Below, piece by piece: positions 1-64,000 of a DNA stretch of 64,000 nt; positions within the stretch are counted from its first letter, which is position 1, and each line of letters starts with the position of its first letter. The stretch covers positions 1-64,000 of the forward strand of contig JBIPSI010000016.1 of NCBI GenBank assembly GCA_044070495.1, read 5' to 3'. Both the position numbers and the translations under genes were made by a program. The notes beneath the pieces were generated by a model. That model saw only the letters and a list, made by a program, of their open reading frames with translations. It was not told where the DNA came from and did not search any database. The stretch is from Spirulina sp. (GTDB lineage Bacteria; Cyanobacteriota; Cyanobacteriia; Phormidesmidales; Phormidesmidaceae).

Positions 1-80
1 TACTGCACAATCTGGTTATCATGCAGACGACGAGTCCCATTCTTGACAACGGTTTCGCTCTGGCAGTGGGGGCAACGCAT
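1..80 (-). CDS. Transposase N-terminus (Zn ribbon), partial
   Basis: Manual translation MRCPHCQSETVVKNGTRRLHDNQIVQ...; CxxC...KNG start typical of cyanobacterial IS1/IS6 transposases; not in the ORF track. Confidence 0.7.
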   Translation of the reverse strand, partial: MRCPHCQSETVVKNGTRRLHDNQIVQ

Positions 81-137
81 AGGCCAATGACGCTCTACGC
101 CTACATTCTAGCCGTCATCCTTTAACTGACCAGTGCC
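1..137 (-). mobile_element. Left end of an IS6-family-like insertion sequence, truncated by the window edge
   Basis: Minus strand begins GGCACTGGTCAGTTAAAG at 137-120 (IS6/IS26-type IRs start GGCACTG). A TAGAAT -10 follows at 110-105, then an ORF from ATG at 80. Confidence 0.65.
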
Positions 138-274
138 TAGAGACGCGGTTATCGCGCCCATCGCATGGTTTTTGGTCAGGTAACCAGTCCATGCTGTTGA
201 AGGATGGCGTCTATTACAGTAGAGTCCTGTGCATCGTGTGGCCGACCGACTTAGGAGACAAAGCGATTACTAGA

Positions 275-883
275 ATGAAACCGCCAAGTTTATTGCGATG
301 GGAACCCAGGCGACGACCATGGCGGATTGGCTTGCTCATTGGGTGTTTGGGGTGGGGCGGATTGAGCGCTCCTGGCTGGGGCATGGCTCCCAATGGGCCG
401 ATGCCTTTGGTCGATCCGGTGCCAGAGGTGGGTCGCCCTTGGGTGCCCCTGGGAGAGGCGGCGGATCATCTGCCCCAGCAAGGCGATCCGGTCTATGCCA
501 CCCATGTAGTGCTGCGGTTGTCGGAGCGACGGGTTTACCTCTACGACGGCAATCGACTGTGGGTTAGCTATCCGGTGGCCGTAGGGCGACAGGGTTGGAC
601 CACCCCCACCGGACGGTTTGTGGTGCAGCGCAAGCAGGCCGATCCCACCTGGCGGCATCCCTTCACCGGAGCATTGGTTCCCCCTGGCCCCGAAAATCCC
701 CTCGGTCGGCACTGGGTGGGCTTTTGGAGCGATGGCAACAACGTCATTGGCTTCCACGGCACCCCCCAGGAAGACTTGATTGGGCAGGCGGTGTCCCATG
801 GCTGTGTGCGAATGCGCAATGCCGATGTTGCTGAGTTTTTTGACCGCGTGCAGGTGGGCACCCCCGTCATCGTTGAACCCTAG
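275..883 (+). CDS. L,D-transpeptidase (YkuD family)
   Basis: YPVAVG, TPTG, NPLG and GFHGT...SHGCVRM catalytic motif; ATG 275 preferred (AGGAG upstream). Confidence 0.9.
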   Translation: MKPPSLLRWEPRRRPWRIGLLIGCLGWGGLSAPGWGMAPNGPMPLVDPVPEVGRPWVPLGEAADHLPQQGDPVYATHVVLRLSERRVYLYDGNRLWVSYPVAVGRQGWTTPTGRFVVQRKQADPTWRHPFTGALVPPGPENPLGRHWVGFWSDGNNVIGFHGTPQEDLIGQAVSHGCVRMRNADVAEFFDRVQVGTPVIVEP

Positions 884-934
884 GGCGACCTGGACACAAA
901 TTTTCCCTGGGGGATACTCGTGTAAAATCTGGGG

Positions 935-3475
935 ATGACTGAATCACGCCCCGTTTCCCCAACGCCCCAAATCCCCGTCCAGTCCTGGCAGCGACCCCTT
1001 GGCCAAGGCTGGGATCAGCATTACATCGTGCGCTACGCCAGCAATTTAGACGATGGCCCCTGGCATGGGGCACCGCTGGGGGGCTTTGGGGCCGGATGCA
1101 TCGGTCGCTCGCCCAGAGGGGATTTCAACCTCTGGCACATCGACGGCGGCGAGCATGTGTTTCAGACTTTCCCCGGCTGTCAGTTCAGCGTGTTTGAATC
1201 GGGCGGTGGGAAAACCCAAGCCTACGCCCTGAGTACGGAACCGCCTCAAGATGGGACGCTTTCGACCTGGAACTGGTATCCCGCTTCTACGCCAGAACGT
1301 TCCACCGGAACGTACCACGCCCTCTATCCCCGCAGTTGGTACCGCTACGAGAACGTGTTTCGGGCGGAAATTACCTGTGAACAGTTTTCCCCCATCTGGC
1401 CAAACAACTACCAGGAAGCCAGCTACCCCGTGGCGGTGTTTGAATGGACGGCCCACAACCCCACGGATCAGCCTCTCACCCTCTGCGTGATGGTGAGCTG
1501 GCAGAATATGGTGGGCTGGTTTACGAATACGCAAAAATCCCCGGAAGTGCAGCAGCGGGACGATGGCAGCCCCTACTACGACTACGTCCCCGCCCTTGGC
1601 CAAAGCCAGGGCAACTACACCCAACTGATTTCCACCGACGGCCTCAAGGGTTGCCTGATGAGCGGCGACTGGCAGCGCCTGCGAGAACCCCAGGAAGGGG
1701 ACGGTCAATGGTGCATCGCTACGCTGGATAACCCGGATATCGAAATTTCCTACGACCTGCGCTGGAACCCCGCCGGAGATGGGGCCGACCTATGGAGCGC
1801 CTGGGCCAAGCTGGGACGGCTGATGAATCTGCTAGATACCACCGCCGCCGGAGAGGGTGAACAAGTCGGTTGCGCCCTGGCCCTGCGCTTTACCCTGCAA
1901 CCGGGAGAAACGCGGCAGTTTCCCATCGTCCTGGCCTGGGATTTGCCTGTGACGGAATTTGCCGAGGGCGTCAGCGCCTACCGTCGCTATACGGACTTTT
2001 TTGGGCGGGATGGACGCAATGCTAGGGCGATTGCTCATCAAGCGTTGACAAACCACAAGGACTGGCAGCAAAGCATCACCACCTGGCAGCAGCCGATTTT
2101 AGACAGGCCCGACCTGCCCGACTGGTTCAAGATGGCCCTGTTTAACGAACTCTACGACCTGACCAGCGGCGGCACCCTCTGGAGTGCGTCCACCGAGGCC
2201 GACCCCGTGGGCCAGTTTGCGGTACTGGAATGCATCGACTATCGCTGGTACGAAAGCCTGGATGTGCGGCTCTATGGCGGCTTTGCAACCCTGCTGTTGT
2301 GGCCAGAGCTAGAAAAATCCATCCTCCGCGCCTTTGCCCAGGCCATCCCCACCCAGGACGACCGACGGCGAATCATCGGCTATTACCTGACGATAGGCGT
2401 AGAAAGCCCCCTGGCCCAGCGCAAAACCAAGGGAGCTACCCCCCACGACCTCGGTGCCCCCAACGAACAGCCCTGGGTGCAAACCAACTACACCAGCTAC
2501 CAAGACTGCAACCTCTGGAAAGACCTGGGCAGCGACTTTGTGATCCAGGTCTATCGCGCCTTTGTGTTCACTGGGGCCAACGACCTGGAATTCCTGCAAA
2601 CCTGCTGGCCTGCGGTGGTGGAAACCCTGCAATATCTCAAGCATTTCGACCGCGACGGTGACGGCATCCCCGAAAACGAGGGTGCCCCCGACCAAACCTT
2701 TGACGACTGGCGGCTCAAGGGTCTCAGTGCCTACTGCGGTGGGCTGTGGCTGGCGGCGCTAGAGGCGGCGTTGGCCATGGGCAAGATCCTGTCCGAAAAC
2801 AACCTCGCCCCCGGCACCACCCCGATTTTGCTGACCCAATACCAGCGCTGGCTAGAGGGCGGCTTCCGGGCCTATCACCCCAAACTGTGGAATGGCCGCT
2901 ATTACCGCCTGGATACGGGCAGCGGCTCTGATGTGGTGATGGCCGACCAACTCTGTGGCCAGTTTATGACGCGGCTGCTGAACCTGCCGGATTTGGTGGA
3001 GGAAGCCTGCATTCAGTCCTCCCTAGAGGTCATCTATGAGGCTTGCTTTGTTAACTTTAACCAGGTGGCCCAAACCCAGGAGCGCCCCCAGGCACAAAAG
3101 TTTGAAGGTGCTCAGGTGGGGAACTTTAGCGCTGCCACCTTAAAGCAACCCATCGGAGCCGCTAATGGCGTTTTGCCCGACGGCACCCCCGAAGACCCCG
3201 ACAGCACCCATCAACAGGAAGTGTGGACAGGGATTAACTTTGGCCTCGCCGCCTTCTATGCCCAGATGGGCCACACCGACAAGGCCATGGCCATGACTGA
3301 AGCCGTCGTCCGCCAACTCTACGACTACGGCCTGCAATTCCGCACCCCGGAGGCGATCACTGCCCTGGGTACCTATCGCGCCTGCCACTACATGCGGCCC
3401 CTGGCCATTTGGGGGCTGTATGCGATGCTGCCGACCATTGAATCTCAGTCAAATGCCAATGATTTGACGAGGTAG
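935..3475 (+). CDS. GH116 family glycoside hydrolase (GBA2-like beta-glucosidase)
   Basis: GAPLGGFGAGCIGRS, YESLDV, PDQTFDDW, EVWTG and YMRPLAIW motifs; 846 aa. Confidence 0.9.
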   Translation: MTESRPVSPTPQIPVQSWQRPLGQGWDQHYIVRYASNLDDGPWHGAPLGGFGAGCIGRSPRGDFNLWHIDGGEHVFQTFPGCQFSVFESGGGKTQAYALSTEPPQDGTLSTWNWYPASTPERSTGTYHALYPRSWYRYENVFRAEITCEQFSPIWPNNYQEASYPVAVFEWTAHNPTDQPLTLCVMVSWQNMVGWFTNTQKSPEVQQRDDGSPYYDYVPALGQSQGNYTQLISTDGLKGCLMSGDWQRLREPQEGDGQWCIATLDNPDIEISYDLRWNPAGDGADLWSAWAKLGRLMNLLDTTAAGEGEQVGCALALRFTLQPGETRQFPIVLAWDLPVTEFAEGVSAYRRYTDFFGRDGRNARAIAHQALTNHKDWQQSITTWQQPILDRPDLPDWFKMALFNELYDLTSGGTLWSASTEADPVGQFAVLECIDYRWYESLDVRLYGGFATLLLWPELEKSILRAFAQAIPTQDDRRRIIGYYLTIGVESPLAQRKTKGATPHDLGAPNEQPWVQTNYTSYQDCNLWKDLGSDFVIQVYRAFVFTGANDLEFLQTCWPAVVETLQYLKHFDRDGDGIPENEGAPDQTFDDWRLKGLSAYCGGLWLAALEAALAMGKILSENNLAPGTTPILLTQYQRWLEGGFRAYHPKLWNGRYYRLDTGSGSDVVMADQLCGQFMTRLLNLPDLVEEACIQSSLEVIYEACFVNFNQVAQTQERPQAQKFEGAQVGNFSAATLKQPIGAANGVLPDGTPEDPDSTHQQEVWTGINFGLAAFYAQMGHTDKAMAMTEAVVRQLYDYGLQFRTPEAITALGTYRACHYMRPLAIWGLYAMLPTIESQSNANDLTR

Positions 3476-3566
3476 CCTGCTTGCGGTGGAAACGGCCAAC
3501 TTAGGCCACGCAGGGAAAACTATGTCCATGGGCGGAGGTGCAGAAGATAACGATGGGAAGTAGCCA

Positions 3567-4283
3567 ATGGGGATGTTGAGGGCGGTAGATCGAGATCTGT
3601 GGGTGGCGGAGCAGCCGCTGCGCTATTTTGGCCTCAGCATTGGCACCCGGATGACGGTAGTGCGATTGGCGGGCGGTGACCTGGTGGTGATTTCGCCGAT
3701 TCAGCCCACTGATGGATTAGTTGAAGAGATCGCCGTGATCGGCCCAGTCCGGCACATTGTGGCCCCTAACCTGTACCACTATCGGTATGCGGCGGCCTTT
3801 AAGGCTATCTACCCCGATGCCGTCCTGTGGGCATCGGCGGGGCTAAGGGTTAAGCGGCCAGAATTGCCCATCGACCGCCCCATCGAACCGGATGGCCAAA
3901 GTCCTTGGGACGAGCTGGATTGTCTCTTCTTCCGTGGTCTGCAAACCCTCGCCCCCAACGGCCCCGATCCGCTAGAGGAATGGGTATTCTGCCATACCGC
4001 CAGTCGAACGCTGATCTTGACGGACATTGCCTTTAGGTTTGACGCCAGCTTTCCCTGGCTAACCCGGCTGGTGACCAGACTGGGTGGCAGTTACGACAGC
4101 CTCAGTCCATCGTTGCTGGAGCGGGTGGCCACGAAGGATGATGACCAGGTGAGAGCCTCGGTAGAGCAGGTGTTGCGCTGGGAGTTTGATCGGGTGATTG
4201 TCGCCCACGGCACCATCGTCGAGGGCGGCGGCAAAGCGCAGTTGAAGCAGGGGTATGAGGCCTTTTTGGCAGGCTCACGTTAG
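3567..4283 (+). CDS. DUF4336 family protein
   Basis: GTRMTVVRL, HIVAPNLYHY, RTLILTD, RVIVAHG. Confidence 0.85.
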   Translation: MGMLRAVDRDLWVAEQPLRYFGLSIGTRMTVVRLAGGDLVVISPIQPTDGLVEEIAVIGPVRHIVAPNLYHYRYAAAFKAIYPDAVLWASAGLRVKRPELPIDRPIEPDGQSPWDELDCLFFRGLQTLAPNGPDPLEEWVFCHTASRTLILTDIAFRFDASFPWLTRLVTRLGGSYDSLSPSLLERVATKDDDQVRASVEQVLRWEFDRVIVAHGTIVEGGGKAQLKQGYEAFLAGSR

Positions 4284-4401
4284 GCAAACTCACGTCAAAG
4301 GCAAGTCACCGATAGCCTTGAGGATTGGATTCGGGGTTGTTCTAGCTTTCCTCGGCAACGGCAAGAGGTCGGGGGTACAGCTTGCTTCCCCAGGGGGGCG
4401 G

Positions 4402-4566
4402 CTACTGCTTATACACATCTTGTCTTTGTGCCGTAAGTCCTTGGAGATCCCCCTAAATCCCCCTTATGAAGGGGGACTTTGAATCCATTTTCCCCCTTCA
4501 TAAGGGGGGCTAGGAGGGATCAACCCTAGGAACTCAGTGAAATAGAGATTTATGTATAGGCGGTAG
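4402..4566. mobile_element. MITE-like element enclosing a CCCCCTT...AAGGGGG hairpin pair
   Basis: Imperfect TIR CTACTGCTTATACAC / ATGTATAGGCGGTAG (12/15); flanks GGGGGGCGG and AGGGAGCGG (7/9, possible TSD); internal repeat 4446-4522. Confidence 0.6.
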
Positions 4567-4601
4567 AGGGAGCGGGGAGGCTGTGATCGCTTGACGCTCG
4601 G

Positions 4602-5465
4602 TTACGGATCAATCTCTAGGGAAAGTTGGTAGATGCGTTTTTTGGGTTGTCCGGTGGCTTGGGCCAGTTGACGGCTGGCATCGGCGCGGGAAAGGCCTTG
4701 GTGAATCAGGCGTTCCAACTCGGTGCGGAGGGCGTCGTCGGAGAGGGAAATTTCGCCCTGGGGGGCACCCTGGATAACCACGGTAAATTCGCCCTTGGGG
4801 GCCTCGGCTTGGTAGTGGGCCAGGGCCTCTTCGAGGGTGCCGCGCCAGAATTCTTCAAAGCGTTTGGTGAGTTCGCGACCTAGGGTGATGGGGCGATCTG
4901 GGCCAAGGCGTTCCCGCAAATCCGCCAGGGTTTTGACCAGTTTGTGGGGCGCTTCGTAGAGAATCACCGTGCGCTCCTCCCGCTGGATGGCCTCTAAGCG
5001 GGCGGTGCGCCCCGTACCCTTGAGCGGTAGAAATCCCTCAAACACAAAGCGATCCGTCGGTTGCCCAGAAACGCAAAGGGCCGTCATCGCCGCTGTGGGG
5101 CCAGGGATCGGCACCACGGGAATGTTGGCCGCCACGCAGGCGGCAACCAGTTCGTAGCCCGGATCAGAAATTCCCGGCATCCCCGCATCGGACACCAGCG
5201 CCACGGAATGCTGCCGTTCTTGTAGGTGGTGCAGCACCTCCCCCAGGCGGCTGTGGCGGTTGTGTTCGTGGTAGCTAATTTGGGGCGTGGTGATTTGGAA
5301 ATGTTGCAGTAGTTTTCCCGTATGGCGGGTGTCCTCCGCCGCAATCAAATCCACCGATTGCAGGATCCGCACGGCCCGAAAGGTCATGTCCTCCAGGTTA
5401 CCGAGGGGCGTCCCCACCACGTAGAGATGCCCCGATTTTGGATCCGAGGATGCGGCGTCAGCCAT
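4602..5465 (-). CDS. rsmI: 16S rRNA (cytidine1402-2'-O)-methyltransferase
   Basis: LYVVGTPLGNLEDMTFRA, AEDTRHT, VSDAGMPGISDPG, RELTK. Confidence 0.95.
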   Translation of the reverse strand: MADAASSDPKSGHLYVVGTPLGNLEDMTFRAVRILQSVDLIAAEDTRHTGKLLQHFQITTPQISYHEHNRHSRLGEVLHHLQERQHSVALVSDAGMPGISDPGYELVAACVAANIPVVPIPGPTAAMTALCVSGQPTDRFVFEGFLPLKGTGRTARLEAIQREERTVILYEAPHKLVKTLADLRERLGPDRPITLGRELTKRFEEFWRGTLEEALAHYQAEAPKGEFTVVIQGAPQGEISLSDDALRTELERLIHQGLSRADASRQLAQATGQPKKRIYQLSLEIDP

Positions 5466-5495
5466 AGTGTTTGTCGTCCTAGCGTGTGAACCGAC

Positions 5496-6341
<846 letters not shown>

Positions 6342-6684
6342 CTATTAGGCCCTAGCGCCTCTAGCTTTAATCCCATCGATCCGCCCAATGGTTGTATCAC
6401 GAAAGTGTCCCCTTCCGGCCCCTAGGCTTAGGGCCAACCGATGACCCAGCCCAGCTAGCCCCCCCTTGGCGGTCTCCGCAACAGGCAGGAGTCAAAACAC
6501 TACGGGGTTCTTTTTGATGACTGGCACGGCTGTCATCGTCGAATGCACGGAAGCCTAGGCATAATGTAGAAGCCCCACGGAGACACAGCCTTGGAGGGGC
6601 CACGGGGCAAAAACCCCGGTTGCTTGGAAAAGCTGCTGTAAAATTAACCCGCCGACTCCATCCGCCGATACGGTCTGCCGAACT

Positions 6685-8646
6685 ATGCCAACCCCCATTC
6701 CCGCTGGAACCACCCTACAAAATCGTTACCGCATCCTCCAACCCTTGGGGCAGGGCGGGTTTGGCCGTACTTACCTGGCGGAAGACCTCAATCGCTTTAG
6801 CGAACGCTTTGCCGTCAAGGAGTTTGAACCGCAGTCTGAAAATGACATGACCGAAAAGTCGCTTCAGCTTTTTCAGCGGGAGGCGGCGATTCTCTACGGC
6901 ATTAGCCATCCCCAAATTCCTAAATTTCAGGCCATTTTTGAGGAAGATCAGCGCCTCTTCTTGGTGCAAGACTACATTGATGGTGTCACCTATCGAGATC
7001 TGCTCAACCAGCGCATTGATCAAGGCATGACCTTCTCTGAGGCGGAGGTGCGTCAGTTTTTACAAAACATGCTGCCTGTCCTCGCCCACATCCACAGCAA
7101 GGGCATCATTCACCGGGACATCAGCCCCGACAACATCATGCAGCGCCACACCGACCAGCTCCCTATTCTGATCGACTTTGGGGTGGTGAAGGAGGTCTTT
7201 ACCCGCATTCAAATGACGGGATCCCCGACCCATGCCACCTCCGTCGGCAAGCTGGGCTATGCCCCCAGCGAACAAATTCAGTCTGGGCGAGCCTACCCTA
7301 GCAGCGATCTCTACGCCCTGGCGGTGACGGCGATTGTGATGCTCACCGGTAAAGAACCTCAGGTGCTATTCGACGATGTCAACCTGACCTGGCACTGGCA
7401 GCCCCACGCCCACGTTAGCCCCGGCCTTGCCCAGGTGCTTAACCGTGCCATCAGCTACCGACCGGGAGATCGGTATCAATCCGTCAGCGAAATGGCCCAA
7501 GCCCTGGGGGCCGTTGGCAGCGGCACCGTCGGCGCTCCTCCCCGTCGCCCCGCTCCGCCCCCCTCTCAGGTTAGAACCGTGGCGGTGGGACGGCAGTATC
7601 AGCCTACCCAGGTTGGCCCAGGGCCAGGCTACCCACCGCCCCAGGTGGTTCCCCCGGTGGCGATGCCAGAGTCGGAATCGGTTTGGGAAAATCCCTGGGC
7701 CGTAGCCCTGATTGGGGCGGTACTCGCCTTGCTGGCAGGCCTGGGGGGGTGGCTGGTGGTGAGTTTGATCAATCGTCCCCCCCAAAATGCCGAGAACCCG
7801 GTTCCAGAAATTACCATCGACCCCATCCAACCCACCACGGCTCCCACCACAACCCCCACGCCGCCGCCCGTCAATCGTCCCACGGAATTTAACCAAGCCC
7901 TGCGCCTCGGCCCTGGCCAAAGCCGCACGGTGTCCGGTTCCCTCCGCAGCAGCGAAACCATCAACTACCAGTTTGAAGCCGAGGGTGGCCAGCCCCTCAC
8001 TGCTCGCATTCGTGGGGAAGGGGTTTTGCTAACGGTGCTTGGCCCCGAAGGTGGCCCGGTGGAGAGTGGCGCTGAGCGCGTGCAAAGCTGGCAGGGCAAC
8101 CTCACCACCACGGGTCGCCACAGCATCCAATTGCGGCCTGTGCAGGGGCTAGACCAAAGCAACTACACCCTGGAGGTGGAGTTGGGACAAATCCCAGAAC
8201 CCACGCCAGAGCCGACGCCAGAACCCACGCCGGAACCGACCCCAGAACCCACGCCAGAGCCGACACCAGAACCCACGCCGGAACCGACCCCAGAACCCAC
8301 ACCAAACCCAACCCCAGAGCCAACTCCGACGGAGAATCCTGACGTTACCGAACAGCAGGTGCAAATTCCCCCAGGCCAAACCAATACCCAGGTGGTTGGG
8401 CAGGTCAGCCCAGGGCGAATCCGTCGCTATGTGGTGAATGCCCAGGCTGGACAACGGATGGCCCTGGATCTGCCTAGGGTAAGCGGCCCTGTGACCTTAG
8501 ATGTGCGCTACCCCAACGGCAGCCCCATCCCCGATGCTTCCCGCGTGTTGTCCTGGCGAGGGGCGTTGAACACCTCAGGCAACTATCAAGTGGATGTCAA
8601 ATCTGCCCGTCCGGCGGAATATACCCTGAGTATCTCAGTGAACTAA
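6685..8646 (+). CDS. Membrane Ser/Thr protein kinase with two extracytoplasmic PPC-like domains and a Pro-rich linker
   Basis: LGQGGFGRTY, HRDISPDN, DFG, GYAPSEQ; TM helix WAVALIGAVLALLAGLGGWLVV; (PEPT)n linker. Confidence 0.92.
   Translation: MPTPIPAGTTLQNRYRILQPLGQGGFGRTYLAEDLNRFSERFAVKEFEPQSENDMTEKSLQLFQREAAILYGISHPQIPKFQAIFEEDQRLFLVQDYIDGVTYRDLLNQRIDQGMTFSEAEVRQFLQNMLPVLAHIHSKGIIHRDISPDNIMQRHTDQLPILIDFGVVKEVFTRIQMTGSPTHATSVGKLGYAPSEQIQSGRAYPSSDLYALAVTAIVMLTGKEPQVLFDDVNLTWHWQPHAHVSPGLAQVLNRAISYRPGDRYQSVSEMAQALGAVGSGTVGAPPRRPAPPPSQVRTVAVGRQYQPTQVGPGPGYPPPQVVPPVAMPESESVWENPWAVALIGAVLALLAGLGGWLVVSLINRPPQNAENPVPEITIDPIQPTTAPTTTPTPPPVNRPTEFNQALRLGPGQSRTVSGSLRSSETINYQFEAEGGQPLTARIRGEGVLLTVLGPEGGPVESGAERVQSWQGNLTTTGRHSIQLRPVQGLDQSNYTLEVELGQIPEPTPEPTPEPTPEPTPEPTPEPTPEPTPEPTPEPTPNPTPEPTPTENPDVTEQQVQIPPGQTNTQVVGQVSPGRIRRYVVNAQAGQRMALDLPRVSGPVTLDVRYPNGSPIPDASRVLSWRGALNTSGNYQVDVKSARPAEYTLSISVN
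8194..8325 (+). repeat. Coding 12-bp tandem repeat (PEPT x11, one PNPT)
   Basis: CCAGAACCCACG-type units; 8194-8241 and 8242-8289 form a 48-bp duplication with one mismatch. Confidence 0.95.
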
Positions 8647-8958
8647 TCCCTTGAGTAACCAATCCCTTGAACAGGGGTATGAAGAAATGCGCCAAATTAG
8701 CACAAACCTGTGACAATTCCTGACAGTTCCAGACGGGCTTTTTAGGATAGGTAATATAGGTCTCTTTTTATACCCAGACACGCAGAACGAGCGCTTCCCT
8801 CGCCCCAGAGCTAGGTCGGTATTTCCGCAAACACGACATCAGGATCATCCTTCTAAATAGGGCGAGCGTCTACCTGGGTAACGTCCAAACAAAGAACCTA
8901 ATCGACTTGGGTGGAGGCGTTCTTAGGACCCTAATCACCACTGCACGAGGTGTGAACT

Positions 8959-9480
8959 ATGAAAACTCGCTTTCCTCGATCCCTCAAAACCGTTGGTCTG
9001 AGTCTTCTGGGTGTTGGCCTGGGGCTAGGGTGTCTCAAGGCTGGGACGGTGATTGCCCAGGCTTGGCCGAACTGGGATGGCACCCCCCTCTACGGAGAGG
9101 TAGATTTATGGGCTGGCTTCGAGCCGGATCCCTACCTAGTGGAGGTAGAGGCTGGAGGCGAAACCGATGTCGAATCCCTTGGGCTAGGCTGGGGTTGTAA
9201 CGGCTTTATTGCCGCCGATCAGCCAGACTTTCGAGTGCAGTACGAGGCAGGAAACTATCCCCTGAGTTTTTACGTTGATTCGGCGGCGGATACCACCCTG
9301 GTCATCAACGCGCCGGATGCCCAGTGGTACTGCAACGATGACTTTGAGGGGGCTAACCCCATGGTGATGTTCGACTATCCCGAATCGGGCCAGTATGACA
9401 TTTGGATTGGCCACTTTGGCGACGGCTCTACCCATGACGCCACCCTAGAAATCACAGAATACGACTTGACGGGGTATTAG
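8959..9480 (+). CDS. Secreted PPC-like domain protein
   Basis: Signal peptide; GCNGFIAADQPD, DTTLVINAPDAQWYCNDD, GQYDIWIG. Confidence 0.75.
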   Translation: MKTRFPRSLKTVGLSLLGVGLGLGCLKAGTVIAQAWPNWDGTPLYGEVDLWAGFEPDPYLVEVEAGGETDVESLGLGWGCNGFIAADQPDFRVQYEAGNYPLSFYVDSAADTTLVINAPDAQWYCNDDFEGANPMVMFDYPESGQYDIWIGHFGDGSTHDATLEITEYDLTGY

Positions 9481-9599
9481 TGGCATCCTGTCAGCCCCTC
9501 GCCTCCAATCATTCCGACACCCCACCATGGCTCCATGATCGGAGGTCTTTGGCCTAGGGTCTTTGGCCCTACAGACTTGAAGGCTTGGGTCGGTGGGGT

Positions 9600-9729
9600 C
9601 TAGCTGACTGACAAAAGATTCTGCGTCGGACGCAAAAACCGCACCTCTACAGCATTGGCTTCATGTAGGGGTCAGGTCTCCTGACCCTTTGACAGATATG
9701 GGTTCTAGCAAGTTTTGTCAGTCAAGCAG
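9600..9729. mobile_element. MITE family A, copy 1 (130 bp) with internal GTAG-REP-like hairpins
   Basis: TIR core TGACTGACAAAA (9605-9616) / TTTTGTCAGTCA (9713-9724); flanks CGGTGGGGT / CGGTGGGGC; inverted homolog at 52979-53108. Confidence 0.85.
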
Positions 9730-9746
9730 CGGTGGGGCACCATACC

Positions 9747-11456
9747 CTAGTCGGTAAAGGTACTGGGTTGAGCCGTTGATCCAGCAATGGAGGGCGTTCC
9801 TAGTCCGAGGGCCGTCAGCAATGGGTGCTGGGCCGCTGCCATTTGGCCGTAGCTAAAGCCGTAGGGAATGGCTAGGTTGGGGACTTCGTTTTGGGAAAAT
9901 TGGGCGACGGTGGTTGTATCCGGGGTGATGGCTAGGCCCAGGAAATCCTTCAGGTAGTCGAGGGCGTAGGGGCTACCGTAGACCACCAGCCCCCGCAGGC
10001 ATTGCGCCGCTATCAGAGCCTCAACCCAGGCTTGGATAAAGGGGGAAACCGCCGCCGAACCCCGGAAAGGATTGCCTCGCAGAAAGACTTGCATCAAGGT
10101 TGGGCGTAGGATATCGGGCGGGGGCCAGTGCTGACAACCCTGATGATCCACCAGTTGAAGCTGATAGTGGGCCTGGGCAGGCAGGGTAATGGCAGGGGCG
10201 GTACGGTTCAGAAAGACACAATCCACGACACTATCTACCACAATCAGGTTGTCGCCATAGTTTTGAGGATCGCAGGGTGACACCTGACCTACGACGGTCA
10301 TGGATCTCGTCAGAATATCGGCAACGAGCCGCTGGGAGGTGGGCTTCAAAAAAACATCTAACTGCACCGGAGGCGGCGGAATATGCTCCCAGGCGTGGCA
10401 GGATTCTGGCGGCACCGAAAGCCTGGACACCACCCGCTGCTTGGCTCGCCACAGACGCTCCACCGAGTCCGCAATCCGTTCTGGGGGAATGCGTCCAGTG
10501 GTAACGGCCTCCACAACGGCCTTAATGCAGCCTTCGGGATCCTTGGGCATCAACAGCACATCGGCCCCGGCTTCCACCGCCAGCACCGCCGCTTCGTAGG
10601 GGCCGTAGGTGCGGGTGATGGCTCCCATAATCAGGGCATCGGTGACAATCAGCCCCTCGAAGCCCATTTTCTCGCGTAGGAGTCCCGTCAACGTTCGGTC
10701 AGACAGGGTGGCCGGATACAGTCGATCCAGGGCCGGAATGGTGAGGTGGGCGGTCATCACCGTATCCACCCCGGCGGCGATTAGGGATTGGAAAGGGGGC
10801 AGTTCCACCCGCTGAAGGCGATCCCAGTCGTGGGGCAAGGTGGGCAACTCTAGGTGAGAATCCACCGCCGTATCGCCATGACCAGGAAAATGCTTGGCGG
10901 TGGTGAGGGCACCCTGCCCCTGGGCACCGCGCACAAAGGCCGTGGTGAGAGCGGCGACGATCTCAGGTGTATCCCCAAAGGCCCGCACGTTGATGACGGG
11001 GTTGTTGGGGTTGTTGTTCACATCCGCCACCGGGGCCAGCACCCAGTTAAGGCCAATGGCCAGGGCTTCCTCGGCGGTGACCGATCCCATGGCTTCGGCG
11101 TAGGCTTCGGCCAGGGGAAGATCTCGCTTAGCAATTTCGGCCAAGGCCATGGGAGGCGGAAACCAGGTGGCTCCGCTGAAGCGCTGCCCTACCCCTTCTT
11201 CGATATCGGCGGCGATTAGCAGGGGAACCTGGGCCAGGGTTTGCAACTCCTGGGTTTTGAGGCCCACCTCGGCGGCGCTGCCCCCCAGCAAAATCACCCC
11301 GCCCACGCCTAGGTCGGTGATGTAGTGATGCAAGGTGGCCCGGTCGGCCTCCCAGGCGGGATAGCGAATTTCGTGGTCAAACAAATGGCCAGAGGTACGC
11401 ACCACCACCATCTGCGCCACCTGTTCCACCAGGGAAAGCGCATCCGGGGAGGGCAT
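9747..11456 (-). CDS. GH3 beta-N-acetylhexosaminidase (NagZ-like)
   Basis: ADIEEGVG, KHFPGHGDTAVDSH, TDALIMG; start ATG 11456 or GTG 11480 (overlapping the rbfA stop). Confidence 0.9.
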   Translation of the reverse strand: MPSPDALSLVEQVAQMVVVRTSGHLFDHEIRYPAWEADRATLHHYITDLGVGGVILLGGSAAEVGLKTQELQTLAQVPLLIAADIEEGVGQRFSGATWFPPPMALAEIAKRDLPLAEAYAEAMGSVTAEEALAIGLNWVLAPVADVNNNPNNPVINVRAFGDTPEIVAALTTAFVRGAQGQGALTTAKHFPGHGDTAVDSHLELPTLPHDWDRLQRVELPPFQSLIAAGVDTVMTAHLTIPALDRLYPATLSDRTLTGLLREKMGFEGLIVTDALIMGAITRTYGPYEAAVLAVEAGADVLLMPKDPEGCIKAVVEAVTTGRIPPERIADSVERLWRAKQRVVSRLSVPPESCHAWEHIPPPPVQLDVFLKPTSQRLVADILTRSMTVVGQVSPCDPQNYGDNLIVVDSVVDCVFLNRTAPAITLPAQAHYQLQLVDHQGCQHWPPPDILRPTLMQVFLRGNPFRGSAAVSPFIQAWVEALIAAQCLRGLVVYGSPYALDYLKDFLGLAITPDTTTVAQFSQNEVPNLAIPYGFSYGQMAAAQHPLLTALGLGTPSIAGSTAQPSTFTD

Positions 11457-11476
11457 GATGGCGCTGGGGGCCGTCC

Positions 11477-11950
11477 TCACGCCAGATCGTCCTCGTCGTC
11501 CTCAGCATCGGGGGTGGCCTCCTCGTCAAAGGTGTCCTCGTCGGATTCCTCGTCTTCCGCCGCCGCAAACCAGGCGTCATCCATGCCCTTTTCCTCTCGC
11601 TCCTGGCTGAGCTGGTTGATCAAGGACAACACCCGCGTGCCCCGCTCCATGGAAGTATCTTCTTTGAACAGGATTTCTGGGGTGCGCCGCAGCCGGATGC
11701 GTTGGCCCAGCTCACTCCGCACAAAGCCCGTGGCCGCCTTCAGCCCTTCCATGGTTTCGGCGCGGGCTTCCTCGGTGCCGTAGATACTGACAAACACCTT
11801 GGCGTGCTGCAAATCCCCAGACACATCCACATCGGTGACGCTGACCATGCCAGCCCCCACCCGGTCGTCCTTGATATCGCCCATCAGCATGTGGCTGACT
11901 TCGCGCTTAATCAACGACGCCACCCGCTCCACTCGACGACTATTGGCCAT
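11477..11950 (-). CDS. rbfA: Ribosome-binding factor A
   Basis: [39 protein letters not shown]. Confidence 0.95.
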
Positions 11951-12040
11951 AGTCCCGTACTCCAACGTGATAAACAATTTTTTGGCCGTGCTTATCCTAG
12001 CCTTGGTCAATCACAACCATCCTTTTGTGACCAGAGCTAG

Positions 12041-12130
12041 CCCTCACCCTAAATCCCTCTCCCACGGGGAGAGGGACTTTGATCGACGCTTGATCCCCTC
12101 TCCCTGGGGGAGAGGGGCTGGGGGTGAGGG
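12041..12130. repeat. Dispersed hairpin-pair repeat (CCCTCACCC...TCCCTCTCCC...GGGAGAGGG...GGGTGAGGG)
   Basis: Two nested inverted hairpins; a single related unit at about 38613-38650. Confidence 0.85.
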
Positions 12131-12151
12131 AAATTTTTTCAAGCTCAAAAC

Positions 12152-12355
12152 CTAGGCTGCACTCAAACCCAGCATGGCCCGCAGGGTGAAGGTGAGGAAC
12201 AGGAACCCAGCCACCACCGCCCCCACCAGGGCCACCGCCGTGGTCGGACGCTGGAATAGGGGGACTAAGGGCTGCACCGCATTGTAGAGAATCCCCAGGG
12301 AAAAGGAGATCAGGTAGCGGGGATAGCGAAAAACATTCTCAAAAAACTCTTTCAT
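12152..12355 (-). CDS. DUF751 / Ycf33-like small membrane protein
   Basis: MKEFFENVFRYPRYLISF...TLRAMLG; upstream of rbfA. Confidence 0.85.
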   Translation of the reverse strand: MKEFFENVFRYPRYLISFSLGILYNAVQPLVPLFQRPTTAVALVGAVVAGFLFLTFTLRAMLGLSAA

Positions 12356-12556
12356 GGCGAGGTTTCAACAGGGGCGGGTGGGGCCACCGGATACCATTAT
12401 CCAAGCTTTGCCCGATTTCCATCCTAACCTACGGATTCCAGGGTTCTTGTCCTCGGTGCCAAAAAACGTCCTGGGGTTAGGGGCTTGGGTCTGTCATCCA
12501 GGCTGTCATTCAATAGGTCAGGCGGCCATCAGCCCTGGGTTGACCCGGTGGGGGCG

Positions 12557-13159
12557 CTACCAAATTTTGGCTAGGGACAGGGTAAACCCAGGCAGTTCAG
12601 GATCGGCGCTCACGGAAGCTGGATGGTCGAGGATAGTTGGGGGTTGATTGGGGCGATAGACATGCACTTGGCGGTTTTGGCGATCAATCAACCAGCCCAG
12701 GATGGCCCCATTGGCGATGTACTCCTCCAGCTTGGCTTGCAGCCTGGGGAGGGCATCGCTGGCGGATCGCAGTTCCACGACAAAATCGGGACAGAGGGGG
12801 GCGAAGGAGGCTTGTTCATCGGGGGTGAGGGCCTCCCACCGACTGCGGTTGATCCAGGCCGCATCGGGGGAGCGGGTGGCCCCATTGGGTAGGGTAAAGC
12901 CAGTGCTAGAATCAAACACCTCTCCGGTGCCATCGGCATCGGCCCAGTTGGCCAGTTGTTGACCAATTCTAAGGTTGCGGTTCCCTGTGTCGGAAAACGA
13001 TGGAGGCATGACTATCAGGTCGCCTTGGGCCGAGCGCTCAATGCGAAGCTCCGGGTTGGCCTGACAAAAATCATAAAACTGCGCTGCGGTCATTTCGGTG
13101 GGGGCGGGCCAATGAACGCGCAGCGGCCAATGTTCGGTTTGAATCACCAGGGTGGTCAT
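12557..13159 (-). CDS. Uma2 family (restriction endonuclease-like) protein
   Basis: FDSSTGFTLPNGATRSPDAAW, PDFVVELRS, LGWLID, LPGFTL. Confidence 0.92.
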   Translation of the reverse strand: MTTLVIQTEHWPLRVHWPAPTEMTAAQFYDFCQANPELRIERSAQGDLIVMPPSFSDTGNRNLRIGQQLANWADADGTGEVFDSSTGFTLPNGATRSPDAAWINRSRWEALTPDEQASFAPLCPDFVVELRSASDALPRLQAKLEEYIANGAILGWLIDRQNRQVHVYRPNQPPTILDHPASVSADPELPGFTLSLAKIW

Positions 13160-13265
13160 CGCCTAGACCTTGGACTCACGCCATGGATGGATCCTATCTG
13201 TAGGTAGCCACCTTCCTGCCTTAGGCCCAGCTAGGTTCAACCCGCATGGCCTTGAAAGGAGGGGC

Positions 13266-14015
13266 TTAGATACCAGCTCCGTCAAAAAATTCGTCGATGG
13301 TACGGTCTTGAATGCGGCAGAGAACACGGTCGCCTCGGTTGGTGGCAACGACACCGGCCAGCTCTTGCTCTAGGCTGGGGGCTGCTTGGCCAAGGGCCTG
13401 TACTTCGCGTTCCAGGGCTTCGATTCGGTCTACCAGGGCGCGGATCACCTGAGCTTCGGAGTCGGGCAAGCGACCGTGATCCAGGGGTTCTACCCGTTCG
13501 CCAGAACGATAGACCACCCGACCGGGCACTCCCACCACCGTGCAGTCTGAGGGCACCTCCCGCAGCACCACCGATCCGGCCCCGATGCGTACGTTGTTGC
13601 CAATTTGAATATTGCCGAGCACCTTAGCCCCGGCCCCAACCACCACGTTTTCGCCGAGGGTGGGGTGGCGCTTGCCGATTTCCTTGCCGGTGCCGCCTAG
13701 GGTAACGCCTTGGTAAATCAGGGCATAGTCGCCCACAATGGCGGTTTCGCCAATGACGACGCCCATGCCGTGGTCGATAAATACCCCCTGGCCGATGGTA
13801 GCTCCGGGGTGAATTTCAATGCCGGTGAGAAACCGTGCTAAGTGGGACAGCAAGCGCGGAATGACCGGAATGCCAAGGTTCCATAGCCAATGGCTAAACC
13901 GATGCATGGCCAAGGCGTGGAAGCCTGGGTAGGAGGTGATTACCTCTAACCAGTTGCGGGCAGCGGGATCGCGCTCGAAGACCACACGGAAGTCTGCAAC
14001 CAGAGTTTTAAGCAC
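13266..14015 (-). CDS. cysE: Serine O-acetyltransferase
   Basis: [31 protein letters not shown]. Confidence 0.95.
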
Positions 14016-14079
14016 AGGTTTTCAGAAAAATCAGCAAGGGCACTAATATCCTAGCGTGGGATTGCGATCCCCAACAGGG

Positions 14080-14559
14080 CTAGGGGCCAACCAGGAGGGA
14101 GTAGTTAAGACGCTGGCCTTGGTTGTGGGATCCAACCCAGAGACGATAGGTGCCCGCCGGGAGGTCTTGGGCCTGGATTTGGGCGTCGGGGTTGCGACGG
14201 CTGATATCCTCGCCACAGCGAACCATGGCGTCATTGGGGCCTTGCAGCAGCAGGGTGGTGTCTTGGCCACCGCTGTTGACCTGAAGGGTGAGGCGGGCCA
14301 TGGGTTCCTGGAGGGTAAGGATATGGTCGGGATTGGTGTCGGCAAAGCCCGTACAAATGGTGCCCTGGTGGTCGCGCATGGCGACGTTGGCCAGGGCAAA
14401 AATACCAGCGGTGGTGCCGTTGGCGGTGGCGTTGGGCTGACTGGTGGACAGGGTGATGGGGGCGAAGTTCGCCGTCTGGGCCAAGGCGGCGGATCCGAAG
14501 CCCCCTAGGGCAAAAAGAACAAAGGCCGCAAACCCGTATCGTTGATGTTGGCTGCCCAT
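14080..14559 (-). CDS. Secreted PPC-like domain protein
   Basis: Signal peptide; CTGFADTNPDH, DTTLLLQGP, GTYRLWVG; resembles 8959-9480. Confidence 0.75.
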   Translation of the reverse strand: MGSQHQRYGFAAFVLFALGGFGSAALAQTANFAPITLSTSQPNATANGTTAGIFALANVAMRDHQGTICTGFADTNPDHILTLQEPMARLTLQVNSGGQDTTLLLQGPNDAMVRCGEDISRRNPDAQIQAQDLPAGTYRLWVGSHNQGQRLNYSLLVGP

Positions 14560-14725
14560 GGCTACCCACCTTGCGCTGTAAATCTATCCCTAGGATGGGC
14601 GATGGATGGGGATCTGATCCGCTGTCGTGGACAGAAGTTAAACTGGCTGGGGGGGATGGGTTATTGGTTATTTGGGGTTGGGAGGAGTGCCTTTCGTAGG
14701 TTTTTTAGAGAGGGGGGCTAGGGGA

Positions 14726-14884
14726 ATGGAAATTCTTTGGTTGCTGATCTGTGGAGCCGTGGCTTGGGTGGTGGGTACCACGGTGGATACGCTGCCAAGC
14801 CTGGGGCAACTGTTTTTGCCCTCGAAGTGGGTGCTGATTGCCCTGGGGCTAGGGTTGGCCACCTGGTTGATGCACCCAGACTAG
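14726..14884 (+). CDS. Small hypothetical membrane protein (52 aa)
   Basis: Two hydrophobic segments; purine-rich leader before ATG 14726. Confidence 0.5.
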   Translation: MEILWLLICGAVAWVVGTTVDTLPSLGQLFLPSKWVLIALGLGLATWLMHPD

Positions 14885-15008
14885 GCTGCCCCATGGATGG
14901 ATGAGTTGTAAACCCTGGCAAAGAGCGGCGAATGCTTTCCTTGCTCTACGGTATAGTGGCGGTTCAGTAAGGCCCCATGCCAAGCGTGAGTCTAGCCAGG
15001 AGTAGCCC

Positions 15009-16937
15009 GTGGCCCAAAAACGGTGGCGCATCAAATGGAAGCATGTGACAGGGTTGGCCCTAGGGATGTTTGGGGCGGGGGCCTTGGCGGGGCTGATGGC
15101 CTCGCGGATGACCCCTACCCCTGCGCTGCCTGAGGCGGATTTGGCCCCTGGGCTGCGGGTGTCGCGCCTGCCTCAACCCCTAATGCTGAACGGACGCCCC
15201 CAGGCGTTTCCCCTGCCCGCATTTAACGAAGTGTGGGAATGCGAGGTGGTGGTGGTGGGGGGTTCCCTAGGGGGGGTGGCGGCGGCGGGTCATGCCATGG
15301 CCACTGGGGCGCAAACCTGCCTGATTGAGGCGGCTCCTTGGCTGGGCGGGCAGATTAGTTCCCAGGGGGTTTCGGCCATTGATGAATCCCTGCAAATGCG
15401 GCAGCGCAACAATTTTGCCCCCAGTTGGGTGCGGTTCCGCCAGATGATCAAAAACCAGGTGGTGACCCTACCCGCCTGGAGTCCCGGTGGCACCAGCCGC
15501 ACCGTGGCCGATATCAACCGCTGTTGGGTGGGGGCGCTGTGTTTTCCGCCCCAGGCTGGAGCCTTGGCCTCGGAACAGTTTTTGCGAGAAACCGGATCGG
15601 CGGGCAATGGCCGCTGGGCCACCATGACGGCCTTCAAGGGGGCCGAGTTTGATGCCACGGGTCAGCGCATCACGGCGGTCTACGGGGTGCGGCGGATTCC
15701 GAGGGATCCCAACTATGTGCCGAAGGGTCGGCTGTCGGAGGAGTTAGCAGAGTGGTATAGCTGGTCGCCCACCGATGCCTACGACCGAGTGCCGATTCGC
15801 CTGCAAGCGCCCCCCGGTCGATCCATGGTGGTGATTGATGCCACCGACACCGGGGAACTGGTGGCCTGGGCTAAGGTGCCCTACCGCCTGGGGTCAGAAT
15901 CTAAGGCCACCACCGGGGAACCCAACGCCGCCGCCTTTGACAACCCAGACTGCACCCAGGCCTTTACCTACCCCTTCGGCCTCGCCATCCACAACGATGG
16001 GGGCGATAGCCTAGCCGCCCTGTCGCGCCTGGAACCCACCTACGGCCTCCATGAACACAAGTCCGTCTACGACCTAGAGGGTTTTCCCTTCTTTGAGGGA
16101 AAAAGTTTCTTCCACTATCGCCGCATCGTCAGCCACAGCCGCAACAATCCCCACACGGGCACCCCTGCCCCTGGGGATATTGCCATGATTAACTGGAACC
16201 GGGGCAACGATTGGAACTGGATGGATCCGCCGCTGATTCTTAAGGACGAAGAACTGGAAGCCTCTGGCCAATACCAAAACTGGATGGGGGGAATTTCCCA
16301 ATCGGCCCTAAAGTTTGCCGAAGAACACGCCCTGGTGTTTGCCCGCTGGCTGCTCGAAAACCATGCCACCCCCAGCCAGCCCCTCGCCTACCTCTATGGC
16401 CCCGACAGCCCCATGGGCACCCGTTCCGGCCTCAGCATGGTGCCCTATTTTCGGGAGGGTCGCCGCATCCTGGGTGGCCCTGCCTACGGTCAAGAGGCGT
16501 TTATGATCCGCGAAAACGACATGCGGATTGGCTTCCCAGAACAGCGCAGCTTTGGCCCCACCGCCGTAGGCGTCAGCCACTACGCCATCGATATTCACGG
16601 CTGCCGCTACCGCAACTGGGGGCCATCGGGAGATTCCGTTAGCGCCCCTGCCCAGGAACCCAAGGTCAAACCCATTCAGTTGCCCTTGGAAAGCCTGATT
16701 CCCCAAGGGGTAGACAATCTGCTGATTGGCGGCAAAGCCCTCGCCGCCACCCACATCGCCAATGCCTCCACCCGCGTTCACTACGGCGAATGGCAGGCCG
16801 GATCGGCGGCGGGGGTAACGGCGGGTTGGCTGCTGCTGCCCGATACGCCCGCGAATCCGGCAGAGATTGTCCCCAATGGCTATATGTCGGCCCTGCAAGC
16901 GTTTATGACTCAGCAAGGGCTACGCACAACTTGGTGA
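15009..16937 (+). CDS. Membrane-anchored FAD-dependent oxidoreductase
   Basis: VVVVGGSLGGVAAA, LGGQISSQGVSAIDE, IDATDTGEL, YFREGRR. Confidence 0.88.
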   Translation: MAQKRWRIKWKHVTGLALGMFGAGALAGLMASRMTPTPALPEADLAPGLRVSRLPQPLMLNGRPQAFPLPAFNEVWECEVVVVGGSLGGVAAAGHAMATGAQTCLIEAAPWLGGQISSQGVSAIDESLQMRQRNNFAPSWVRFRQMIKNQVVTLPAWSPGGTSRTVADINRCWVGALCFPPQAGALASEQFLRETGSAGNGRWATMTAFKGAEFDATGQRITAVYGVRRIPRDPNYVPKGRLSEELAEWYSWSPTDAYDRVPIRLQAPPGRSMVVIDATDTGELVAWAKVPYRLGSESKATTGEPNAAAFDNPDCTQAFTYPFGLAIHNDGGDSLAALSRLEPTYGLHEHKSVYDLEGFPFFEGKSFFHYRRIVSHSRNNPHTGTPAPGDIAMINWNRGNDWNWMDPPLILKDEELEASGQYQNWMGGISQSALKFAEEHALVFARWLLENHATPSQPLAYLYGPDSPMGTRSGLSMVPYFREGRRILGGPAYGQEAFMIRENDMRIGFPEQRSFGPTAVGVSHYAIDIHGCRYRNWGPSGDSVSAPAQEPKVKPIQLPLESLIPQGVDNLLIGGKALAATHIANASTRVHYGEWQAGSAAGVTAGWLLLPDTPANPAEIVPNGYMSALQAFMTQQGLRTTW

Positions 16938-16981
16938 TCGCTGGGGTTGGTGATACCTGGGTATGTGTCACGTCTAGGCGG

Positions 16982-17193
16982 CTGGCTGACTGACACAACG
17001 CCGAAAAGCCTCAATTTCTCGTAGGTTGGGTGGCGCGATAGCAGAACCCAACAAGCCCAAAGTCTTCGGCGAGCGTTGGGTTCCGCTTCGCTGCACCCAA
17101 CCTACAAGCTGCGGGTGAAGGGTGCTAGGGTATCTGAGCGCTGTGGCCAACCCGAACTGAGGTTAGGTTAGCGCAGTTTTGTTCGTCAACTAG
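16982..17193. mobile_element. MITE family A, longer copy (212 bp) containing a REP doublet
   Basis: Ends CTGGCTGACTGACACAA / TTTTGTTCGTCAACTAG; inverted GTAGGTTGGG...CCCAACCTAC pair at 17021-17052 and 17075-17105; TCTAGGC in both flanks. Confidence 0.65.
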
Positions 17194-17196
17194 GTT

Positions 17197-18423
17197 CTAG
17201 GCTGGCCCACCCGATTCTTGGGATACTCCTTCCTTGGCCGACTGCGTCATGGGGCGAGAGGGGTCGTTGGCGATGCGGGGCAGACGGTGTTTGAAGCCGC
17301 AGAGGATTTCCCAGGAAATCGATTGGGTGAGGTTGGCCCAGTCGTCGGGGGTGATGCGGTGGGGGCCGTCTTGGCCGAGGAGGGTCACCACGTCGCCCTC
17401 TTGCAGATTGGGAATCTGGGTCACATCCACCATCAGTTGATCCATGGTGATGGTGCCAATTTGGGGGGCAAGTTGGCCTTTAATCAGAACGTTAATCCGG
17501 TTGGAGAGGATGCGGGGCACCCCATCGGCATAGCCAATCCCCACCACCGCTATGCGAATGGGGCGTTGGGTGACGTAGGAATGGCCGTAGCTGACTCCGG
17601 TTCCGGCGGGTAGATTCTTCAGGTGGGTAATGCGGGCTTTCACCTGCATCACAGGTTTAAGGTCGAGGACAGAGGCCAGGTGAGGGGCCGGAGACAGCCC
17701 ATAGAGGCCCAGCCCCACCCGCACCATATCGTAGTGCAGGGCCGGATCGACCAGGGTGGCGGCGGTGTTGGCCAGGTGCAGACGAGGGGGACGTAGATTT
17801 TCCCTGTCCAACTCGGCGATGGCGGCTTCAAACCGCTGGTGCTGTTGGTTCATCAGGGTGGGGTCGGGGCTGTCGGCGGTGGCAAAGTGGGAATAGAGGC
17901 TGCTGATTTTGAGGTGGGGCAATGGGCGCACAAACCGCACAAATTCAAGGGCCTCGGCGGCAGGAAACCCCAGCCGAGACATGCCCGTATCCAGCTTCAG
18001 GTGAACATCTATGGGGCGGGAAAGCTTCAGTGGGGCCAGGGTATCGGAAAAGACGAGGGCCTGTTTGGGGGTAACCAGGGTGGGCTGCAACTGCCAGCGG
18101 GCCATGGCCTGCATTTCTTCGGGGCTGTTCACCGCCCCCATCACCAAAATTGGGGCCTGAAGGCCAGCGGTGCGTAGCTCAATGCCCTCCGGCACCGTGG
18201 CCACCCCCAGCCAACTGGCCCCCGCCTTGAGGGCCGCTTGGGCAATCATCACCGCCCCGTGGCCGTAGGCATCGGCCTTGACCACCGCCATTAACCGAGT
18301 TTGAGGCCCCAGGTGCTGCTTGAATTGCCGTACATTGTGGCGCAGGGCCTCCAGGTCAATGTCTACCCAGGCCCGACAACAGCGCATTGGCCCCAGGCTC
18401 GGCGTTTGTTCCCAACTCAGCAT
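17197..18423 (-). CDS. alr: Alanine racemase
   Basis: AVVKADAYGHG (PLP Lys), DTGMSRLG, GVSYG, ITMDQ. Confidence 0.95.
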   Translation of the reverse strand: MLSWEQTPSLGPMRCCRAWVDIDLEALRHNVRQFKQHLGPQTRLMAVVKADAYGHGAVMIAQAALKAGASWLGVATVPEGIELRTAGLQAPILVMGAVNSPEEMQAMARWQLQPTLVTPKQALVFSDTLAPLKLSRPIDVHLKLDTGMSRLGFPAAEALEFVRFVRPLPHLKISSLYSHFATADSPDPTLMNQQHQRFEAAIAELDRENLRPPRLHLANTAATLVDPALHYDMVRVGLGLYGLSPAPHLASVLDLKPVMQVKARITHLKNLPAGTGVSYGHSYVTQRPIRIAVVGIGYADGVPRILSNRINVLIKGQLAPQIGTITMDQLMVDVTQIPNLQEGDVVTLLGQDGPHRITPDDWANLTQSISWEILCGFKHRLPRIANDPSRPMTQSAKEGVSQESGGPA

Positions 18424-18621
18424 GGCTTACTCCTCCACAACCATGGGCATAACCACGGGGATCCCATCGGTTAGCGACCCATCATAGCGCTAACGGTGAC
18501 GGCACTTCCCGTAGCCATCTGGGGACACTGTCACCGGGGGCTAGTGTATCAGCCGAAAACCCCGTCCTTGGGCTTCTGTGTTACCATCGGGCTAATCTTT
18601 TACCTACCCCAATAGACGCGG

Positions 18622-19125
18622 ATGAGTAAGGTTCTGGTACTCAACGCCTCCTACGAGCCGCTTAATATCACGAGCTGGCGACGGGCTGCAGTACTTTTGA
18701 TTAAGGACAAGGCCGAGCAGCTAGAGCACAACGGCAAGTACATCTATGCCGGGTTTCCGCTGCCCACGGTGATTCGCCTGCGCCACTATGTGCGTGTGCC
18801 CTACAAAGATATTCCCCTCACCCGTCGCAATCTGCTCCAGCGCGACAACCACACCTGCCAATACTGCGGCTACAGCAGCGGCGAAGGGCTAACCCTCGAC
18901 CACGTTATTCCCCGGTCTCGCGGCGGCGGCGAAACCTGGGAAAACATGGTGACCGCCTGTGTGCGCTGCAACGTAAAAAAAGGCAACCGCACCCCACGGG
19001 AGGCCGAAATGCCCCTGCTTAGCCAGCCTCGCAAGCCCCACAGCAGCCTCTATTTTGAGGTCACTCGCCACATCCACAGCGGCGTTCACAAAGAATGGCG
19101 GAAATACGTGATTGGGCTATCTTAA
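18622..19125 (+). CDS. HNH endonuclease
   Basis: VLVLNASYEPL, RDNHTCQYCG, TLDHVIPRSRGG, CVRCNVKKG. Confidence 0.92.
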   Translation: MSKVLVLNASYEPLNITSWRRAAVLLIKDKAEQLEHNGKYIYAGFPLPTVIRLRHYVRVPYKDIPLTRRNLLQRDNHTCQYCGYSSGEGLTLDHVIPRSRGGGETWENMVTACVRCNVKKGNRTPREAEMPLLSQPRKPHSSLYFEVTRHIHSGVHKEWRKYVIGLS

Positions 19126-19280
19126 CCCGTTGATCGAAAACCTAGCTTGACGTGTTAAGGCCAATCCCCTGGCCAGAACTTTCGGCACCAGAACTTGCGG
19201 AAATGGAATAGATCGTTACAGGGCAGGTGCCCTAGGATGGGTGGACGTAAAATGCCCTAGTCGTGTTGACGGAGTAAGCG

Positions 19281-20513
19281 ATGTCTGTGCCCCCTGGTTT
19301 ACGGCTTGGTTTGATCGGTATCGGTGCCCTCTGGGTGGCCATGGCTCCAACGGTAGCCTACGCCGATGGGGTTGCTGCCGAATCTGGCTTTGAGCTTGTA
19401 GGGATGGAAGTTGCGCCGGAATCTGCATTTGTGCCAGAACCAACGGCTATCCCCGGACTACCGATAGCGTCTGAGGTCAAGGAACCACCCAAAGCAGAGG
19501 GGGCTGTGCCCTTGGCCATGCCGCCCCTAACCGTGACCACTGCGGGACAGACGAATGTAGAGGGACACCTACCCCATGCTCAATCCCCCAGGGCACAGGA
19601 TCTCACGCCCCTGGCAACGGGGTTATCGATGGCCCATACGATGCCTACCCTCGCCCCCGATGAACCAGCGGACAGGGTAGCTCAGGTGCGTCCGTCCAAC
19701 GATAGTCCGGGTTGGGAGTATGTGCTGTCGCCCTACATTTTTGTGCCCTTTAGCGTGCGGGCCGACGTGAATGTGGGGGGCGTGTCCCAATCCTTTTCGG
19801 CTGGGCTGGGGGATGTGCTCAGTTTAGATCGGGTTTTCTCCGGTGCCCTGCGCTTCGAGGCCCGTCAGCCCCGGTACGGCTTCTTCGCCGATGTCTCCCA
19901 TGTGTTTATCCGGGAGAGTAAGGGAGTGTCTGGGTTTCCGCTGCCGCCCGTGCTCGCCGCAGCGGTATCCGCCCAAACGGGGTTACCCATCCCCCCAGGT
20001 ACGCCCGTGGATGTGGGGGTAACCGGAACCGGGCGCACCACCACGGTTAATCTAGGCGGCTACTACCGAGTAGTGGATCAGGTCTTGGGCAGCCCTGAAT
20101 CGAGTTCGGCCTATCCTCGGCTGCTGGTTGATCCTTACCTGGGGGCGCGTCTGGTTGCCCTTAGTGGTTCCCTAGACTTTAGTGCAGGCGTGGGAGGGCT
20201 GAGCCAAACCGCCCGCCTTAGCGATTCTGCGGTGCTTGTCAAGCCCATGATCGGCACCCAGGTGGGCCTAGAACTGTCGGATCAGTGGGCCTTGGGCCTG
20301 CGGGGGGATATTTCGGGTCTAGCGATTGGGGCTAACGAAAGCCTCTCCTGGGGAATTTGGGCGGGTGCCCGCTACCGTTTTTCCCCCTCCTGGGCGGTGC
20401 AGTTGGGCTACCAATACCGGGATTCTCGCTACCAAGTGGGCAGCGGCGCAACTCAGTTCGGCCTAGACCAAACCCAGCAGGGCATTTGGACGGGGCTGGA
20501 TATTCAGCTATAG
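19281..20513 (+). CDS. Putative outer-membrane beta-barrel protein
   Basis: Signal peptide, Pro/Ala-rich N-terminus, alternating-aromatic C-terminal strands. Confidence 0.7.
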   Translation: MSVPPGLRLGLIGIGALWVAMAPTVAYADGVAAESGFELVGMEVAPESAFVPEPTAIPGLPIASEVKEPPKAEGAVPLAMPPLTVTTAGQTNVEGHLPHAQSPRAQDLTPLATGLSMAHTMPTLAPDEPADRVAQVRPSNDSPGWEYVLSPYIFVPFSVRADVNVGGVSQSFSAGLGDVLSLDRVFSGALRFEARQPRYGFFADVSHVFIRESKGVSGFPLPPVLAAAVSAQTGLPIPPGTPVDVGVTGTGRTTTVNLGGYYRVVDQVLGSPESSSAYPRLLVDPYLGARLVALSGSLDFSAGVGGLSQTARLSDSAVLVKPMIGTQVGLELSDQWALGLRGDISGLAIGANESLSWGIWAGARYRFSPSWAVQLGYQYRDSRYQVGSGATQFGLDQTQQGIWTGLDIQL

Positions 20514-20598
20514 AGCGACAGGTGGTCTTATACCCAATCTGAACCGCACAACCCCGATCCTTGAAACGTTGGTTCTGCCCTGGGGCATAGACCTAGTG

Positions 20599-21948
20599 CT
20601 ATTCGGCCAGGGTCTGCTGAATTAGGGCAAAGACGGCGCGTAGGGCCATGGCTTCACCGCCTTCGGGTCGTCCGGGCAGAGAGCGAGTGTTCCAAGCCAT
20701 CAGGTCGATGTGTACCCAGGGCAGGGTGGGCTTGGTGAACTCTTGCAGAAAGAGAGCGGCGGTGATGGCTCCACCGTAGGAACTGTCGGAAATGTTGGAG
20801 AGGTCGGCCACTTTGCTCTCAATCATGGCGCGGTAGGGGGCATGGAGCGGCAGTTGCCAGAGCGGATCGTCCACTTGCAGGCCACAGTGAATCAGGGCGC
20901 TGGCCACGGCAGGATCGTTGCAGAAAAAGGCAGGGAGTTCGGTGCCCAGGGCAATGCGGGCCGCTCCAGTGAGGGTGGCGAAGTCGATCAACAATTCCGG
21001 TTCCGGCTCTTCGCTAACGGCTTCCCACAGGGCATCGGCCAGCACCAGGCGACCTTCGGCATCGGTGTTGCCCACCTCTACGGTCAGCCCTCGGCGGGAG
21101 GGCACCACATCCAGGGGGTGGAGGGCGTTGCCGGAAATGCTGTTTTCCACGGCGGGAATCAACACCCGCAGCCGCACCGGAAGCTGAAGGCCCATGATCA
21201 TCTCCGCCAGACCCAGGACGTGGGCCGCGCCGCCCATGTCTTTTTTCATCAGCTTCATACCAGCGGCGGGTTTGATGTCGAGGCCCCCGGTGTCAAAGCA
21301 CACCCCCTTGCCCACCAGGGTCACCTGGGGATGATCCCCTTGCCCCCAGGTGAGGTCGATCAGCCGAGGAGCCTGATCGCTGGCGCGTCCCACCGCATGT
21401 ATGAGGGGATAGCCCTGGGTGAGCAGATCCTCGCCCCGAATGACGCGCAGTTCCGCCGTGTGGGTATCGGCCAGGGTTTGGGCGGCGGCCTCGATTTGCG
21501 CTGGCCCCATGTCTCCGGCGGGGGTGTTAATCAGGTTGCGGACGAGGGTGATGGCGGCGACGGTGTGGCGCACGTAGGCTTCGTCTGCCCCGGAGGGAGC
21601 CTGAAGTTGGGCAAAGGCTTTGGCCCTAGGGCGCTTGTAGGGGGTGAAGCGGTATTCCCCCAAACGCCAGCCCAGCCAGAGTTGGGTGGCCTGTTCCGGT
21701 GTCCAATCGTCGGCCAGGGCGTAGGTGTGAGGTGGCAGCACCGTGGCCAGGTTTCCCAGCGTCCAGGTATTGACCGGGTCAGACTTGCCCACCAACACCT
21801 TGGTTATATTCCCCCCCTCCCCCGGCACTAGGCAAACGGTGTTGGGATCGGCCTTAAACCCGGTGGCCTCTGCCCAGGCTTGGCTATCGCGATGCTGTTG
21901 GGCCAAGTCGGCAGCGGTAACGAGATAAATGGGGATGGGAGTAGACAA
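20599..21948 (-). CDS. M17 leucyl aminopeptidase (PepB-like)
   Basis: VGKGVCFDTGG, MKKDMGGAA, NTDAEGRLVLAD, ATLTGA. Confidence 0.93.
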   Translation of the reverse strand: MSTPIPIYLVTAADLAQQHRDSQAWAEATGFKADPNTVCLVPGEGGNITKVLVGKSDPVNTWTLGNLATVLPPHTYALADDWTPEQATQLWLGWRLGEYRFTPYKRPRAKAFAQLQAPSGADEAYVRHTVAAITLVRNLINTPAGDMGPAQIEAAAQTLADTHTAELRVIRGEDLLTQGYPLIHAVGRASDQAPRLIDLTWGQGDHPQVTLVGKGVCFDTGGLDIKPAAGMKLMKKDMGGAAHVLGLAEMIMGLQLPVRLRVLIPAVENSISGNALHPLDVVPSRRGLTVEVGNTDAEGRLVLADALWEAVSEEPEPELLIDFATLTGAARIALGTELPAFFCNDPAVASALIHCGLQVDDPLWQLPLHAPYRAMIESKVADLSNISDSSYGGAITAALFLQEFTKPTLPWVHIDLMAWNTRSLPGRPEGGEAMALRAVFALIQQTLAE

Positions 21949-22041
21949 GGAAAACCTCCGGAGGGACGCACCAGGATCCTTAGTCTATCGGAGTTTGGGG
22001 CTAAGGCAATGGAGATTTTGGGCCTTTCCAAAGCGGTCTGC

Positions 22042-23229
22042 CTAGGATGCGGTTTCGGTTTGCCAATAGCGATAGCTGCTGTAGGCCATGGTGATCACGC
22101 CCGTAACAATGGCCGATTCATCCACTTCAAACTTGGGGTGGTGGAGGGGATGATTAATGGCCCGATCCGTGAAGCCAACCCCCAGGCGAAACATGGTGCC
22201 GGGGGCATGTTCTAGGTAGAGGGCGAAGTCTTCGGCCCCCAGGGAGGGTTCGTGGATGAGTTGGAGGGCTTGATCGCCGAGGGATTCGCTGACGCAGCGG
22301 GCCATCAACTCGGTGAGAGCAGGGTCGTTAATCACCGAGGGAACGCCCCGTCGATAGGTGATTTCGTACTTAGCTCCGTAGGGCTGGCACACCCCGGCCA
22401 CAATGGTTTCAATCCACTGGGGCAGGTGGTTGCGGGTGTCGGGGTGGAGAGAACGCACGGTGCCGGAGAGCTTCACCGTGTCGGCGATCACGTTGGGGGC
22501 GCGGCCACCGCTGATTTGGCCAATGGTGAGGACGATGGGGTGCAGCGGATTTTGGGTGCGGCTGATCGACTGCTGAAGGGTGGTCACCACCTGGGCGGCA
22601 ATCCAGATCGCGTCGATAGCTTCGTGGGGGCGAGCACCGTGGCCCGATTCGCCGATGATGGTAATGTCCAAATCGTCCGCCGCCGCCGTCAAGGCTCCGT
22701 AGCGAATGCCGATGGTGCGGGCGGGCACCGAGGGGTAGGCATGGAGGCTAAAAATGGCGGAGACATCGGCCATTACCCCATCCTCAATCATCCAGCGGGC
22801 ACCCTGGGCGGTTTCCTCGGCGGGCTGAAACAAAAAACGCAACGTCCCCGGCAGGGGCACCCCCAACTGAGACAGCACCATCGCCGTCCCCAGGCCCACG
22901 GTGGTATGCACATCGTGGCCGCAGGCGTGCATCATGCCCGATTGGGTAGAGGCAAACTCCAGATCCACCCGCTCAGGAATGGGTAGCGCATCCATATCGG
23001 CCCGAATCGCCAGGATTTTGCTGGGGTCTTGCCCCGCCAGTTCCGCCACCACCCCAGTTTTGCCCACCAATTCCTGCACCCGCAACCCGCAGGAAGACAG
23101 CACCCCCGCCACGTAGGCCGCTGTTTTATACTCCTGACCACTCAGTTCCGGGTGGCTGTGCAGGTGGCGACGAATTTCAATCAGGCGAGGGGTCAGCGTT
23201 TTGGCAAGGGTCTGGATTTCGCGCAGCAT
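22042..23229 (-). CDS. M20 family amidohydrolase
   Basis: RADMDALP, MHACGHD, FQPAEE, AEDFA, LHHPKF. Confidence 0.93.
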   Translation of the reverse strand: MLREIQTLAKTLTPRLIEIRRHLHSHPELSGQEYKTAAYVAGVLSSCGLRVQELVGKTGVVAELAGQDPSKILAIRADMDALPIPERVDLEFASTQSGMMHACGHDVHTTVGLGTAMVLSQLGVPLPGTLRFLFQPAEETAQGARWMIEDGVMADVSAIFSLHAYPSVPARTIGIRYGALTAAADDLDITIIGESGHGARPHEAIDAIWIAAQVVTTLQQSISRTQNPLHPIVLTIGQISGGRAPNVIADTVKLSGTVRSLHPDTRNHLPQWIETIVAGVCQPYGAKYEITYRRGVPSVINDPALTELMARCVSESLGDQALQLIHEPSLGAEDFALYLEHAPGTMFRLGVGFTDRAINHPLHHPKFEVDESAIVTGVITMAYSSYRYWQTETAS

Positions 23230-23321
23230 AGCAGAGGAGTGAGGCGTGTTTCCCTAGGATAAGGAATCTGCGCCGCCGATGCACAGATTCCATGCCGTGG
23301 GAAATCTATTGGCATCTATTG

Positions 23322-23342
23322 CTAGGGCGGGCACCGCCCACC
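23322..23342 (+). repeat. GTAG-type REP-like palindrome
   Basis: CTAGGGCGGGCACCGCCCACC; related copies at 23732-23752 and 33552-33572. Confidence 0.7.
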
Positions 23343-23345
23343 ACC

Positions 23346-23379
23346 GAGGAAACTATGGTCTAGAGGAAACAATGGTCTA
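23346..23379 (+). repeat. 17-bp tandem duplication
   Basis: GAGGAAACTATGGTCTA followed by GAGGAAACAATGGTCTA. Confidence 0.85.
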
Positions 23380-23395
23380 AACCTGACCCTAAAGC

Positions 23396-23689
23396 CTAAA
23401 GCCCCGCCGCCTCTAAAAACCCTTGCATATCCTGCCAAGACAACCCCTGGTGCAGATAGCGGGGTTGATCAGGATTGTATGGCCCCGCCAGAATGTCGAT
23501 GGTTTCGATAGTCGCGTCTTCGGGCAACACAGGTACATCGGGGTCAAAGGCGGTGGGGCGCACCAACGAGCTAGAAAACCCCCGGAAAATCAGAATTTCA
23601 TCCACCTCGCCATCCACCCTAGCCACCACCCGCAGCACCGCCTGGGGATGCCGCAGGGTGTATTGTTCGAGGCGAAAACCAGGGGCCAT
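23396..23689 (-). CDS. Conserved cyanobacterial hypothetical protein
   Basis: RLEQYT...IFRGFSSSL..PTAFDPD...GPYNP motif. Confidence 0.85.
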   Translation of the reverse strand: MAPGFRLEQYTLRHPQAVLRVVARVDGEVDEILIFRGFSSSLVRPTAFDPDVPVLPEDATIETIDILAGPYNPDQPRYLHQGLSWQDMQGFLEAAGL

Positions 23690-23752
23690 GGGGGAAGCGG
23701 GGAAGCGGGAGTCAGGAGTCGGGAAACGTTGGTAGGTTGGGCACCGCCCACC
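23690..23752 (+). repeat. Heptamer array (GGGAAGC/GGGAGTC-like) plus REP-like palindrome
   Basis: GGGGAAGCGGGGAAGCGGGAGTCAGGAGTCGGGAAA followed by GTAGGTTGGGCACCGCCCACC. Confidence 0.75.
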
Positions 23753-23809
23753 ATCAGGAAAACCCTGTTTGAGCCAATAATGTTCTAGAAGAATGTCCTA
23801 GAAGTCGCC

Positions 23810-24403
23810 CTAGTTCATCGCTTGACGCCCCTGCTTGCCCAGGCGCACAAACACAAACCAGGCCAAACAGGCCAGATAAATCACCAAGCCAAGGATACCG
23901 AAGAACCCCAGGAACCCGTGGGTATAGCCCGCATGGAAGTAGGACTTATACAGCAAAGGTGGCTCTAGCCAGATTTGGCAATCGGCGGCGGCAAAGCGGG
24001 TATTGGAAAAGGCGCAGGGCAGGAAGGGAATCAGCAAGGCCGCACCGAGGATGTTGTAGATCGTCACCGACCAACGCCATGCGGAGAAGGCAAACTTGAG
24101 GGGTGATCCCGGCTGCTCGCGGATTTCTTCGTTGAGATCCACCCAAAACCACAGGCTGGCGGGGATGAGCACGCGGGCCATCAGGGCGCTCAGGAAGCTC
24201 ATCCCAAATCCGCCGATCATCAGATAAACGGTGATCATCAGCAGACTGCCCACCTTCCAATAGATAGTGGTGAGGTGCTGGATGGACTCGTTTTTTTGCA
24301 CAAAGGCCCAGATCAGCAGCACCAGGGGCAGAAACACCGTAAACAGAACCGCCAGCCTGTAATCTAGCCAAACCACGGTGCGTAGCAAAGAGGGATCAAA
24401 CAT
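23810..24403 (-). CDS. DUF3177 family membrane protein
   Basis: VWLDYRLAVLFTV, YWKVGSLLMITVYL, SLWFWVDLNEEI. Confidence 0.9.
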   Translation of the reverse strand: MFDPSLLRTVVWLDYRLAVLFTVFLPLVLLIWAFVQKNESIQHLTTIYWKVGSLLMITVYLMIGGFGMSFLSALMARVLIPASLWFWVDLNEEIREQPGSPLKFAFSAWRWSVTIYNILGAALLIPFLPCAFSNTRFAAADCQIWLEPPLLYKSYFHAGYTHGFLGFFGILGLVIYLACLAWFVFVRLGKQGRQAMN

Positions 24404-24432
24404 ACAGTAGGCCAGGGTCTAAGGGCGAAGGA

Positions 24433-24924
24433 CTAGGGGCAGTAGAGGGTGTCGCGGGTTTGGCGTCCGGTAACGGGGTTGGTGCCGGTGGCCACATCGC
24501 AGAGGGCCGCGTTCACCCTAGGGGCTAGCAGCACATCAGTGAAGTCGGCTCCATCGATAGTGGCCCCACGAAAGTCAGTATCAAAGGCGTAGGCCCCTTC
24601 AAGGATGGCATTTGTGAGGTTGGCCTGCACGAGACGCGCCCCATCGAGGGTGGCTCCCGTGAAGTCGGCCCCTTCCAAATTGGCCCGCGCCAGGGTGGTA
24701 TCAAACAGGCGCACCCCGCGCAGGTTGGCGTGGCTGAGGTCGGCATCGGCCAGGTCGGCACGGGTATAGTCGTTGCCGCGCAGGTCTTGGTTGGAGAGAT
24801 CGGCCATGCGTAGGTTTTGGCGATCAAAGCTGGTGGCCTGGGCCGGACTGATCCAGCCCAGGCAGGCCACCACCACTAGGGCCAGGGTAATCACAAGACG
24901 ATGAAAACGTAGATAACTCACCAT
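24433..24924 (-). CDS. Secreted pentapeptide repeat protein
   Basis: Signal peptide, A(D/N)LxG repeats, C-terminal LC...GTNPVTG..TRDTL.C. Confidence 0.92.
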   Translation of the reverse strand: MVSYLRFHRLVITLALVVVACLGWISPAQATSFDRQNLRMADLSNQDLRGNDYTRADLADADLSHANLRGVRLFDTTLARANLEGADFTGATLDGARLVQANLTNAILEGAYAFDTDFRGATIDGADFTDVLLAPRVNAALCDVATGTNPVTGRQTRDTLYCP

Positions 24925-25107
24925 AGGTTCCGCAGGGCGTAGACGGGAAAAGCTATCGATGGCCGCAATTCACAAGGGGTAATGGATAAAGGGCCATGGC
25001 TCAAAACTATTCAACCACAATCCGGGACGGGGATCGGCCTAGACCGGGTGGATGGCCCGTGGGGGCGCTATGCTGGGGGCGACGAGTAGGCTCTGGGTTG
25101 AGCGGCT

Positions 25108-26763
25108 ATGGCGATGTGGATTTCTCCATCCCGATGCAAACGCTGGTTCCGATACCTGGGTTTTGGCATGGGCTTGGTGCTGTGGGGGGCGTGGCTGGGG
25201 ATGGGGGGTGTAGCCCTAGCCCAAAATGGCGCAACGGAAACCGCCGCTGTCTCCCTAGAGAGTATTTTTTTGTTCGATGTCCCCGGATCGGCGGAACTGA
25301 CGGCCTCGGAACGGGCGGCGGCGATTGAGACCAACCTCACCCCCCTGCTGGATCTCGATGAGGTGCCCCAGGTGCGGATTCAATCTCGATCTCCCCAGGA
25401 CGAGGAGGACGCAGCCAGTCATCCGGTGATCTTTGCCAACGACCGCTACATCATGACGGTGACCCAGGCGGATGCGGAGGTGGGCCGCGCCAATACACCC
25501 ATGCAGCAGGCGGAGCGCTGGGTGGTCACCCTCAACCAAAGCTTAGCCCAGGCCCAGGCCGAACAACGGGGCGACTTTTTGCCCAAGGCCCTAGCCCGTA
25601 CCCTAGCGGCCCTAGCCGTGGCCTTGGTGATCCATGCTGGGGTGGGCTGGCTGGGGCGGCGCTGGCTGTTGCCCCTGGTGTCTCAGTTGGCCCTAGGGGG
25701 GCGGGAAGTAGAAAACCGAGGCACGGGCCTAGGGCTGCTGGCGCGGGCCATGCTGGTAGTAGTGCAGGGGGTTGTGTGGTTTAGCGCCATTACCTACGTG
25801 GCCAATCTCTTTCCGGTAACCCGCCGCTTTAGCTATTTAGTGGGCCGCAGCCTCACCGATGGCCTCTTTGCCCGTAGCTTTGTGCTGGGCAGCCGCGCCT
25901 ATTCCCTCCTGGATTTGCTGCTGTTGCTGGCCACCCTGCTGGCCCTGGTGATTGCCGCCAACACCGCTACCAACCTCTTGCGATCACGGGTGCTGCGGGT
26001 GGCCGGAATTAGCCTCGCCGCCCAGGAAGCCATTGCCGCCCTCAGCAAGTACACCCTGATTTTGCTGGGCACCGTGGTGGTGTTGCAGATTTGGGGCATC
26101 GACCTCAGTTCCCTTGCCCTGATTGCCAGCGGCCTGGGAATTGGGATTGGCTTTGGCCTCCAAGGTCTGGTCAGGGATTTTGTCAGCGGCCTCGTGCTGG
26201 TGTTTGAGCGACCTGTGCAGGTGGGGGATTTTGTGGACTTTGGGGCCGTAAAGGGCACGGTGAACCGCATTGGATCCCGCAGCACCGAGATTCGCACCCT
26301 CGATCACGTTTCAATCATTGTCCCCAACTCACGTTTTCTAGATCAAGAAATCATCAACTGGAGCCACGGCAACCCCATTTCCCGCATTCGTCTGCCCGTG
26401 GGGGTGGCCTACGCCTCTGATCCGATACAGGTGAAGCAGGTGTTGTTAGCGGTGGGGCGTCAACAGGAGGAAGTGTTATCGACCCCCTCGCCCCAGGTCT
26501 TTTTCCTAGGGTTTGGAGACAACGCCCTGCTGTTTGAGCTACTGGTGTGGATTACCCAGCCCCACCGACAGCTCGTGATTAAAAGCGATCTGTACTTTGC
26601 CATCGAAGCCAGCCTCCGCCAGCACGGCATTGAAGTACCTTTCCCCCAGCGAGACTTGAACCTGCGCACCGGTACCCTGCCCCTAGACCTCAGTCCAGAG
26701 ACGAAGCAGTGGTTTCGACAGTTGGCCCAAGACCCCAACGGCACCCCCGACCATCTGGGCTAA
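25108..26763 (+). CDS. MscS family mechanosensitive channel
   Basis: GIGIGFGLQG, ERPVQVGD, IIVPNS, GIEVPFPQRD. Confidence 0.93.
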   Translation: MAMWISPSRCKRWFRYLGFGMGLVLWGAWLGMGGVALAQNGATETAAVSLESIFLFDVPGSAELTASERAAAIETNLTPLLDLDEVPQVRIQSRSPQDEEDAASHPVIFANDRYIMTVTQADAEVGRANTPMQQAERWVVTLNQSLAQAQAEQRGDFLPKALARTLAALAVALVIHAGVGWLGRRWLLPLVSQLALGGREVENRGTGLGLLARAMLVVVQGVVWFSAITYVANLFPVTRRFSYLVGRSLTDGLFARSFVLGSRAYSLLDLLLLLATLLALVIAANTATNLLRSRVLRVAGISLAAQEAIAALSKYTLILLGTVVVLQIWGIDLSSLALIASGLGIGIGFGLQGLVRDFVSGLVLVFERPVQVGDFVDFGAVKGTVNRIGSRSTEIRTLDHVSIIVPNSRFLDQEIINWSHGNPISRIRLPVGVAYASDPIQVKQVLLAVGRQQEEVLSTPSPQVFFLGFGDNALLFELLVWITQPHRQLVIKSDLYFAIEASLRQHGIEVPFPQRDLNLRTGTLPLDLSPETKQWFRQLAQDPNGTPDHLG

Positions 26764-26932
26764 GCCTCAATAAAGATGCAGATTTTCTTGAAAATACAGA
26801 GCGCTTTTTGAAAAGTTAGCTAGAATTACGTCCGTAATTTCAGAGAAATACCAGGATCCTTAGATCCTGATCATCCCCGCAAATGCAAGCTGGCGGGATT
26901 TCTCTAGTGAGGAGTATAGGGAGCGATTTCTT

Positions 26933-28147
26933 ATGAAGCTAGCCTGGCCGAGTCACCGCCTCCATCGTTGGTCAAGGCGGCTTATATCCTACCTGTCCTT
27001 TGCCCTGGCCGCCTGTTTCCTGGCTATCAACCTATCGGTACCAGCCGGGGCGGTAGCCCCAACGGCGGTTGAACATGCCATCACCCCCACGCAGGAGTTT
27101 CAACTGCCTGGGGAGGCGATTCTGGCCCAAACCGTCAATTTCCAGCGCGATGTCCTGGTATTCAACACCCCCACCTACGCCGTGCGGGTCTTCATTCCTG
27201 CTAACCAGACCGCCGCTAGAATGAACGTCTTCCGGCGCACCTCTCCCACGGAGCTAGAGCTAAATGGTCAGCCCGCCACCTTTTTGGGGGCCGTGTCCTC
27301 CGATGGCTTTTTGACCTTTGAAAGCTTCGGTTCTCGCTTCGGGCGCAACGTGCGGTTTCGGGCCAGCCACAACCGAGGCACCCAGCAGGCTCGCCTAGAA
27401 ATTTTGGATGCCTCCAATAGCCAGGTGATCTTTACCGAATTTGCGGGCGGCGTTAGTGCCCCCCAAATGCCAGAGGCCCCCGTCACCGGAGCCCTAGAGC
27501 GCAATACGATTCTCGGCTTCGAGACCCAGAACTATGCGGTGCGCGTGTTCCGCGATCCAGCGGACAACCTGCGCAAGATGAACGTCTACTTCAAGCCAAC
27601 GGCCATCACCGTCGTCAATGGCCAGGTGGCTACGGCAGAAACCTCCGGCACCATTCCGGGGTTTGAATGCTGGATTTCCTACTTTGGCGGTAGCCAATAC
27701 CAAGGTACCCCAGCCCGCTACCATGCACGGGTGAATGCCGGTGGCCGCGCCGTTCTCGAAGTGATTGGCACCAACGGAGCCTTGCTGCTGTCGGAACCCC
27801 GCATTAACACCGTGCCGCTGACGGTGAATGTTCCTACGGAAGACCGTCCCAGTTGCTTTGAGGGCGGTGGCGTTTCCAGTGGTGGTTCCTTGGCTCCCTT
27901 TGTTGCCGCCGTCTTTGGCGAACAACGGGAACTCGATGCCATTCGCGCCCTCGTTGCCCGTGATGGTGCCACCCCCCGCCGCCTAGACACCTGCAATGTC
28001 TCCCCCCGCTTTGAGAGTGCCCGCCAAGGGCAGTTCATCAACGCCGCCGAATGCACCGAACGCAACCAGGCCGAAGCCATGGTGAGCTACCTCAGGAGCC
28101 AAGGGTTTAACTCTCGCTTGGTCTATCGCAACTTTAGGTACCGCTAG
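26933..28147 (+). CDS. Secreted hypothetical protein with a duplicated domain and SPOR-like C-terminus
   Basis: FNTPTYAVRVF...RMNVF versus FETQNYAVRVF...KMNVY; signal peptide. Confidence 0.8.
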   Translation: MKLAWPSHRLHRWSRRLISYLSFALAACFLAINLSVPAGAVAPTAVEHAITPTQEFQLPGEAILAQTVNFQRDVLVFNTPTYAVRVFIPANQTAARMNVFRRTSPTELELNGQPATFLGAVSSDGFLTFESFGSRFGRNVRFRASHNRGTQQARLEILDASNSQVIFTEFAGGVSAPQMPEAPVTGALERNTILGFETQNYAVRVFRDPADNLRKMNVYFKPTAITVVNGQVATAETSGTIPGFECWISYFGGSQYQGTPARYHARVNAGGRAVLEVIGTNGALLLSEPRINTVPLTVNVPTEDRPSCFEGGGVSSGGSLAPFVAAVFGEQRELDAIRALVARDGATPRRLDTCNVSPRFESARQGQFINAAECTERNQAEAMVSYLRSQGFNSRLVYRNFRYR

Positions 28148-28193
28148 ACGCCCTCGGCATCAGCGACACTCCTAGGTAGCGCTGCCATCAACA

Positions 28194-28231
28194 CAAAAGC
28201 CCCAGGTCATACCAATGGCCTGGGGCTTTTG
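28194..28231. terminator. Bidirectional intrinsic terminator
   Basis: CAAAAGCCCCAGGTCAT-loop-ATGGCCTGGGGCTTTTG between convergent genes. Confidence 0.8.
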
Positions 28232-28239
28232 GTGACGTT

Positions 28240-28293
28240 AGGTAGCGGAAGTCTCCGGCCACGGTGGCGGATTCCACGCTGACCCGTTCGCCC
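28240..28293. repeat. 54-bp direct-repeat copy of an internal pmbA segment (32283-32336)
   Basis: 52/54 identical; core GCGGAAGTCTCCGGCCACGGTGGCGGA(T/C)TCCACGCTGACCCGTTCGCCC. Confidence 0.95.
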
Positions 28294-28413
28294 AAACCTG
28301 ACCCACGGTAACGTAACCCCGTTTTAGCAGGTCAAGACCTGACTCTGGGGATAATCTAACCTGAGTCCGGGTTAAAAAACTCAGCAGCCCTCATTCTACC
28401 TGGATAATTCTTG

Positions 28414-28821
28414 TCATGGCCTCATCTCGATGGGCAGCACAGCAAGAACGAAGTCACATAGGCTCTCGGCTAAGGCCAGGGCTTGTTCAAATTCCTGCTG
28501 ACTCGGCACTTGAAGCAGCCCAGGGTAACGGTATATCTGGGCATAGGGCGTTAGTTCTGACCCTGTATCCGTCCATGAGGAAAAATCGGGATTGTAGGCC
28601 GTTGCTGCTTGCAGCAATAGCTCAATATCGTGGGTGCGAGGAATGTCGTGGTCACAAACGGCTAAATATCCTTTGACGGCTTTTTCTGCGGCTTGTTGGC
28701 AGTGGTAAATCGCTGTGTCTAACAGTGGTGGATGGGCCGTAGAAAGTACCCGCGCCGATGCCAGATCATGCTGTGCCTTGGTTAGCCAACTCTGCACTAG
28801 TTGAGTCTTGGCATCGGTCAT
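28414..28821 (-). CDS. HEPN domain protein
   Basis: WLTKAQHDL, HCQQAAEKAVKG, PRTHD, YRYPG. Confidence 0.9.
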   Translation of the reverse strand: MTDAKTQLVQSWLTKAQHDLASARVLSTAHPPLLDTAIYHCQQAAEKAVKGYLAVCDHDIPRTHDIELLLQAATAYNPDFSSWTDTGSELTPYAQIYRYPGLLQVPSQQEFEQALALAESLCDFVLAVLPIEMRP

Positions 28822-29125
28822 ACAGCACGTTTCCTTGGTGAGCGACTTTGTACTCTAGGGAGGCTGGGGCTTCTTTCCAGAAGTCAAATTCTGCACGGGT
28901 TCTCACGATAATATCCTTGGCAATGCCCAGCCCGCTCAGGCAACGATGCCCCAGGACGGCCCGCTGGTAGGGAGAAAGGTCGCTGTCGGACACCAGCACC
29001 ATTAAGTCAATATCGCTATCTGGGGTGGGGTTTCCCCAGGCATGGGAGCCAAACAAAATTACCTGCTCTGGCTGAAAGGTCGCCACCAGTCGCCGGATGA
29101 TGTCTTGGATTAGGTCTTCGCTCAT
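28766..29125 (-). CDS. Minimal nucleotidyltransferase (MNT), partner of the HEPN protein
   Basis: VILFGSHAWG-PTPDSDIDL motif; ATG 29125. Confidence 0.9.
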   Translation of the reverse strand: MSEDLIQDIIRRLVATFQPEQVILFGSHAWGNPTPDSDIDLMVLVSDSDLSPYQRAVLGHRCLSGLGIAKDIIVRTRAEFDFWKEAPASLEYKVAHQGNVLYDRCQDSTSAELANQGTA

Positions 29126-29269
29126 GCGTCCTATGGTATCTCGCTGGGGGGAATGCAGCGATACCTGATGAATCCATCCGTCTCGTGAATAAGAAGAAAG
29201 GTGTGATTTGGCGGCTGGGATGGGTACCCTAAGAAAGAAAGACCTCACACGTTACAGGCAGGGGTTTCG

Positions 29270-30859
29270 ATGAAAGGACTAGGGCTGGGGCTGGCGGCTT
29301 GTGTTGGGCTGGTGGGTTGTTCTGCGGGGCCGGGGGTGGATATTGCAGCCGAGGTGATGCCCAGTGTGGTGCTGATTACCTATGGCGACGGGCCGGGGCA
29401 TGGCAGCGGTTTTTTTGTGGAGGGTGAGCCGGGGGTTTGCACGGTGCTAACGGCGAACCACGTGGTGCAGGCCAGCCCATTGTTGTTGATTTCGGCCTAC
29501 GACACCGACAACCGGGGCCAACCCTGGCGGGCCGAGCAAATTCTACCGTTTCCGAATGGGGTGGATTTGGCCGTAGTGACGTTTCGGCCTGCGGGCAATC
29601 GTTGTCCCTACCGTGCCCTAAAGCTGGGGAACTCGGATCGGGTGGGGGTGATGGATACCTTGGTGACGGTGGGGTATCCTGTCCGGGCGGGTGAGCAACA
29701 GTTGATTAAGCAAGCCTCTGAAATCAAGATTAGCTCGGTCAATCCCCCTTCCCCGGAGGGCTACAGCCTTTTTTATGGGGGTACCACAGCACGGGGCATG
29801 AGCGGTGGCCCTTTGGTAGATCGTCAGGGGCGGGTGGTGGGCATCCATGCCGGATCGGATGCGGATGAGGTAGCTCTCGCAGCCCCCAATGGCGACCCCC
29901 AAACCTATCGGGCCGAAACGTTCAAATGGGCTGTTCCCATCAAGTTCTTTCAAGCTAGCTTCGATACGGTTGTGGCCAATGCCCCACCCATTAGCGATGG
30001 TGCCGCCCTACGGCAACAGGGCTGGCAACATTGGGAAACCAAAGATTACAGCGCCATGCTAGCTGCTTTTGAACAGGCTATCGCAGCCAATGGTCAAGAT
30101 GCTGAAGCCTGGGCTGGTAAAGGCACTGCCTTAAATGAGCTAGGCCGCGATGGCGATTCGTTAGCAGCCTATGACCAAGCGCTGATCATAAACCCCAACT
30201 ATGCTGAGGTTTGGACTGTCCGAGGCATTACATTGAATGAATTAAGCCGTAATGACGAGGCGCTAGTATCTTACGACAAGGCGCTAGAGATCAGGCCTGA
30301 ATTTGCCTTGGCTTGGATGAACCGAGGCAATGCGTTAAGTGATTTAGGTCGCTATGAGGAGGCATTGATCTCCCACGACCAAGCGCTAGCAATTAATCCC
30401 GACGATGCCATGACTTGGATGAACCGAGGTAATACGTTGACCTATTTAGGTCGCCTAGAGGAAGCATTGGCTTCTTATGATAAGGCACTAGCTATTAACC
30501 CTAATTATACTGAGGCCTGGTATAACCGAGGTGTATCATTGATGGACTTACGTCGCCCAGAAGAAGCGCTCGCTTCCTACGATAAAGTATTGCTTGTCAA
30601 GCCCGACTTTGCCAATGCTTGGGATAATCGAGGTGTTGCGTTGGGTACGTTGGGTCGCTACGAGGAAGCCTTGGCATCCTACGACAAGGCGATAGCTATC
30701 AATTCGGAGAATGCCATTACTTGGACTAATCGAGGCATTGTGTTGGCTTTATTGGGTCGCGATGAGGAGGCGTTGGCATCCTGCGACAAGGCGCTGGCTA
30801 TCAACCCAAACGATGAAAGTGCCCAGCGGCTCAAGCAGTTGATTTTAAGCGAGATGTAG
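29270..30859 (+). CDS. Lipoprotein: trypsin-like serine protease fused to a TPR array
   Basis: Lipobox LVGC; triad LTANHVV, DLAVV, GMSGGP; about 8 TPR repeats of 34 aa. Confidence 0.9.
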   Translation: MKGLGLGLAACVGLVGCSAGPGVDIAAEVMPSVVLITYGDGPGHGSGFFVEGEPGVCTVLTANHVVQASPLLLISAYDTDNRGQPWRAEQILPFPNGVDLAVVTFRPAGNRCPYRALKLGNSDRVGVMDTLVTVGYPVRAGEQQLIKQASEIKISSVNPPSPEGYSLFYGGTTARGMSGGPLVDRQGRVVGIHAGSDADEVALAAPNGDPQTYRAETFKWAVPIKFFQASFDTVVANAPPISDGAALRQQGWQHWETKDYSAMLAAFEQAIAANGQDAEAWAGKGTALNELGRDGDSLAAYDQALIINPNYAEVWTVRGITLNELSRNDEALVSYDKALEIRPEFALAWMNRGNALSDLGRYEEALISHDQALAINPDDAMTWMNRGNTLTYLGRLEEALASYDKALAINPNYTEAWYNRGVSLMDLRRPEEALASYDKVLLVKPDFANAWDNRGVALGTLGRYEEALASYDKAIAINSENAITWTNRGIVLALLGRDEEALASCDKALAINPNDESAQRLKQLILSEM

Positions 30860-30875
30860 CCTAGTACGCTGGTAC

Positions 30876-30941
30876 AGATCCCCGGTTTCTTGGCCCACCA
30901 GCCAGAATTTTAGGCTACCCAACCGCAGAAACCGGGGATCT
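30876..30941. repeat. 15-bp perfect inverted repeat between convergent genes
   Basis: AGATCCCCGGTTTCT (30876-30890) / AGAAACCGGGGATCT (30927-30941). Confidence 0.85.
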
Positions 30942-31355
30942 CTAACTCAAGGTATCTCGGTATTCGTTGAGAACAGCCAACACCTGGGTCAACTTGTGGC
31001 GGTTTTCATCCGAAGGATCTGCCAAAAAGCTTAGGAGTGCAAAATCTCGTTCAGCTTCGACTCTAGCTCGGCGAGTCGCTTGTTCTGTTTCCTCAATTCT
31101 GCGTTGCTCTGCTTCATTTCGGCGGTTTGTCTCTCGGTTTCGACCGTTCCACTCAACGCCGAAATTAACCAGTGCCACCACGAAGGCTGCCACGGTGAGT
31201 CGGTTGCTCCAGTTTCTCGGCTGGGCGATGAGTTGGAGGAATTGGAAATCTTGTTCGTCATAAAACCGCAGAAACGCAACGGCAATGGTGAGGACAGTCA
31301 GCGTCGTACCAGGCAACAGAGCCAGAAAATTGAGCCAAACCTGGCGGTTAATCAT
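30942..31355 (-). CDS. Hypothetical membrane protein with a coiled-coil C-terminus
   Basis: Two hydrophobic segments, then a charged helix. Confidence 0.75.
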   Translation of the reverse strand: MINRQVWLNFLALLPGTTLTVLTIAVAFLRFYDEQDFQFLQLIAQPRNWSNRLTVAAFVVALVNFGVEWNGRNRETNRRNEAEQRRIEETEQATRRARVEAERDFALLSFLADPSDENRHKLTQVLAVLNEYRDTLS

Positions 31356-31396
31356 CTCTATTCTAGTACAGGAGTTTCCTAGAGCTATCCTACCCC

Positions 31397-31930
31397 CTAA
31401 AGCTGCCCTTCTAGGGAAATAATCTTGGGATTCTCTGGGGTAATGGGGCCAGAGCTTTGTAGGCTTTCTGGATTTCCAGGCAACAAGGCACCCGCGATCC
31501 GTCGCAGAGATTCGTAGGGGTCATCCTCTGGCATCAGGGTCAGCACCAAGGGGCAATTATCCGCACTGACCCGTGTTTTGGCACACACCACATATTGATT
31601 GGGCGTGTCAGGATCGGGCCGATAGTCAAAGGCAAGCAGGCCATCTTCCTTGTAAATGTTCAGCCGTTTCGCCACTTCATCACAGCGGCGTTGGGGGTCA
31701 AATCCTCCACCCATAGAACGCACCATCCGCAGCCAAACCTTGGTATGGCCTTGCCCGTTGCGATACATCACCACCCAGTCCTCGCCGCCATTGGTAGGGT
31801 TGGGCGATAGGGCGCAATAGAACTCGCTCCTCTGCGCCACAAAGAGCTTTGGGAACCCGATATAAAGCTGAATGGCCGCAATCGTCACGCCCAGAGCAGC
31901 CAGGACAGCCCCAATGACAGGCAGCGACAT
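31397..31930 (-). CDS. COP23-like domain protein
   Basis: N-terminal TM; FYC...WLRMV..MGGGFDPQRRC.EVA.RL...VVC pattern. Confidence 0.7.
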   Translation of the reverse strand: MSLPVIGAVLAALGVTIAAIQLYIGFPKLFVAQRSEFYCALSPNPTNGGEDWVVMYRNGQGHTKVWLRMVRSMGGGFDPQRRCDEVAKRLNIYKEDGLLAFDYRPDPDTPNQYVVCAKTRVSADNCPLVLTLMPEDDPYESLRRIAGALLPGNPESLQSSGPITPENPKIISLEGQL

Positions 31931-32089
31931 CACTACAGCACCACTTTCCCTACCGTGAATTCTGTGCATGGCCCTATTCCCTATGCCCAAACCTAGATAA
32001 CCCTAAGGTACCCAATTTGACCCGTGATCGACACGCCCACCACGCACCTATCACCCAAAGGTTTGCTTAAAATTGTGAGCGCAACCCAC

Positions 32090-32122
32090 AAAAAAGAGCA
32101 CCAGGGTTTTGGCTCCTGGTGC
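32090..32122 (-). terminator. Intrinsic terminator downstream of pmbA
   Basis: Stem GCACCAGG/CCTGGTGC followed by a T tract on the minus strand. Confidence 0.65.
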
Positions 32123-32179
32123 CCTGGGTCAACGTTGGCCAAGCTCCCTAACTAGCCAGCTTGGCCTAAAATTTGGCGA

Positions 32180-33523
32180 CTACTGTTCTCCGGTAATGGA
32201 GAGGGAATCGACCCAAATGCGGGGGCAAAGACCACCGGGGGTAATTTCCACCTGGGGTTCCACATGGATGATCGCCTTCAGCAGGTCGCGGAAGTCTCCG
32301 GCCACGGTGGCGGACTCCACGCTGACCCGTTCGCCCTGGTTAATCAGCCAGCCATCGAAGGGCAGAGAGAAGGAGCCTTGCAGGGAATTGACCCCAGCAT
32401 GGAGGGCTTGCAGGTCGTCGATGAGGATGACGTTGCTGGCGTTTTCCAGGCTGAATTCGCTGGAGGCTTCTGTTCCGGGCAGCACATGGTAGTAGCTGGG
32501 GCCAACGGAGACCTTCGCGCCAATGCTGGCGTGGCCCGTGGGGGAAGCGCCCATGCGTTTGGCGGTGCCTGCGCTGTGGAGGAACTGGGTGAGCACCCCC
32601 TTTTCGATGATGGGCACGCGGCGGGTGGGGGTGCCTTCGCCATCGAAGGTTTCGGCACTGATGTTTTCGGGGTGGAGGGCATCGTCGTAGACCGAGAGCA
32701 ACTCCGAGGCCACCACCGTTCCGAGGGAATCCGGCGTGGACAGGCTGCGGTGATCCAGAATGCTCTGGGCGTTGTACATGTTGGAGAAGGCCCCCAACAG
32801 GCTGAGGAAGGCTTCCCCGGAAAACACCACCCGGTACTTGCCCGTGGCGATTTTGTCGTAATTCAGGTGGCTGATAGTTTTTTCGGTGGCTTCCTTCAGG
32901 CAGCCCTCCAAATCCAGCAGCGACAGGCCACGATCTACCCGCACTGCCCCAGCCGAGCGGGGTTTGCGGCCTTCTTGCTCGGTTTTGCTGTAGAGGTAGA
33001 CCGAGGCGTAGGAGCGGTCTTCCTGGCGCAAAGCTCCGGCGCTGTTGAGGTAAAAGCGGTTGATGCTGCGCTGGGCAAGGCCGTTGTAGGGCACGCTGGC
33101 GATGGCGGGATGGGCATCTAGGAGCTGCTTTTCGAGGGCCACCAGTTGTTGGATCAGTTCTCCTACGGGGGCGGGATCTACCGGGGGTAGATCCACCTCG
33201 GCGGTGGGGGCGGTGGCTTCGGGGCTGAAGTCGGGGATGTGGTCGGCGACGCCAAAGGCGCTGGCATCACGGGCGCTTTCGAGGGCCAAATCCATACCCG
33301 TGGGGTCTACGTCGCTGGTGGAGGTAACGCCCACTTTGCCCTGGTCGTTCCACACCCGCACGATAACGCTGGAACGGTTGGAGGCTTTCACCTGCTTGGG
33401 GTCGCCCTTATCCACTTGGACGCTGGTTTCGTCTACGGAAGACCCGTAAACGTCGTACTTGGTGATGCCCAGCTTTTGGGCGCTGGCTTCGGCGTAGACG
33501 GCGATGTCTTGGATGGTCGGCAT
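32180..33523 (-). CDS. pmbA: PmbA/TldE subunit
   Basis: FDGEGTPT, STGHA-like PTGHA, GSFSL, ATVAG; no HExxxH; follows tldD. Confidence 0.9.
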   Translation of the reverse strand: MPTIQDIAVYAEASAQKLGITKYDVYGSSVDETSVQVDKGDPKQVKASNRSSVIVRVWNDQGKVGVTSTSDVDPTGMDLALESARDASAFGVADHIPDFSPEATAPTAEVDLPPVDPAPVGELIQQLVALEKQLLDAHPAIASVPYNGLAQRSINRFYLNSAGALRQEDRSYASVYLYSKTEQEGRKPRSAGAVRVDRGLSLLDLEGCLKEATEKTISHLNYDKIATGKYRVVFSGEAFLSLLGAFSNMYNAQSILDHRSLSTPDSLGTVVASELLSVYDDALHPENISAETFDGEGTPTRRVPIIEKGVLTQFLHSAGTAKRMGASPTGHASIGAKVSVGPSYYHVLPGTEASSEFSLENASNVILIDDLQALHAGVNSLQGSFSLPFDGWLINQGERVSVESATVAGDFRDLLKAIIHVEPQVEITPGGLCPRIWVDSLSITGEQ

Positions 33524-33779
33524 AGGAAGTGAAGGATGAAGGGTGAAGGGAGTAGGGTGGGCACTGCCCACCATGGATTGAATGGATTACCCAAGATTCG
33601 GTAGGGCGAGGAGACCACGCCCCTGCTATTGGGTGGATGTTGACAGGTTGGCGGTAGCCAATCTCAATAGGGCGTCACGTTTCACGGATTGGGGCTGGTG
33701 GTTCTTGCGGAGACTCTGGGTGGTGCATTGCTTCGCGTTGGCGGTAGCCTCGCCTTGGCGTTATGCACCCTACGAATTG

Positions 33780-33815
33780 CCAATAACCAATAACCAATAA
33801 CCAATAACCAATAAC
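33780..33815 (+). repeat. STRR-type heptamer tandem repeat (CCAATAA)x5
   Basis: Direct reading, immediately after the tldD stop. Confidence 0.92.
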
Positions 33816-33816
33816 G

Positions 33817-35301
33817 CTAGCGCCCTCCGACGGTGATGGAGTCTACCTTGAGGTGAGGCTGGCCCACGGTGACGTAGACACTGCCGCTGATGGAGCCGCA
33901 GAAGCCCGCCGCGAGGCCGAGGTCGTTGGAACACATGGAGATTTTGTTCATGATCTCGGTGGCTTCGCCGATCAGGGTGGCACCCTTGAGGGGTTTGGTG
34001 ATTTTGCCGTTTTCGATTAGGTAGGCTTCATCGACGCCGAAGTTGAATTGGCCCGTGGCTCCGACGCTGCCGCCGCCCATCTTTTTGCAGTAGATGCCCT
34101 TGTCCACGGAGGCGAACAGCTCGTCCAGGGAATAATCCCCAGGGGCGATGTAGGTGTTCCGCATCCGGGAGGCGGCGGCGTGGGTATAGCCCTGGCGGCG
34201 ACCGCTGCCCGTGCGGGGGTGGCCCGTCCGCATGGAACCTGCTCGGTCGGAGAGGAAGTTCCGCAGAATGCCGTTTTCGATCAGCAGGGTGCGCTGGGCG
34301 GGCATTCCTTCGTCGTCCATGTCGATGGTGCCAAAGGCGTCGGGGGAGAGGCCCTCATCCCAGGCTGTGAGGTTTTCGTGGGCGATTTTTTCGCCTTTTT
34401 TGTCGATGAAGGGGGTGGTGCCCCGCTCGATCTGGGTGGTTTCGAGCAGGTGGCCGCAGGCTTCGTGGAAGATCACGCCCCCGAACTGGTTGGCCATAAT
34501 CACTGGATAGCTGCCGGATTCCACATAGTCGGCGTAGAGCATCTTTCCAGCGGATTCGCCCACGGATTGGGCCACGGTTTCGTAGTCCCACTCGCGCAAA
34601 AAGGCGGGGTTGCTGGTGTCGCCCGCCCGCTGGCCAATGGAGGAACGGTGTTCGCCATCGGCACAGAGCAGGTTGTAACCGACGGACTGGGTGAGGCGAA
34701 TGTCGCGGGCAAAGGTGCCATCGCTGGCGGCCACCAGGACTTCCTGCCAATCGCGGAAATAGACGGCGCGGCGAGATTGCACATGGCTGGCGTTTTTGGC
34801 CAGGGCGTCGTTAGCGGCGAGGAGCACATCGCCCATTTCCTGCATGGAGCTACAGTTGGCCAGCCATTCGTCCTTAGAGCGAGCGCTGGCGTAGTCGCGC
34901 AGCAGTTCGAGGTTAATTTCGGAAATATTTGCCGCTGGCCCCGGCAGGGTGAGGCCCATGATACCCAGCGCCTTATCTAGGGCGGATTTCAACCCCTGAA
35001 AACTCAGGTCATTGGTGCTGACGTAGCAATCGGCCTTGCCCAAAAACACCCGCACCCCGGCCCCGGTGATGATGCGCGGCGAAATGCTGGTAATCGCGTC
35101 GTCCTCGGCCTGACAGCTAATGTAGTTGCTGCGCTCTAGGAAAAACTCCACAAAATCAGCCCCCGCCGACCGTCCCAGGCCCAGCAGCGCCGCTAGGGTG
35201 GGTTCCCAGGAGAGGTCAAAGCGGTTTCGGGTGGCCCCGTATTCCCTAGAAAGCAGGTCGTTGGTCTTCAGCAGCGGGGTGAGTGAGGGTGCAACCGTCA
35301 T
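33817..35301 (-). CDS. tldD: TldD metalloprotease
   Basis: [33 protein letters not shown]...VGQPH. Confidence 0.93.
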
Positions 35302-35383
35302 GCCAATCTATCCTTACAGGCTAAGAAAAATGCCGGATTACCAGCGATTTACCCAGTGTAACAAAACCTCTCATCTAGGGTTT

Positions 35384-38300
35384 CTAGGAAGCCAAGGGGC
35401 CAAGGGGGACGGTGCCTAAATCCTCTCCCTCCAAGGGCGGGGCAGGGGGAATGTCATCGGGAAGTCCCTCTTCTAATTCCCGCAGGATGGGCGGGGCGGG
35501 GGTGGGTTCTTCTCGGAAAATGGCGGACAGCACATCGGCCAGGGTGGGGGCCATGGCGATGCGGTTTTTGTAAACCATGATCACCCGCGTTAGGGCGGGG
35601 AGTTGGTTTTGCTCGGCCACGAGGTAGAGGGGTTCTACGTAGAGGAGGGACTGCTCGATGGGGATAACCAAGAGGTTGCCCTGCTGCGCCCGTGACCCCT
35701 GGGTATCCCACAGAGAAATGCGCTGGGAAATTTCCGGGTCTTGGTTGATGCGGGCTTCGATTTGCTCTGGGCCAAAAACGAGTTCCTGTTTGGGAAAGCG
35801 ATAGAGCAGCCGTCGCCCGTAGCGATTGCCATCCGACCGGGCCGCCAACCAGGCGATTAGGTTATTGCGCTGGGCCGGGGTGAATAGCCGCAGCAGAATA
35901 AATTCCTCGCCTTCCTCCTGGGGGAGTTTCATGATCAGGTAGTAGGGTTCCACCCGCTGGGTTTCGCTGGCGTAGATTTCCGTGGGGGCGCGCCACTGGT
36001 CTTCCCGGTTGTAGAACACCTGGGGGTCGGTCATGTGGTAGGTCATCAGGGAATCGGCCTGCACCGAGAACAAATCCTGGGGGTAGCGAATGTGGATGCG
36101 GAGGGCATCGGGCATGGCCTCCAGAGGCTCGAACATGCCGGGCAGGATGCCGCTCCAGGCTTGGATGATGGGGTCGTTGGGTTCCGACACAAAGAAGCCG
36201 ACGGAGCCATTGAAGGCATCCACCACCACCTTGACCGAGTTGCGAATGTAGTTGAAGTTGTTTTCGCCCGGATCGGAGTAGGGGTAGCGGCTGCTGACGG
36301 TGTAGGCGTCGATCACCCAGTAGAGGTAGTTTTCGCCGGTTTGGGTGTTGAAGTTGGCCTGGATGAAGCTGGGATCGCGGTCGGCAAACCGCTGGAAATC
36401 GATCTGGTCGGGCGGGGTGCTGCCTTGGGCATCTCCGGTGCCCCACTGGCGGGATCGGTTGCCGATGTCCACCGTTACCAGGTAGGGGTCGGTATCAAAC
36501 CGCAGAAAGGGGGCGATGGATCGTACTCGCTCGGCAATGTTGCGGCGAAACAGCAGGCGGGTATCGGTGGTGAAATCCTCGGTAAACAGCATCCGCCAGT
36601 CCTTCAGGTAGCGGGCAAACAGTAGCCGTCGCCAGAGGCCATCCAGGGGAATGCCGCCCCGACCGAGGTAGGTGGTGTAGATGTTTTCGTTGCCGCTGGG
36701 GTAGTCCAGTTCCAACACCTGGGTGTTGGCCATGATGTAGGTGTCGGTGAGTTCGCCAAAATATAGGCGCGGATCGCCGATGGGAATACTCTGGCGCACT
36801 TCCTCGCTGCTGGGGATGTTGTCGATGCCGCGCACAAAGTAGGTGGGCAGGCCATCGGGGCCAGCGGTGTTGACGGGGCTGAGGGTGAAGCCAAAGCCGT
36901 GGGTGTAGACCAGGTGCTCGTTCACCCAGGTTTTGGCGATGTCGGGCACCCGTTCGTAGTTGAGTTCCCGCGCCGAGATCATCACCTGCCGCCGTTCCGA
37001 GCGTCGCTCTTGGTTGAGGATGTTGTAGCGGTCGAAGTCGGCATCTTTAAATTCGTAGTAGAGGCGGATTTGCTGAAGCTGGCGGTTACTTTCCAGCAGC
37101 GGGCGCGGATCCCACAGGCGAATGTTTTCGAGGGTAAGGTCGTTGCGTTCTAGATCCTCCACCGTCAGGTCGCCACTGGGGTCAAAGGGTTCCGAATCGA
37201 TGGCCTCTAGGTCAAAGGCAGCCCGCGTTAGGGCAATGGAGTTGGTAATGTAGGGCCGCTCCCGCTGAAGCTCGTTGGGCTGCACCACCAGCCGCTGCAC
37301 CACCATGGGGGCCAGCACCAAGCCCAGCAGAGCCAGCACCAGGTAAAGGCAAATCCCATTCACCAACAAACTGGTGCAGCCCAGGTTTATCCACCCGCGC
37401 CAGAGCCCCTGCCCCTTGGCCTGTCGTCTTGCCCCCTTGGTCATGGGGTTGAAATAGCTCGGTCGCCACAGCAGCCCCCGCCACAGAAACCCTAGCCCTA
37501 GCCCTAGGGTTAACAGCATTAGGCCCACGTTGGCGGGCAGCAGCACGTGGATGTGGGTATAGCCCGCCCCATAGACGACGCCCTCCTGGGAATAGAGGAT
37601 GTCGTAGCGACCCAGCCAATGGCTAAAGCTGGTCACGAGAAACAACAACCCTGCCAGGGTATACAAATGCTGCTGCTGGGAGAGGGAAAAGCCATAGAAC
37701 CGCCCCCGGCTGAGGGTGCCCCCCCGCATTAGGTAAACCAAGCAGACGACGACAAAGGTAAAAAATAGAACGCCAATCAGCCAAAATTCCAGCAAATTCA
37801 GAATCGGCAGTTGGAAGATATAGAAGCCGATGTCGCGCTTAAAAATAGGCTCCGTTTCGTTATAAGACCCAGGACTGAGGGCCAGCAGCACCGTCGGCCA
37901 CTGTTTCGCCAAAATGAGACCAAAGCCTAGGCTCATCAACCCCGCCGCCAGCCGCCCCAACTGCCGAGGATAGACCACAAAGGCCACCGTACTCATGCCC
38001 AAGGCTGCAATCAGCCAGGGCTGGGCCAGCAAAATTTGCCCCGCCACCCGAAACAATTGCAGCTTCGGCCACAGGGGCAGGGGCGTGGTGGATTCATACA
38101 GGGTGGTGGTTTCGCGCCAAAAATCCGCCGCAATTTGCCCCTGATAGACCAACTGCACCCCCACCAAAAAGCTGAGCACCCCCGCCAGCAGCAGCACCCC
38201 GGTTAACCCCAACCCCTGGGTTTTCGAGGCCCGTTCCGAGGGCGGCGGCAGCGGCGTGGTACGGTCGGCTAGGGCTAGGTTGCCCCAGGTAAACAACAGC

Positions 38301-38506
38301 GTCAGACCAATGGGAATCAACCCCAGCAGCAGTTGAGACCGCAGCCGCAGCCAAAAGACATCGAGGTAGTTCACCTCCACAAACCACAGACGCTCCGCCA
38401 GCAGGTGAATCACCGCATCGGCAGCGAGTACCCCCGCCAAGGCCAACGCACACCATAGCCAATGGGCCAACAGCCAGTGTTTTGCGTCCTTAATCATAGG
38501 ATTCAA
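35384..38506 (-). CDS. UPF0182 family membrane protein
   Basis: NIRLWD, YTHGFG, NYIRNSVKVVVDA, GNLLVIP..LLYVEPLY; start uncertain (38506 or 38497). Confidence 0.92.
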   Translation of the reverse strand: MNPMIKDAKHWLLAHWLWCALALAGVLAADAVIHLLAERLWFVEVNYLDVFWLRLRSQLLLGLIPIGLTLLFTWGNLALADRTTPLPPPSERASKTQGLGLTGVLLLAGVLSFLVGVQLVYQGQIAADFWRETTTLYESTTPLPLWPKLQLFRVAGQILLAQPWLIAALGMSTVAFVVYPRQLGRLAAGLMSLGFGLILAKQWPTVLLALSPGSYNETEPIFKRDIGFYIFQLPILNLLEFWLIGVLFFTFVVVCLVYLMRGGTLSRGRFYGFSLSQQQHLYTLAGLLFLVTSFSHWLGRYDILYSQEGVVYGAGYTHIHVLLPANVGLMLLTLGLGLGFLWRGLLWRPSYFNPMTKGARRQAKGQGLWRGWINLGCTSLLVNGICLYLVLALLGLVLAPMVVQRLVVQPNELQRERPYITNSIALTRAAFDLEAIDSEPFDPSGDLTVEDLERNDLTLENIRLWDPRPLLESNRQLQQIRLYYEFKDADFDRYNILNQERRSERRQVMISARELNYERVPDIAKTWVNEHLVYTHGFGFTLSPVNTAGPDGLPTYFVRGIDNIPSSEEVRQSIPIGDPRLYFGELTDTYIMANTQVLELDYPSGNENIYTTYLGRGGIPLDGLWRRLLFARYLKDWRMLFTEDFTTDTRLLFRRNIAERVRSIAPFLRFDTDPYLVTVDIGNRSRQWGTGDAQGSTPPDQIDFQRFADRDPSFIQANFNTQTGENYLYWVIDAYTVSSRYPYSDPGENNFNYIRNSVKVVVDAFNGSVGFFVSEPNDPIIQAWSGILPGMFEPLEAMPDALRIHIRYPQDLFSVQADSLMTYHMTDPQVFYNREDQWRAPTEIYASETQRVEPYYLIMKLPQEEGEEFILLRLFTPAQRNNLIAWLAARSDGNRYGRRLLYRFPKQELVFGPEQIEARINQDPEISQRISLWDTQGSRAQQGNLLVIPIEQSLLYVEPLYLVAEQNQLPALTRVIMVYKNRIAMAPTLADVLSAIFREEPTPAPPILRELEEGLPDDIPPAPPLEGEDLGTVPLGPLAS

Positions 38507-38709
38507 CCAATCAGGGGCGGGGTCTGCCCAAATTCTATCGCCCCGGTTCCCGTTCGCTGAGGAAGATGCTCTGGGCTAGGGGGGAAAGCGGCCCTAGAAT
38601 AAACAAGATCCGCCCTCACCCCCAGCCCCTTTCCCAGGGAGGAGAGGGAGGCCGGAAACTTCCTTCAACATTCCTTGCCGAAACCAAACTGTCCATAAGA
38701 ATCCTGTCC

Positions 38710-39915
38710 ATGACCGTCGCTCCTGTTTTGTCCAATTCTCGCCGCGATACCGCTTGGCCCTTTTGGCCCGTGGTGCCCCTCTATCCCTACGGTCAGCGCC
38801 CCACCCTGCGGACTGAGGTGGTGAAAGATACGGTGTGGACGTTTGACCAATTCCAGGGCATTTTTTACGTGGTGGTGCCCATTCGGATGACGGTAGTGCG
38901 GCTGGAACCCCGTGGGCTGTTGGTCTATGCCCCGGTGGCCCCCACGGCGGAATGTGTGCGCCTGCTGCGAGAACTGGAGGAACGCCACGGCCCGGTGCGG
39001 CACATCATTCTCTCGACGGTGACGGGGATTGAGCACAAAGTATTTGTTGGCCCCTTTGCCCGCCGCTTCCCCGCTGCCCAGGTGTACGTTACCCCCAACC
39101 AGTGGAGCTTCCCGCTCAATTTGCCCCTGCCCTGGCTGGGCCTGCCTGGTGATCGTACCCAGCTTTTGCCTGAGGATAGTTCCCGCCTGCCCTTTGCCGA
39201 CCAAGTGGATTGCGCCATTCTGCCCCCCATTCCCCTCGGCCTTGGCCCCTTTGGCGAAACCGCCTGCTTCCATCGCCCCAGCCGCACCCTGATGGTGACG
39301 GATGCCCTGGTGTCTATCCCCGCCGAGCCGCCTGCCATTGTGCAGATCAACCCCTTCCCGCTGCTGTTCCATGCCAAGGACAGTTCCGCCGATGCCATTG
39401 TGGATACGCCGGAAAATCGCCGCAAAGGATGGCAGCGCATCGCCCTGTTTGCCTTTTACTTTCGGCCCAGCACGTTGGAGGTGGCGACTACCGGGGCAAT
39501 GTTCCGCGAGGCCAAGCAAGCCCCGGATCGATCTCGCCAGAACTATTTCGGCCTTTATCCCTTCCGCTGGCAACCGGACTGGCCCGCTTCTTTCAGCGCC
39601 CTACATAACCAAGGGAAACTCTCCGTCGCCCCCATCCTCAAAACCCTGATTTTCAACCGAGGCCCAAGGGAAGTCATGGACTGGGCCAACCAGGTGTCCA
39701 CCTGGCAGTTTGAACGGGTGATTCCCGCCCATATGGATGCCCCCGTCGCCGCCAATCCCCAACAGTTCCTAGAAGCCTTCGACTTTTTGCAACCCGGAGC
39801 CGCCCCCCATTCCCCCATGACCGACGCCGACACCCAACTCCTGCGTGATATTGATGCAGGGCTGACCCAACGGGGCATCTCTCGCCCCAGCCAACTGCTA
39901 GGCCTCGATGGGTGA
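38710..39915 (+). CDS. DUF4336 family protein (long cyanobacterial type)
   Basis: WPFWPVVPLYPYG.RPT, PIRMTVVRL, EHKVFVGPFAR, IPAH. Confidence 0.88.
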   Translation: MTVAPVLSNSRRDTAWPFWPVVPLYPYGQRPTLRTEVVKDTVWTFDQFQGIFYVVVPIRMTVVRLEPRGLLVYAPVAPTAECVRLLRELEERHGPVRHIILSTVTGIEHKVFVGPFARRFPAAQVYVTPNQWSFPLNLPLPWLGLPGDRTQLLPEDSSRLPFADQVDCAILPPIPLGLGPFGETACFHRPSRTLMVTDALVSIPAEPPAIVQINPFPLLFHAKDSSADAIVDTPENRRKGWQRIALFAFYFRPSTLEVATTGAMFREAKQAPDRSRQNYFGLYPFRWQPDWPASFSALHNQGKLSVAPILKTLIFNRGPREVMDWANQVSTWQFERVIPAHMDAPVAANPQQFLEAFDFLQPGAAPHSPMTDADTQLLRDIDAGLTQRGISRPSQLLGLDG

Positions 39916-40357
39916 GGCGCGGTTGCTGCGCCCGATGCAGAATCCTGGGGAAGTCAACCGGGGTGTTCCGTCCCATCGGTGGGAAGCCATTGCAAAAACC
40001 CAGCGTCACTTTTGAATTCATCCGTTAGAATATCCGCAAGTTTTTGTCAGGAGGGGCATTTTTCGGTGTCAAGACCCCGCTACGCTGCGGCCAACGAGGT
40101 CTCTGGAAATCGTGCCAACAGGGCTTTCCGTTATGCGCTACTATTGGCTATCGCTCGGTGCGGGTGGAACGGCCATACCAGGTTTCATCGGCTGAGCTGT
40201 GAGGAGTCCTGTGGGCTAGGTTGTCCACTTCAATCAATTTCAATCCATAAGACCTGATGTGAAGCTGTGCAGAGGCTACTCTAAGTAGGCCCTGGCTTCC
40301 TGGGTTATTTTCATTTCGTTGCTCAGTATCTTTAGATTCGTTTTGGCTAGGTTGTCC

Positions 40358-41794
40358 ATGACATCTGTTCCCATGTCGTCGGGGTCGTCACCATCCTTTG
40401 AAGTCACTGGTAGCGCCGGGTTGCCAGAGGCTCCACCCGTGTTTGCCCTCAAGGAGTTGGTGGCGCGGCTACAGCGCGAGCAGTACAAAATTCAAGATTT
40501 GCTTAGTTCCCTGGGGTTTGCCCTCCGCAGCCTCAACAACCTGAACCAGTTTTTAGAGCTGATTCCCATGATTGCCAGCCGCGTTACCGATGCCGGGGGC
40601 GGGGCGCTGGTGCTGTTTCGGGCCGATGGCCAGGTGCGCCTAGAGCGGCTGCATTGCCAAAGCGAAGACCATTGCCAGAATGTGCGTTCGGCCCTAGAGG
40701 CAGCCACCCGCCAGGTGACGGCCAATTTGCAGCCCACCGCCGACAACAGCATCACCACCATGGCCCGCAACGCCATGGTTTCTCTAGATCACCAGGTAAA
40801 CCGCTACCTGGGCGACGAGTTTCAGCTCTTTGGCACCGCCATCATTGTGCAGAACGTGGAGCGGGGGCGGCTCTACGTCTTCAGCCGCGACCCCGACTAT
40901 GCCTGGACGGAAACCCGCCAAAAGCTGGTGCGTCTGGTAGCCGACCAAACCTCCGTGGCCATTGAAAACAACGAGCTAACCGTGGCCCTGCGGAAAAAAG
41001 AGCGCCTGGATCGGGAAATGGAAATTGGGGCGGAAATTCAGCTCCAACTGCTGCCCCGCGAATGTCCTAGCATTGCCGGGATGGACTTGGCCGCTAAGTG
41101 CAAAACCGCCCAGCGCGTCGGCGGCGACTACTACGACTTCATCCCCACCACCTACGACCAACTGCGCTATCCCGGCTCGGAGGTATCGGCGGCGGCTCCC
41201 TGGAGCTTGGCCATTGGCGATGTGATGGGAAAGGGGGTGCCCGCCGGGTTGATTATGACCATGATGCGGGGGATGTTGCGGGCGGAGGTGCTGAACGGCC
41301 ATTCCCCAGCCCAAATTTTGCAAAATCTCAACTTTGTGATGCACAGCGACCTGGAAAATTCCAACCGCTTCGTCACCCTGTTCTACGCCGAGTATGACCC
41401 CACCCGTCGGCTGTTGGCCTACGGCAATGCCGCCCACAATCCGCCCTTTTTGTGGAAAGCGGCGACGGGCACCATGACCCGCCTAGATACCGTGGGAATG
41501 CTGCTGGGGCTAGACATGACTACCCAGTATTACGAAGCCACCATGGAACTTCAGCCCGGAGACACCGTGATCTTCTACACCGATGGCTTCACGGAAGCGG
41601 CCAATGGGCGGGGCGAACGCTTTGAGGAGGAAAACCTAGAACGCGCTCTGCAATGGGCCTGCCGCAACTGCGCCACCGCCGACGAAATCCTCAACTACAC
41701 TTTCGACCTGCTGAATCGGTTCATTGGCCATGATCGCAGCAACGACGACGACATGACCCTAGTGGTGATGCGGGTGAAGCCCGACGCCGCCTGA
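40358..41794 (+). CDS. GAF + PP2C/SpoIIE (RsbU-like) phosphatase
   Basis: VGGDYYDF, IGDVMGKGVPAG, YTDGFTEA, DDMTLVV. Confidence 0.92.
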   Translation: MTSVPMSSGSSPSFEVTGSAGLPEAPPVFALKELVARLQREQYKIQDLLSSLGFALRSLNNLNQFLELIPMIASRVTDAGGGALVLFRADGQVRLERLHCQSEDHCQNVRSALEAATRQVTANLQPTADNSITTMARNAMVSLDHQVNRYLGDEFQLFGTAIIVQNVERGRLYVFSRDPDYAWTETRQKLVRLVADQTSVAIENNELTVALRKKERLDREMEIGAEIQLQLLPRECPSIAGMDLAAKCKTAQRVGGDYYDFIPTTYDQLRYPGSEVSAAAPWSLAIGDVMGKGVPAGLIMTMMRGMLRAEVLNGHSPAQILQNLNFVMHSDLENSNRFVTLFYAEYDPTRRLLAYGNAAHNPPFLWKAATGTMTRLDTVGMLLGLDMTTQYYEATMELQPGDTVIFYTDGFTEAANGRGERFEEENLERALQWACRNCATADEILNYTFDLLNRFIGHDRSNDDDMTLVVMRVKPDAA

Positions 41795-43548
41795 TGGGTT
41801 CTGGTTTAAGAATCAGAAGGATTTGGCCTACCGGATTCGCTGGGTTGGCCTTGGGGATTTGCCTGGGAATTGGCCTAGCGGTTGCGCCGAGCCTAGCCCA
41901 GGTGCCCGATCTGCCTCAGCCCCAGTGGTCTACCGTCGATCTCCGCCGCTACGACCTGCTTCAGTCCTATGATCTCGGCACCCTGTCCTTAACCCAAACC
42001 GGGGTGGAGCCAGAATGGGCCACCATGCCCGTGCCGCTAACCGGGGTGATTGGCCTACCCGCTGGCGATGACCCGGTGCCATGGGTGGTGCTGCTCCACG
42101 GTCGCCATGGGGGGTGTCACTTTGCGCTCAATCGCCCTAGCCAATGGCCCTGCGAGGATCCTGCCTACGACCAAGGCTTGGCCTACCTAGCCCAGGGTTT
42201 AGTCGAAGCGGGGTTTGGGGTAATCGTACCCAACCTCAATGCCGCCTTTTCCGCCACCTATGGGGCCACCCCTGAACGGCGAAACACCCTGGCGGATCAG
42301 CGCAGTCAGGCCATTATTGATGCCCACCTGACCCGGTTAGCCGCCGCCCATCGGGGGGAAGGTCCTGGTTTTGGGGCCGATCTCACCTCCCAGATCACCG
42401 ACCGAGTGGACTGGGAACGCCTGGGGATGGTGGGGCACTCCATGGGGGGCGGTGCAGCGGCGTTAAATGCCCTCACTCGGCAAGATCGAAACCGTCCGAC
42501 CCAAATCGCCAACGGCCTTGGCCCCGTTGCGGCGTTGATTCTGGTGGCCCCCACCCGCAGCCAGCCCCTCGCCCAGTGGGATGACCTTTACCAACTGCCC
42601 GACATCCCCACGGCCATCCTGCTCGGCGGCTGTGATCGCGACATCACCGATTTCAGCAGCCTCTACTACGCCGAAACCGCCCAGGAGGCCGACCGTACCA
42701 CCCCCGTGGCGGTGGTGATGCCCCTGGGGGCCAACCACAACTTTTTCAACGCCGCCGTCCGCGAAGACGACTACTACCGCCGCCCCGACCATACTGCCCT
42801 GTGCAACCCCCAGCAATCTCGCCAGCGCCTCTCGCGGGTGGCCCAAGAAACCTGGCTAACCCGCTACAGCCAAGCCTTTTTCGCCGTGATTTTTGAGCCT
42901 GAATCCGTCTCTGAAACGAACTTCGCCCTCGCGGCCCAGCAACCCGCCCCCGCCCAGATCGCCCAGGTATCCGTGATCAGCCATCTCGTTTGGCCAGCCG
43001 CCCAGCGTCACACTTTATTTGCTGCCCCAGCGTCCCCCATGCCTTGGCAGGGGGAAACCCGTCTTCGCTACGAAGCCAGCCCCAACCTCGATCTAACCCT
43101 ATGCCCCGCCTTTGCCCCCTGCGGCAACTTGCCCCGCCCCCAGCCCCAGTTCCCAAGTTTGCTGAGGCTCCGCTGGAGCACCCCCACCGAGGTTCTGCGA
43201 TTTCCCATTTCCAACGAGGATTTCCGGAATTTTAGCGCCCTACAACTGCGCCTAGCCGCCGACCCCAGCACCCCCAACCTCAGCCTAGCCATCATCTTGC
43301 GCGACCAAGCCGGACGGGCCGCCCGCGTGGAAATTCCGCCCAGCACCCCCGCCCTCTACACCTTCGATGCCCCCAACCGCTCAGCGGCCCTGCCCATCTA
43401 TCCCACCGCTGTCCGTATTCCCCTGGCCCAGTTCCATGGCGTGGATCTATCCGCCCTTGCCAGTCTCGACCTCGTACTAGACACAGCCCCCCAGGGCATC
43501 CTCTATCTGGATTCCATAGTGCTTCTGCAGGACGACCCGCAGGACTGA
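41794..43548 (+). CDS. Secreted alpha/beta hydrolase
   Basis: Signal peptide; LLHGRH, GHSMGG nucleophile elbow, CDRD, GANHNFFN. Confidence 0.8.
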   Translation: MGSGLRIRRIWPTGFAGLALGICLGIGLAVAPSLAQVPDLPQPQWSTVDLRRYDLLQSYDLGTLSLTQTGVEPEWATMPVPLTGVIGLPAGDDPVPWVVLLHGRHGGCHFALNRPSQWPCEDPAYDQGLAYLAQGLVEAGFGVIVPNLNAAFSATYGATPERRNTLADQRSQAIIDAHLTRLAAAHRGEGPGFGADLTSQITDRVDWERLGMVGHSMGGGAAALNALTRQDRNRPTQIANGLGPVAALILVAPTRSQPLAQWDDLYQLPDIPTAILLGGCDRDITDFSSLYYAETAQEADRTTPVAVVMPLGANHNFFNAAVREDDYYRRPDHTALCNPQQSRQRLSRVAQETWLTRYSQAFFAVIFEPESVSETNFALAAQQPAPAQIAQVSVISHLVWPAAQRHTLFAAPASPMPWQGETRLRYEASPNLDLTLCPAFAPCGNLPRPQPQFPSLLRLRWSTPTEVLRFPISNEDFRNFSALQLRLAADPSTPNLSLAIILRDQAGRAARVEIPPSTPALYTFDAPNRSAALPIYPTAVRIPLAQFHGVDLSALASLDLVLDTAPQGILYLDSIVLLQDDPQD

Positions 43549-43612
43549 CGAAAGATGATGTGGGCCGCGAATCCTCGAAACTTCGCCGCTGCCTAGGCTA
43601 AAATTGACAGCT

Positions 43613-44197
43613 ATGAATAGCGAACTCGACTACTCCCTTCCCCCCGCCGTACGCCGTATTGCCACCGCCTTTCGGTGGACGGGCTGGATCAGCTTTTGGA
43701 TTCAGGTGGTGTTGGCCACCGTATCTAGCCTTGTCCTGTTGTTTGCCTTAATCAGCATTGGGGCGCGGACATCGGTGGGTGGTGCCAATCCGGGAACAGG
43801 GGTCGGGGTGTTTCTGGCCCTAGCAGGGGTGGTGGCGGTCTATGTCAGTATTTACTGGGCCTTTCGCTATGCCCTGTTGGGTCGTCGTTTGCGTAGCCGC
43901 GATGCTAGCAAACGCCCCAGCCCCAAGGATGCCATCCAAGCCCTACGCATTGGCATCATCATCAGCATGGTGGGCATGTTGTTGACCCTGTTTGGGGGCC
44001 AAGCATTGATTGGATCGCTGCTGGGCAAGGCGCTGCTGCAACCCCAAGGCGGCACCGTTTTCATGCCCGGAAACATCAACCAATACGTAGAAGCCTTCGA
44101 TATTTTCATCGTTCAGGCCAATACCAACACGTTACTCGCCCATTTTGTTTCCCTATCGTCCACCCTCTGGCTACTACGCGTCGTCAATCGCGCCTAG
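43613..44197 (+). CDS. DUF3611 (Tic21/PIC1-like) membrane protein
   Basis: GWISFWIQVVL, DIFIVQANTNTLLAHF. Confidence 0.88.
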   Translation: MNSELDYSLPPAVRRIATAFRWTGWISFWIQVVLATVSSLVLLFALISIGARTSVGGANPGTGVGVFLALAGVVAVYVSIYWAFRYALLGRRLRSRDASKRPSPKDAIQALRIGIIISMVGMLLTLFGGQALIGSLLGKALLQPQGGTVFMPGNINQYVEAFDIFIVQANTNTLLAHFVSLSSTLWLLRVVNRA

Positions 44198-44244
44198 GAA
44201 CTCGGTAAGATAGGGGCGCAGGTTGTGAGGACAGGGCCACTGAA

Positions 44245-45474
44245 ATGATGGATGTGTTGGTCATTGGGGCTGGCCCCGCTGGGTTGTCGCTGGCGGCGGA
44301 GCTAGGGCAACGGGGGCTATCTGTGCAAGGCTTATCCCTCACCGATCCGGCGGATCCGCTGCCGAATACCTACGGCATTTGGGTGGATGAACTAGAGGAC
44401 ATTGGCCACACCGCATGGTTATCCCATCGCTGGAAAAACTGTGTGGTAGAAGTGCGGGGCCGGACATTGCCCCTGCGCCGGGAGTATGGCCTGATTGATC
44501 GGCAGCTTGTGCAAGCCCACTGGCTGACCACAGCGGAGAAGCATGGTGTGACCTGGCGGCGGGGAGCGGTGGCCCAAGCCCACACCACCGCCCAAGGCAC
44601 AGAATTGATCACCCAAGCCGGGGATACTCTATCGGCCCGCATCGTGGTGGATGCCACCGGACATCAGCCCGTTTTGGTGCAGCGACAGACCAAGGCCAAT
44701 GTGGCCTACCAGGCGGCCTACGGCATTGTGGGGCGCTTTTCCAAGCCTCCCATCGAAGCTCAGCAAATGGTGCTGATGGACTTCCAGGATGATCACCTGC
44801 CAAAACCCGAACGACAAACCTTCCCCACCTTTCTGTACGCCATGGATCTGGGGAACGACTGCTACTTTGTGGAAGAAACCTCCCTAGCCCACCATCCCGC
44901 CATTACCATGGACACCCTCAAGCAGCGGCTCTACCAGCGATTGCGCTACCGGGGGGTGGAGGTATCCGAAATTCACCACGAAGAGCACTGCCTGTTCCCC
45001 ATGAATCTGCCCCTGCCCGACCTGAACCAGCCTGTTGTGGGCTTTGGCGGCGCGGCCAGCATGGTTCATCCGGCCTCGGGCTATTTGTTTGGGGCCTTGC
45101 TGCGGCGAGGGCCAGTTCTCGCTGCCGCCATCGCCGCAGCCCTCGACCAACCCGACCTCACCACACCCCAGATCGCCCAGCGGGCCTGGAATGCCCTGTG
45201 GCCACCAGATCGCCTGCGTAAGCACTACCTCTACCTATTTGGGCTAGAAAACCTGATGGACTTCAGCCCCACCCAGATCAACCACTTTTTTGAAGCCTTC
45301 TTCCAGCTCGAAACAGAAGACTGGGCGGGCTTTCTGTCCGATGGGCTCTCCCTGCCTCAGGTGGTACAGTCCATGCTGGGCCTCTTTGGGCAGGCCTCCA
45401 ACGATGTGCGCTGGGGGCTGATGACCTCCGTGACCCGCCACGGTTCTCTGCTGCAACGGACGATCACGCTGTAG
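44245..45474 (+). CDS. crtL: CrtL-type lycopene cyclase
   Basis: DVLVIGAGPAG, NTYGIWVDE, YQAAYGI, TFLYAM, FVEETSL, GGAASMVHPASGY. Confidence 0.85.
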   Translation: MMDVLVIGAGPAGLSLAAELGQRGLSVQGLSLTDPADPLPNTYGIWVDELEDIGHTAWLSHRWKNCVVEVRGRTLPLRREYGLIDRQLVQAHWLTTAEKHGVTWRRGAVAQAHTTAQGTELITQAGDTLSARIVVDATGHQPVLVQRQTKANVAYQAAYGIVGRFSKPPIEAQQMVLMDFQDDHLPKPERQTFPTFLYAMDLGNDCYFVEETSLAHHPAITMDTLKQRLYQRLRYRGVEVSEIHHEEHCLFPMNLPLPDLNQPVVGFGGAASMVHPASGYLFGALLRRGPVLAAAIAAALDQPDLTTPQIAQRAWNALWPPDRLRKHYLYLFGLENLMDFSPTQINHFFEAFFQLETEDWAGFLSDGLSLPQVVQSMLGLFGQASNDVRWGLMTSVTRHGSLLQRTITL

Positions 45475-45502
45475 AAGTTGATTGGCCATTTGGGGGCACG
45501 CC

Positions 45503-47119
45503 ATGCTAACCAGTCTAATTTTGGTGCTCCTAGGTGGGTTTTTCGCCGGACAGTTGGCCGCCCGACTCAGAATTCCCGCCTTGGTGGGTATGATTGTCAT
45601 CGGTATTGTCCTGGGGCCACAGGGGCAAAACTGGCTCAGCGCAGACTTTATGGAGATTGCCGACCCCTGGCGCACCCTGGCGGTGATGGTGATTTTGATG
45701 AAGGCAGGGCTGGGGCTGGATGCCGAGAAACTGGCCCAGCAGGGGACGGTGGCCCTACGGTTGGGGTTTCTGCCTGCGGCGTGTGAAGCGGTGGTGATTG
45801 CCCTGGCGGCCACAGTGTTGCTGGGGTTCGACTTCGCCCATGGTCTGCTGCTGGGCTGCATCATTGGCGCAGAATCTCCGGCGGTGATTGTGCCTGCAAT
45901 GCTGCGGCTTAAGAGCCTGGGCTGGGGGGTGGCCAAGGGCATCCCAGACGCCATTTTGATGGGGAGTGCCCTTTCGGATGTACTGCTGCTGCTGGTGTTT
46001 AGCCTGCTGATGACGTTTCTTTCCCAGGGATCGGCTACGGGTTTTCGCTGGGGGATAATCTCCCTCAGCCCAGTGCAGGCCCTCCCCTTTCAAATGCTGG
46101 TGCAAATTAGCCTGGGGATTGTCATCGGCTGGGCCTGGGCGCAGATGTTGGTACTGCTGCTAGCTCGGCAAAACTGGGTGCAAAGCATCGTCCAGGAGGC
46201 CATGGTGGCGGCGAGTTTGGCCCTGCTGCTGGTGGTGCTGGCGGAAACCCTGCCGATTTTCTCCGGCTATCTGGCGGTGATGGCGACGGGATTTTTTTTG
46301 ATTGCCCTGGATGCCCCCCTGGCTCGACGGCTGCGCCATAGCTTTGATGGCCTGTGGGCGGTGGCGCAAATTGGGTTGTTTGTGTTGTTGGGGGCCAGCC
46401 TGCGGTTAGAAGTGCTGGGCAACACGGTGGCGGTAGGGCTGCTGCTGTTGGCCCTGGGAACCCTGGTGGGGCGGGGGCTGGGCTGGTGGCTCTCTACCCT
46501 GGGCAGCAATTGGACTTGGAAAGAGCGGCTGTTTCTGCTGCCGGGAAATTCGGCCAAGGCCACGGTGCAGGCCGCCATTGGGGCCGTTCCTCTATCCCTA
46601 GGGTTGGCCGGAGGAGAAACCATGTTAGCCATAGCGGCCCTTTCGATTTTGGTGACAGCCCCCCTGGGCGCTTGGGCCATTCCCACCTTTGCCCCCCGCC
46701 TGCTGGAACGGGGCGAGGTCGATCCGACTAAAGTTTCCGTGGCGCAGAAGGTCGTGATTTTGGCGGCGGTGGATACCTCTCCCTTGGCCCCCGTGGTGCT
46801 CACTAAGGCGGCGGAACTGGCCCGTCGCAGCGAAGGCGAGGTGATTGTCCTCCATGTGCCGCAGTGGGAGGATGCCCAGGCTGAGGCCCAAATCCAGGCC
46901 CAAGCCCAGCGCTACCTGGCCGACATTCGTCACCAGGTCTTGATTCAGCCCGGTGTGATTGCCGAAACCATCCTCGCCACCGCCCAGGCCCACGCGGCCA
47001 CGGAAATTCTGCTAGGCAAGCGCGGGCACCGTCCCCTGGCGGAGGTTATCCTTGGCTCCGTATCGCAAACCATCCTTGAAACCAGTCCTATTCCCGTGCT
47101 GGTGCTGGAAACCGTCTAG
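45503..47119 (+). CDS. Cation:proton antiporter (NHA/SLC9B-like) fused to a universal stress protein domain
   Basis: SPAVIVP, GVAKGIP, AKATVQAAIG; C-terminal ILAAVD...LGSVSQTILETSPIPVLV. Confidence 0.88.
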   Translation: MLTSLILVLLGGFFAGQLAARLRIPALVGMIVIGIVLGPQGQNWLSADFMEIADPWRTLAVMVILMKAGLGLDAEKLAQQGTVALRLGFLPAACEAVVIALAATVLLGFDFAHGLLLGCIIGAESPAVIVPAMLRLKSLGWGVAKGIPDAILMGSALSDVLLLLVFSLLMTFLSQGSATGFRWGIISLSPVQALPFQMLVQISLGIVIGWAWAQMLVLLLARQNWVQSIVQEAMVAASLALLLVVLAETLPIFSGYLAVMATGFFLIALDAPLARRLRHSFDGLWAVAQIGLFVLLGASLRLEVLGNTVAVGLLLLALGTLVGRGLGWWLSTLGSNWTWKERLFLLPGNSAKATVQAAIGAVPLSLGLAGGETMLAIAALSILVTAPLGAWAIPTFAPRLLERGEVDPTKVSVAQKVVILAAVDTSPLAPVVLTKAAELARRSEGEVIVLHVPQWEDAQAEAQIQAQAQRYLADIRHQVLIQPGVIAETILATAQAHAATEILLGKRGHRPLAEVILGSVSQTILETSPIPVLVLETV

Positions 47120-47295
47120 TACCCGATCCGACTTGGAAAACCTTGATTTCCGGCCTGAAAATTCTCGGCATGCCAAACCGTAGCGATGATCTCTTGGCCA
47201 TGCAACCCGCTCGTGCCTAGGGTTCTCCATCCCAGGGCGTCGCTAGCACCACGACTACAACAAAACTTTAAAGGAGCAAAAAAGTACCGCCCTGT

Positions 47296-47372
47296 GTAGG
47301 ATGTATTAGAGCTTGCTGTAATACCTAAAAGGCTTGTCCTACGTGGGTTACGCTGCATTAACCCACTGTCCT
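47296..47372. repeat. Degenerate REP-doublet-like hairpins
   Basis: GTAGGATGTATTA...TAATAC and GTGGGTTA...TAACCCAC hairpins. Confidence 0.45.
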
Positions 47373-47376
47373 GCCA

Positions 47377-48561
47377 ATGCCCCATAATCCCGTGCTGTTT
47401 GATGTGCTGAAAGATCGCCTGCGGCAAGCGCCCCAGGGTCGGATCACCTTTGCGGAATTTATGGATCTCGCCCTCTACGATCCGGCAGGGGGCTACTATG
47501 CCACCCAGGTTGCCGCCGTTGGCCCCCAGGGGGATTTTGTTACCTCGCCCCACCTCAGCCGCGATTTTGGCGAATTGTTGGCGGTGCAACTGGTGGAACT
47601 GTGGCATCACCTGGGCCAACCTGCGCCGTTTACCCTGGTGGAAATGGGGGCAGGACAGGGCATTATGGCCGCTGATGTATTAGCCTATCTGCAAAGCCAG
47701 TTTCAGGACTGTTTTGCCGTTCTAGACTACCGAATGGTAGAAAAATCCCCAGTATTGCGGCACATTCAGAAAAAACGGCTGGAAACCTGGTCAAATCAAG
47801 TAACCTGGTGCGATTGGGCCGACTTGGCGGCAAATTCGGTGACGGGCTGCTGTTTTTCCAACGAACTCGTCGATGCCTTGCCTGTACATCAGGTGATTCT
47901 GACCGAAACGGGGCTTCAGGAAATCTACGTCACCCTAGACGAGGAAAGCGGCACCCTCAAGGAAGTGAACGGCCCCCTATCCACCCCTCGCCTTGCGGCA
48001 TATTTTGACCTAGTGGGGATAGATTGGGCCAAGGGCTATCCCCTGGGCTACCGCACCGAGGCCCACCTGGCCGCCCTAGATTGGATCGCCACCGTGGCCC
48101 ATGTACTGCACCGGGGCTACCTGCTCACCATCGACTACGGCTACCCCGCCGAGCGCTACTACCACCCCAACCGCGCCCAGGGCACGCTGCAATGCTACTA
48201 CCAACATGCCCACCACAACGATCCCTACCGCTACCTGGGCCACCAAGATATCACTGCCCACGTCAATTTCACGGCCTTAGAACGGCAGGGAGAACAGTGC
48301 GGCCTCAGCACCCTGGGCCGCACCCAGCAGGCGATGTTTCTGATGTCTTTAGGATTAGGAGATCGCCTTATGGATCTCGCCAAAATCCAATCCACCGACC
48401 CCGCCATCGTCAACCAAGCCATCCAGCGCCGCGACCAAATTCATCAGCTCATGAATCCCATGGGATTAGGGAACTTTTGGGTGTTGCTCCAGGGCAAAAA
48501 CCTATCCCCAGCGGTCACGGCCCAATCTCTGCGCGGATTCACGATTCCGCCCCTGGCCTAG
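47377..48561 (+). CDS. SAM-dependent methyltransferase, MidA/NDUFAF7 family
   Basis: ITFAEFM.LALY..GGYY, GDFVTSP, VEMGAGQG, NELVDALP, QDITAHVNF. Confidence 0.92.
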   Translation: MPHNPVLFDVLKDRLRQAPQGRITFAEFMDLALYDPAGGYYATQVAAVGPQGDFVTSPHLSRDFGELLAVQLVELWHHLGQPAPFTLVEMGAGQGIMAADVLAYLQSQFQDCFAVLDYRMVEKSPVLRHIQKKRLETWSNQVTWCDWADLAANSVTGCCFSNELVDALPVHQVILTETGLQEIYVTLDEESGTLKEVNGPLSTPRLAAYFDLVGIDWAKGYPLGYRTEAHLAALDWIATVAHVLHRGYLLTIDYGYPAERYYHPNRAQGTLQCYYQHAHHNDPYRYLGHQDITAHVNFTALERQGEQCGLSTLGRTQQAMFLMSLGLGDRLMDLAKIQSTDPAIVNQAIQRRDQIHQLMNPMGLGNFWVLLQGKNLSPAVTAQSLRGFTIPPLA

Positions 48562-48685
48562 CGACGGTCAAAGCCAAGGGTTTTCGGCCCAGAATCCAAA
48601 GCTTTGTGTCTATCTCCGACCAGTTCGTAAAATTCCCCCTAGGTTAGGGAATGTTGGAGATGGTTCCCTTCACCCTTGGATAGCG

Positions 48686-49420
48686 ATGGCAACGCGATAC
48701 TATTTATACGGTATTTTTCCGGCCCCTGGCCCCCAGCCAGTATCGATGGTGGGCTTAGATGATCAGCCCGTCCAGGCTTGGACATCCGGCAATTTTACCT
48801 TTCTCTATTCCGTGGCTTGCCAAAAGCGCTACTTGGCCAGCCGCCAAAATTTGATCACCCACGAAAAGGTGCTCGAAACGGCCATGCAACTGGGCTACCG
48901 CACCCTCCTACCGCTTCAATTTGGCCTCACGGTAGACGGTTGGGATCAGGTGCAGGAGGATTTGATCGCCCCCTACAGCGAGTCCCTCACCCAGTTGTTC
49001 CAGCGTTTAGACGGCTGTCGCGAGGTAAGCGTTAAGGTGATGTGGGATGCCGCCACGGAACTGGAACTGCTGATGGCCGAAAACGACGACCTGCGCCACC
49101 AGCGGGATCAGCTAGAGGGCACTCAGCTCAGCATGGATCAGGTGATCGCCATTGGGCAGCGCATCGAGGCCGCCCTCAACGACCGGCGGGAAGATATTGC
49201 CAACCAGTTTCGCCAAGCCTTTGCCCCTCTGGCTAAGGACAGCCTGGAAAACGACCCCATGACCGACACGATGATTTTCAACGCCGCCTACCTGATTCCC
49301 TGGGAGGCCGAACCCGCCTTTAGTCGGGCCTTGGATGAGGTGGATGCCACCTTTGGGGAGCGTCTGCGGGTGCGCTACAACAATTTCACAGCCCCCTACA
49401 ACTTCGCCCAACTCAGTTAG
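48686..49420 (+). CDS. gvpF: Gas vesicle protein, GvpL/GvpF family
   Basis: YLYGI, HEKVLE, LLPLQFG, NAAYLI, TAPYNF. Confidence 0.85.
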   Translation: MATRYYLYGIFPAPGPQPVSMVGLDDQPVQAWTSGNFTFLYSVACQKRYLASRQNLITHEKVLETAMQLGYRTLLPLQFGLTVDGWDQVQEDLIAPYSESLTQLFQRLDGCREVSVKVMWDAATELELLMAENDDLRHQRDQLEGTQLSMDQVIAIGQRIEAALNDRREDIANQFRQAFAPLAKDSLENDPMTDTMIFNAAYLIPWEAEPAFSRALDEVDATFGERLRVRYNNFTAPYNFAQLS

Positions 49421-49525
49421 TCACGGGAACGATTAACAGACCAAGGGATGCCTAGAACCCTTCTCTGGCGGGCGTTGTCCATCCTGCCATTCATTTAGTC
49501 TTTGCTGTCCTGGGGAATTTTGACC

Positions 49526-49768
49526 ATGCTCCTAAAACTGCTCTTTGCCCCGGTGCTCGGCCCCATTGAGGGGGTAGCCTGGATTGCCGACAAAATCCTG
49601 GAACAGGCCGACATGCCCACCAACGATGCCGAGAGCTTGCAGAAGCAGCTCCTCACTCTGCAACTCTCCTTTGATATGGGCGAGATCAGCGAGGAAGACT
49701 TTGTTATCCAGGAAGAAGAAATTCTTCTGGCTCTGCAAGCCCTGGAAGATGAGGAGGATGAAGACTAG
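49526..49768 (+). CDS. gvpG: Gas vesicle protein GvpG
   Basis: MLLKLLFAP..GP.EG..WI, LQLSFDMGEISEEDF..QEEEIL. Confidence 0.88.
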   Translation: MLLKLLFAPVLGPIEGVAWIADKILEQADMPTNDAESLQKQLLTLQLSFDMGEISEEDFVIQEEEILLALQALEDEEDED

Positions 49769-49853
49769 CGCTCAATATGAGCTCAATATGATCAGACGAT
49801 CCCCAGTGACGATGGAGGTAAAAGTCGATTCTTGTGAGTCAGATTAAGGATAA

Positions 49854-49925
49854 CTGGGGTGCTAGGATTCGAACCTAGGAATGGCGGGACCAAAACCCGC
49901 TGCCTTACCACTTGGCGACACCCCA
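49854..49925 (-). tRNA. tRNA-Gln (anticodon UUG), CCA not encoded
   Basis: Minus strand TGGGGTGTCGCCAAGTGGTAAGGCAGCGGGTTTTGGTCCCGCCATTCCTAGGTTCGAATCCTAGCACCCCAG folds into a cloverleaf. Confidence 0.97.
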
Positions 49926-49941
49926 TTGCGTTGCCTTTCGT

Positions 49942-49972
49942 AATATAGCAGGTTTATCCGGCCCAATGTCAA
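49942..49972 (-). promoter_or_regulatory. Putative sigma70-type promoter of tRNA-Gln
   Basis: TTGACA (49972-49967) and extended -10 TGCTATATT; the 19-nt spacer is longer than optimal. Confidence 0.5.
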
Positions 49973-50120
49973 GCTTTTTTGATGGACTTTTTTAGGACAG
50001 GTTGGATGGATCAGAGGGCGCTAAAAAAATAGCGTTTCGTCCTTGGGGGCCGCCGAGGTCGCGTGGCCGATTGGTATAGTAGGGAGATATTTTCAGCCGA
50101 TCCCCCTTGGTGAAACGCCC

Positions 50121-51407
50121 ATGCTGCCTGCCTTGACTCAATTTGGCGAAGAAATGTCCCACCTGACGGGGGTTCGCGCCATTATGAAGGACATCATCGA
50201 AACCTTGCGGGCGGGACAGGGGCGAGACTTTATCAACCTCAGTGCAGGCAATCCGGTGATTTTGCCGGAGGTGGAGCAGCTTTGGCGCGACTGCACCCAG
50301 GACTTGCTCAACAGTGCGGAATATGGCCAGGTGGTCTGTCGCTACGGCACTAGCCAGGGCTATGAACCCTTGGTGGAGGCCATCTGTAACGACTTCAACC
50401 GGCGCTATGGGTTGTCCCTCACCCACCGCCACATTTTGATTACCCCCGGCAGTCAGGCGCTTTACTTTTTGGCGGCCAACGCCATCGGCGGCCACACCCG
50501 CAGCGGCCAACTGAAGGAGATCGTGCTACCCCTCAGCCCCGACTACACGGGCTACGGCGGCATTTCCCTGGTGCCGGAGGCGGTGAAGGCCTACCGTCCG
50601 GCCCTGGAGGTGGATGAGGCAGGTCATCGGTTTAAGTATCGGCCCGATTTCAGCCAGCTTCAGATTACGGCGGAGACAGGGTTTGTGCTATTTTCCCGCC
50701 CCTGCAACCCCACGGGCAACGTGATCAGCGACGAGGAAGTGCGCCAGATTGCCGATCTCGCTGCCATGCATCAGGTGCCCGTGCTGATCGACTCGGCCTA
50801 TGCCCCACCCTTCCCGGCCCTGAATTTCACGGAGATGACCCCCCTTTTTGGCGACAACGTCCTCCACTGCATGAGCCTCTCCAAGGCCGGACTACCGGGG
50901 GAACGGGTGGGGGTCGCCATTGGCGATCCGGCCCTAATTGAGGTGCTGGAATGCTTCCAGACCAACCTCTGCATCCACTCCTCCCGCTACGGCCAAGCCA
51001 TTGCTGCCCGCGCCATCGCCTCCGGTGCCCTGGCGAACATCTCGGAACAGGTGATCCGCCCCTACTACCAAGACAAGTTTGCGGTGCTAGAAGCTGCGTT
51101 GGATGCGGCCATGCCCCGGTCGGTACCCTGGTATCTGCATCGGGGCGAGGGGGCGATTTTTGCCTGGATCTGGTTCGACCATCTGCCCATCACCGATCAA
51201 GACCTGTACCAACGCCTCAAACAGGAGGGGGTGATTGTGGTGCCCGGAAATCCCTTCTTCCCTGGCCTGCGGGAGGATTGGCCCCACACCCGCCAATGCC
51301 TGCGAATTAGCCTCACCGCCAGCGCCACCGACCTCACCCAGGCCGTGGATCGCTTGGCCAAGGTGGTAGACGAAATTTATGCCGCCGCTGCCGTGGCGGC
51401 GGTCTAG
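50121..51407 (+). CDS. avtA: Valine--pyruvate aminotransferase
   Basis: [36 protein letters not shown]. Confidence 0.9.
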
Positions 51408-51414
51408 GACAACC

Positions 51415-52002
51415 ATGGCAGACACCGATTGGATTGAAATTGGCCGCATTGTGTCCCCCCAGGGGGTGCGGGGTGAGGTGCGCGTTTACCCCAGCAGCGA
51501 TTTTCCTGAGCGTTTTTTGGATCCAGGGCCGCGCTGGTTGAAGCGTCCCCAACGTCCTGATCCAGAAGCCATTACCCTCGTGCAGGGGCGATCCCTGGAT
51601 GGCAAGGGCTTGTACATCGTGAAGCTAGAGGGCATCGACGACCGCACCCAAGCCGAAACCCTGCGCGGCTGTGCCCTGCTGGTGCCTGCCGAGGATCGCC
51701 CCGATCTCGAAGAAGGAGAGTTCTACGCCGCCGACCTGATGGGGCTGCGGGTGATCCTCCAGGCCACCGGAGCCGAAATTGGCCTCGTCACCGACCTCTA
51801 CGAAGCCGGAAATGACCTGCTAGAAGTGACCCTTCACCCCAGCGCATCCCAGTCGGAAATCCCGGATACCCAGGATCAGCCCAAGGACAAAACAAAGTCC
51901 CGCAAGGTGTTGGTACCCTTTGTCGAGGCTATCGTTCCGGTGGTGGATCTAGCCCAGGGCTGTCTCTATCTGACTCCCCCGGAAGGGTTGATCGATCCAT
52001 AG
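51415..52002 (+). CDS. rimM: Ribosome maturation factor
   Basis: [46 protein letters not shown]. Confidence 0.95.
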
Positions 52003-52063
52003 CAACGGTTTTCCCGATGGTTCATCCACTCCATCGATTGCCACCGATTGACTCAGAATTTGG

Positions 52064-52888
52064 CTAGTAGGGGTTGCGTTCTGGGCAGTCGCGGAAGGAA
52101 TATTCCCCCCCCGGCAGGTGGGTTTCGCAGACAATCGCCCCATCGAACGCCCCAGGATCCACCTGTGCTCTGCCCATGGTGGCTCCAGTAAAATCGGTGC
52201 CCTTGAGATTAGCCCCCCGCAGATTGACGTTGTATAACCCAGCATAGCTGAGGCTGGCCCCCTGCAAATTAGCCCCACTTAGGTTGGCATCCTTGAGGGA
52301 AAGCTGGCTGAGGTCGAGATTTTGAAGGTCTAACCCCTGAAGATTGGCCCCCATCATTTGCACACGCTTAGGCCCGCCGATGGTGGCTCCCTGGAGGTTA
52401 GCTCCCTGTAAGTTAGCGCCATTCAGACTGGCTCCGGTGAGGATGCTGCCGCCGAGGTTGGCCCCGGTTAGATCGGCTCTGTCTAGGACGCTGTCTTCAA
52501 AGGTGGCGTTCTGGAGATTGGCCCCGCTCAGATTAGCCCCCACCAGCCGCGTGGTACCCGCCCCAAACTGGGAAGGTGGGCTGCTGAGCTTAGCTCCACT
52601 GAGGTTGGCCCCCGCTAACATGGCCCCACTCAGGTCAGAATAAACGGCGTTAATGCCCGACAAGTCTTCCCCCGCCAGATCCACCCCCTGCAAATCGCAT
52701 TCAATGCAAGTTCGATGAACCAGCAACGCCTGACGAGGGCCACCAAACGACACGGCACAACTCCCTAGGCCCAGCAGCATCCCCCCAAACACCCCTCGGA
52801 TACCCAAGTTGCTGTCGCTGTGACACCATCGAGACACAGCCCTCGCCCAGGATTCTACGGTCAACGGTTCTCTAGAAAACGGATTCAT
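52064..52888 (-). CDS. Pentapeptide repeat protein
   Basis: CIECDL followed by A(N/D)LxG repeats. Confidence 0.9.
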   Translation of the reverse strand: MNPFSREPLTVESWARAVSRWCHSDSNLGIRGVFGGMLLGLGSCAVSFGGPRQALLVHRTCIECDLQGVDLAGEDLSGINAVYSDLSGAMLAGANLSGAKLSSPPSQFGAGTTRLVGANLSGANLQNATFEDSVLDRADLTGANLGGSILTGASLNGANLQGANLQGATIGGPKRVQMMGANLQGLDLQNLDLSQLSLKDANLSGANLQGASLSYAGLYNVNLRGANLKGTDFTGATMGRAQVDPGAFDGAIVCETHLPGGEYSFRDCPERNPY

Positions 52889-52956
52889 AGGAGTCTCCTA
52901 CAGCAACCTATCCCCAATCATCAATCCCCACCGGTCAGATCCGGCCAGTCCGCCCC

Positions 52957-53150
52957 CAACAACCGACAACCAATAACCCTGGTTGACTGACAAAACTTGC
53001 GAGAACCCAAATCCGCCAAAGGGTCAGGAGACCTGACCCCTACATTATCCAAATCCTGTAGGGGCGCGGTTTCCGCGTCCGGCGCAGGATCTTTTGTCAG
53101 TCAACCAACCAACAACCAATAACCAATAACCAACAACCAATAACCAACAA
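52957..53150 (+). repeat. CCAA(T/C)AA heptamer array interrupted by a MITE
   Basis: Heptamer units on both sides of 52979-53108. Confidence 0.8.
52979..53108. mobile_element. MITE family A, copy 2 (inverted relative to copy 1)
   Basis: 16-bp perfect TIR TGGTTGACTGACAAAA / TTTTGTCAGTCAACCA; flanks CCAATAACC / CCAACAACC. Confidence 0.85.
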
Positions 53151-53388
53151 CACCCCAGAATATGCCGACAATCCTAAGCCACAGGCCGCCTAGGGGACGA
53201 AGGATGCCCAAATTATCGGAGCGCAGCTATAGAGGTTGATCTGTAATTGGCATAAACCGAGTGGTCATTTTGAAAACGGACTGCTACAGTAAATAAACTT
53301 TGAGCTTTGTAAAGGAATCCTTAAGAAGACGCGGGAAGGTGACTGTATACCCATCCCCTATCCATTCCTCTTTGGGGGCTTATCCAAA

Positions 53389-54120
53389 ATGACTCGATCT
53401 ACTCTGTTTTGCGATTTTGACGGCCCCATTGCTGATGTTTCGGAGCGCTACTACCTGACCTACTGCCGGGGCCTAGAGCACATGCAGGCCATGGCCGTGG
53501 CCGCCGGAGACGAGATCGCCATCCGCTGTCTTTCCAAGGCTCAATTTTGGACCTTTAAGCAAAACCGCGTGCCCGACCGCCAAATCGCCCATTGGTCTGG
53601 CCTGGAGGGAACGCAGATCGATGAGTTTCTTGACCTGGTGAGTGGCCTGGTCAACCACCCTAGTCTACTGGCCCACGATCAGGTTCAGGTTCAGGCCTAC
53701 GAAGCCCTCTCTATCCTTCAGCAGTGCGATGTCAGGGTTGTCCTGGTCACCCTGCGCCCACCGGATCAGGTGATTCAGTTCCTCGCCCAGCATGGGTTAG
53801 AGGACTTTGTGAGCGATCTCTACGGGATGCCCACGGCCCAAGCGGCCTACCAAAACCAAGCCCAGCACAAAATTGAGCGGTTGCGGGTTGCCATCGCCGC
53901 CCAACAACGTCGGGGCTATTCCCTCAAAAACACCTGGATGATTGGCGACACCGAGGCAGATATTATGGCTGGCCAAGCCCTCGGCATTGATACCGTCGCC
54001 CTCACCTGCGGCATTCGCAGCCACAGCTATCTCCAGGGCTTTCGCCCCACCCACCTGATGCCCAACCTGTGGACGGCAGCCCAGTGCTTTCAGCAGCAGG
54101 TTACCCTGGGGCGTCGGTAA
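53389..54120 (+). CDS. HAD family hydrolase
   Basis: FCDFDGPIADV, WMIGDTEADI, CGIRS. Confidence 0.9.
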   Translation: MTRSTLFCDFDGPIADVSERYYLTYCRGLEHMQAMAVAAGDEIAIRCLSKAQFWTFKQNRVPDRQIAHWSGLEGTQIDEFLDLVSGLVNHPSLLAHDQVQVQAYEALSILQQCDVRVVLVTLRPPDQVIQFLAQHGLEDFVSDLYGMPTAQAAYQNQAQHKIERLRVAIAAQQRRGYSLKNTWMIGDTEADIMAGQALGIDTVALTCGIRSHSYLQGFRPTHLMPNLWTAAQCFQQQVTLGRR

Positions 54121-54246
54121 GCGCAGTATCCCCCAAGGCTTGGAACAGTCCCAAGATTCACAGTCCCAAGCTTAAACAAATGGCCGTGCTAGTTGGGGTT
54201 CGATTGACGTTTGATCTACGATGGAGAGGTGTTGTAGGCAACGGCC

Positions 54247-54498
54247 ATGGCTTCTGAATTGAACCGAGAACCCACCCTGGCAGATGTGCTGGAGCGACTA
54301 GATCGCTTTGGCAATGATGTTGAGCGACTCAGTGGCGACGTTGAGCGACTCAGCGGCGACGTTGAGGCCAGCAATGCTCGGTTTGAGAAATGGGATGGGC
54401 GGTTGTGGGGGCTAACCCTGGGGCTGATTGGTACGGCTTGGACGGCGATCTTTGCGGCATCGGCGGTGGTTATCACTCGCACGTTGTACGGCCAATAG
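54247..54498 (+). CDS. Small coiled-coil protein with a C-terminal TM helix
   Basis: DVERLSG heptads encoded by a 21-bp tandem repeat at 54316-54366. Confidence 0.7.
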   Translation: MASELNREPTLADVLERLDRFGNDVERLSGDVERLSGDVEASNARFEKWDGRLWGLTLGLIGTAWTAIFAASAVVITRTLYGQ

Positions 54499-54564
54499 CC
54501 CTAGAATTCCTCGTCTCAGCAGATCGTAAACATGCTCTTTTGCCGAGGACTGGGGATCTCTTGG

Positions 54565-56334
54565 TCACTTGGCCTCCCCAATGCCTTTACTCAAACGACG
54601 GAGCCACCAACCACCGCCAACGGCGACGATCAGCCACACCCAGCCCGTAAGGGGTTGATAGAGCAAAAATCCGCCGACTCCCAGCATGGCCCCGAGCAGC
54701 AACAACAGGGCCGCCAATGCTTTGAGTAAATCCTGTTGGAGAGACTGGGCGGGTTGGATTCCCGTGCGCTGGCGTTGTCTAGACCAGCCGGGGCCACCGG
54801 GGCGCACCTTGCGGTAAAAGGCATCGAGGGTGGCATCGCTTTCGGGTGGTGTGATCACCATGGCCGTGACCCAAATGACGAGGGTAATCAGGGTCGTGGT
54901 CATTAGGCGTAGGCCGAAGTCGGGGATGGTCAGAATCGGGACGACCGTGGTCACGAGGCCCACCAGGAACCCGGCTACCATGGCCGCCAGTTCGGCAGCG
55001 GCGTTGATTCGCCACCAGAACCAGCGCAGGATTAGCACTAGTCCCGGCCCGGTGCCAATAGCAATCACCAGCCGAAACACCGTGGTCACATCCTGGGAAT
55101 AGAAAGCGGCGACGGCCCCCAGAGCAGTGACCACCACCGAGGCAATGCGTCCAGACAGAACGAGTTCGGCTTGGGAGGCATCAGGCCGGATGAATCGCCC
55201 ATACAAATCATTGGTCAAATAGGAAGCGCCCCAGTTAATCAGCGTTGATACCGTACTCATGAAGGCGGCAATCAACGAGGCCACCACCAGCCCCAACAGC
55301 ACCGGGGGCAGGAAATCCAGCATCAGCATGGGGTAGCCCAATTCTCGGTCTTCTAGGTTGGGGTAGATCACCACAGCGGCGAGGGCCACAATCACCCAGG
55401 GCCAGGTGCGAATGACGTAGTGAAGGATGTTGAAAAACCAGGCGGCTTTTTCCGCTTCGGCCTCGTCCTTAGCGGCGGCGAGGCGCTGGATAAATTCGCC
55501 CCCGCCATCGCTGCGACGAAAGGCCCACCATTGCAGGGTGACGTAGGCCAAAAAGGTGCTGATACTAATGCCTGCGGTTTCGCTCCAGCGGTACCAGCCG
55601 CCCTCAGTGGATCGCTCTAAGGGGACAAAGGCCAGCAGATCGGTACCCCCCGTGGCCTGCACCTGTTCGATCAAGCTACCCATGCCGCCCAGGTTGGCCA
55701 CCGCCGCCACCGCCACGATGATCGCCCCCAGCAGGGCCAAAAAGAACTGGAAAAAGTCCGTAGCGACCACGCCCCACAATCCAGAAAAGCCCGCATAGAC
55801 CAGCACCAACAGGCTGACGCCGATGACGCTGATCAGCTTGAGGCTTTCCCCCGGCTCAATGCCTAGGGATTGCCAAATTTGTAGGGCGTCGATCACCTTG
55901 ACCATGGCCAACATGGCGTAGCCAATGCCAATGCAGTTAATTGGTACCGCAAACAAAAAGGCCTTCACCCCCCGCAACCAGGCCGCCGTAGCGCCGCCGT
56001 AGCGCAGTTCCGTTAGCTCCGCATCGGTGATGATTTCCGACCGTCGCCACAGCCGCGCAAACACGTAGATCATCACCACATGGGCAATGCCAAAGCTCCA
56101 CCATTCCCAGTTGCCCGCAATGCCGCGATTGCCCACCACCCCAGCAATGTACAGGGGCGTATCAATGGAAAACGTAGTCGCGGCCATGCTGGTGCCCGCC
56201 AGCCACCAGGGCAGGGAACGCCCCGACACAAAGAAATCCACCAGACTGCCGGAGGCTTTGCGGCCCAGGTACAGCCCCAACCCCAGGGAAAACGCGAGGT
56301 AGGCCACCACAATGGCCCAGTCAATCCAAATCAC
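54565..56334 (-). CDS. Sodium:solute symporter family protein
   Basis: FFVSGRSLPWW.AGTSMAATTF, GLWGVVATD, AAFMST. Confidence 0.93.
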   Translation of the reverse strand: MIWIDWAIVVAYLAFSLGLGLYLGRKASGSLVDFFVSGRSLPWWLAGTSMAATTFSIDTPLYIAGVVGNRGIAGNWEWWSFGIAHVVMIYVFARLWRRSEIITDAELTELRYGGATAAWLRGVKAFLFAVPINCIGIGYAMLAMVKVIDALQIWQSLGIEPGESLKLISVIGVSLLVLVYAGFSGLWGVVATDFFQFFLALLGAIIVAVAAVANLGGMGSLIEQVQATGGTDLLAFVPLERSTEGGWYRWSETAGISISTFLAYVTLQWWAFRRSDGGGEFIQRLAAAKDEAEAEKAAWFFNILHYVIRTWPWVIVALAAVVIYPNLEDRELGYPMLMLDFLPPVLLGLVVASLIAAFMSTVSTLINWGASYLTNDLYGRFIRPDASQAELVLSGRIASVVVTALGAVAAFYSQDVTTVFRLVIAIGTGPGLVLILRWFWWRINAAAELAAMVAGFLVGLVTTVVPILTIPDFGLRLMTTTLITLVIWVTAMVITPPESDATLDAFYRKVRPGGPGWSRQRQRTGIQPAQSLQQDLLKALAALLLLLGAMLGVGGFLLYQPLTGWVWLIVAVGGGWWLRRLSKGIGEAK

Positions 56335-56553
56335 AGCGGGTACCGTCGAACACCGCTGTTATCTTGCCATACCCCCAGGGTCAATCCGGCAGGATTTCCC
56401 ATCGATCCCTAGCCCAGCCTTAGCCCAGGGGAGCGCTTGAGGGGAGGTCGTGTGCTTTTGGCAGGGTGGAAAAGAGGGGATGTCTGGTGGGTTGAATGCC
56501 TCTGATTTTAGGGATGCCCTAGGATGGTGGCAGGACGAACGACCGAGGCGGCA

Positions 56554-57390
56554 ATGACCAATCTGAACGCGGCGATTTTGGGATGTGGCTATGTGGGCCA
56601 AGCGGTGGCAGAGGTGTGGCGTCGTCAGGGAATCACCGTAACCGCGACCACTACGCGACCAGAGCGTCTAGCCAATCTAAAAACCGTCGCAGATCGGGCC
56701 ATGGTGGTGAATGGATCCGATGAAGCTACCGTGGCAGAATTGTTGACCGATCAACAGGTGCTTTTGATTTGTGTGGGGGCCGGACGGCAGGCGGACTATC
56801 GAGAAACCTATCTGAACACGGCTAAAACCGTGGTGAGTGCCCTAGCCCAAGCACCCAGCCTGCGGCAGATTATCTTCACCAGCACCTACTCGGTCTACGG
56901 CAACCACAGCGGGGCCTGGGTGCGAGAGGATGATCCCGCCCAACCTGCCACGGAAAACGGGAAAACCACGCTGGAAACCGAGCAGGTCTTGCTGTCGGCA
57001 GCGACGGCACAGCGGCAGGTCTGTGTGTTTCGGCTGGGGGGCATCTACGGCCCAGGGCGAGAACTGGCCAAAATCTACGGTCGGGCGGCGGGCACCACCC
57101 GACCCGGCAGCGGCCAGGAGGCCAGCAATTGGATTCACCTAGACGACATTGTGGGGGCGATAGATTGGGCGCAAACCCACGGGCTGAGCGGCCTCTACAA
57201 CCTGGTGCAGGATGAAATCCCCACCGTGCGCGACCTGATTGACCGAGTTTGCCAAACCCATCAGTTGGCCCCTGTTGAATGGGATCCCTCCCAACCCAGC
57301 GCTCGCCCCTACAATGTGCGCGTGGCTAACCAAAAGCTCAAGGCCGCTGGCTACCCCTTTCGCCATCCTAGTTTCAGCGAACTGGCCTAG
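56554..57390 (+). CDS. NAD-dependent epimerase/SDR family protein
   Basis: ILGCGYVG, FTSTYSVYG, RLGGIYGPGR, NWIHLDDI. Confidence 0.88.
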   Translation: MTNLNAAILGCGYVGQAVAEVWRRQGITVTATTTRPERLANLKTVADRAMVVNGSDEATVAELLTDQQVLLICVGAGRQADYRETYLNTAKTVVSALAQAPSLRQIIFTSTYSVYGNHSGAWVREDDPAQPATENGKTTLETEQVLLSAATAQRQVCVFRLGGIYGPGRELAKIYGRAAGTTRPGSGQEASNWIHLDDIVGAIDWAQTHGLSGLYNLVQDEIPTVRDLIDRVCQTHQLAPVEWDPSQPSARPYNVRVANQKLKAAGYPFRHPSFSELA

Positions 57391-58001
57391 GCCCCTAGAC
57401 CCTGTTCCCCAAGCACCTGCTTGCGTTTGGCATAGATGCTTTTGAGGTGCCGTTTGACGGTATTCACACTGATATATAGGGCCTGGGCAATGGCCTCGTA
57501 GCTTTGGTTGGCCTGCCGCAGCACCCAAACCTCCCGTTCGCGAGGGGTGAGGTTGTAGCGCAGGGCTTCGATGCGAGCCATGGCCTCGGCGGTTTGGGTC
57601 GGATCGTCCAGCAGCACCACCAGGTAAGAGTCCTCTGTAGCGGGCCAATCGAGCCACTGCACTCGAACCTGGATACTCTGTCCATCGCCATCCATTAAGT
57701 CTTGGCTGAGCACCAGGGCATGATCGGGAAAAATAGCCCGTCCTTCAATTAAGTGGTGACCCATCGCCCAAACCCTGGGCGGCACAGGCAGCGGGGCATG
57801 GATATCACCCTGGGGCGGGGTAGCGGGGCAAAGCCGACGGCAAAGACGTTGGCCCTGGTGGTTGTGGTGTAGGCAGGTGCCGTCCTGGGCCAAAATCAGC
57901 ACCCCAGCGGCAAATCCTTCTAGCACAGCACTGACGAAGGAAAAGTCTGGCTGGGGGGCGGGGCGCAGACGAGAGGGAGAGAATGAACTCAGCATGACCA
58001 T
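57387..58001 (-). CDS. LuxR-type HTH regulator with a PAS-like N-terminus
   Basis: LTPREREVW...SYEAIAQALYISVNTVKRHLKSIYAK; start uncertain. Confidence 0.85.
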   Translation of the reverse strand: MVMLSSFSPSRLRPAPQPDFSFVSAVLEGFAAGVLILAQDGTCLHHNHQGQRLCRRLCPATPPQGDIHAPLPVPPRVWAMGHHLIEGRAIFPDHALVLSQDLMDGDGQSIQVRVQWLDWPATEDSYLVVLLDDPTQTAEAMARIEALRYNLTPREREVWVLRQANQSYEAIAQALYISVNTVKRHLKSIYAKRKQVLGEQGLGA

Positions 58002-58361
58002 GGGGGCTACCAAATAAATCACAGCAACGAACGCAGGAACGGAAAGTGAGTCATCCACATCCAGAAAATCTGGCTCAGGGGGCACGTTTTGGATAGGGAG
58101 AACCCCAACGCAACCGGGGGATTTTCCGTACCTGGGGGCCAGTTCCTAAATTGGATGACTGAATTTACGTAGGTGTCTGGATCGGGTACAAAATGCCATG
58201 CCTCCGGTTTCCAAGTGATCAAACCCTAGGGATGCGGTCTCCTCGCCCGCCTCAGTTGGATTGCAGAAGACCAGTGATTCGCTTCTCCTGATCCCTTTGC
58301 CGTCAGGAGCCTTGGGATAGAACATCGTGGTACAACAAAGAAGGTTTAGCGGAACCAGCCC

Positions 58362-58898
58362 GTGCTGACAGTGACCCAAATTTTGCCTGCGGATTCCACG
58401 GCAACGGTGGTGGCCGAACTCGCCCTCACCGCCCACGACCGCACCCGTTCGCGCCATCGCTTTGAGGCGACCGATGGCACGCCGATTCAGCTCAATCTGC
58501 CCAGGGGTAGCCTGCTGCGTGGCAATACCCTCCTGGCCAGCCCCGATGGTCAGCTTGTGCGGGTGTTGGCCAAACCAGAACCCGTGCTCAAGGTGATCGC
58601 CGAGTCGCCCTTGGCCCTCGTTCGGGCCGCCTACCACCTGGGCAACCGCCATGTTCCCCTAGAAATTTCCCTGGACAGCCTGGTTTTAGAACCCGACCCC
58701 GTCCTGGAGGCGATGCTGCTTCAGTTGGGGGGGCTATCGGTGCAGACCCTCATCCAACCCTTTGAGCCGGAAGCCGGAGCCTACCACAGTGGCCATGGCC
58801 ACACCGCCGCGCCCGCCCAATCGGCCTCTAGCGCCCATGCCCACCCGGATTCTCAGCCCGATTCCCCCCATGCCCACCCCCACGCCCATGGCCCTTGA
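58362..58898 (+). CDS. ureE: Urease accessory protein
   Basis: AAYHLGNRHVP, PFEPEAGAY, His-rich tail. Confidence 0.93.
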   Translation: MLTVTQILPADSTATVVAELALTAHDRTRSRHRFEATDGTPIQLNLPRGSLLRGNTLLASPDGQLVRVLAKPEPVLKVIAESPLALVRAAYHLGNRHVPLEISLDSLVLEPDPVLEAMLLQLGGLSVQTLIQPFEPEAGAYHSGHGHTAAPAQSASSAHAHPDSQPDSPHAHPHAHGP

Positions 58899-59568
58899 TA
58901 CTGGCTCAGCTCTCCTTCGCCTGTTGCAACTGGCCAGCCCCGCCCTACCCGTGGGGGCCTATAGCTACTCCGAGGGCCTAGAAACCTTAATTCATCAAGG
59001 TATGACCACCCCCGACGAGGTCATGCAATGGCTAGAACAGGAACTCGCCCTAGGGTTCATTCGAGTGGAAGCCGCCTACATCCATCGCATTCACCAAGCC
59101 GCCCAGGCTAGTCAGTGGTCAGCCATCGCCGCCGACAACCGCTGGCTCTCCGCCCTACGCGAGAGTGAGGAAAGCCGCCAGCAAAGCTGGGCCACCGGCA
59201 GAGCCTTGGTACGTCTGATTCTTGACCTACATCCAGAACTCACCGATGGCCTTACAACCGTGGGACAGCCCTGCAATTTTGCGGTTGGGTTTGCGGTGCT
59301 CGCCGCCCACTGGCAGATTCCCGCCGATTCGGCGGTTCTGGGCTACCTCCAGAGCTGGGCCACCAATCTTGTGACAGCGGCGGTGAAACTGGTGCCCCTA
59401 GGCCAAACCCAGGGGCAGCGCATGGTACTTACCCTCAACGCTGCACTGGAGGCCACCGCCACCCAAAGCGCCACCCTAGGCACCGACGATCTTACCCTCG
59501 GCGGCTGGGGGGCATCCCTCGCCAGTATGCAACACGAAACCCTCTACAGTCGCCTGTTTAGAAGCTAA
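58888..59568 (+). CDS. ureF: Urease accessory protein
   Basis: LLQLASPALPVGAYSYSEGLE, KLVPLGQT.GQ, HETLYSRLFRS. Confidence 0.95.
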   Translation: MALDTGSALLRLLQLASPALPVGAYSYSEGLETLIHQGMTTPDEVMQWLEQELALGFIRVEAAYIHRIHQAAQASQWSAIAADNRWLSALRESEESRQQSWATGRALVRLILDLHPELTDGLTTVGQPCNFAVGFAVLAAHWQIPADSAVLGYLQSWATNLVTAAVKLVPLGQTQGQRMVLTLNAALEATATQSATLGTDDLTLGGWGASLASMQHETLYSRLFRS

Positions 59569-59612
59569 GGTCACCCGCCCCCGGATTATTTTCCTCCCCG
59601 CCCCAACGGAAC

Positions 59613-59714
59613 TATAGCTGTAGCCAGTCTGGTGGAGACATTTCCCCTCAAAGGTTTGAACGTTCCGACGTTTGAACGTTGTCTGAATGCTCTAATCCAA
59701 GTGACGATAGCTAT
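59613..59714. mobile_element. Possible degenerate MITE with TATAGCT-type ends
   Basis: TATAGCTGTAGCCA ... TGACGATAGCTAT imperfect TIR; internal GTTTGAAC octamer repeats. Confidence 0.45.
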
Positions 59715-59778
59715 CAGGGCGAAGGCATGATTCCCGATCACCTAGGCTGGACGGCCAGGGGCTAACGATAGCAGGGGG

Positions 59779-59955
59779 CTAGATCCCATCGGAGACTTCT
59801 ACCCGCTTGGCAAAGAGTTCGCCATCAAAGGGCTGAACGCCAATGGCGGGATAGTTATCGTCGCTAGGGCCAAAAATGCGGGCAATGGGATCGACAAAGT
59901 ATTGGGTCAGCCCGTCTAAAAAGTAGCCAAAAACCGAAAGTTTAGAGCGTTTCAT
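59779..59955 (-). CDS. 58-aa NirP1-like small protein (below the ORF-track cutoff)
   Basis: MKRSKLSVFGYFLDGLTQYFVDPIARIFGPSDDNYPAIGVQPFDGELFAKRVEVSDGI; GAGG 8 nt before ATG. Confidence 0.8.
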   Translation of the reverse strand: MKRSKLSVFGYFLDGLTQYFVDPIARIFGPSDDNYPAIGVQPFDGELFAKRVEVSDGI

Positions 59956-59980
59956 AGGTGCTACCTCATCGGGTGTGAAG

Positions 59981-59994
59981 GTCTGGATATTGAC
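59981..59994. promoter_or_regulatory. Possible NtcA-like site (GT-N10-AC) near the predicted TSS of the small ORF
   Basis: GTCTGGATATTGAC, just downstream of minus-strand -10 TAGCTT (60006-60001). Confidence 0.35.
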
Positions 59995-60050
59995 ATCCCT
60001 AAGCTAGTCAGAGTAGGGATAAGGAACCCATTTATCCAATAATGCAGCGC

Positions 60051-60069
60051 TATCAAGACGCGATTGATA
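60051..60069. promoter_or_regulatory. NtcB/LysR-type site ATC-N11-GAT
   Basis: TATCAAGACGCGATTGATA palindrome upstream of the small ORF. Confidence 0.6.
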
Positions 60070-60725
60070 GGATTTAAAGGAGAGAAATGAACATCCAAGA
60101 AATCACCCTATCTCTAAAACGGGATTCGCTGCATGGATTGATATGAGGAAATTACGGTTGTTGAATTAGCGATATTTGATGGGGCTAAATAAACCTAAAC
60201 TTCCTACACTCTCTAACACTTTTATACTAAGAGATCGGCTCTATCCCATTCCATCTGTGGTGACTATTCTTTACAGAGTATGGCCATTAATGATAAACCG
60301 ACTTCACCGGAGGGCGAGGTCAGCGATACGGTCGCTAGGCGCTCAGAGGTCAACCCATCGGACTAGGGCTACAGAGACTGGCTGACACAATGCCGAAGCC
60401 CATTTGCACCGCTGGCCCCACCCACGGGGTTGATGGGGCAACCCATGGGCTACGACAGCCCTGAATTTCTCCGGACGGGGGCGATGTTCCATTGGATTCC
60501 TAGGATTGGGAGACAACCGTGAACGGTTGTAACGGCGAATTGTATAGAGATCCTTCATTTTCTGGCCATTGGGCATGAAATAGGTAGGGCCACGAAATGG
60601 TATGTTGGATCGGGTTCAAACTGGTGGTAAACCAGTCAGCATTCGGGGGTAGGTCTACCAGACGAGGTTGACTCCGCTGGGTCAGTCCTCACAGGTGTTG
60701 ATTTTCCGTAGTTTCTGAGATCGCC

Positions 60726-62345
60726 ATGCTAAGTGCGCTCCTTGCCTTAACGTTTTCACCGGTCTTTGCTCAGGTTCCTCAGGCCGAGATTGCCGCTTCG
60801 GATCCAGCCGAGACGGTGATTCTCTCCCGTGATGGCACCTACGCTGAGGTGATTCGGCGGCAAGAAGTACGGTCTCTTCCCGGTAGCCTGGATGAGGTGC
60901 CGGTGTTTAATAGCAACAGCCCTGAGGTGGTGCAGCAGGAGGGGATTCTGCTATCCACCTTTCCGCCGGAGGGTATGACCACGGCGGCGGCTCACCTCAA
61001 CTATTCCTTTAACGGGCGTTTTGACATTTTTGCCCACCACATCGCCCGTGGCCTCAATCCTGACGACCGACGCACGCTGTTTTTGGGCGTTGTGATCTAC
61101 AACCCTAACGATGAACCCGTTACGGTCACCATCGATCAAGGGGTAAGCTATCTCAGCCAGGAGGCTCCCTTCCTCGAATTGCCCGATATGCGCCTGAGCA
61201 CTAACGGCAACGTATTTGCTGGCCCCGGCAGCCGCACCGCCACCGATATGCTGCGGGGGGCCACCCAACCTCACTGGCCGCGCTCCATCACCATCCCACC
61301 CGGCCATGTTCACCTATTGATGAACACGCCCATTCCGCTGCGGCAGTTGACCGTACCCGTAAACGGCAGTCATCCCCAGGGGGCCATGATCCCCAAACCG
61401 CCGATCCGTCCAGTCACGGTCTCAGCGGCCTCAGAACAGATCAACTTAGATAGCAACGGGGAGGTCTTGCCGCCGCCCCGGCCCGTTGAGCGGCCTATCC
61501 CCAGCAATGGCCGCACCGCCATGATGTATCTGACCAGCAGCGGCCCCGTGCATGTGGCCAGCTTAGCCAAGTATGCCGACCGCACCGCCTCCGGGGACGA
61601 AAAGGTACCCACCCTCAGCGACTGGATTCGGATCCTCAAGCAGGGACGGCTGGCGGGGCCTCGGGATATTCCCCCTTCTGATCCCAACACCTATCGCTTT
61701 GGTCGCTTCTACTATGGCCGAGTAGCGGGCGTAGCGAAGGGATCCTCCTGGCAGGCCACCCTCACCGACAACCCAGAGGCTGAGGTGCTGACGGTGCCGC
61801 CCCCGGGCAATTCCTTCTCCTATGTAGTTAGTTCTGTGGATCGCAATACCTTTGGCACGGGGCAAATTCAAAGTGCCCCCATGGTGGCCCGCTATCCCGA
61901 TACGGCCTTCCGTGCCCACGGCAACTACGGCGTGCGCTACAGCCTCGATCTGCCCCTCTACAACAACACCGGCACCGCCCAAACCGTTAGCATCAAGTTT
62001 CAAACCCCCATGCAAGACGATAACTTAGTGGCTGGGTTGCGGTTCCGTCGTCCTCCCGAAAATCGAATTTTCTTCCGGGGGACGGTACGCCTGCGGTTCA
62101 AAAACCAAATGGGCCTTGAACAAACTCACTACGTCCACCTCGTGCAGCGACGGGGGCAGGAGGGTGAGCCTTTGCTGCGGTTCACGGTGCCCCCAGAAAC
62201 CCGTCGAGACTTGGCGGTGGATCTAATCTACCCCGCCGATGCCACCCCGCCCCAGGTGCTAACGATCTTTAACGGCGCAAACCGTCCGGTTTTCGGGGCT
62301 AGTGATGCCTCTGTGGTGCCAGCCCTCAGTCAAGAACCCCCCTGA
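60726..62345 (+). CDS. DUF3370 family protein
   Basis: PVFNSNSPE...GILLSTFP, YGRVAGV, AHGNYGV, YPADATPPQVLT. Confidence 0.9.
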   Translation: MLSALLALTFSPVFAQVPQAEIAASDPAETVILSRDGTYAEVIRRQEVRSLPGSLDEVPVFNSNSPEVVQQEGILLSTFPPEGMTTAAAHLNYSFNGRFDIFAHHIARGLNPDDRRTLFLGVVIYNPNDEPVTVTIDQGVSYLSQEAPFLELPDMRLSTNGNVFAGPGSRTATDMLRGATQPHWPRSITIPPGHVHLLMNTPIPLRQLTVPVNGSHPQGAMIPKPPIRPVTVSAASEQINLDSNGEVLPPPRPVERPIPSNGRTAMMYLTSSGPVHVASLAKYADRTASGDEKVPTLSDWIRILKQGRLAGPRDIPPSDPNTYRFGRFYYGRVAGVAKGSSWQATLTDNPEAEVLTVPPPGNSFSYVVSSVDRNTFGTGQIQSAPMVARYPDTAFRAHGNYGVRYSLDLPLYNNTGTAQTVSIKFQTPMQDDNLVAGLRFRRPPENRIFFRGTVRLRFKNQMGLEQTHYVHLVQRRGQEGEPLLRFTVPPETRRDLAVDLIYPADATPPQVLTIFNGANRPVFGASDASVVPALSQEPP

Positions 62346-62425
62346 TCGCAATAATTGGCTTCCTCAAATCTAGTAGCGCTATATTGGCTAAAGATTCGAG
62401 GCCCATGGTGGGTGAGGAAATTGTT

Positions 62426-62890
62426 ATGGCTGGGAAAAAGACCAACTGGCTACCGGGCGTCGTTAGCCGAGATCGACTTCAGCGCTCCTATCTGTGGGGT
62501 GGTGGGCTAGCCCTCGTCGTTCTATTCCTAGTGGGCTGCGGAACCAATAGTTCGGCCCCTGGTGACGCCACCAATCATTCCGCTGGTACCGAGGTGGTAG
62601 CCGCTACCCCAGAGGCATCCCTCGCTCAACATCTTGCGGCCACGGGGGGCACCATGTATGGAGCCTACTGGTGCCCCCACTGCGCCGATCAAAAGGCCAT
62701 GTTTGGCGATGCCGTGGATCAACTACCCTACGTAGAATGCGCTGCCGATGGGGAGAATGCCCAACCGGATCTCTGTAGTGCGAAGGGAATTCAGGCCTAT
62801 CCCACCTGGGAAATTAACGGCCAACTCTATCCCGGCGTTAAATCCCTAGAGGATTTAGCGCAGCTCTCGGGCTATCAACCAGCCCCATAG
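62426..62890 (+). CDS. Thioredoxin-like (VKOR-associated type) lipoprotein
   Basis: Lipobox LVGC; MYGAYWCPHC.DQK.MFG, YVEC, YPTWEING; start uncertain. Confidence 0.85.
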   Translation: MAGKKTNWLPGVVSRDRLQRSYLWGGGLALVVLFLVGCGTNSSAPGDATNHSAGTEVVAATPEASLAQHLAATGGTMYGAYWCPHCADQKAMFGDAVDQLPYVECAADGENAQPDLCSAKGIQAYPTWEINGQLYPGVKSLEDLAQLSGYQPAP

Positions 62891-62946
62891 CTCTGACAAT
62901 CGGAGCCTTGGCCGATTCCTAGGCTGTTGTCTCATTCCTTAAGCCC

Positions 62947-63306
62947 TTGCACGACCCCAGTTCCCACGCCCACGCCCATGACACCTTCACGCCCCCAGAA
63001 GGCCAGATTGACGGCCAAAGGGTGGTGCACCCCCACGTCCACGACCCGGAATCTCTGCGGAGCATTGTGAACCGTCTATCCCGGATTGAGGGCCATATTC
63101 GCGGCATCAAAACCATGGTGCAGGAAAGCCGCCCCTGCCCTGATGTGCTGGTTCAAATTGCGGCGGTGCGGGGGGCGCTAGATCGGGTGGCCCGCGTTAT
63201 TTTGGATGAGCACCTAACGGAATGCATCAGCCGCGCCGCCGAAGTCGGCAATATTGACGATGAAATTGCTGAACTCAAAGCAGCTCTGGATCGCTTCTTG
63301 CCGTAA
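62947..63306 (+). CDS. CsoR/RcnR-family metal-sensing repressor (InrS-like)
   Basis: His-rich N-terminus, HPHVH, NRLSRIEGHIRG, CPDVLVQIAAVRGAL, EHLTEC. Confidence 0.88.
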   Translation: MHDPSSHAHAHDTFTPPEGQIDGQRVVHPHVHDPESLRSIVNRLSRIEGHIRGIKTMVQESRPCPDVLVQIAAVRGALDRVARVILDEHLTECISRAAEVGNIDDEIAELKAALDRFLP

Positions 63307-63487
63307 CCCTGACCCTAACCCGCTTGGATGATGCACAGCACCCATTCCTGTACCACTGGGCAGGGTTATAGCATCTTTGGCCTCGGCACCGAACGAGTTG
63401 TAAAGCAGTTCCAAGTCAGCCGCCAGTTCGACGATAGAGTAGTTGGAGCACAAACTCGCTCTCGCCTGGGGATTTAGGCCGATTTTC

Positions 63488-64000
63488 TCACTTTAGATAG
63501 GCCTGTGCCCAACCATATCGGGTCGGGTCTTTTTTAAGAAGGTATTCAACGACTTCTCTTCGTTTTGCCTTTTCCTTCGTCATTTTCACAATTCTTGCAA
63601 TTTCATCATCGGTATCATTAGCACCACGCTCTACAGCCAAATCAAACCACTGATCACCCTCAGTATATTCACCTCGGTCATAGTGAATAGCGCCCATAAG
63701 GGTGTATGGCTGGTGGCTTTCAGGCTGGCAATCCATGGCCTCAGCAGCGCAGTTTTCAGCATCTTTAAGCTGATCTAGGTCTCGGAATGCGGCTCCCCTT
63801 GTCACCCAAAGTGCTGATTTCAAGTCAGATTCTCGAACTTTTTGCCAGTTCACCTTTCGTGTGGAGTCGAGTGCCTTTTCAGATTCGTTTGCCTTGCGCC
63901 AATGGCTACTTGCGCTCGGTAAATTCCAGAGATTTCCTGTCCTCTGATATTCCTCCTCATAAAATATGGCCTCTAGCCTATGGTAGGCCATCGCTATCTT
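63488..64000 (-). CDS. TPR-containing protein, 5'-truncated by the window edge
   Basis: TPR-like helices; frame open to the window end; AT-richer than neighbours. Confidence 0.75.
   Translation of the reverse strand, partial: KIAMAYHRLEAIFYEEEYQRTGNLWNLPSASSHWRKANESEKALDSTRKVNWQKVRESDLKSALWVTRGAAFRDLDQLKDAENCAAEAMDCQPESHQPYTLMGAIHYDRGEYTEGDQWFDLAVERGANDTDDEIARIVKMTKEKAKRREVVEYLLKKDPTRYGWAQAYLK

Follow-up and report, generated by a model that had tools for sequence, protein, structure and literature searches.

Loss of HIP1 and depletion of many palindromic words in a clade of the cyanobacterial genus Nodosilinea

HIP1, the word GCGATCGC with CGATCG as its core, has stood unexplained in cyanobacterial genomes for about three decades. 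Avoidance of restriction sites, seen as a shortage of palindromes in prokaryotic genomes, was reportedly described by Gelfand and Koonin in 1997 and by Rocha, Danchin and Viari in 2001. HIP1-poor cyanobacteria with depleted CGATCG are already in print, and the kind of pattern reported here is known, although it is unusually extreme. In a published Calothrix case, the author blames an endonuclease specific for CGATCG that invaded and later decayed, such enzymes being quick to come and go. In Elhai's model, HIP1 is kept up by a CGATCG methyltransferase together with methyl-directed repair. The m5C methyltransferase XorII falls into one group with DmtC of cyanobacteria (available part of PMC4390886). 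Seven independent losses are counted in the phylum, and Leptolyngbya sp. BL0902, a member of the Nodosilineales without HIP1 enrichment, is among them (available sections of Rodriguez-Cruz et al. 2026, PMC13756078). Our literature search found no paper that joins palindrome avoidance, restriction-modification and cyanobacteria. Here, we describe a stretch of 64,000 nt (the window) from contig JBIPSI010000016.1 of assembly GCA_044070495.1, labelled G000 (5,313,730 bp in 74 contigs, GC 56.7%, completeness 97%), and compare it with the rest of its genome and genus.

1..64000, no strand: ordinary chromosomal housekeeping-gene stretch, by word counts and Pfam scan

The Pfam scan covered 24 of the 32 window ORFs of at least 250 aa and found glycosidases, peptidases, alanine racemase, lycopene cyclase, UPF0182, DUF4336, DUF3370 and others; none of these 24 encodes a restriction enzyme or a methylase.

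Missing words in the window and its genome

Neither CGATCG, searched on both strands, nor HIP1 occurs in the window, where 20.9 CGATCG are expected under a maximal-order Markov model (20.6 from 73 CGATC x 91 GATCG / 322 GATC) and 10.9 on average (sd 3.19) in 100 dinucleotide-preserving shuffles. An earlier note, made from the letters alone, had reported this absence along with over 100 half-sites and about 20 expected copies, and exact counting bears it out, with 164 half-sites (73 CGATC and 91 GATCG). The count against Markov expectation that it had proposed for the whole genome is likewise far too low, at 208 CGATCG for 1786 expected (O/E 0.116). HIP1 itself is found 104 times in 5.31 Mb, where the reversed-word control is found 81 times; HIP1-bearing genomes are recognised by about one GCGATCGC per kb, far above expectation, and G000 is not among them. 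GATC as such, with an O/E of 0.88, does not belong to the avoided words. Across the 12 canonical one-off variants of GCGATCGC, O/E runs from 0.64 to 1.17, and relics of HIP1 in the form of one-off words were rejected for want of a large excess over expectation. No alternative highly iterated palindrome was found to replace HIP1 in G000: the commonest 8-bp palindromes, GCCATGGC (636 sites) and CCCTAGGG (629), reach about five times base-composition expectation, and GGGATCCC is at expectation (143 vs 139).

Many other words are missing as well. Eleven palindromic hexamers with an expectation of at least 5 have zero copies in the window, namely CAGCTG, CCGCGG, CGATCG, CGCGCG, CGGCCG, CTCGAG, GACGTC, GCCGGC, GGCGCC, GGGCCC and GTCGAC; the ten besides CGATCG have expectations of 5-40 each, with GGGCCC at 40. 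These ten had been overlooked in the earlier note, and CGATCG is not special among them. Genome-wide, 24 of the 64 palindromic hexamers fall below an O/E of 0.43, the 0.1% quantile of 4032 non-palindromic hexamers. They account for all but three of the lowest 27 of the 2080 canonical hexamers, and those three belong to CYCGRG, GRGCYC and RCCGGY. CGATCG ranks only 13th among the 24, which argues that HIP1 was not a particular target. The depletion covers about two dozen 6-bp palindromes, GGWCC, CYCGRG, GRGCYC and RCCGGY, at 0.4-40% of expectation, with four words at about 1% or less and twelve under 10%; examples (observed/expected) are GGCGCC 8/2002, CCGCGG 7/998, GTCGAC 11/850 and GGWCC 526/7210. 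Palindromes that are equally GC-rich are untouched (CCATGG 0.91, CCTAGG 0.93, GCTAGC 0.90, GGTACC 0.93, AGCGCT 0.96), indicating that the cause is sequence-specific and not compositional. Palindromic Type II words below maximal-order Markov expectation, the hallmark of restriction-site avoidance, are thus what G000 displays.

A HIP1-poor clade with imported islands

Among 53 species-level Nodosilinea genomes, HIP1 numbers 22-546 in seven and 1704-8568 in the other 46. The seven are exactly the genomes with at least 88% identity in one protein of the window:

35384..38506, minus strand: UPF0182-family marker gene (PF03699, 928 bits)

Amino acid identity to G000 is 88-92% within this clade and at most 81% in full-length matches outside it (52 of the 53 genomes compared), with one partial match of 86% in G008. 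HIP1 loss is thus a clade trait. Query-anchored codon alignment of the UPF0182 gene shows GCGATCGC common to 6-8 HIP1-rich congeners at positions 269, 1987, 2123 and 2678, and at none of the four does a clade member whose sequence covers the site keep CGATCG. The substitutions differ, with G to C, T to C and multi-base changes besides C to T/G to A. Synteny with relatives is poor and, of 12 window genes tried, no more than one or two can be aligned in any genome, so that the divergence figures and this table of HIP1 fates are thin. The earlier statement that the lineage has lost HIP1 agrees with the clade counts and the four destroyed sites, and the comparison with close relatives that it called for confines the loss to seven genomes in a genus that is otherwise HIP1-rich. 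Its alternative of biased repair finds no such backing, given the several kinds of substitution and the lack of a marked excess of one-off words.

The depletion profile recurs in six other independent assemblies, one of them with a 4.31-Mb contig. In G047, another clade member, a 400-kb sample has 0 of 182 expected GGCGCC, 0 of 75 GTCGAC and 5 of 122 CGATCG, so the purge of the HIP1 core, also claimed in the note, holds beyond G000. The twelve top words occur 0 and 5 times at two clade loci (L013 and L021, 13 kb each) and 44 times at the nearest outgroup locus (L023, 12 kb). HIP1-rich G018 has a milder profile (GGCGCC 0.28, CGATCG 1.25). ComEC (PF03772) and the PilQ secretin (PF00263) are present in all five genomes searched, HIP1-less G000, G047 and G005 as well as HIP1-rich G018 and G036, and loss of competence or pilus genes was rejected as the cause of HIP1 loss because both are intact in the three HIP1-less genomes.

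The CGATCG that remain in G000 are unevenly placed. Seven accessory-gene islands, 87,872 bp in total, hold 109 of the 208, at about 1.2 per kb and with normal HIP1 density, and the other ~99 are spread over ~5.2 Mb (O/E 0.06). Normal HIP1 elsewhere in the chromosome, which the note had held to speak against its own claim, is therefore found in the islands and not in the rest of the genome. One island lies on the window's own contig:

C16:90248-113204: HIP1-bearing island, 26 kb past the window end

This island is embedded between HIP1-free flanks within one 138-kb contig. It matches HIP1-rich G004, G039, G002 and G045 at 81-96% DNA identity, and its match to the six other clade genomes is limited to a 130-bp repeat; judged by these identities, its source is apparently a HIP1-rich Nodosilinea. 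It is the one island that was traced. The others were read for gene content, and each of the five islands scanned carries genes of accessory function. The residual HIP1 copies thus seem to mark accessory islands imported from HIP1-rich cyanobacteria. CGATCG found only in the G000 copy of the C16 island or only in a relative number 4 v 16, 2 v 11 and 3 v 8, and the control palindromes 15 v 20, 10 v 14 and 11 v 9.

Restriction systems and possible causes

The restriction-modification screen of G000 covered methyltransferase families and their neighbours, not every ORF. It found one C5, one conserved orphan beta-class and one Dam-type methyltransferase and two weak N6 matches. The C5 gene, the sole PF00145 match, adjoins an RE_Eco29kI endonuclease on contig C51 (235 bits; PADLOC REase_II 303 bits). 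Eco29kI recognises CCGCGG. For this word only does G000 have a cognate system; none for CGATCG or the other depleted words was found in the screen. The Dam-class gene (MethyltransfD12, PF02086, C13:150838-151569, 215 bits) has counterparts in the four other genomes searched and is a putative DmtA-type GATC methyltransferase conserved with relatives. The search for M.Ssp6803I and Dam homologs that had been suggested therefore yields a Dam-class gene and no orphan C5 methyltransferase of the DmtC/M.Ssp6803I type in the PF00145 search. In a sample of 26 genus genomes (G000 and 25 congeners), 15 of the 25 congeners have no C5 match, every one of them HIP1-rich; a lost C5 CGATCG methyltransferase was accordingly rejected as a discriminator, and the premise of the note that ties HIP1 to such an enzyme does not discriminate in this genus. 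The orphan beta-class gene sits among NAD-salvage genes, as in HIP1-rich G018, and was rejected as a hidden nuclease partner, as no nuclease adjoins it and source names give no specificity. A 306-aa endonuclease beside a beta-class methyltransferase gene of G047 was set aside as a PvuI candidate, one of its homologs being named 'NheIR protein' by a source and GCTAGC being unavoided.

Close relatives carry other cognate systems, which form a shared pool. The Eco29kI family occurs in 5 of the 53 genomes, within the clade intact in G000 and G005 and as a remnant in G031 (60 positions, with a stop codon). G005 also has a C5 methyltransferase with a BbrUII/HgiDII-family enzyme (HgiDII-type, GTCGAC), and G031 and G049 have one with RE_SinI (SinI-type, GGWCC). 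For CGATCG there is a candidate module in G047 and G049, a C5 methyltransferase (426/443 aa) followed by a 266-aa Type II endonuclease (REase_II, 333 bits), which is present in G005 as two fragments; tblastn with both proteins finds no homolog in G000. The endonuclease has no Pfam or NCBIfam family and no PDB relative, and its homologs are named only 'endonuclease' by their sources, in small enterobacterial plasmids beside a 'DNA cytosine methyltransferase'. In the flanks of the module in nine non-cyanobacterial hosts, no other 6-bp palindrome stands as low as CGATCG (2 vs 30.2 expected); five of these hosts have 6, 195, 80, 286 and 1036 CGATCG genome-wide against 88, 408, 158, 396 and 1042 for the reversed-word control. 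At 60 more distant host loci the O/E is 0.51, close to that of several other words. Cyanobacterial carriers of module homologs (L169-L171, L178 and five Nodosilinea with 46-48% homologs) are rich in HIP1 and CGATCG, so that carrying the module does not by itself purge HIP1. The C5 methyltransferases of G047 and G049 are also 39-44% identical to those of HIP1-rich G006 and G033, which have no recognisable endonuclease neighbour. On the basis of host word avoidance, the module of two or three clade relatives may be CGATCG-specific. The PvuI-like nuclease suggested in the note is plausible for the clade; in the G000 assembly the module has left no trace.

Taking together the depletion, its distribution over the clade, the destruction of HIP1 sites inherited from the ancestor, the Eco29kI-type system of G000 and the other systems of its relatives, all directly observed, we think that the clade is probably under strong, continuing selection against many Type II words and that HIP1 was lost as a by-product. 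Throughout the clade genomes, selection would act against the target words of numerous Type II enzymes. CGATCG, the PvuI/XorII word, would be one of them, and since it is the HIP1 core, its avoidance would have erased the several thousand HIP1 copies collaterally. Restriction-modification systems would be patchy and short-lived in the clade, gained, lost and decaying, and with such rapid turnover any one genome, G000 included, would encode few at a time. Turnover, or systems missing from the assembly, would then explain the words without a resident enzyme, and a CGATCG-cutting enzyme presumably acted in the lineage of G000. That the purge is still kept up is the outcome of a simulation in which 12.7% of 786,233 four-fold sites were redrawn, based on roughly called ORFs and on a codon usage that avoidance has itself already shaped: GGCGCC would rise from 8 to 736, CGGCCG from 8 to 830 and CGATCG from 208 to 536, with controls unchanged, while 25-31% of four-fold sites differ between G000 and clade relatives (1-2 genes per genome). 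The cytosine methyltransferases seen are too few for a continuing purge.

Several observations weigh against selection by many Type II enzymes as the main explanation. G000 has too few methyltransferases for enzymes against GGCGCC, CGGCCG, GCCGGC, GGGCCC, CCCGGG and the other words if these are active now. The candidate CGATCG module has no match in G000, and its cyanobacterial carriers keep their HIP1. For BL0902, to which a source assigns a protein with an exact match in G047, the available parts of two papers report no REBASE Type II homologs (PMC11298460) and conjugation that improved only two-fold when a methylase helper plasmid was used (PMC3265524).

Other causes are less probable in our view. 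In one such reading, every branch of the clade holds over a dozen GC-rich restriction words near zero with far too few cytosine methyltransferases for self-protection. The clade could then have methylase-less endonucleases, with its own genome site-free and imported DNA as the sole target, or an unrecognised palindrome-removing process, a reading that we regard as unlikely; HIP1 would be collateral in either case, with ComEC and PilQ intact, and HIP1 function could be tested in a natural knock-out pair made up of a clade member amenable to culture and conjugation and its HIP1-rich congeners. Equally doubtful is an active PvuI-like endonuclease in G000 itself, unlinked to a methyltransferase, protected by the orphan beta-class enzyme or encoded on unassembled DNA. 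Something must actively hold the ~99 non-island sites low, the rRNA operon motif is absent among the 7 CCGCGG sites of G000, so that repeats and mobile DNA are probably absent from the assembly, and m4C CGATCG methyltransferases are in use among cyanobacteria outside groups A/B (Elhai 2015, available part of PMC4390886), G000 keeping a conserved beta-class enzyme. Yet the only endonuclease adjoining a methyltransferase is of the Eco29kI type, the candidate module has no match in G000, the orphan gene has the nuclease-free neighbourhood seen in HIP1-rich congeners, and 109 CGATCG persist in the imported islands. The C16 island is poorer in CGATCG than its homologs at near-even control palindromes, but this asymmetry would be just as likely had the upkeep of HIP1 merely stopped.

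Passive decay by drift, following the loss of HIP1 maintenance (methyltransferase and methyl-directed repair, or DNA uptake) and involving no nuclease, would suit the missing orphan C5 methyltransferase, the varied substitutions at former HIP1 sites and the lack of a successor palindrome (the top 8-bp palindromes have ~630 sites). We consider it improbable, as decay should end at expectation and not at 6-12% of it (0.06 outside the islands), 23 other palindromes are depleted in parallel, congeners without a C5 methyltransferase remain HIP1-rich, and ComEC and PilQ are as intact as in HIP1-rich genomes. Deamination of methylcytosine in CGATCG and other words without very-short-patch repair is very improbable. 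CpG is mildly low across G000 (rho 0.80) and GTGATCGC/GCGATCAC lies slightly above expectation (467 vs 398), but this excess is small, the other transition product GCAATCGC/GCGATTGC is at 1.08, the few former HIP1 sites examined are not dominated by C to T/G to A, and some 20 different cytosine methyltransferases would be needed where two are seen. An artefact of assembly, binning or contamination can hardly be credited: the assembly is in 74 contigs, is 97% complete and lacks the rRNA motif, and HIP1-rich contig C35 could be mis-binned, but six other independent assemblies have the same profile, the C16 island lies inside a single contig, and the islands match the host in GC (56.8%) and in having zero GGCGCC, CGGCCG and CCGCGG.

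If selection against many Type II words is indeed the cause, restriction pressure can prevail over the upkeep of HIP1, whatever its means. HIP1 loss within a single genus offers closely matched genomes, with competence and pilus core genes retained and HIP1-rich sister species at hand, for asking what HIP1 does, and residual HIP1 makes DNA recently imported into the clade easy to recognise. The list of avoided words predicts restriction barriers and the vector sites to remove when engineering clade strains, and the broad purge set against few modification genes makes a concrete puzzle of how restriction-site avoidance is upheld.

Comparison with described systems

The candidate module resembles XorII/PvuI-type restriction-modification in having a C5 methyltransferase followed by a small endonuclease and in the CGATCG avoidance of its non-cyanobacterial hosts; it differs in being missing from G000 and in that its specificity is deduced from host avoidance only. 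BL0902 is, like G000, a member of the Nodosilineales without HIP1 enrichment. CGATCG depletion, a multi-palindrome purge, clade extent and HIP1-bearing islands do not appear in the available sections of PMC13756078, nor do the terms 'restriction', 'lost HIP1', 'HIP1-poor', 'lack HIP1' and 'loss of HIP1' in the available main text. The Calothrix case shares the lack of HIP1 over-representation and the strongly depressed CGATCG. Unlike that case, the trait is here common to a seven-genome clade inside an otherwise HIP1-rich genus, GATC is undepleted (0.88), there is no alternative iterated palindrome, CGATCG is one of 24 purged palindromes, and G000 shows no remnant of a CGATCG enzyme. The general avoidance of palindromes in prokaryotes is alike in that Type II words are under-represented, often without a cognate system in the genome; the clade departs from it in degree and breadth, with one Type II system found in G000, and the rest of the genus has the milder form.

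HIP1 and CGATCG in the window and across the genus

Over all 64,000 nt of the window, CGATCG and the iterated cyanobacterial 8-bp palindrome HIP1 (GCGATCGC) are both absent, as the earlier note had observed; GATC occurs 322 times, CGATC 73 times and GATCG 91 times. A dinucleotide shuffle predicts 10.9 copies of CGATCG (sd 3.19) and a maximal-order Markov model 20.9, and both the window counts and the expectation given previously are thus correct. The 24 ORFs scanned (of 32 with at least 250 aa) are ordinary chromosomal genes, and no nuclease or DNA methylase was found among them. The whole assembly (G000; 5.31 Mb, 74 contigs, GC 56.7%; the window is C16:1-64000) has 208 CGATCG sites where 1786 would be expected (O/E 0.116), and half of these sites are HIP1.

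HIP1 counts divide 53 Nodosilinea genomes into two classes, 46 with 1704–8568 copies and seven with 22–546 (G000 104, G005 72, G047 22, G049 153, G052 546, G031 80, G063 91). These seven are exactly the genomes whose UPF0182 protein is 88–92% identical to that encoded in the window; the next closest is a partial match of 86% in a HIP1-rich genome, and all remaining genomes reach at most 81%.

Window 35384-38506, minus strand: UPF0182 gene, marker of the HIP1-poor clade

At four positions in this gene, 6/6, 8/8, 6/8 and 8/8 of the HIP1-rich congeners with sequence there carry GCGATCGC, and CGATCG is absent from every clade member with sequence there. At one former HIP1 position the clade members variously have GCAATCGC, GCGACCGC or GCAACCGC, at another GCCATCGC, GCCATTGC, ACTATCGC or TCCATCGC, and some of the substitutions at these positions alter the amino acid. 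These sequences show that the clade has lost HIP1 rather than never having had it. Across the G000 genome, words one letter away from HIP1 are not markedly in excess, which indicates that HIP1 was not erased very recently, and no replacement iterated palindrome was found in G000 in HIP1's place.

Breadth and upkeep of the palindrome depletion

The interpretation put forward in the earlier note, that the lineage purges the HIP1 core through a PvuI-like nuclease or biased repair, stands only in part: HIP1 has been lost and CGATCG is depleted, but HIP1 is not the target, CGATCG ranking 13th by O/E among palindromic hexamers in G000.

Palindromic hexamers more depleted than CGATCG in G000 (observed/expected)
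GGCGCC, 8/2002
CGGCCG, 8/1858
CCGCGG, 7/998 (third most depleted word)
GTCGAC, 11/850
GGGCCC, 92/2976
GCCGGC, 42/1104
CTGCAG, 78/1878
TTCGAA, 41/603
CAGCTG, CCCGGG, CGCGCG and CTCGAG, also ahead of CGATCG

In G000, 24 of the 64 palindromic hexamers have an O/E below 0.43, a value undercut by only 0.1% of the 4032 non-palindromic hexamers; the 27 lowest hexamers comprise 24 palindromes and three words that complete the CYCGRG, GRGCYC and RCCGGY families. GGWCC has an O/E of 0.073, GATC 0.88, and the similarly GC-rich palindromes CCATGG, CCTAGG, GCTAGC, GGTACC and AGCGCT 0.90–0.96. Eleven palindromes with 5–40 expected copies are missing from the window. Such a pattern is what avoidance of individual Type II recognition words produces; it is neither compositional nor aimed at HIP1. 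The 7-mers GCCWGGC (269 vs 1554 expected) and GCCSGGC (143 vs 746), with no enzyme assigned, are also strongly depleted in G000.

The broad purge is likewise a clade trait. A 400-kb sample of G047 has GGCGCC 0/182, GTCGAC 0/75, GCCGGC 1/87, CGATCG 5/122 and two HIP1 copies. A comparable sample of the HIP1-rich G018 shows a milder form of the same profile (O/E of GGCGCC 0.28, CGGCCG 0.16, GGGCCC 0.08, CAGCTG 0.78, CGATCG 1.25), with 494 HIP1 copies. Orthologous 13-kb loci of the clade contain zero (L013) and five (L021) sites of the twelve top words, and the nearest outgroup locus (L023) 44 in 12 kb.

At four-fold degenerate sites G000 differs from its clade relatives at 25–31% (1–2 genes per genome). 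When 12.7% of its 786,233 four-fold sites were redrawn in simulation from its own codon usage, the counts rose to about 736 for GGCGCC (from 8), 830 for CGGCCG (from 8), 859 for CCGCGG (from 7) and 536 for CGATCG (from 208), with control palindromes unchanged. Because the words regenerate this rapidly, the near-zero counts must have been maintained on G000's own branch until very recently.

Residual HIP1 islands

The remaining CGATCG sites of G000 are clustered, 109 of the 208 lying within seven islands that total 87,872 bp, have the GC content of the host (56.8%) and contain no GGCGCC (40 expected), CGGCCG (33) or CCGCGG (20). The largest are on contigs C16, C35 (two) and C40, and all those read have accessory content.

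C16:90248-113204, 26 kb past the window end: sigma-factor-like protein, DUF1822, CHASE2-CHAT, DUF928, two-partner-secretion pair, patatin and others
C35:1-40000 (L100, L101), two islands: tandem CHAT-TPR proteins, subtilases, caspase-like protein, DUF1822, CHASE2-CHAT
C40:13001-33000 (L102): phage-tail-sheath and baseplate-J proteins beside a 1398-aa RHS-repeat protein
C12:50001-62000 (L103): PatG-type subtilase (PatG_C, PatG_D), C39-peptidase ABC exporter, HlyD, AraC regulator
C5: SNF2/ResIII helicase and large unknown proteins

The C35 gene types fill nearly the whole HIP1-rich stretch and recur in the C16 island; the C40 cluster is contractile-injection or tailocin-like in gene content, and the C12 genes suggest an imported cyanobactin-like peptide cluster.

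The C16 island matches the HIP1-rich G004 at 81% over 8.6 kb (shorter pieces 91–94%), and other HIP1-rich congeners at 83% (G039), 87% (G002) and 87–96% (G045), whereas a 130-bp repeat is all that it shares with the remaining six genomes of the clade; it was therefore imported from a HIP1-rich Nodosilinea. The homologous donor stretches are themselves poor in the top depleted words, and this explains the word profile of the island. In three mutually overlapping comparisons with homologs, CGATCG sites specific to G000 and to the relative number 4 v 16, 2 v 11 and 3 v 8, and those of control palindromes 15 v 20, 10 v 14 and 11 v 9; this CGATCG deficit would be expected if purging continues, but also if HIP1 is merely no longer maintained.

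Window 52977-53108, plus strand: MITE-like repeat, ~130 bp, with terminal inverted repeats
Window 9605-9729, minus strand: the same repeat

In G000 blastn gives 84 matches to the repeat; several are 97–100% identical, and one lies within the C16 island (C16:99149-99280). Each of the six other HIP1-less clade genomes also has copies, at 81–93% identity.

Restriction-modification genes and published cases

DNA methyltransferase matches in G000 comprise one C5, one beta-class N4/N6 and one Dam-class enzyme, with two weak N6 matches that both fall within very large proteins. The 387-aa C5 enzyme overlaps an endonuclease of the RE_Eco29kI family, whose type enzyme cuts CCGCGG.

C51:4060-6841 (L105): Eco29kI-type block, with a 292-aa GIY-YIG protein just upstream of endonuclease and C5 methyltransferase

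The block is inserted beside bidirectional-hydrogenase genes and has a PIN/DUF2281 toxin-antitoxin pair and a DDE transposase on its other side. The beta-class methyltransferase is an orphan that sits among NAD-salvage genes and is conserved whether a genome is HIP1-rich or HIP1-less. Among relatives, G005 has a C5 methyltransferase with a BbrUII/HgiDII-family enzyme (GTCGAC), and G031 and G049 have C5 methyltransferases with RE_SinI (GGWCC). The Eco29kI-family gene is present in 5 of the 53 genomes, intact in G005 but in G031 only a remnant of 60 positions that contains a stop codon. Words strongly avoided by G000 thus have cognate systems in relatives, and these systems are evidently gained and lost.

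In G000 itself cognate enzymes are seen for one depleted word only. The missing ones may sit on DNA absent from the assembly: none of its seven CCGCGG sites lies in the universal 16S context, which means that the rRNA operons were not assembled, and mobile DNA may likewise be absent. Alternatively, restriction systems may turn over so quickly that only a few are seen in any one genome at a time. The mismatch between purge and methyltransferases persists for G047, an assembly with a 4.31-Mb contig in which C5 enzymes number only two and beta-class enzymes three or four. G047 has at least two proteins that match PADLOC Type II endonuclease models over their full length, both beside a methyltransferase (L095, L158). 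By its source name this strain may be Leptolyngbya sp. BL0902, which passages of PMC11298460 report to be without REBASE Type II homologs, and passages of PMC3265524 to show little restriction barrier to conjugation; if so, the endonuclease matches are at odds with the former statement.

L152:3613-4563, minus strand: G047 HNH_2 protein, NCBIfam 'phosphorothioated DNA-binding restriction endonuclease', 116 bits, below the 180 cut-off

This gene lies ~2 kb from the conserved orphan methyltransferase, with a thiC-type gene in between.

A candidate CGATCG module is present in G047 and G049, where a C5 methyltransferase gene (426/443 aa) precedes that of a 266-aa protein. The two copies of this protein share 96% identity, and it matches a PADLOC Type II endonuclease model at full length (333 bits). 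In G005 it is present as two fragments on separate contigs; no match was obtained in G000, G031, G052 or G063, and five HIP1-rich congeners have homologs of 46–48% identity. Since neither profile libraries nor source annotations gave it a named specificity, the palindromes avoided by its hosts were examined. In flanks from nine non-cyanobacterial hosts of 56–82% identical homologs (129 kb), CGATCG is the lowest 6-bp palindrome (2 vs 30.2 expected; next lowest 0.22). Whole genomes of five of these hosts contain 6, 195, 80, 286 and 1036 CGATCG, against 88, 408, 158, 396 and 1042 for the reversed-word control. At 60 loci with 46–52% homologs CGATCG is second lowest (O/E 0.51), near other words. 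Specificity for CGATCG is about an even call, and a simple causal role in the purge is argued against by the cyanobacterial carriers, including the five Nodosilinea, which stay HIP1- and CGATCG-rich. The module is widely mobile, as copies on enterobacterial mobilizable plasmids show: 64 plasmid records matched, from Klebsiella, Salmonella, Citrobacter and E. coli, the plasmids being small (4.2–5.7 kb) and carrying a 49–50% identical endonuclease and a cytosine methyltransferase.

The best explanation, and a fairly probable one, is multi-enzyme restriction-site avoidance, which would purge many words and take HIP1 with it as collateral loss. The link between palindrome avoidance and restriction enzymes is long established. 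Judged by the main texts of papers on HIP1/CGATCG in cyanobacteria, on HIP1 in Nodosilinea and on cyanobacterial palindrome avoidance, the clade's extent, the parallel loss of some two dozen words, the imported HIP1-bearing islands and the shortage of modification genes seem to be unpublished. Exceptional HIP1-poor cyanobacteria are described in passages of Elhai (2015; PMC4390886), where the Calothrix case is explained by an invading, since decayed, CGATCG endonuclease, and GRCGYC and RCCGGY words are depleted where cognate methyltransferases occur. Rodriguez-Cruz et al. (2026; PMC13756078) count a Nodosilineales strain among seven independent losses of HIP1 enrichment and link HIP1 to pilus and competence genes. 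ComEC and PilQ are intact in the three HIP1-less genomes searched (G000, G047 and G005).

Follow-up and report, generated by a model that had tools for sequence, protein, structure and literature searches.

CCTAGG sites in the window

The window, i.e., the whole stretch of 64,000 bases analyzed here, belongs to a genome labeled G000 and contains 46 dispersed copies of CCTAGG (0.72 per kb; Table 1), together with 119 CCTAG and 101 CTAGG pentamers; the highly iterated palindrome HIP1 and CGATCG were both absent. With genes called at a threshold of at least 100 aa, 22 of the 46 sites were located within genes, 19 fell outside such genes, and 5 supplied a TAG stop codon. The first of these stops closes an ORF whose product is L,D-transpeptidase-like, with a score below the curated cut-offs. 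A sequence-only reading had reported about 45 sites against about 20 expected, spread over genes, intergenic DNA, and stop codons and accompanied by many CCTAG and CTAGG pentamers, and the recount agreed with it on each of these points and on all seven coordinates that it had quoted. Base composition predicts 20.3 sites, and models built on dinucleotides, trinucleotides, and pentamers predict 18.2, 38.0, and 47.5, respectively. CTAG itself occurred 255 times against a trinucleotide expectation of 281.7.

Table 1. Positions of CCTAGG sites and of the phylogenetic marker gene in the window
Feature	Position	Strand	Description
CCTAGG, starts 1-16	879, 4525, 4879, 5495, 5614, 6421, 6554, 8473, 9553, 11308, 12151, 13696, 14504, 14589, 15059, 15266
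CCTAGG, starts 17-31	19231, 21625, 22041, 23253, 24517, 25692, 25728, 26505, 28171, 37503, 37926, 43592, 44193, 45529, 46597
CCTAGG, starts 32-46	47216, 48638, 49874, 52764, 53189, 55862, 56518, 57386, 58225, 59049, 59397, 59475, 59741, 60499, 62918
CCTAGG	879..884	+	TAG stop of ORF 191-883
CCTAGG	5495..5500	-	TAG stop of ORF 5496-6254 (minus strand)
CCTAGG	22041..22046	-	TAG stop of ORF 22042-23229 (minus strand)
CCTAGG	44193..44198	+	TAG stop of ORF 43604-44197
CCTAGG	57386..57391		overlapping TAG stops of convergent ORFs 56524-57390 (plus) and 57387-58085 (minus)
TldD-like gene	33817..35301	-	phylogenetic marker defining the HIP1-poor clade; outside the motif system

Genome-wide frequency and coding context of CCTAGG

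The genome carried 2,989 CCTAGG sites (563 per Mb), where about 300 per Mb are expected by chance for a hexamer, and the observed/expected ratio (O/E) was 1.86, 2.02, 1.17, and 0.93 at Markov orders 0, 1, 2, and 4, respectively. The doubling relative to base composition is thus real and beyond chance. Correction by trinucleotides or pentamers brought the ratio close to 1, and codon shuffling left it at 2.24; the refuting condition set in the sequence-only reading, a ratio near 1 after codon and trinucleotide correction, thus had a divided outcome. For CTAG (21,263 copies; O/E 1.06, 1.57, and 0.97 at orders 0, 1, and 2), the reported abundance held insofar as the tetramer shows no depletion; beyond its own trinucleotides, it shows no enrichment either. 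CCTAGG ranked 209 of 4,096 hexamers by count and was exceeded in O/E by CCATGG (2.31) and TGGCCA (3.13). The coefficient of variation of its gaps (1.16) was similar to that of control words (1.06-1.22), a measure of dispersion only.

Within genes, the sites were concentrated in one frame, in which 1,486 formed C-CTA-GG leucine codons (hyphens separate codons), with 199 in another frame and 0 in the third, in which the word would be a stop; 289 sites were stop codons. The density was 1,034 per Mb in non-coding DNA vs. 454 per Mb in coding DNA, and the non-coding O/E was 1.63 after trinucleotide correction and 1.08 after pentamer correction (maximal order). CC/GG and CTA/TAG are both abundant in G000; TAG makes up 53% of its stops, and leucine is commonly encoded by CTA ahead of codons that start with G. 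Together, these features account for most of the CCTAGG excess over base composition.

Other sources of the word were rejected. A dispersed repeat is not involved, as just 51 of the 2,989 sites lay in repeated 20-mers, and neither is a ribosome-binding site: in the regions preceding 2,469 ATG starts, GGAG and TAGGAG peaked sharply and CCTAGG did not. A longer palindrome built around CCTAGG was dismissed as well: no flanking base exceeded 47%, and the best CCTAGG-based octamer, CCCTAGGG, with an O/E of 4.86 on base composition, fell to 1.07 at maximal order. No 7- or 8-mer stood out as some other replacement, the top octamers being triplet repeats such as CCGCCGCC.

The HIP1-poor clade and the CTWGG/CCWGG shift

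G000 belongs to a HIP1-poor clade of seven genomes among Nodosilinea-like cyanobacteria (53 genomes in the genus), which formed a single branch with 100/100 support in the tree of the TldD-like marker. CCTAGG density in the clade (454-635 per Mb) was ∼2.4 times that of the 46 congeners (median 222 per Mb), so that most HIP1-bearing relatives carry fewer sites and the equal frequency that would have spoken against the sequence-only reading was not observed. The CCTAGG/CCCAGG ratio was 0.42-0.60 inside the clade and 0.17-0.18 in its nearest relatives (G036, G003, and G014), so that the clade state is derived. The HIP1-rich congener G011, with a ratio of 0.47, overlaps the clade, and four HIP1-rich genomes from other genera had ratios above that of G000. 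A coupling of CCTAGG to HIP1 density was rejected, rho across the 46 congeners being -0.13 for density and +0.28 for the ratio.

When G000 was set against a pooled 0.8-Mb sample of seven HIP1-rich congeners, CCTAGG showed the largest rise among 2,080 hexamers (2.89-fold) and CCTAG the largest among pentamers (2.13-fold), with CCAAG in third place (1.81-fold); GCTAG, TCTAG, and ACTAG stayed inside the congener range. The difference between clade and congeners was confined to CTAGG/CTTGG vs. CCWGG at the second position: CTAGG and CTTGG rose ∼2-fold, CCWGG fell by ∼20%, and the A and G variants at that position rose 1.3- to 1.4-fold, whereas first- and fifth-position variants were not raised (0.80-1.08). 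For the G000/congener change in the T/C ratio of the second base, C[T/C]AGG and C[T/C]TGG came first and second among 256 contexts of five bases. By within-genome residuals, the two held places 256 and 254 in congeners (0.55 and 0.59) and places 127 and 160 in G000 (0.98 and 0.93). The trinucleotide O/E of CTAGG was 1.08-1.15 in the clade (n = 3), 0.46-1.00 in congeners (n = 7), and 0.80-1.18 in other genera (n = 7), with congener pentamer and codon figures drawn from 40-200 kb per genome; CTAGG was below 0.85 in six and CTTGG below 0.95 in all of the seven congeners. The anomaly, i.e., a CTWGG deficit with a CCWGG surplus, sits in most of the sampled congeners, and the clade is near neutral, like other cyanobacterial genera. 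The clade shift represents one evolutionary event.

Very-short-patch repair by Dcm/Vsr leaves a pentamer pattern in which CTAGG and CTTGG are low and CCWGG is high. The congener pattern shares the motif, position, and direction of this signature, in which CTAG is turned into CCAG (PMC4687349, PMC5337935), and the clade resembles the same genus minus that bias; G000 itself (O/E 1.11 for CTAGG, 1.04 for CTTGG, and 1.02 for CCWGG) lacks such a deficit and surplus. Compared with the Dcm/Vsr case, the congener deficit is milder, variants with A or G in this position are also somewhat low, and searches of the genus revealed neither Vsr nor, among the enzymes scanned, a Dcm-like protein.

The enzyme inventory that the sequence-only reading had called for yielded no Dcm, no Vsr, and no CTAG or CCTAGG methyltransferase. 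Vsr endonuclease was above the Pfam cut-off in 0 of 53 genomes, with G056 giving the single weak match (E 0.0014). Of the C5 enzymes matched, 12 were scanned and none was Dcm-like: against a cut-off of 710 bits for NF007772, the best scored 156 and that of G000 50. NucS was found in 0 of 5 genomes searched. Several enzymes were rejected as separators of the two groups: UDG (one copy in each of five genomes), HhH-GPD glycosylases (two each in G000, G042, and the HIP1-rich G059), DUF559 (none in G000 yet present in the clade member G042), the Dam family (5 of 5 genomes), the genus-conserved beta-class methyltransferase (found in both groups), and MutL (5 of 6 clade genomes searched, apparently missing from G000). 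The 461-aa methyltransferase L046 was present in the three nearest relatives and in 0 of 7 clade genomes, but it was missing from 35 of the 46 congeners.

Origin of the CCTAGG excess

The best reading is that CCTAGG is a fast-turning-over by-product of composition and not a new repeat replacing HIP1. It is probably unselected and arises from the loss of the genus-level CTWGG deficit together with TAG stops and CTA leucine codons. A bias restoring CCWGG, by T-to-C repair or conversion or by protection of the inner C, may have acted in the genus and would have stopped on the clade stem, after which the words would have relaxed to a new balance. CCTAGG would have risen most because it contains both CTAGG and CCTAG and could be fed from both CCCAGG and CCTGGG. 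Several points stand against this explanation: no enzyme was found for the congener deficit, G000 retains a residual excess (2.24 after codon shuffling; in non-coding DNA 1.63 after trinucleotide and 1.08 after pentamer correction), the CTA share and the pairwise forward flux at C-CTR-G are high (see below), the shift happened once, and the HIP1-rich G011 overlaps the clade.

The sequence-only reading had also proposed deamination of C(m5C)WGG in the absence of Vsr repair. Here, a methyltransferase of the Dcm/EcoRII type that the clade carried over long periods, at present or formerly, would create a hot spot turning CCWGG into CTWGG. The motif and position were as predicted and Vsr was absent, but the direction looks reversed and no Dcm-like protein was seen among the scanned enzymes. 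Restriction systems do come and go and leave traces (PMC4687349). The CTA share at C-CTR-G was the highest of 16 contexts (0.43), and it was 0.43 in 3 of 3 clade genomes. The pairwise forward flux at C-CTR-G was 0.23, as against 0.085 at G-CTG-G and 0.15 at C-CTG followed by A or C (an excess of 2.7-fold and ∼1.5-fold, respectively), with a back rate that was not lowered (0.32 vs. 0.33 at G-CTA-G); by this flux, a weak hot spot may exist. Polarization of changes by orthologs (three-way alignment, ∼20,000 shared codons) gave 15 gains vs. 14 losses at C-CTR-G, so that, at these small counts, gains about equaled losses and no clear CCWGG hot spot emerged; the gain rate was 0.176 vs. 0.149 at C-CTG-H, and relative to C-CWG-H it was just 1.2-fold (Leu) and 1.1-fold (Gln), again on small counts. 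Also against a hot spot are the near-neutral C[T/C]WGG residuals of G000, the lack of CCWGG depletion, the parallel rise of the A and G variants, and the fact that the sole C5 methyltransferase found in G000 adjoins an Eco29kI-family endonuclease. Deamination is an unlikely source of the excess.

Restriction-site avoidance offers another route, in which the purging of ∼20 palindromes would leave CTA before G among the remaining synonymous escapes, with CCTAG filling the space. The near-total avoidance of these palindromes is the strongest word signal in the genome and is far stronger in the clade than in its relatives: in 5.3 Mb, GGCGCC occurred 8 times, CGGCCG 8, CCGCGG 7, and GTCGAC 11, GGWCC had an O/E of 0.07, and CTCGAG, CCCGAG, and CCCGGG were strongly avoided. 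The GGWCC neighbors CGTCC, GATCC, and GGACA were among the most raised pentamers, and CCTAGA (Leu-Asp/Glu) was retained more than CCTAGG (0.56 vs. 0.31). The Eco29kI family targets CCGCGG. G000 has this one matching system and another clade member a SinI-family system, in line with the traces that lost restriction systems leave (PMC4687349), but, unlike such traces, CCTAGG shows no avoidance and the reduction of CCWGG is slight. Avoidance leaves unexplained why the second-position variants of CCWGG alone rose, and it is in non-coding DNA that the excess peaks. Site avoidance probably contributes to the excess and is insufficient alone; as the explanation of it, it is decidedly improbable.

There is a slim chance that a Vsr- and Dcm-independent repair or gene-conversion activity restored CCWGG in the Nodosilinea group and was lost on the branch on which HIP1 was lost, so that one machinery may build both signatures. 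If so, the candidates for the HIP1 generator would be those genes that the HIP1-rich sisters keep and the seven-genome clade lacks.

Comparison with highly iterated palindromes

CCTAGG was compared with HIP1 (GCGATCGC) and the alternative HIPs GGGATCCC, TCGATCGA, GGCGCC, rCCGGy, GCsGC, and CAGGCCTG (PMC4390886, PMC5861425). Like these, it is a palindrome dispersed in and between genes of a cyanobacterium lacking HIP1, and its 563 sites per Mb touch the low end of the HIP density range of 500-2,500 per Mb (PMC4390886). HIP1 enrichment is 16- to 317-fold (PMC5861425), whereas CCTAGG reached ∼2-fold, is explained by its sub-words, and was neither a clear outlier for its word length nor enriched in all three frames and non-coding DNA, being absent from one frame. 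Its conservation was below that of control words: 82 of 363 sites (23%) were retained in sister genomes vs. 41% for other hexamers. For HIP1, at similar identity, 164 of 196 sites (84%) were retained vs. 33% for its control, at two loci and in non-independent genomes. The methyltransferases of G000 comprise one of the Dam family, one genus-conserved beta-class enzyme, the C5 enzyme beside the Eco29kI-family gene, and two large unassigned ones; judged by sequence, none found in this 97% complete assembly points to CTAG or CCTAGG.

The proposal that CCTAGG serves as an alternative HIP, generated and maintained by a site-specific methyltransferase/repair system in place of HIP1, is already refuted on enrichment and conservation and is scarcely credible, even though CCTAGG is the most raised hexamer and all seven HIP1-poor genomes exceed the congener median, since its O/E is at most 1.86 on base composition, no methyltransferase is assignable to it, its density does not follow that of HIP1 across the 46 congeners, the HIP1-rich G010 carries 478 sites per Mb, and the CTAG O/E is higher in G020 (1.24), where HIP1 reaches 2,286 per Mb, than in G000 (1.06).

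As a claimed new HIP, the CCTAGG count has no importance; it is a mere marker of the clade shift. The clade, with its HIP1 loss, strong site avoidance, and probable loss of a CCWGG-favoring bias, forms a natural comparison for asking what creates HIP1. Loss of HIP1 enrichment has been published for Leptolyngbya sp. BL0902 of the Nodosilineales, the order to which G000 also belongs, and section 8 of that report gives no replacement motif for the strain (PMC13756078). Unlike in that report, the loss is placed here on a seven-genome clade within a 53-genome genus, with the CCWGG/CTWGG shift falling on the same branch; neither is described in that section. BL0902 also provides the best named homolog of one G000 methyltransferase, at 78% identity.

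CCTAGG in the window and the genome

The window contains 46 copies of CCTAGG. Base composition predicts 20.3, dinucleotides 18.2, trinucleotides 38.0 and the two overlapping pentamers 47.5. A reading of the sequence alone had claimed about 45 sites against about 20 expected from mononucleotides; both figures and all the coordinates it quoted were correct, and the excess that it observed is confirmed. In the whole assembly (5.31 Mb, 74 contigs, 97% completeness), the word occurs 2,989 times, with observed/expected ratios (O/E) of 1.86, 2.02, 1.17, and 0.93 at Markov orders 0, 1, 2, and 4. It ranks 209 by count among the 4,096 hexamers and is exceeded in count and in ratio on base composition by CCATGG (3,725; 2.31) and TGGCCA (5,042; 3.13). 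The sequence-only reading took CTAG to be usually rare, which is true of bacteria in general (under-representation in 55.4% of site-genome pairs; PMC4687349, accessible part); here, CTAG is not depleted (O/E 1.06, 1.57, and 0.97 at orders 0, 1, and 2), and the most over-represented trinucleotides are ATC/GAT (1.30) and CTA/TAG (1.27).

Our gene calls gave 4,031 genes (81% coding). With hyphens marking codon borders, the 2,989 sites divide into 1,486 C-CTA-GG leucine codons, 199 in the CCT-AGG frame, 280 across a gene boundary and 1,024 beyond the called genes. Of all the sites, 289 are CC-TAG-G stop codons. TAG makes up 53% of stops, against 48% in congeners, HIP1-rich members of the genus (HIP1 being the usual cyanobacterial highly iterated palindrome, HIP). 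After within-gene synonymous codon shuffling, the O/E was 2.24 (2.46 in two related HIP1-poor genomes and 0.81 in HIP1-rich congeners). In non-coding DNA (1,034 sites per Mb), it fell from 3.91 with base composition as the expectation to 1.63 with trinucleotides and 1.08 with pentamers. Codon usage alone thus does not remove the excess, whereas pentamer content does. Repeats hold 51 of the sites, and no preferred flank was found around the genomic sites.

Features observed in the window
Position	Feature	Remark
57386-57391	Overlapping TAG stops of two convergent genes	Share one CTAG
12034-12130	Dispersed non-coding repeat, ~100-160 bases	Many copies in this genome or relatives; size range and copy status also apply to the four rows below
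4400-4566	Similar short dispersed non-coding repeat	
16980-17109	Similar short dispersed non-coding repeat	
49841-49982	Similar short dispersed non-coding repeat	
52969-53117	Similar short dispersed non-coding repeat	

Distribution among relatives

Homologue names place this genome among Nodosilinea-like cyanobacteria. The genus comprises 53 genomes, of which seven are HIP1-poor (5-148 sites per Mb; 104 sites in this genome) and 46 carry 366-1,298 per Mb. A tldD tree of 35 rows, covering 31 of the 53 genomes and four outgroups, groups the seven on a single branch (support 100/100) with G036 as sister. That one strain of Nodosilineales has lost HIP1 enrichment is already in the literature (PMC13756078, accessible part). 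In this clade, CCTAGG occurs at 454-635 per Mb (median 525) against 118-478 in the congeners (median 222), with CCTAGG/CCCAGG ratios of 0.42-0.60 against 0.10-0.47; the three nearest relatives show 0.17-0.18, so the clade state is derived. The trait does not follow HIP1, as rho between CCTAGG and HIP1 over the 46 congeners is -0.13 for density and +0.28 for the ratio. In 12 genomes from outside the genus, the ratio ranges from 0.06 to 1.26 and is at least 0.71 in four HIP1-rich ones; in G020, with 2,286 HIP1 per Mb, CTAG O/E in a 60-kb sample is 1.24, above that of this genome.

Two clade members, G050 and G045, retain HIP1 at 148 and 45 per Mb, compared with 5-21 in the remaining five, which may reflect slower decay or binning contamination; they also have the lowest clade CCTAGG/CCCAGG ratios (0.42). 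In G023, a HIP1-rich genome of another family (loci L280-L282), CCWGG O/E is 0.32 and CTTGG/CCTGG is 4.9; given this strong avoidance, cyanobacteria differ greatly in their CCWGG/CTWGG balance.

Anatomy and direction of the word shift

This genome and 400 kb each of clade members G042 and G005 were compared with 0.8 Mb pooled from seven congeners. CCTAGG was the top riser of 2,080 hexamers (2.89-fold); among pentamers, CCTAG rose most (2.13-fold) and CCAAG third (1.81-fold). The CCTAG-containing hexamers in the top list all rose 2.1- to 2.2-fold irrespective of flank, and GCTAG, TCTAG, and ACTAG stayed within the congeners' range. The larger rise of CCTAGG than of CCTAG presumably arises because it has two parents, CCCAGG and CCTGGG. 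CCWGG fell to 0.79; its second-position variants were raised (T, 2.13 and 1.73; A and G, 1.30-1.43), and those at the first and fifth positions were not (0.80-1.08). In the C_G context, CTA accounted for 0.43 of CTR codons in three of three clade genomes against 0.09-0.29 in congeners.

To see which side is anomalous, T/C ratios were predicted from neighboring base pairs and residuals ranked over 256 contexts. C[T/C]AGG and C[T/C]TGG gave 0.55 and 0.59 in the congeners (ranks 256 and 254) and 0.98 and 0.93 in this genome (ranks 127 and 160); the non-coding values were 0.71 and 0.68 against 1.14 and 0.97. On trinucleotides, the clade has CTAGG O/E of 1.08-1.15, compared with 0.46-1.00 in seven congeners and 0.80-1.18 in seven other genera; for CCWGG, its O/E of 0.98-1.02 lies below the congeners' 1.08-1.42. 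The clade looks like other cyanobacteria, and most of the sampled congeners appear to be the unusual side. Their words resemble the pattern ascribed to very-short-patch repair, in which CTAG is turned to CCAG (PMC4687349 and PMC5337935, accessible parts). The reading that we consider probable is that a genus-level deficit of CTWGG would have been lost in the clade, with the CTA/TAG-rich background adding CCTAGG. No such word shift was found in literature on CCTAGG, on CCWGG, Vsr, or CTAG in cyanobacteria, or on HIP1 in BL0902, mostly non-subscription main texts; the CCWGG/CTWGG anatomy of the shift and its direction are what this analysis adds.

Substitution rates and a possible CCWGG hot spot

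A past or weak m5C hot spot at CCWGG producing CTWGG words, the deamination without Vsr repair proposed by the sequence-only reading, appears unlikely. Its motif was correct, as the shifted words are those of the CCWGG second position. Pairwise G-to-A flux at C-CTG-G (0.23) exceeds that at C-CTG-A and C-CTG-C (0.15) and at G-CTG-G (0.085). Changes polarised with G042 as outgroup (~20,000 codons) gave leucine gain rates of 0.176 (C_G), 0.149 (C_H), 0.073 (D_G), and 0.040 (D_H) and glutamine rates of 0.143, 0.128, 0.069, and 0.118. In one of three further triplets (this genome, G057, and outgroup G042), the leucine gap was larger (10/22 against 4/34), but the triplets have sites in common and the counts are small. 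A strong hot spot is not evident, and a weak one may exist. Pairwise back flux was 0.32 against 0.33, so CCTAG is unprotected, and in the polarised set C-CTR-G showed gains at 15 of 50 sites and losses at 14 of 30; the clade is at steady state with fast turnover.

Nor was Dcm found: 12 scanned C5 enzymes scored at most 156 bits against the model cut-off of 710. The absence of Vsr stood, with none of the 53 genomes passing its cut-off, and none of NucS, UDG, HhH-GPD, DUF559, and MutL separates clade from congeners. Two family searches and tblastn found no mutL in this genome, in which mutS is present (C10). Five other clade genomes carry mutL, and the genes that neighbor it in relatives lie mid-contig at separate places here; the absence may be a real loss or an assembly gap.

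Palindrome avoidance

About 20 palindromic hexamers are almost absent from this genome, far more than in congeners; G042 and G005 share this avoidance, which is much stronger than that of the congeners. In 5.3 Mb, there are 8 sites of GGCGCC, 8 of CGGCCG, 7 of CCGCGG, and 11 of GTCGAC, and O/E is 0.07 for GGWCC, 0.17 for GCCWGGC, 0.19 for GCCSGGC, and ~0.18 for GCCNGGC. The sole C5 methyltransferase adjoins an Eco29kI-family endonuclease, whose target we take to be CCGCGG, which fits the few CCGCGG sites left; it was the only restriction system found here that matches the avoided palindromes. The avoidance is consistent with traces left by many restriction systems (PMC4687349, accessible part), and some leucine codons are probably driven to CTA by it. 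That the CCTAGG excess is simply a by-product of it seems rather improbable.

CCTAGG as a proposed replacement HIP, and methyltransferases

HIPs are described as strongly enriched (16- to 317-fold for HIP1), present at 500-2,500 per Mb, better conserved than controls in every frame and matched by a methyltransferase (accessible parts of PMC4390886 and PMC5861425); of these characters, CCTAGG shows the density but neither the enrichment nor the conservation. In genes aligned with G042 and G005 (84% identity), it was retained in 82 of 363 cases (23%) against 41% for other hexamers. In HIP1-rich congeners at 84% identity, HIP1 was retained at 164/196 (84%) against 33%, a control from two loci of related genomes with non-independent cases. 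With amino acids fixed, C-CTA-GG was retained at 72/235 (0.31), lower than C-CTA-GA (282/501) and higher than G-CTA-GG (10/54). The proposal that CCTAGG replaces HIP1 is therefore rejected as highly implausible, given its weak enrichment, below-average conservation and lack of an assignable writer among the enzymes found. No other replacement word was prominent among the word counts of this genome.

Besides the C5 enzyme, this genome encodes one Dam-family, one beta-class and two large unassigned methyltransferases. C5 enzymes occur in 24 of the 53 genomes, in patchy families. Among the enzymes found, with specificities inferred from families only, none could be assigned to CCTAGG or to the congeners' CTWGG deficit.

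A 461-aa methyltransferase (L046 and L245-L256) occurs in 11 of 53 genomes (G010, G036, G061, G056, G013, G043, G060, G014, G051, G003, and G059); one homologue is labelled N4-cytosine-specific. Its carriers have intermediate HIP1 (366-829 per Mb), and it is missing from the HIP1-poor clade and from every genome with more than 900 per Mb. It is possibly the m4C CGATCG enzyme of PMC4390886 (accessible part). The solitary beta-class methyltransferase (L039 on contig C27 of this genome; also L042, L298, and L299) is present in almost every genome of the genus. G005, G045, and G050 were found to carry a divergent form of it (~60% identity) at a different locus, which suggests replacement under selection to keep function.
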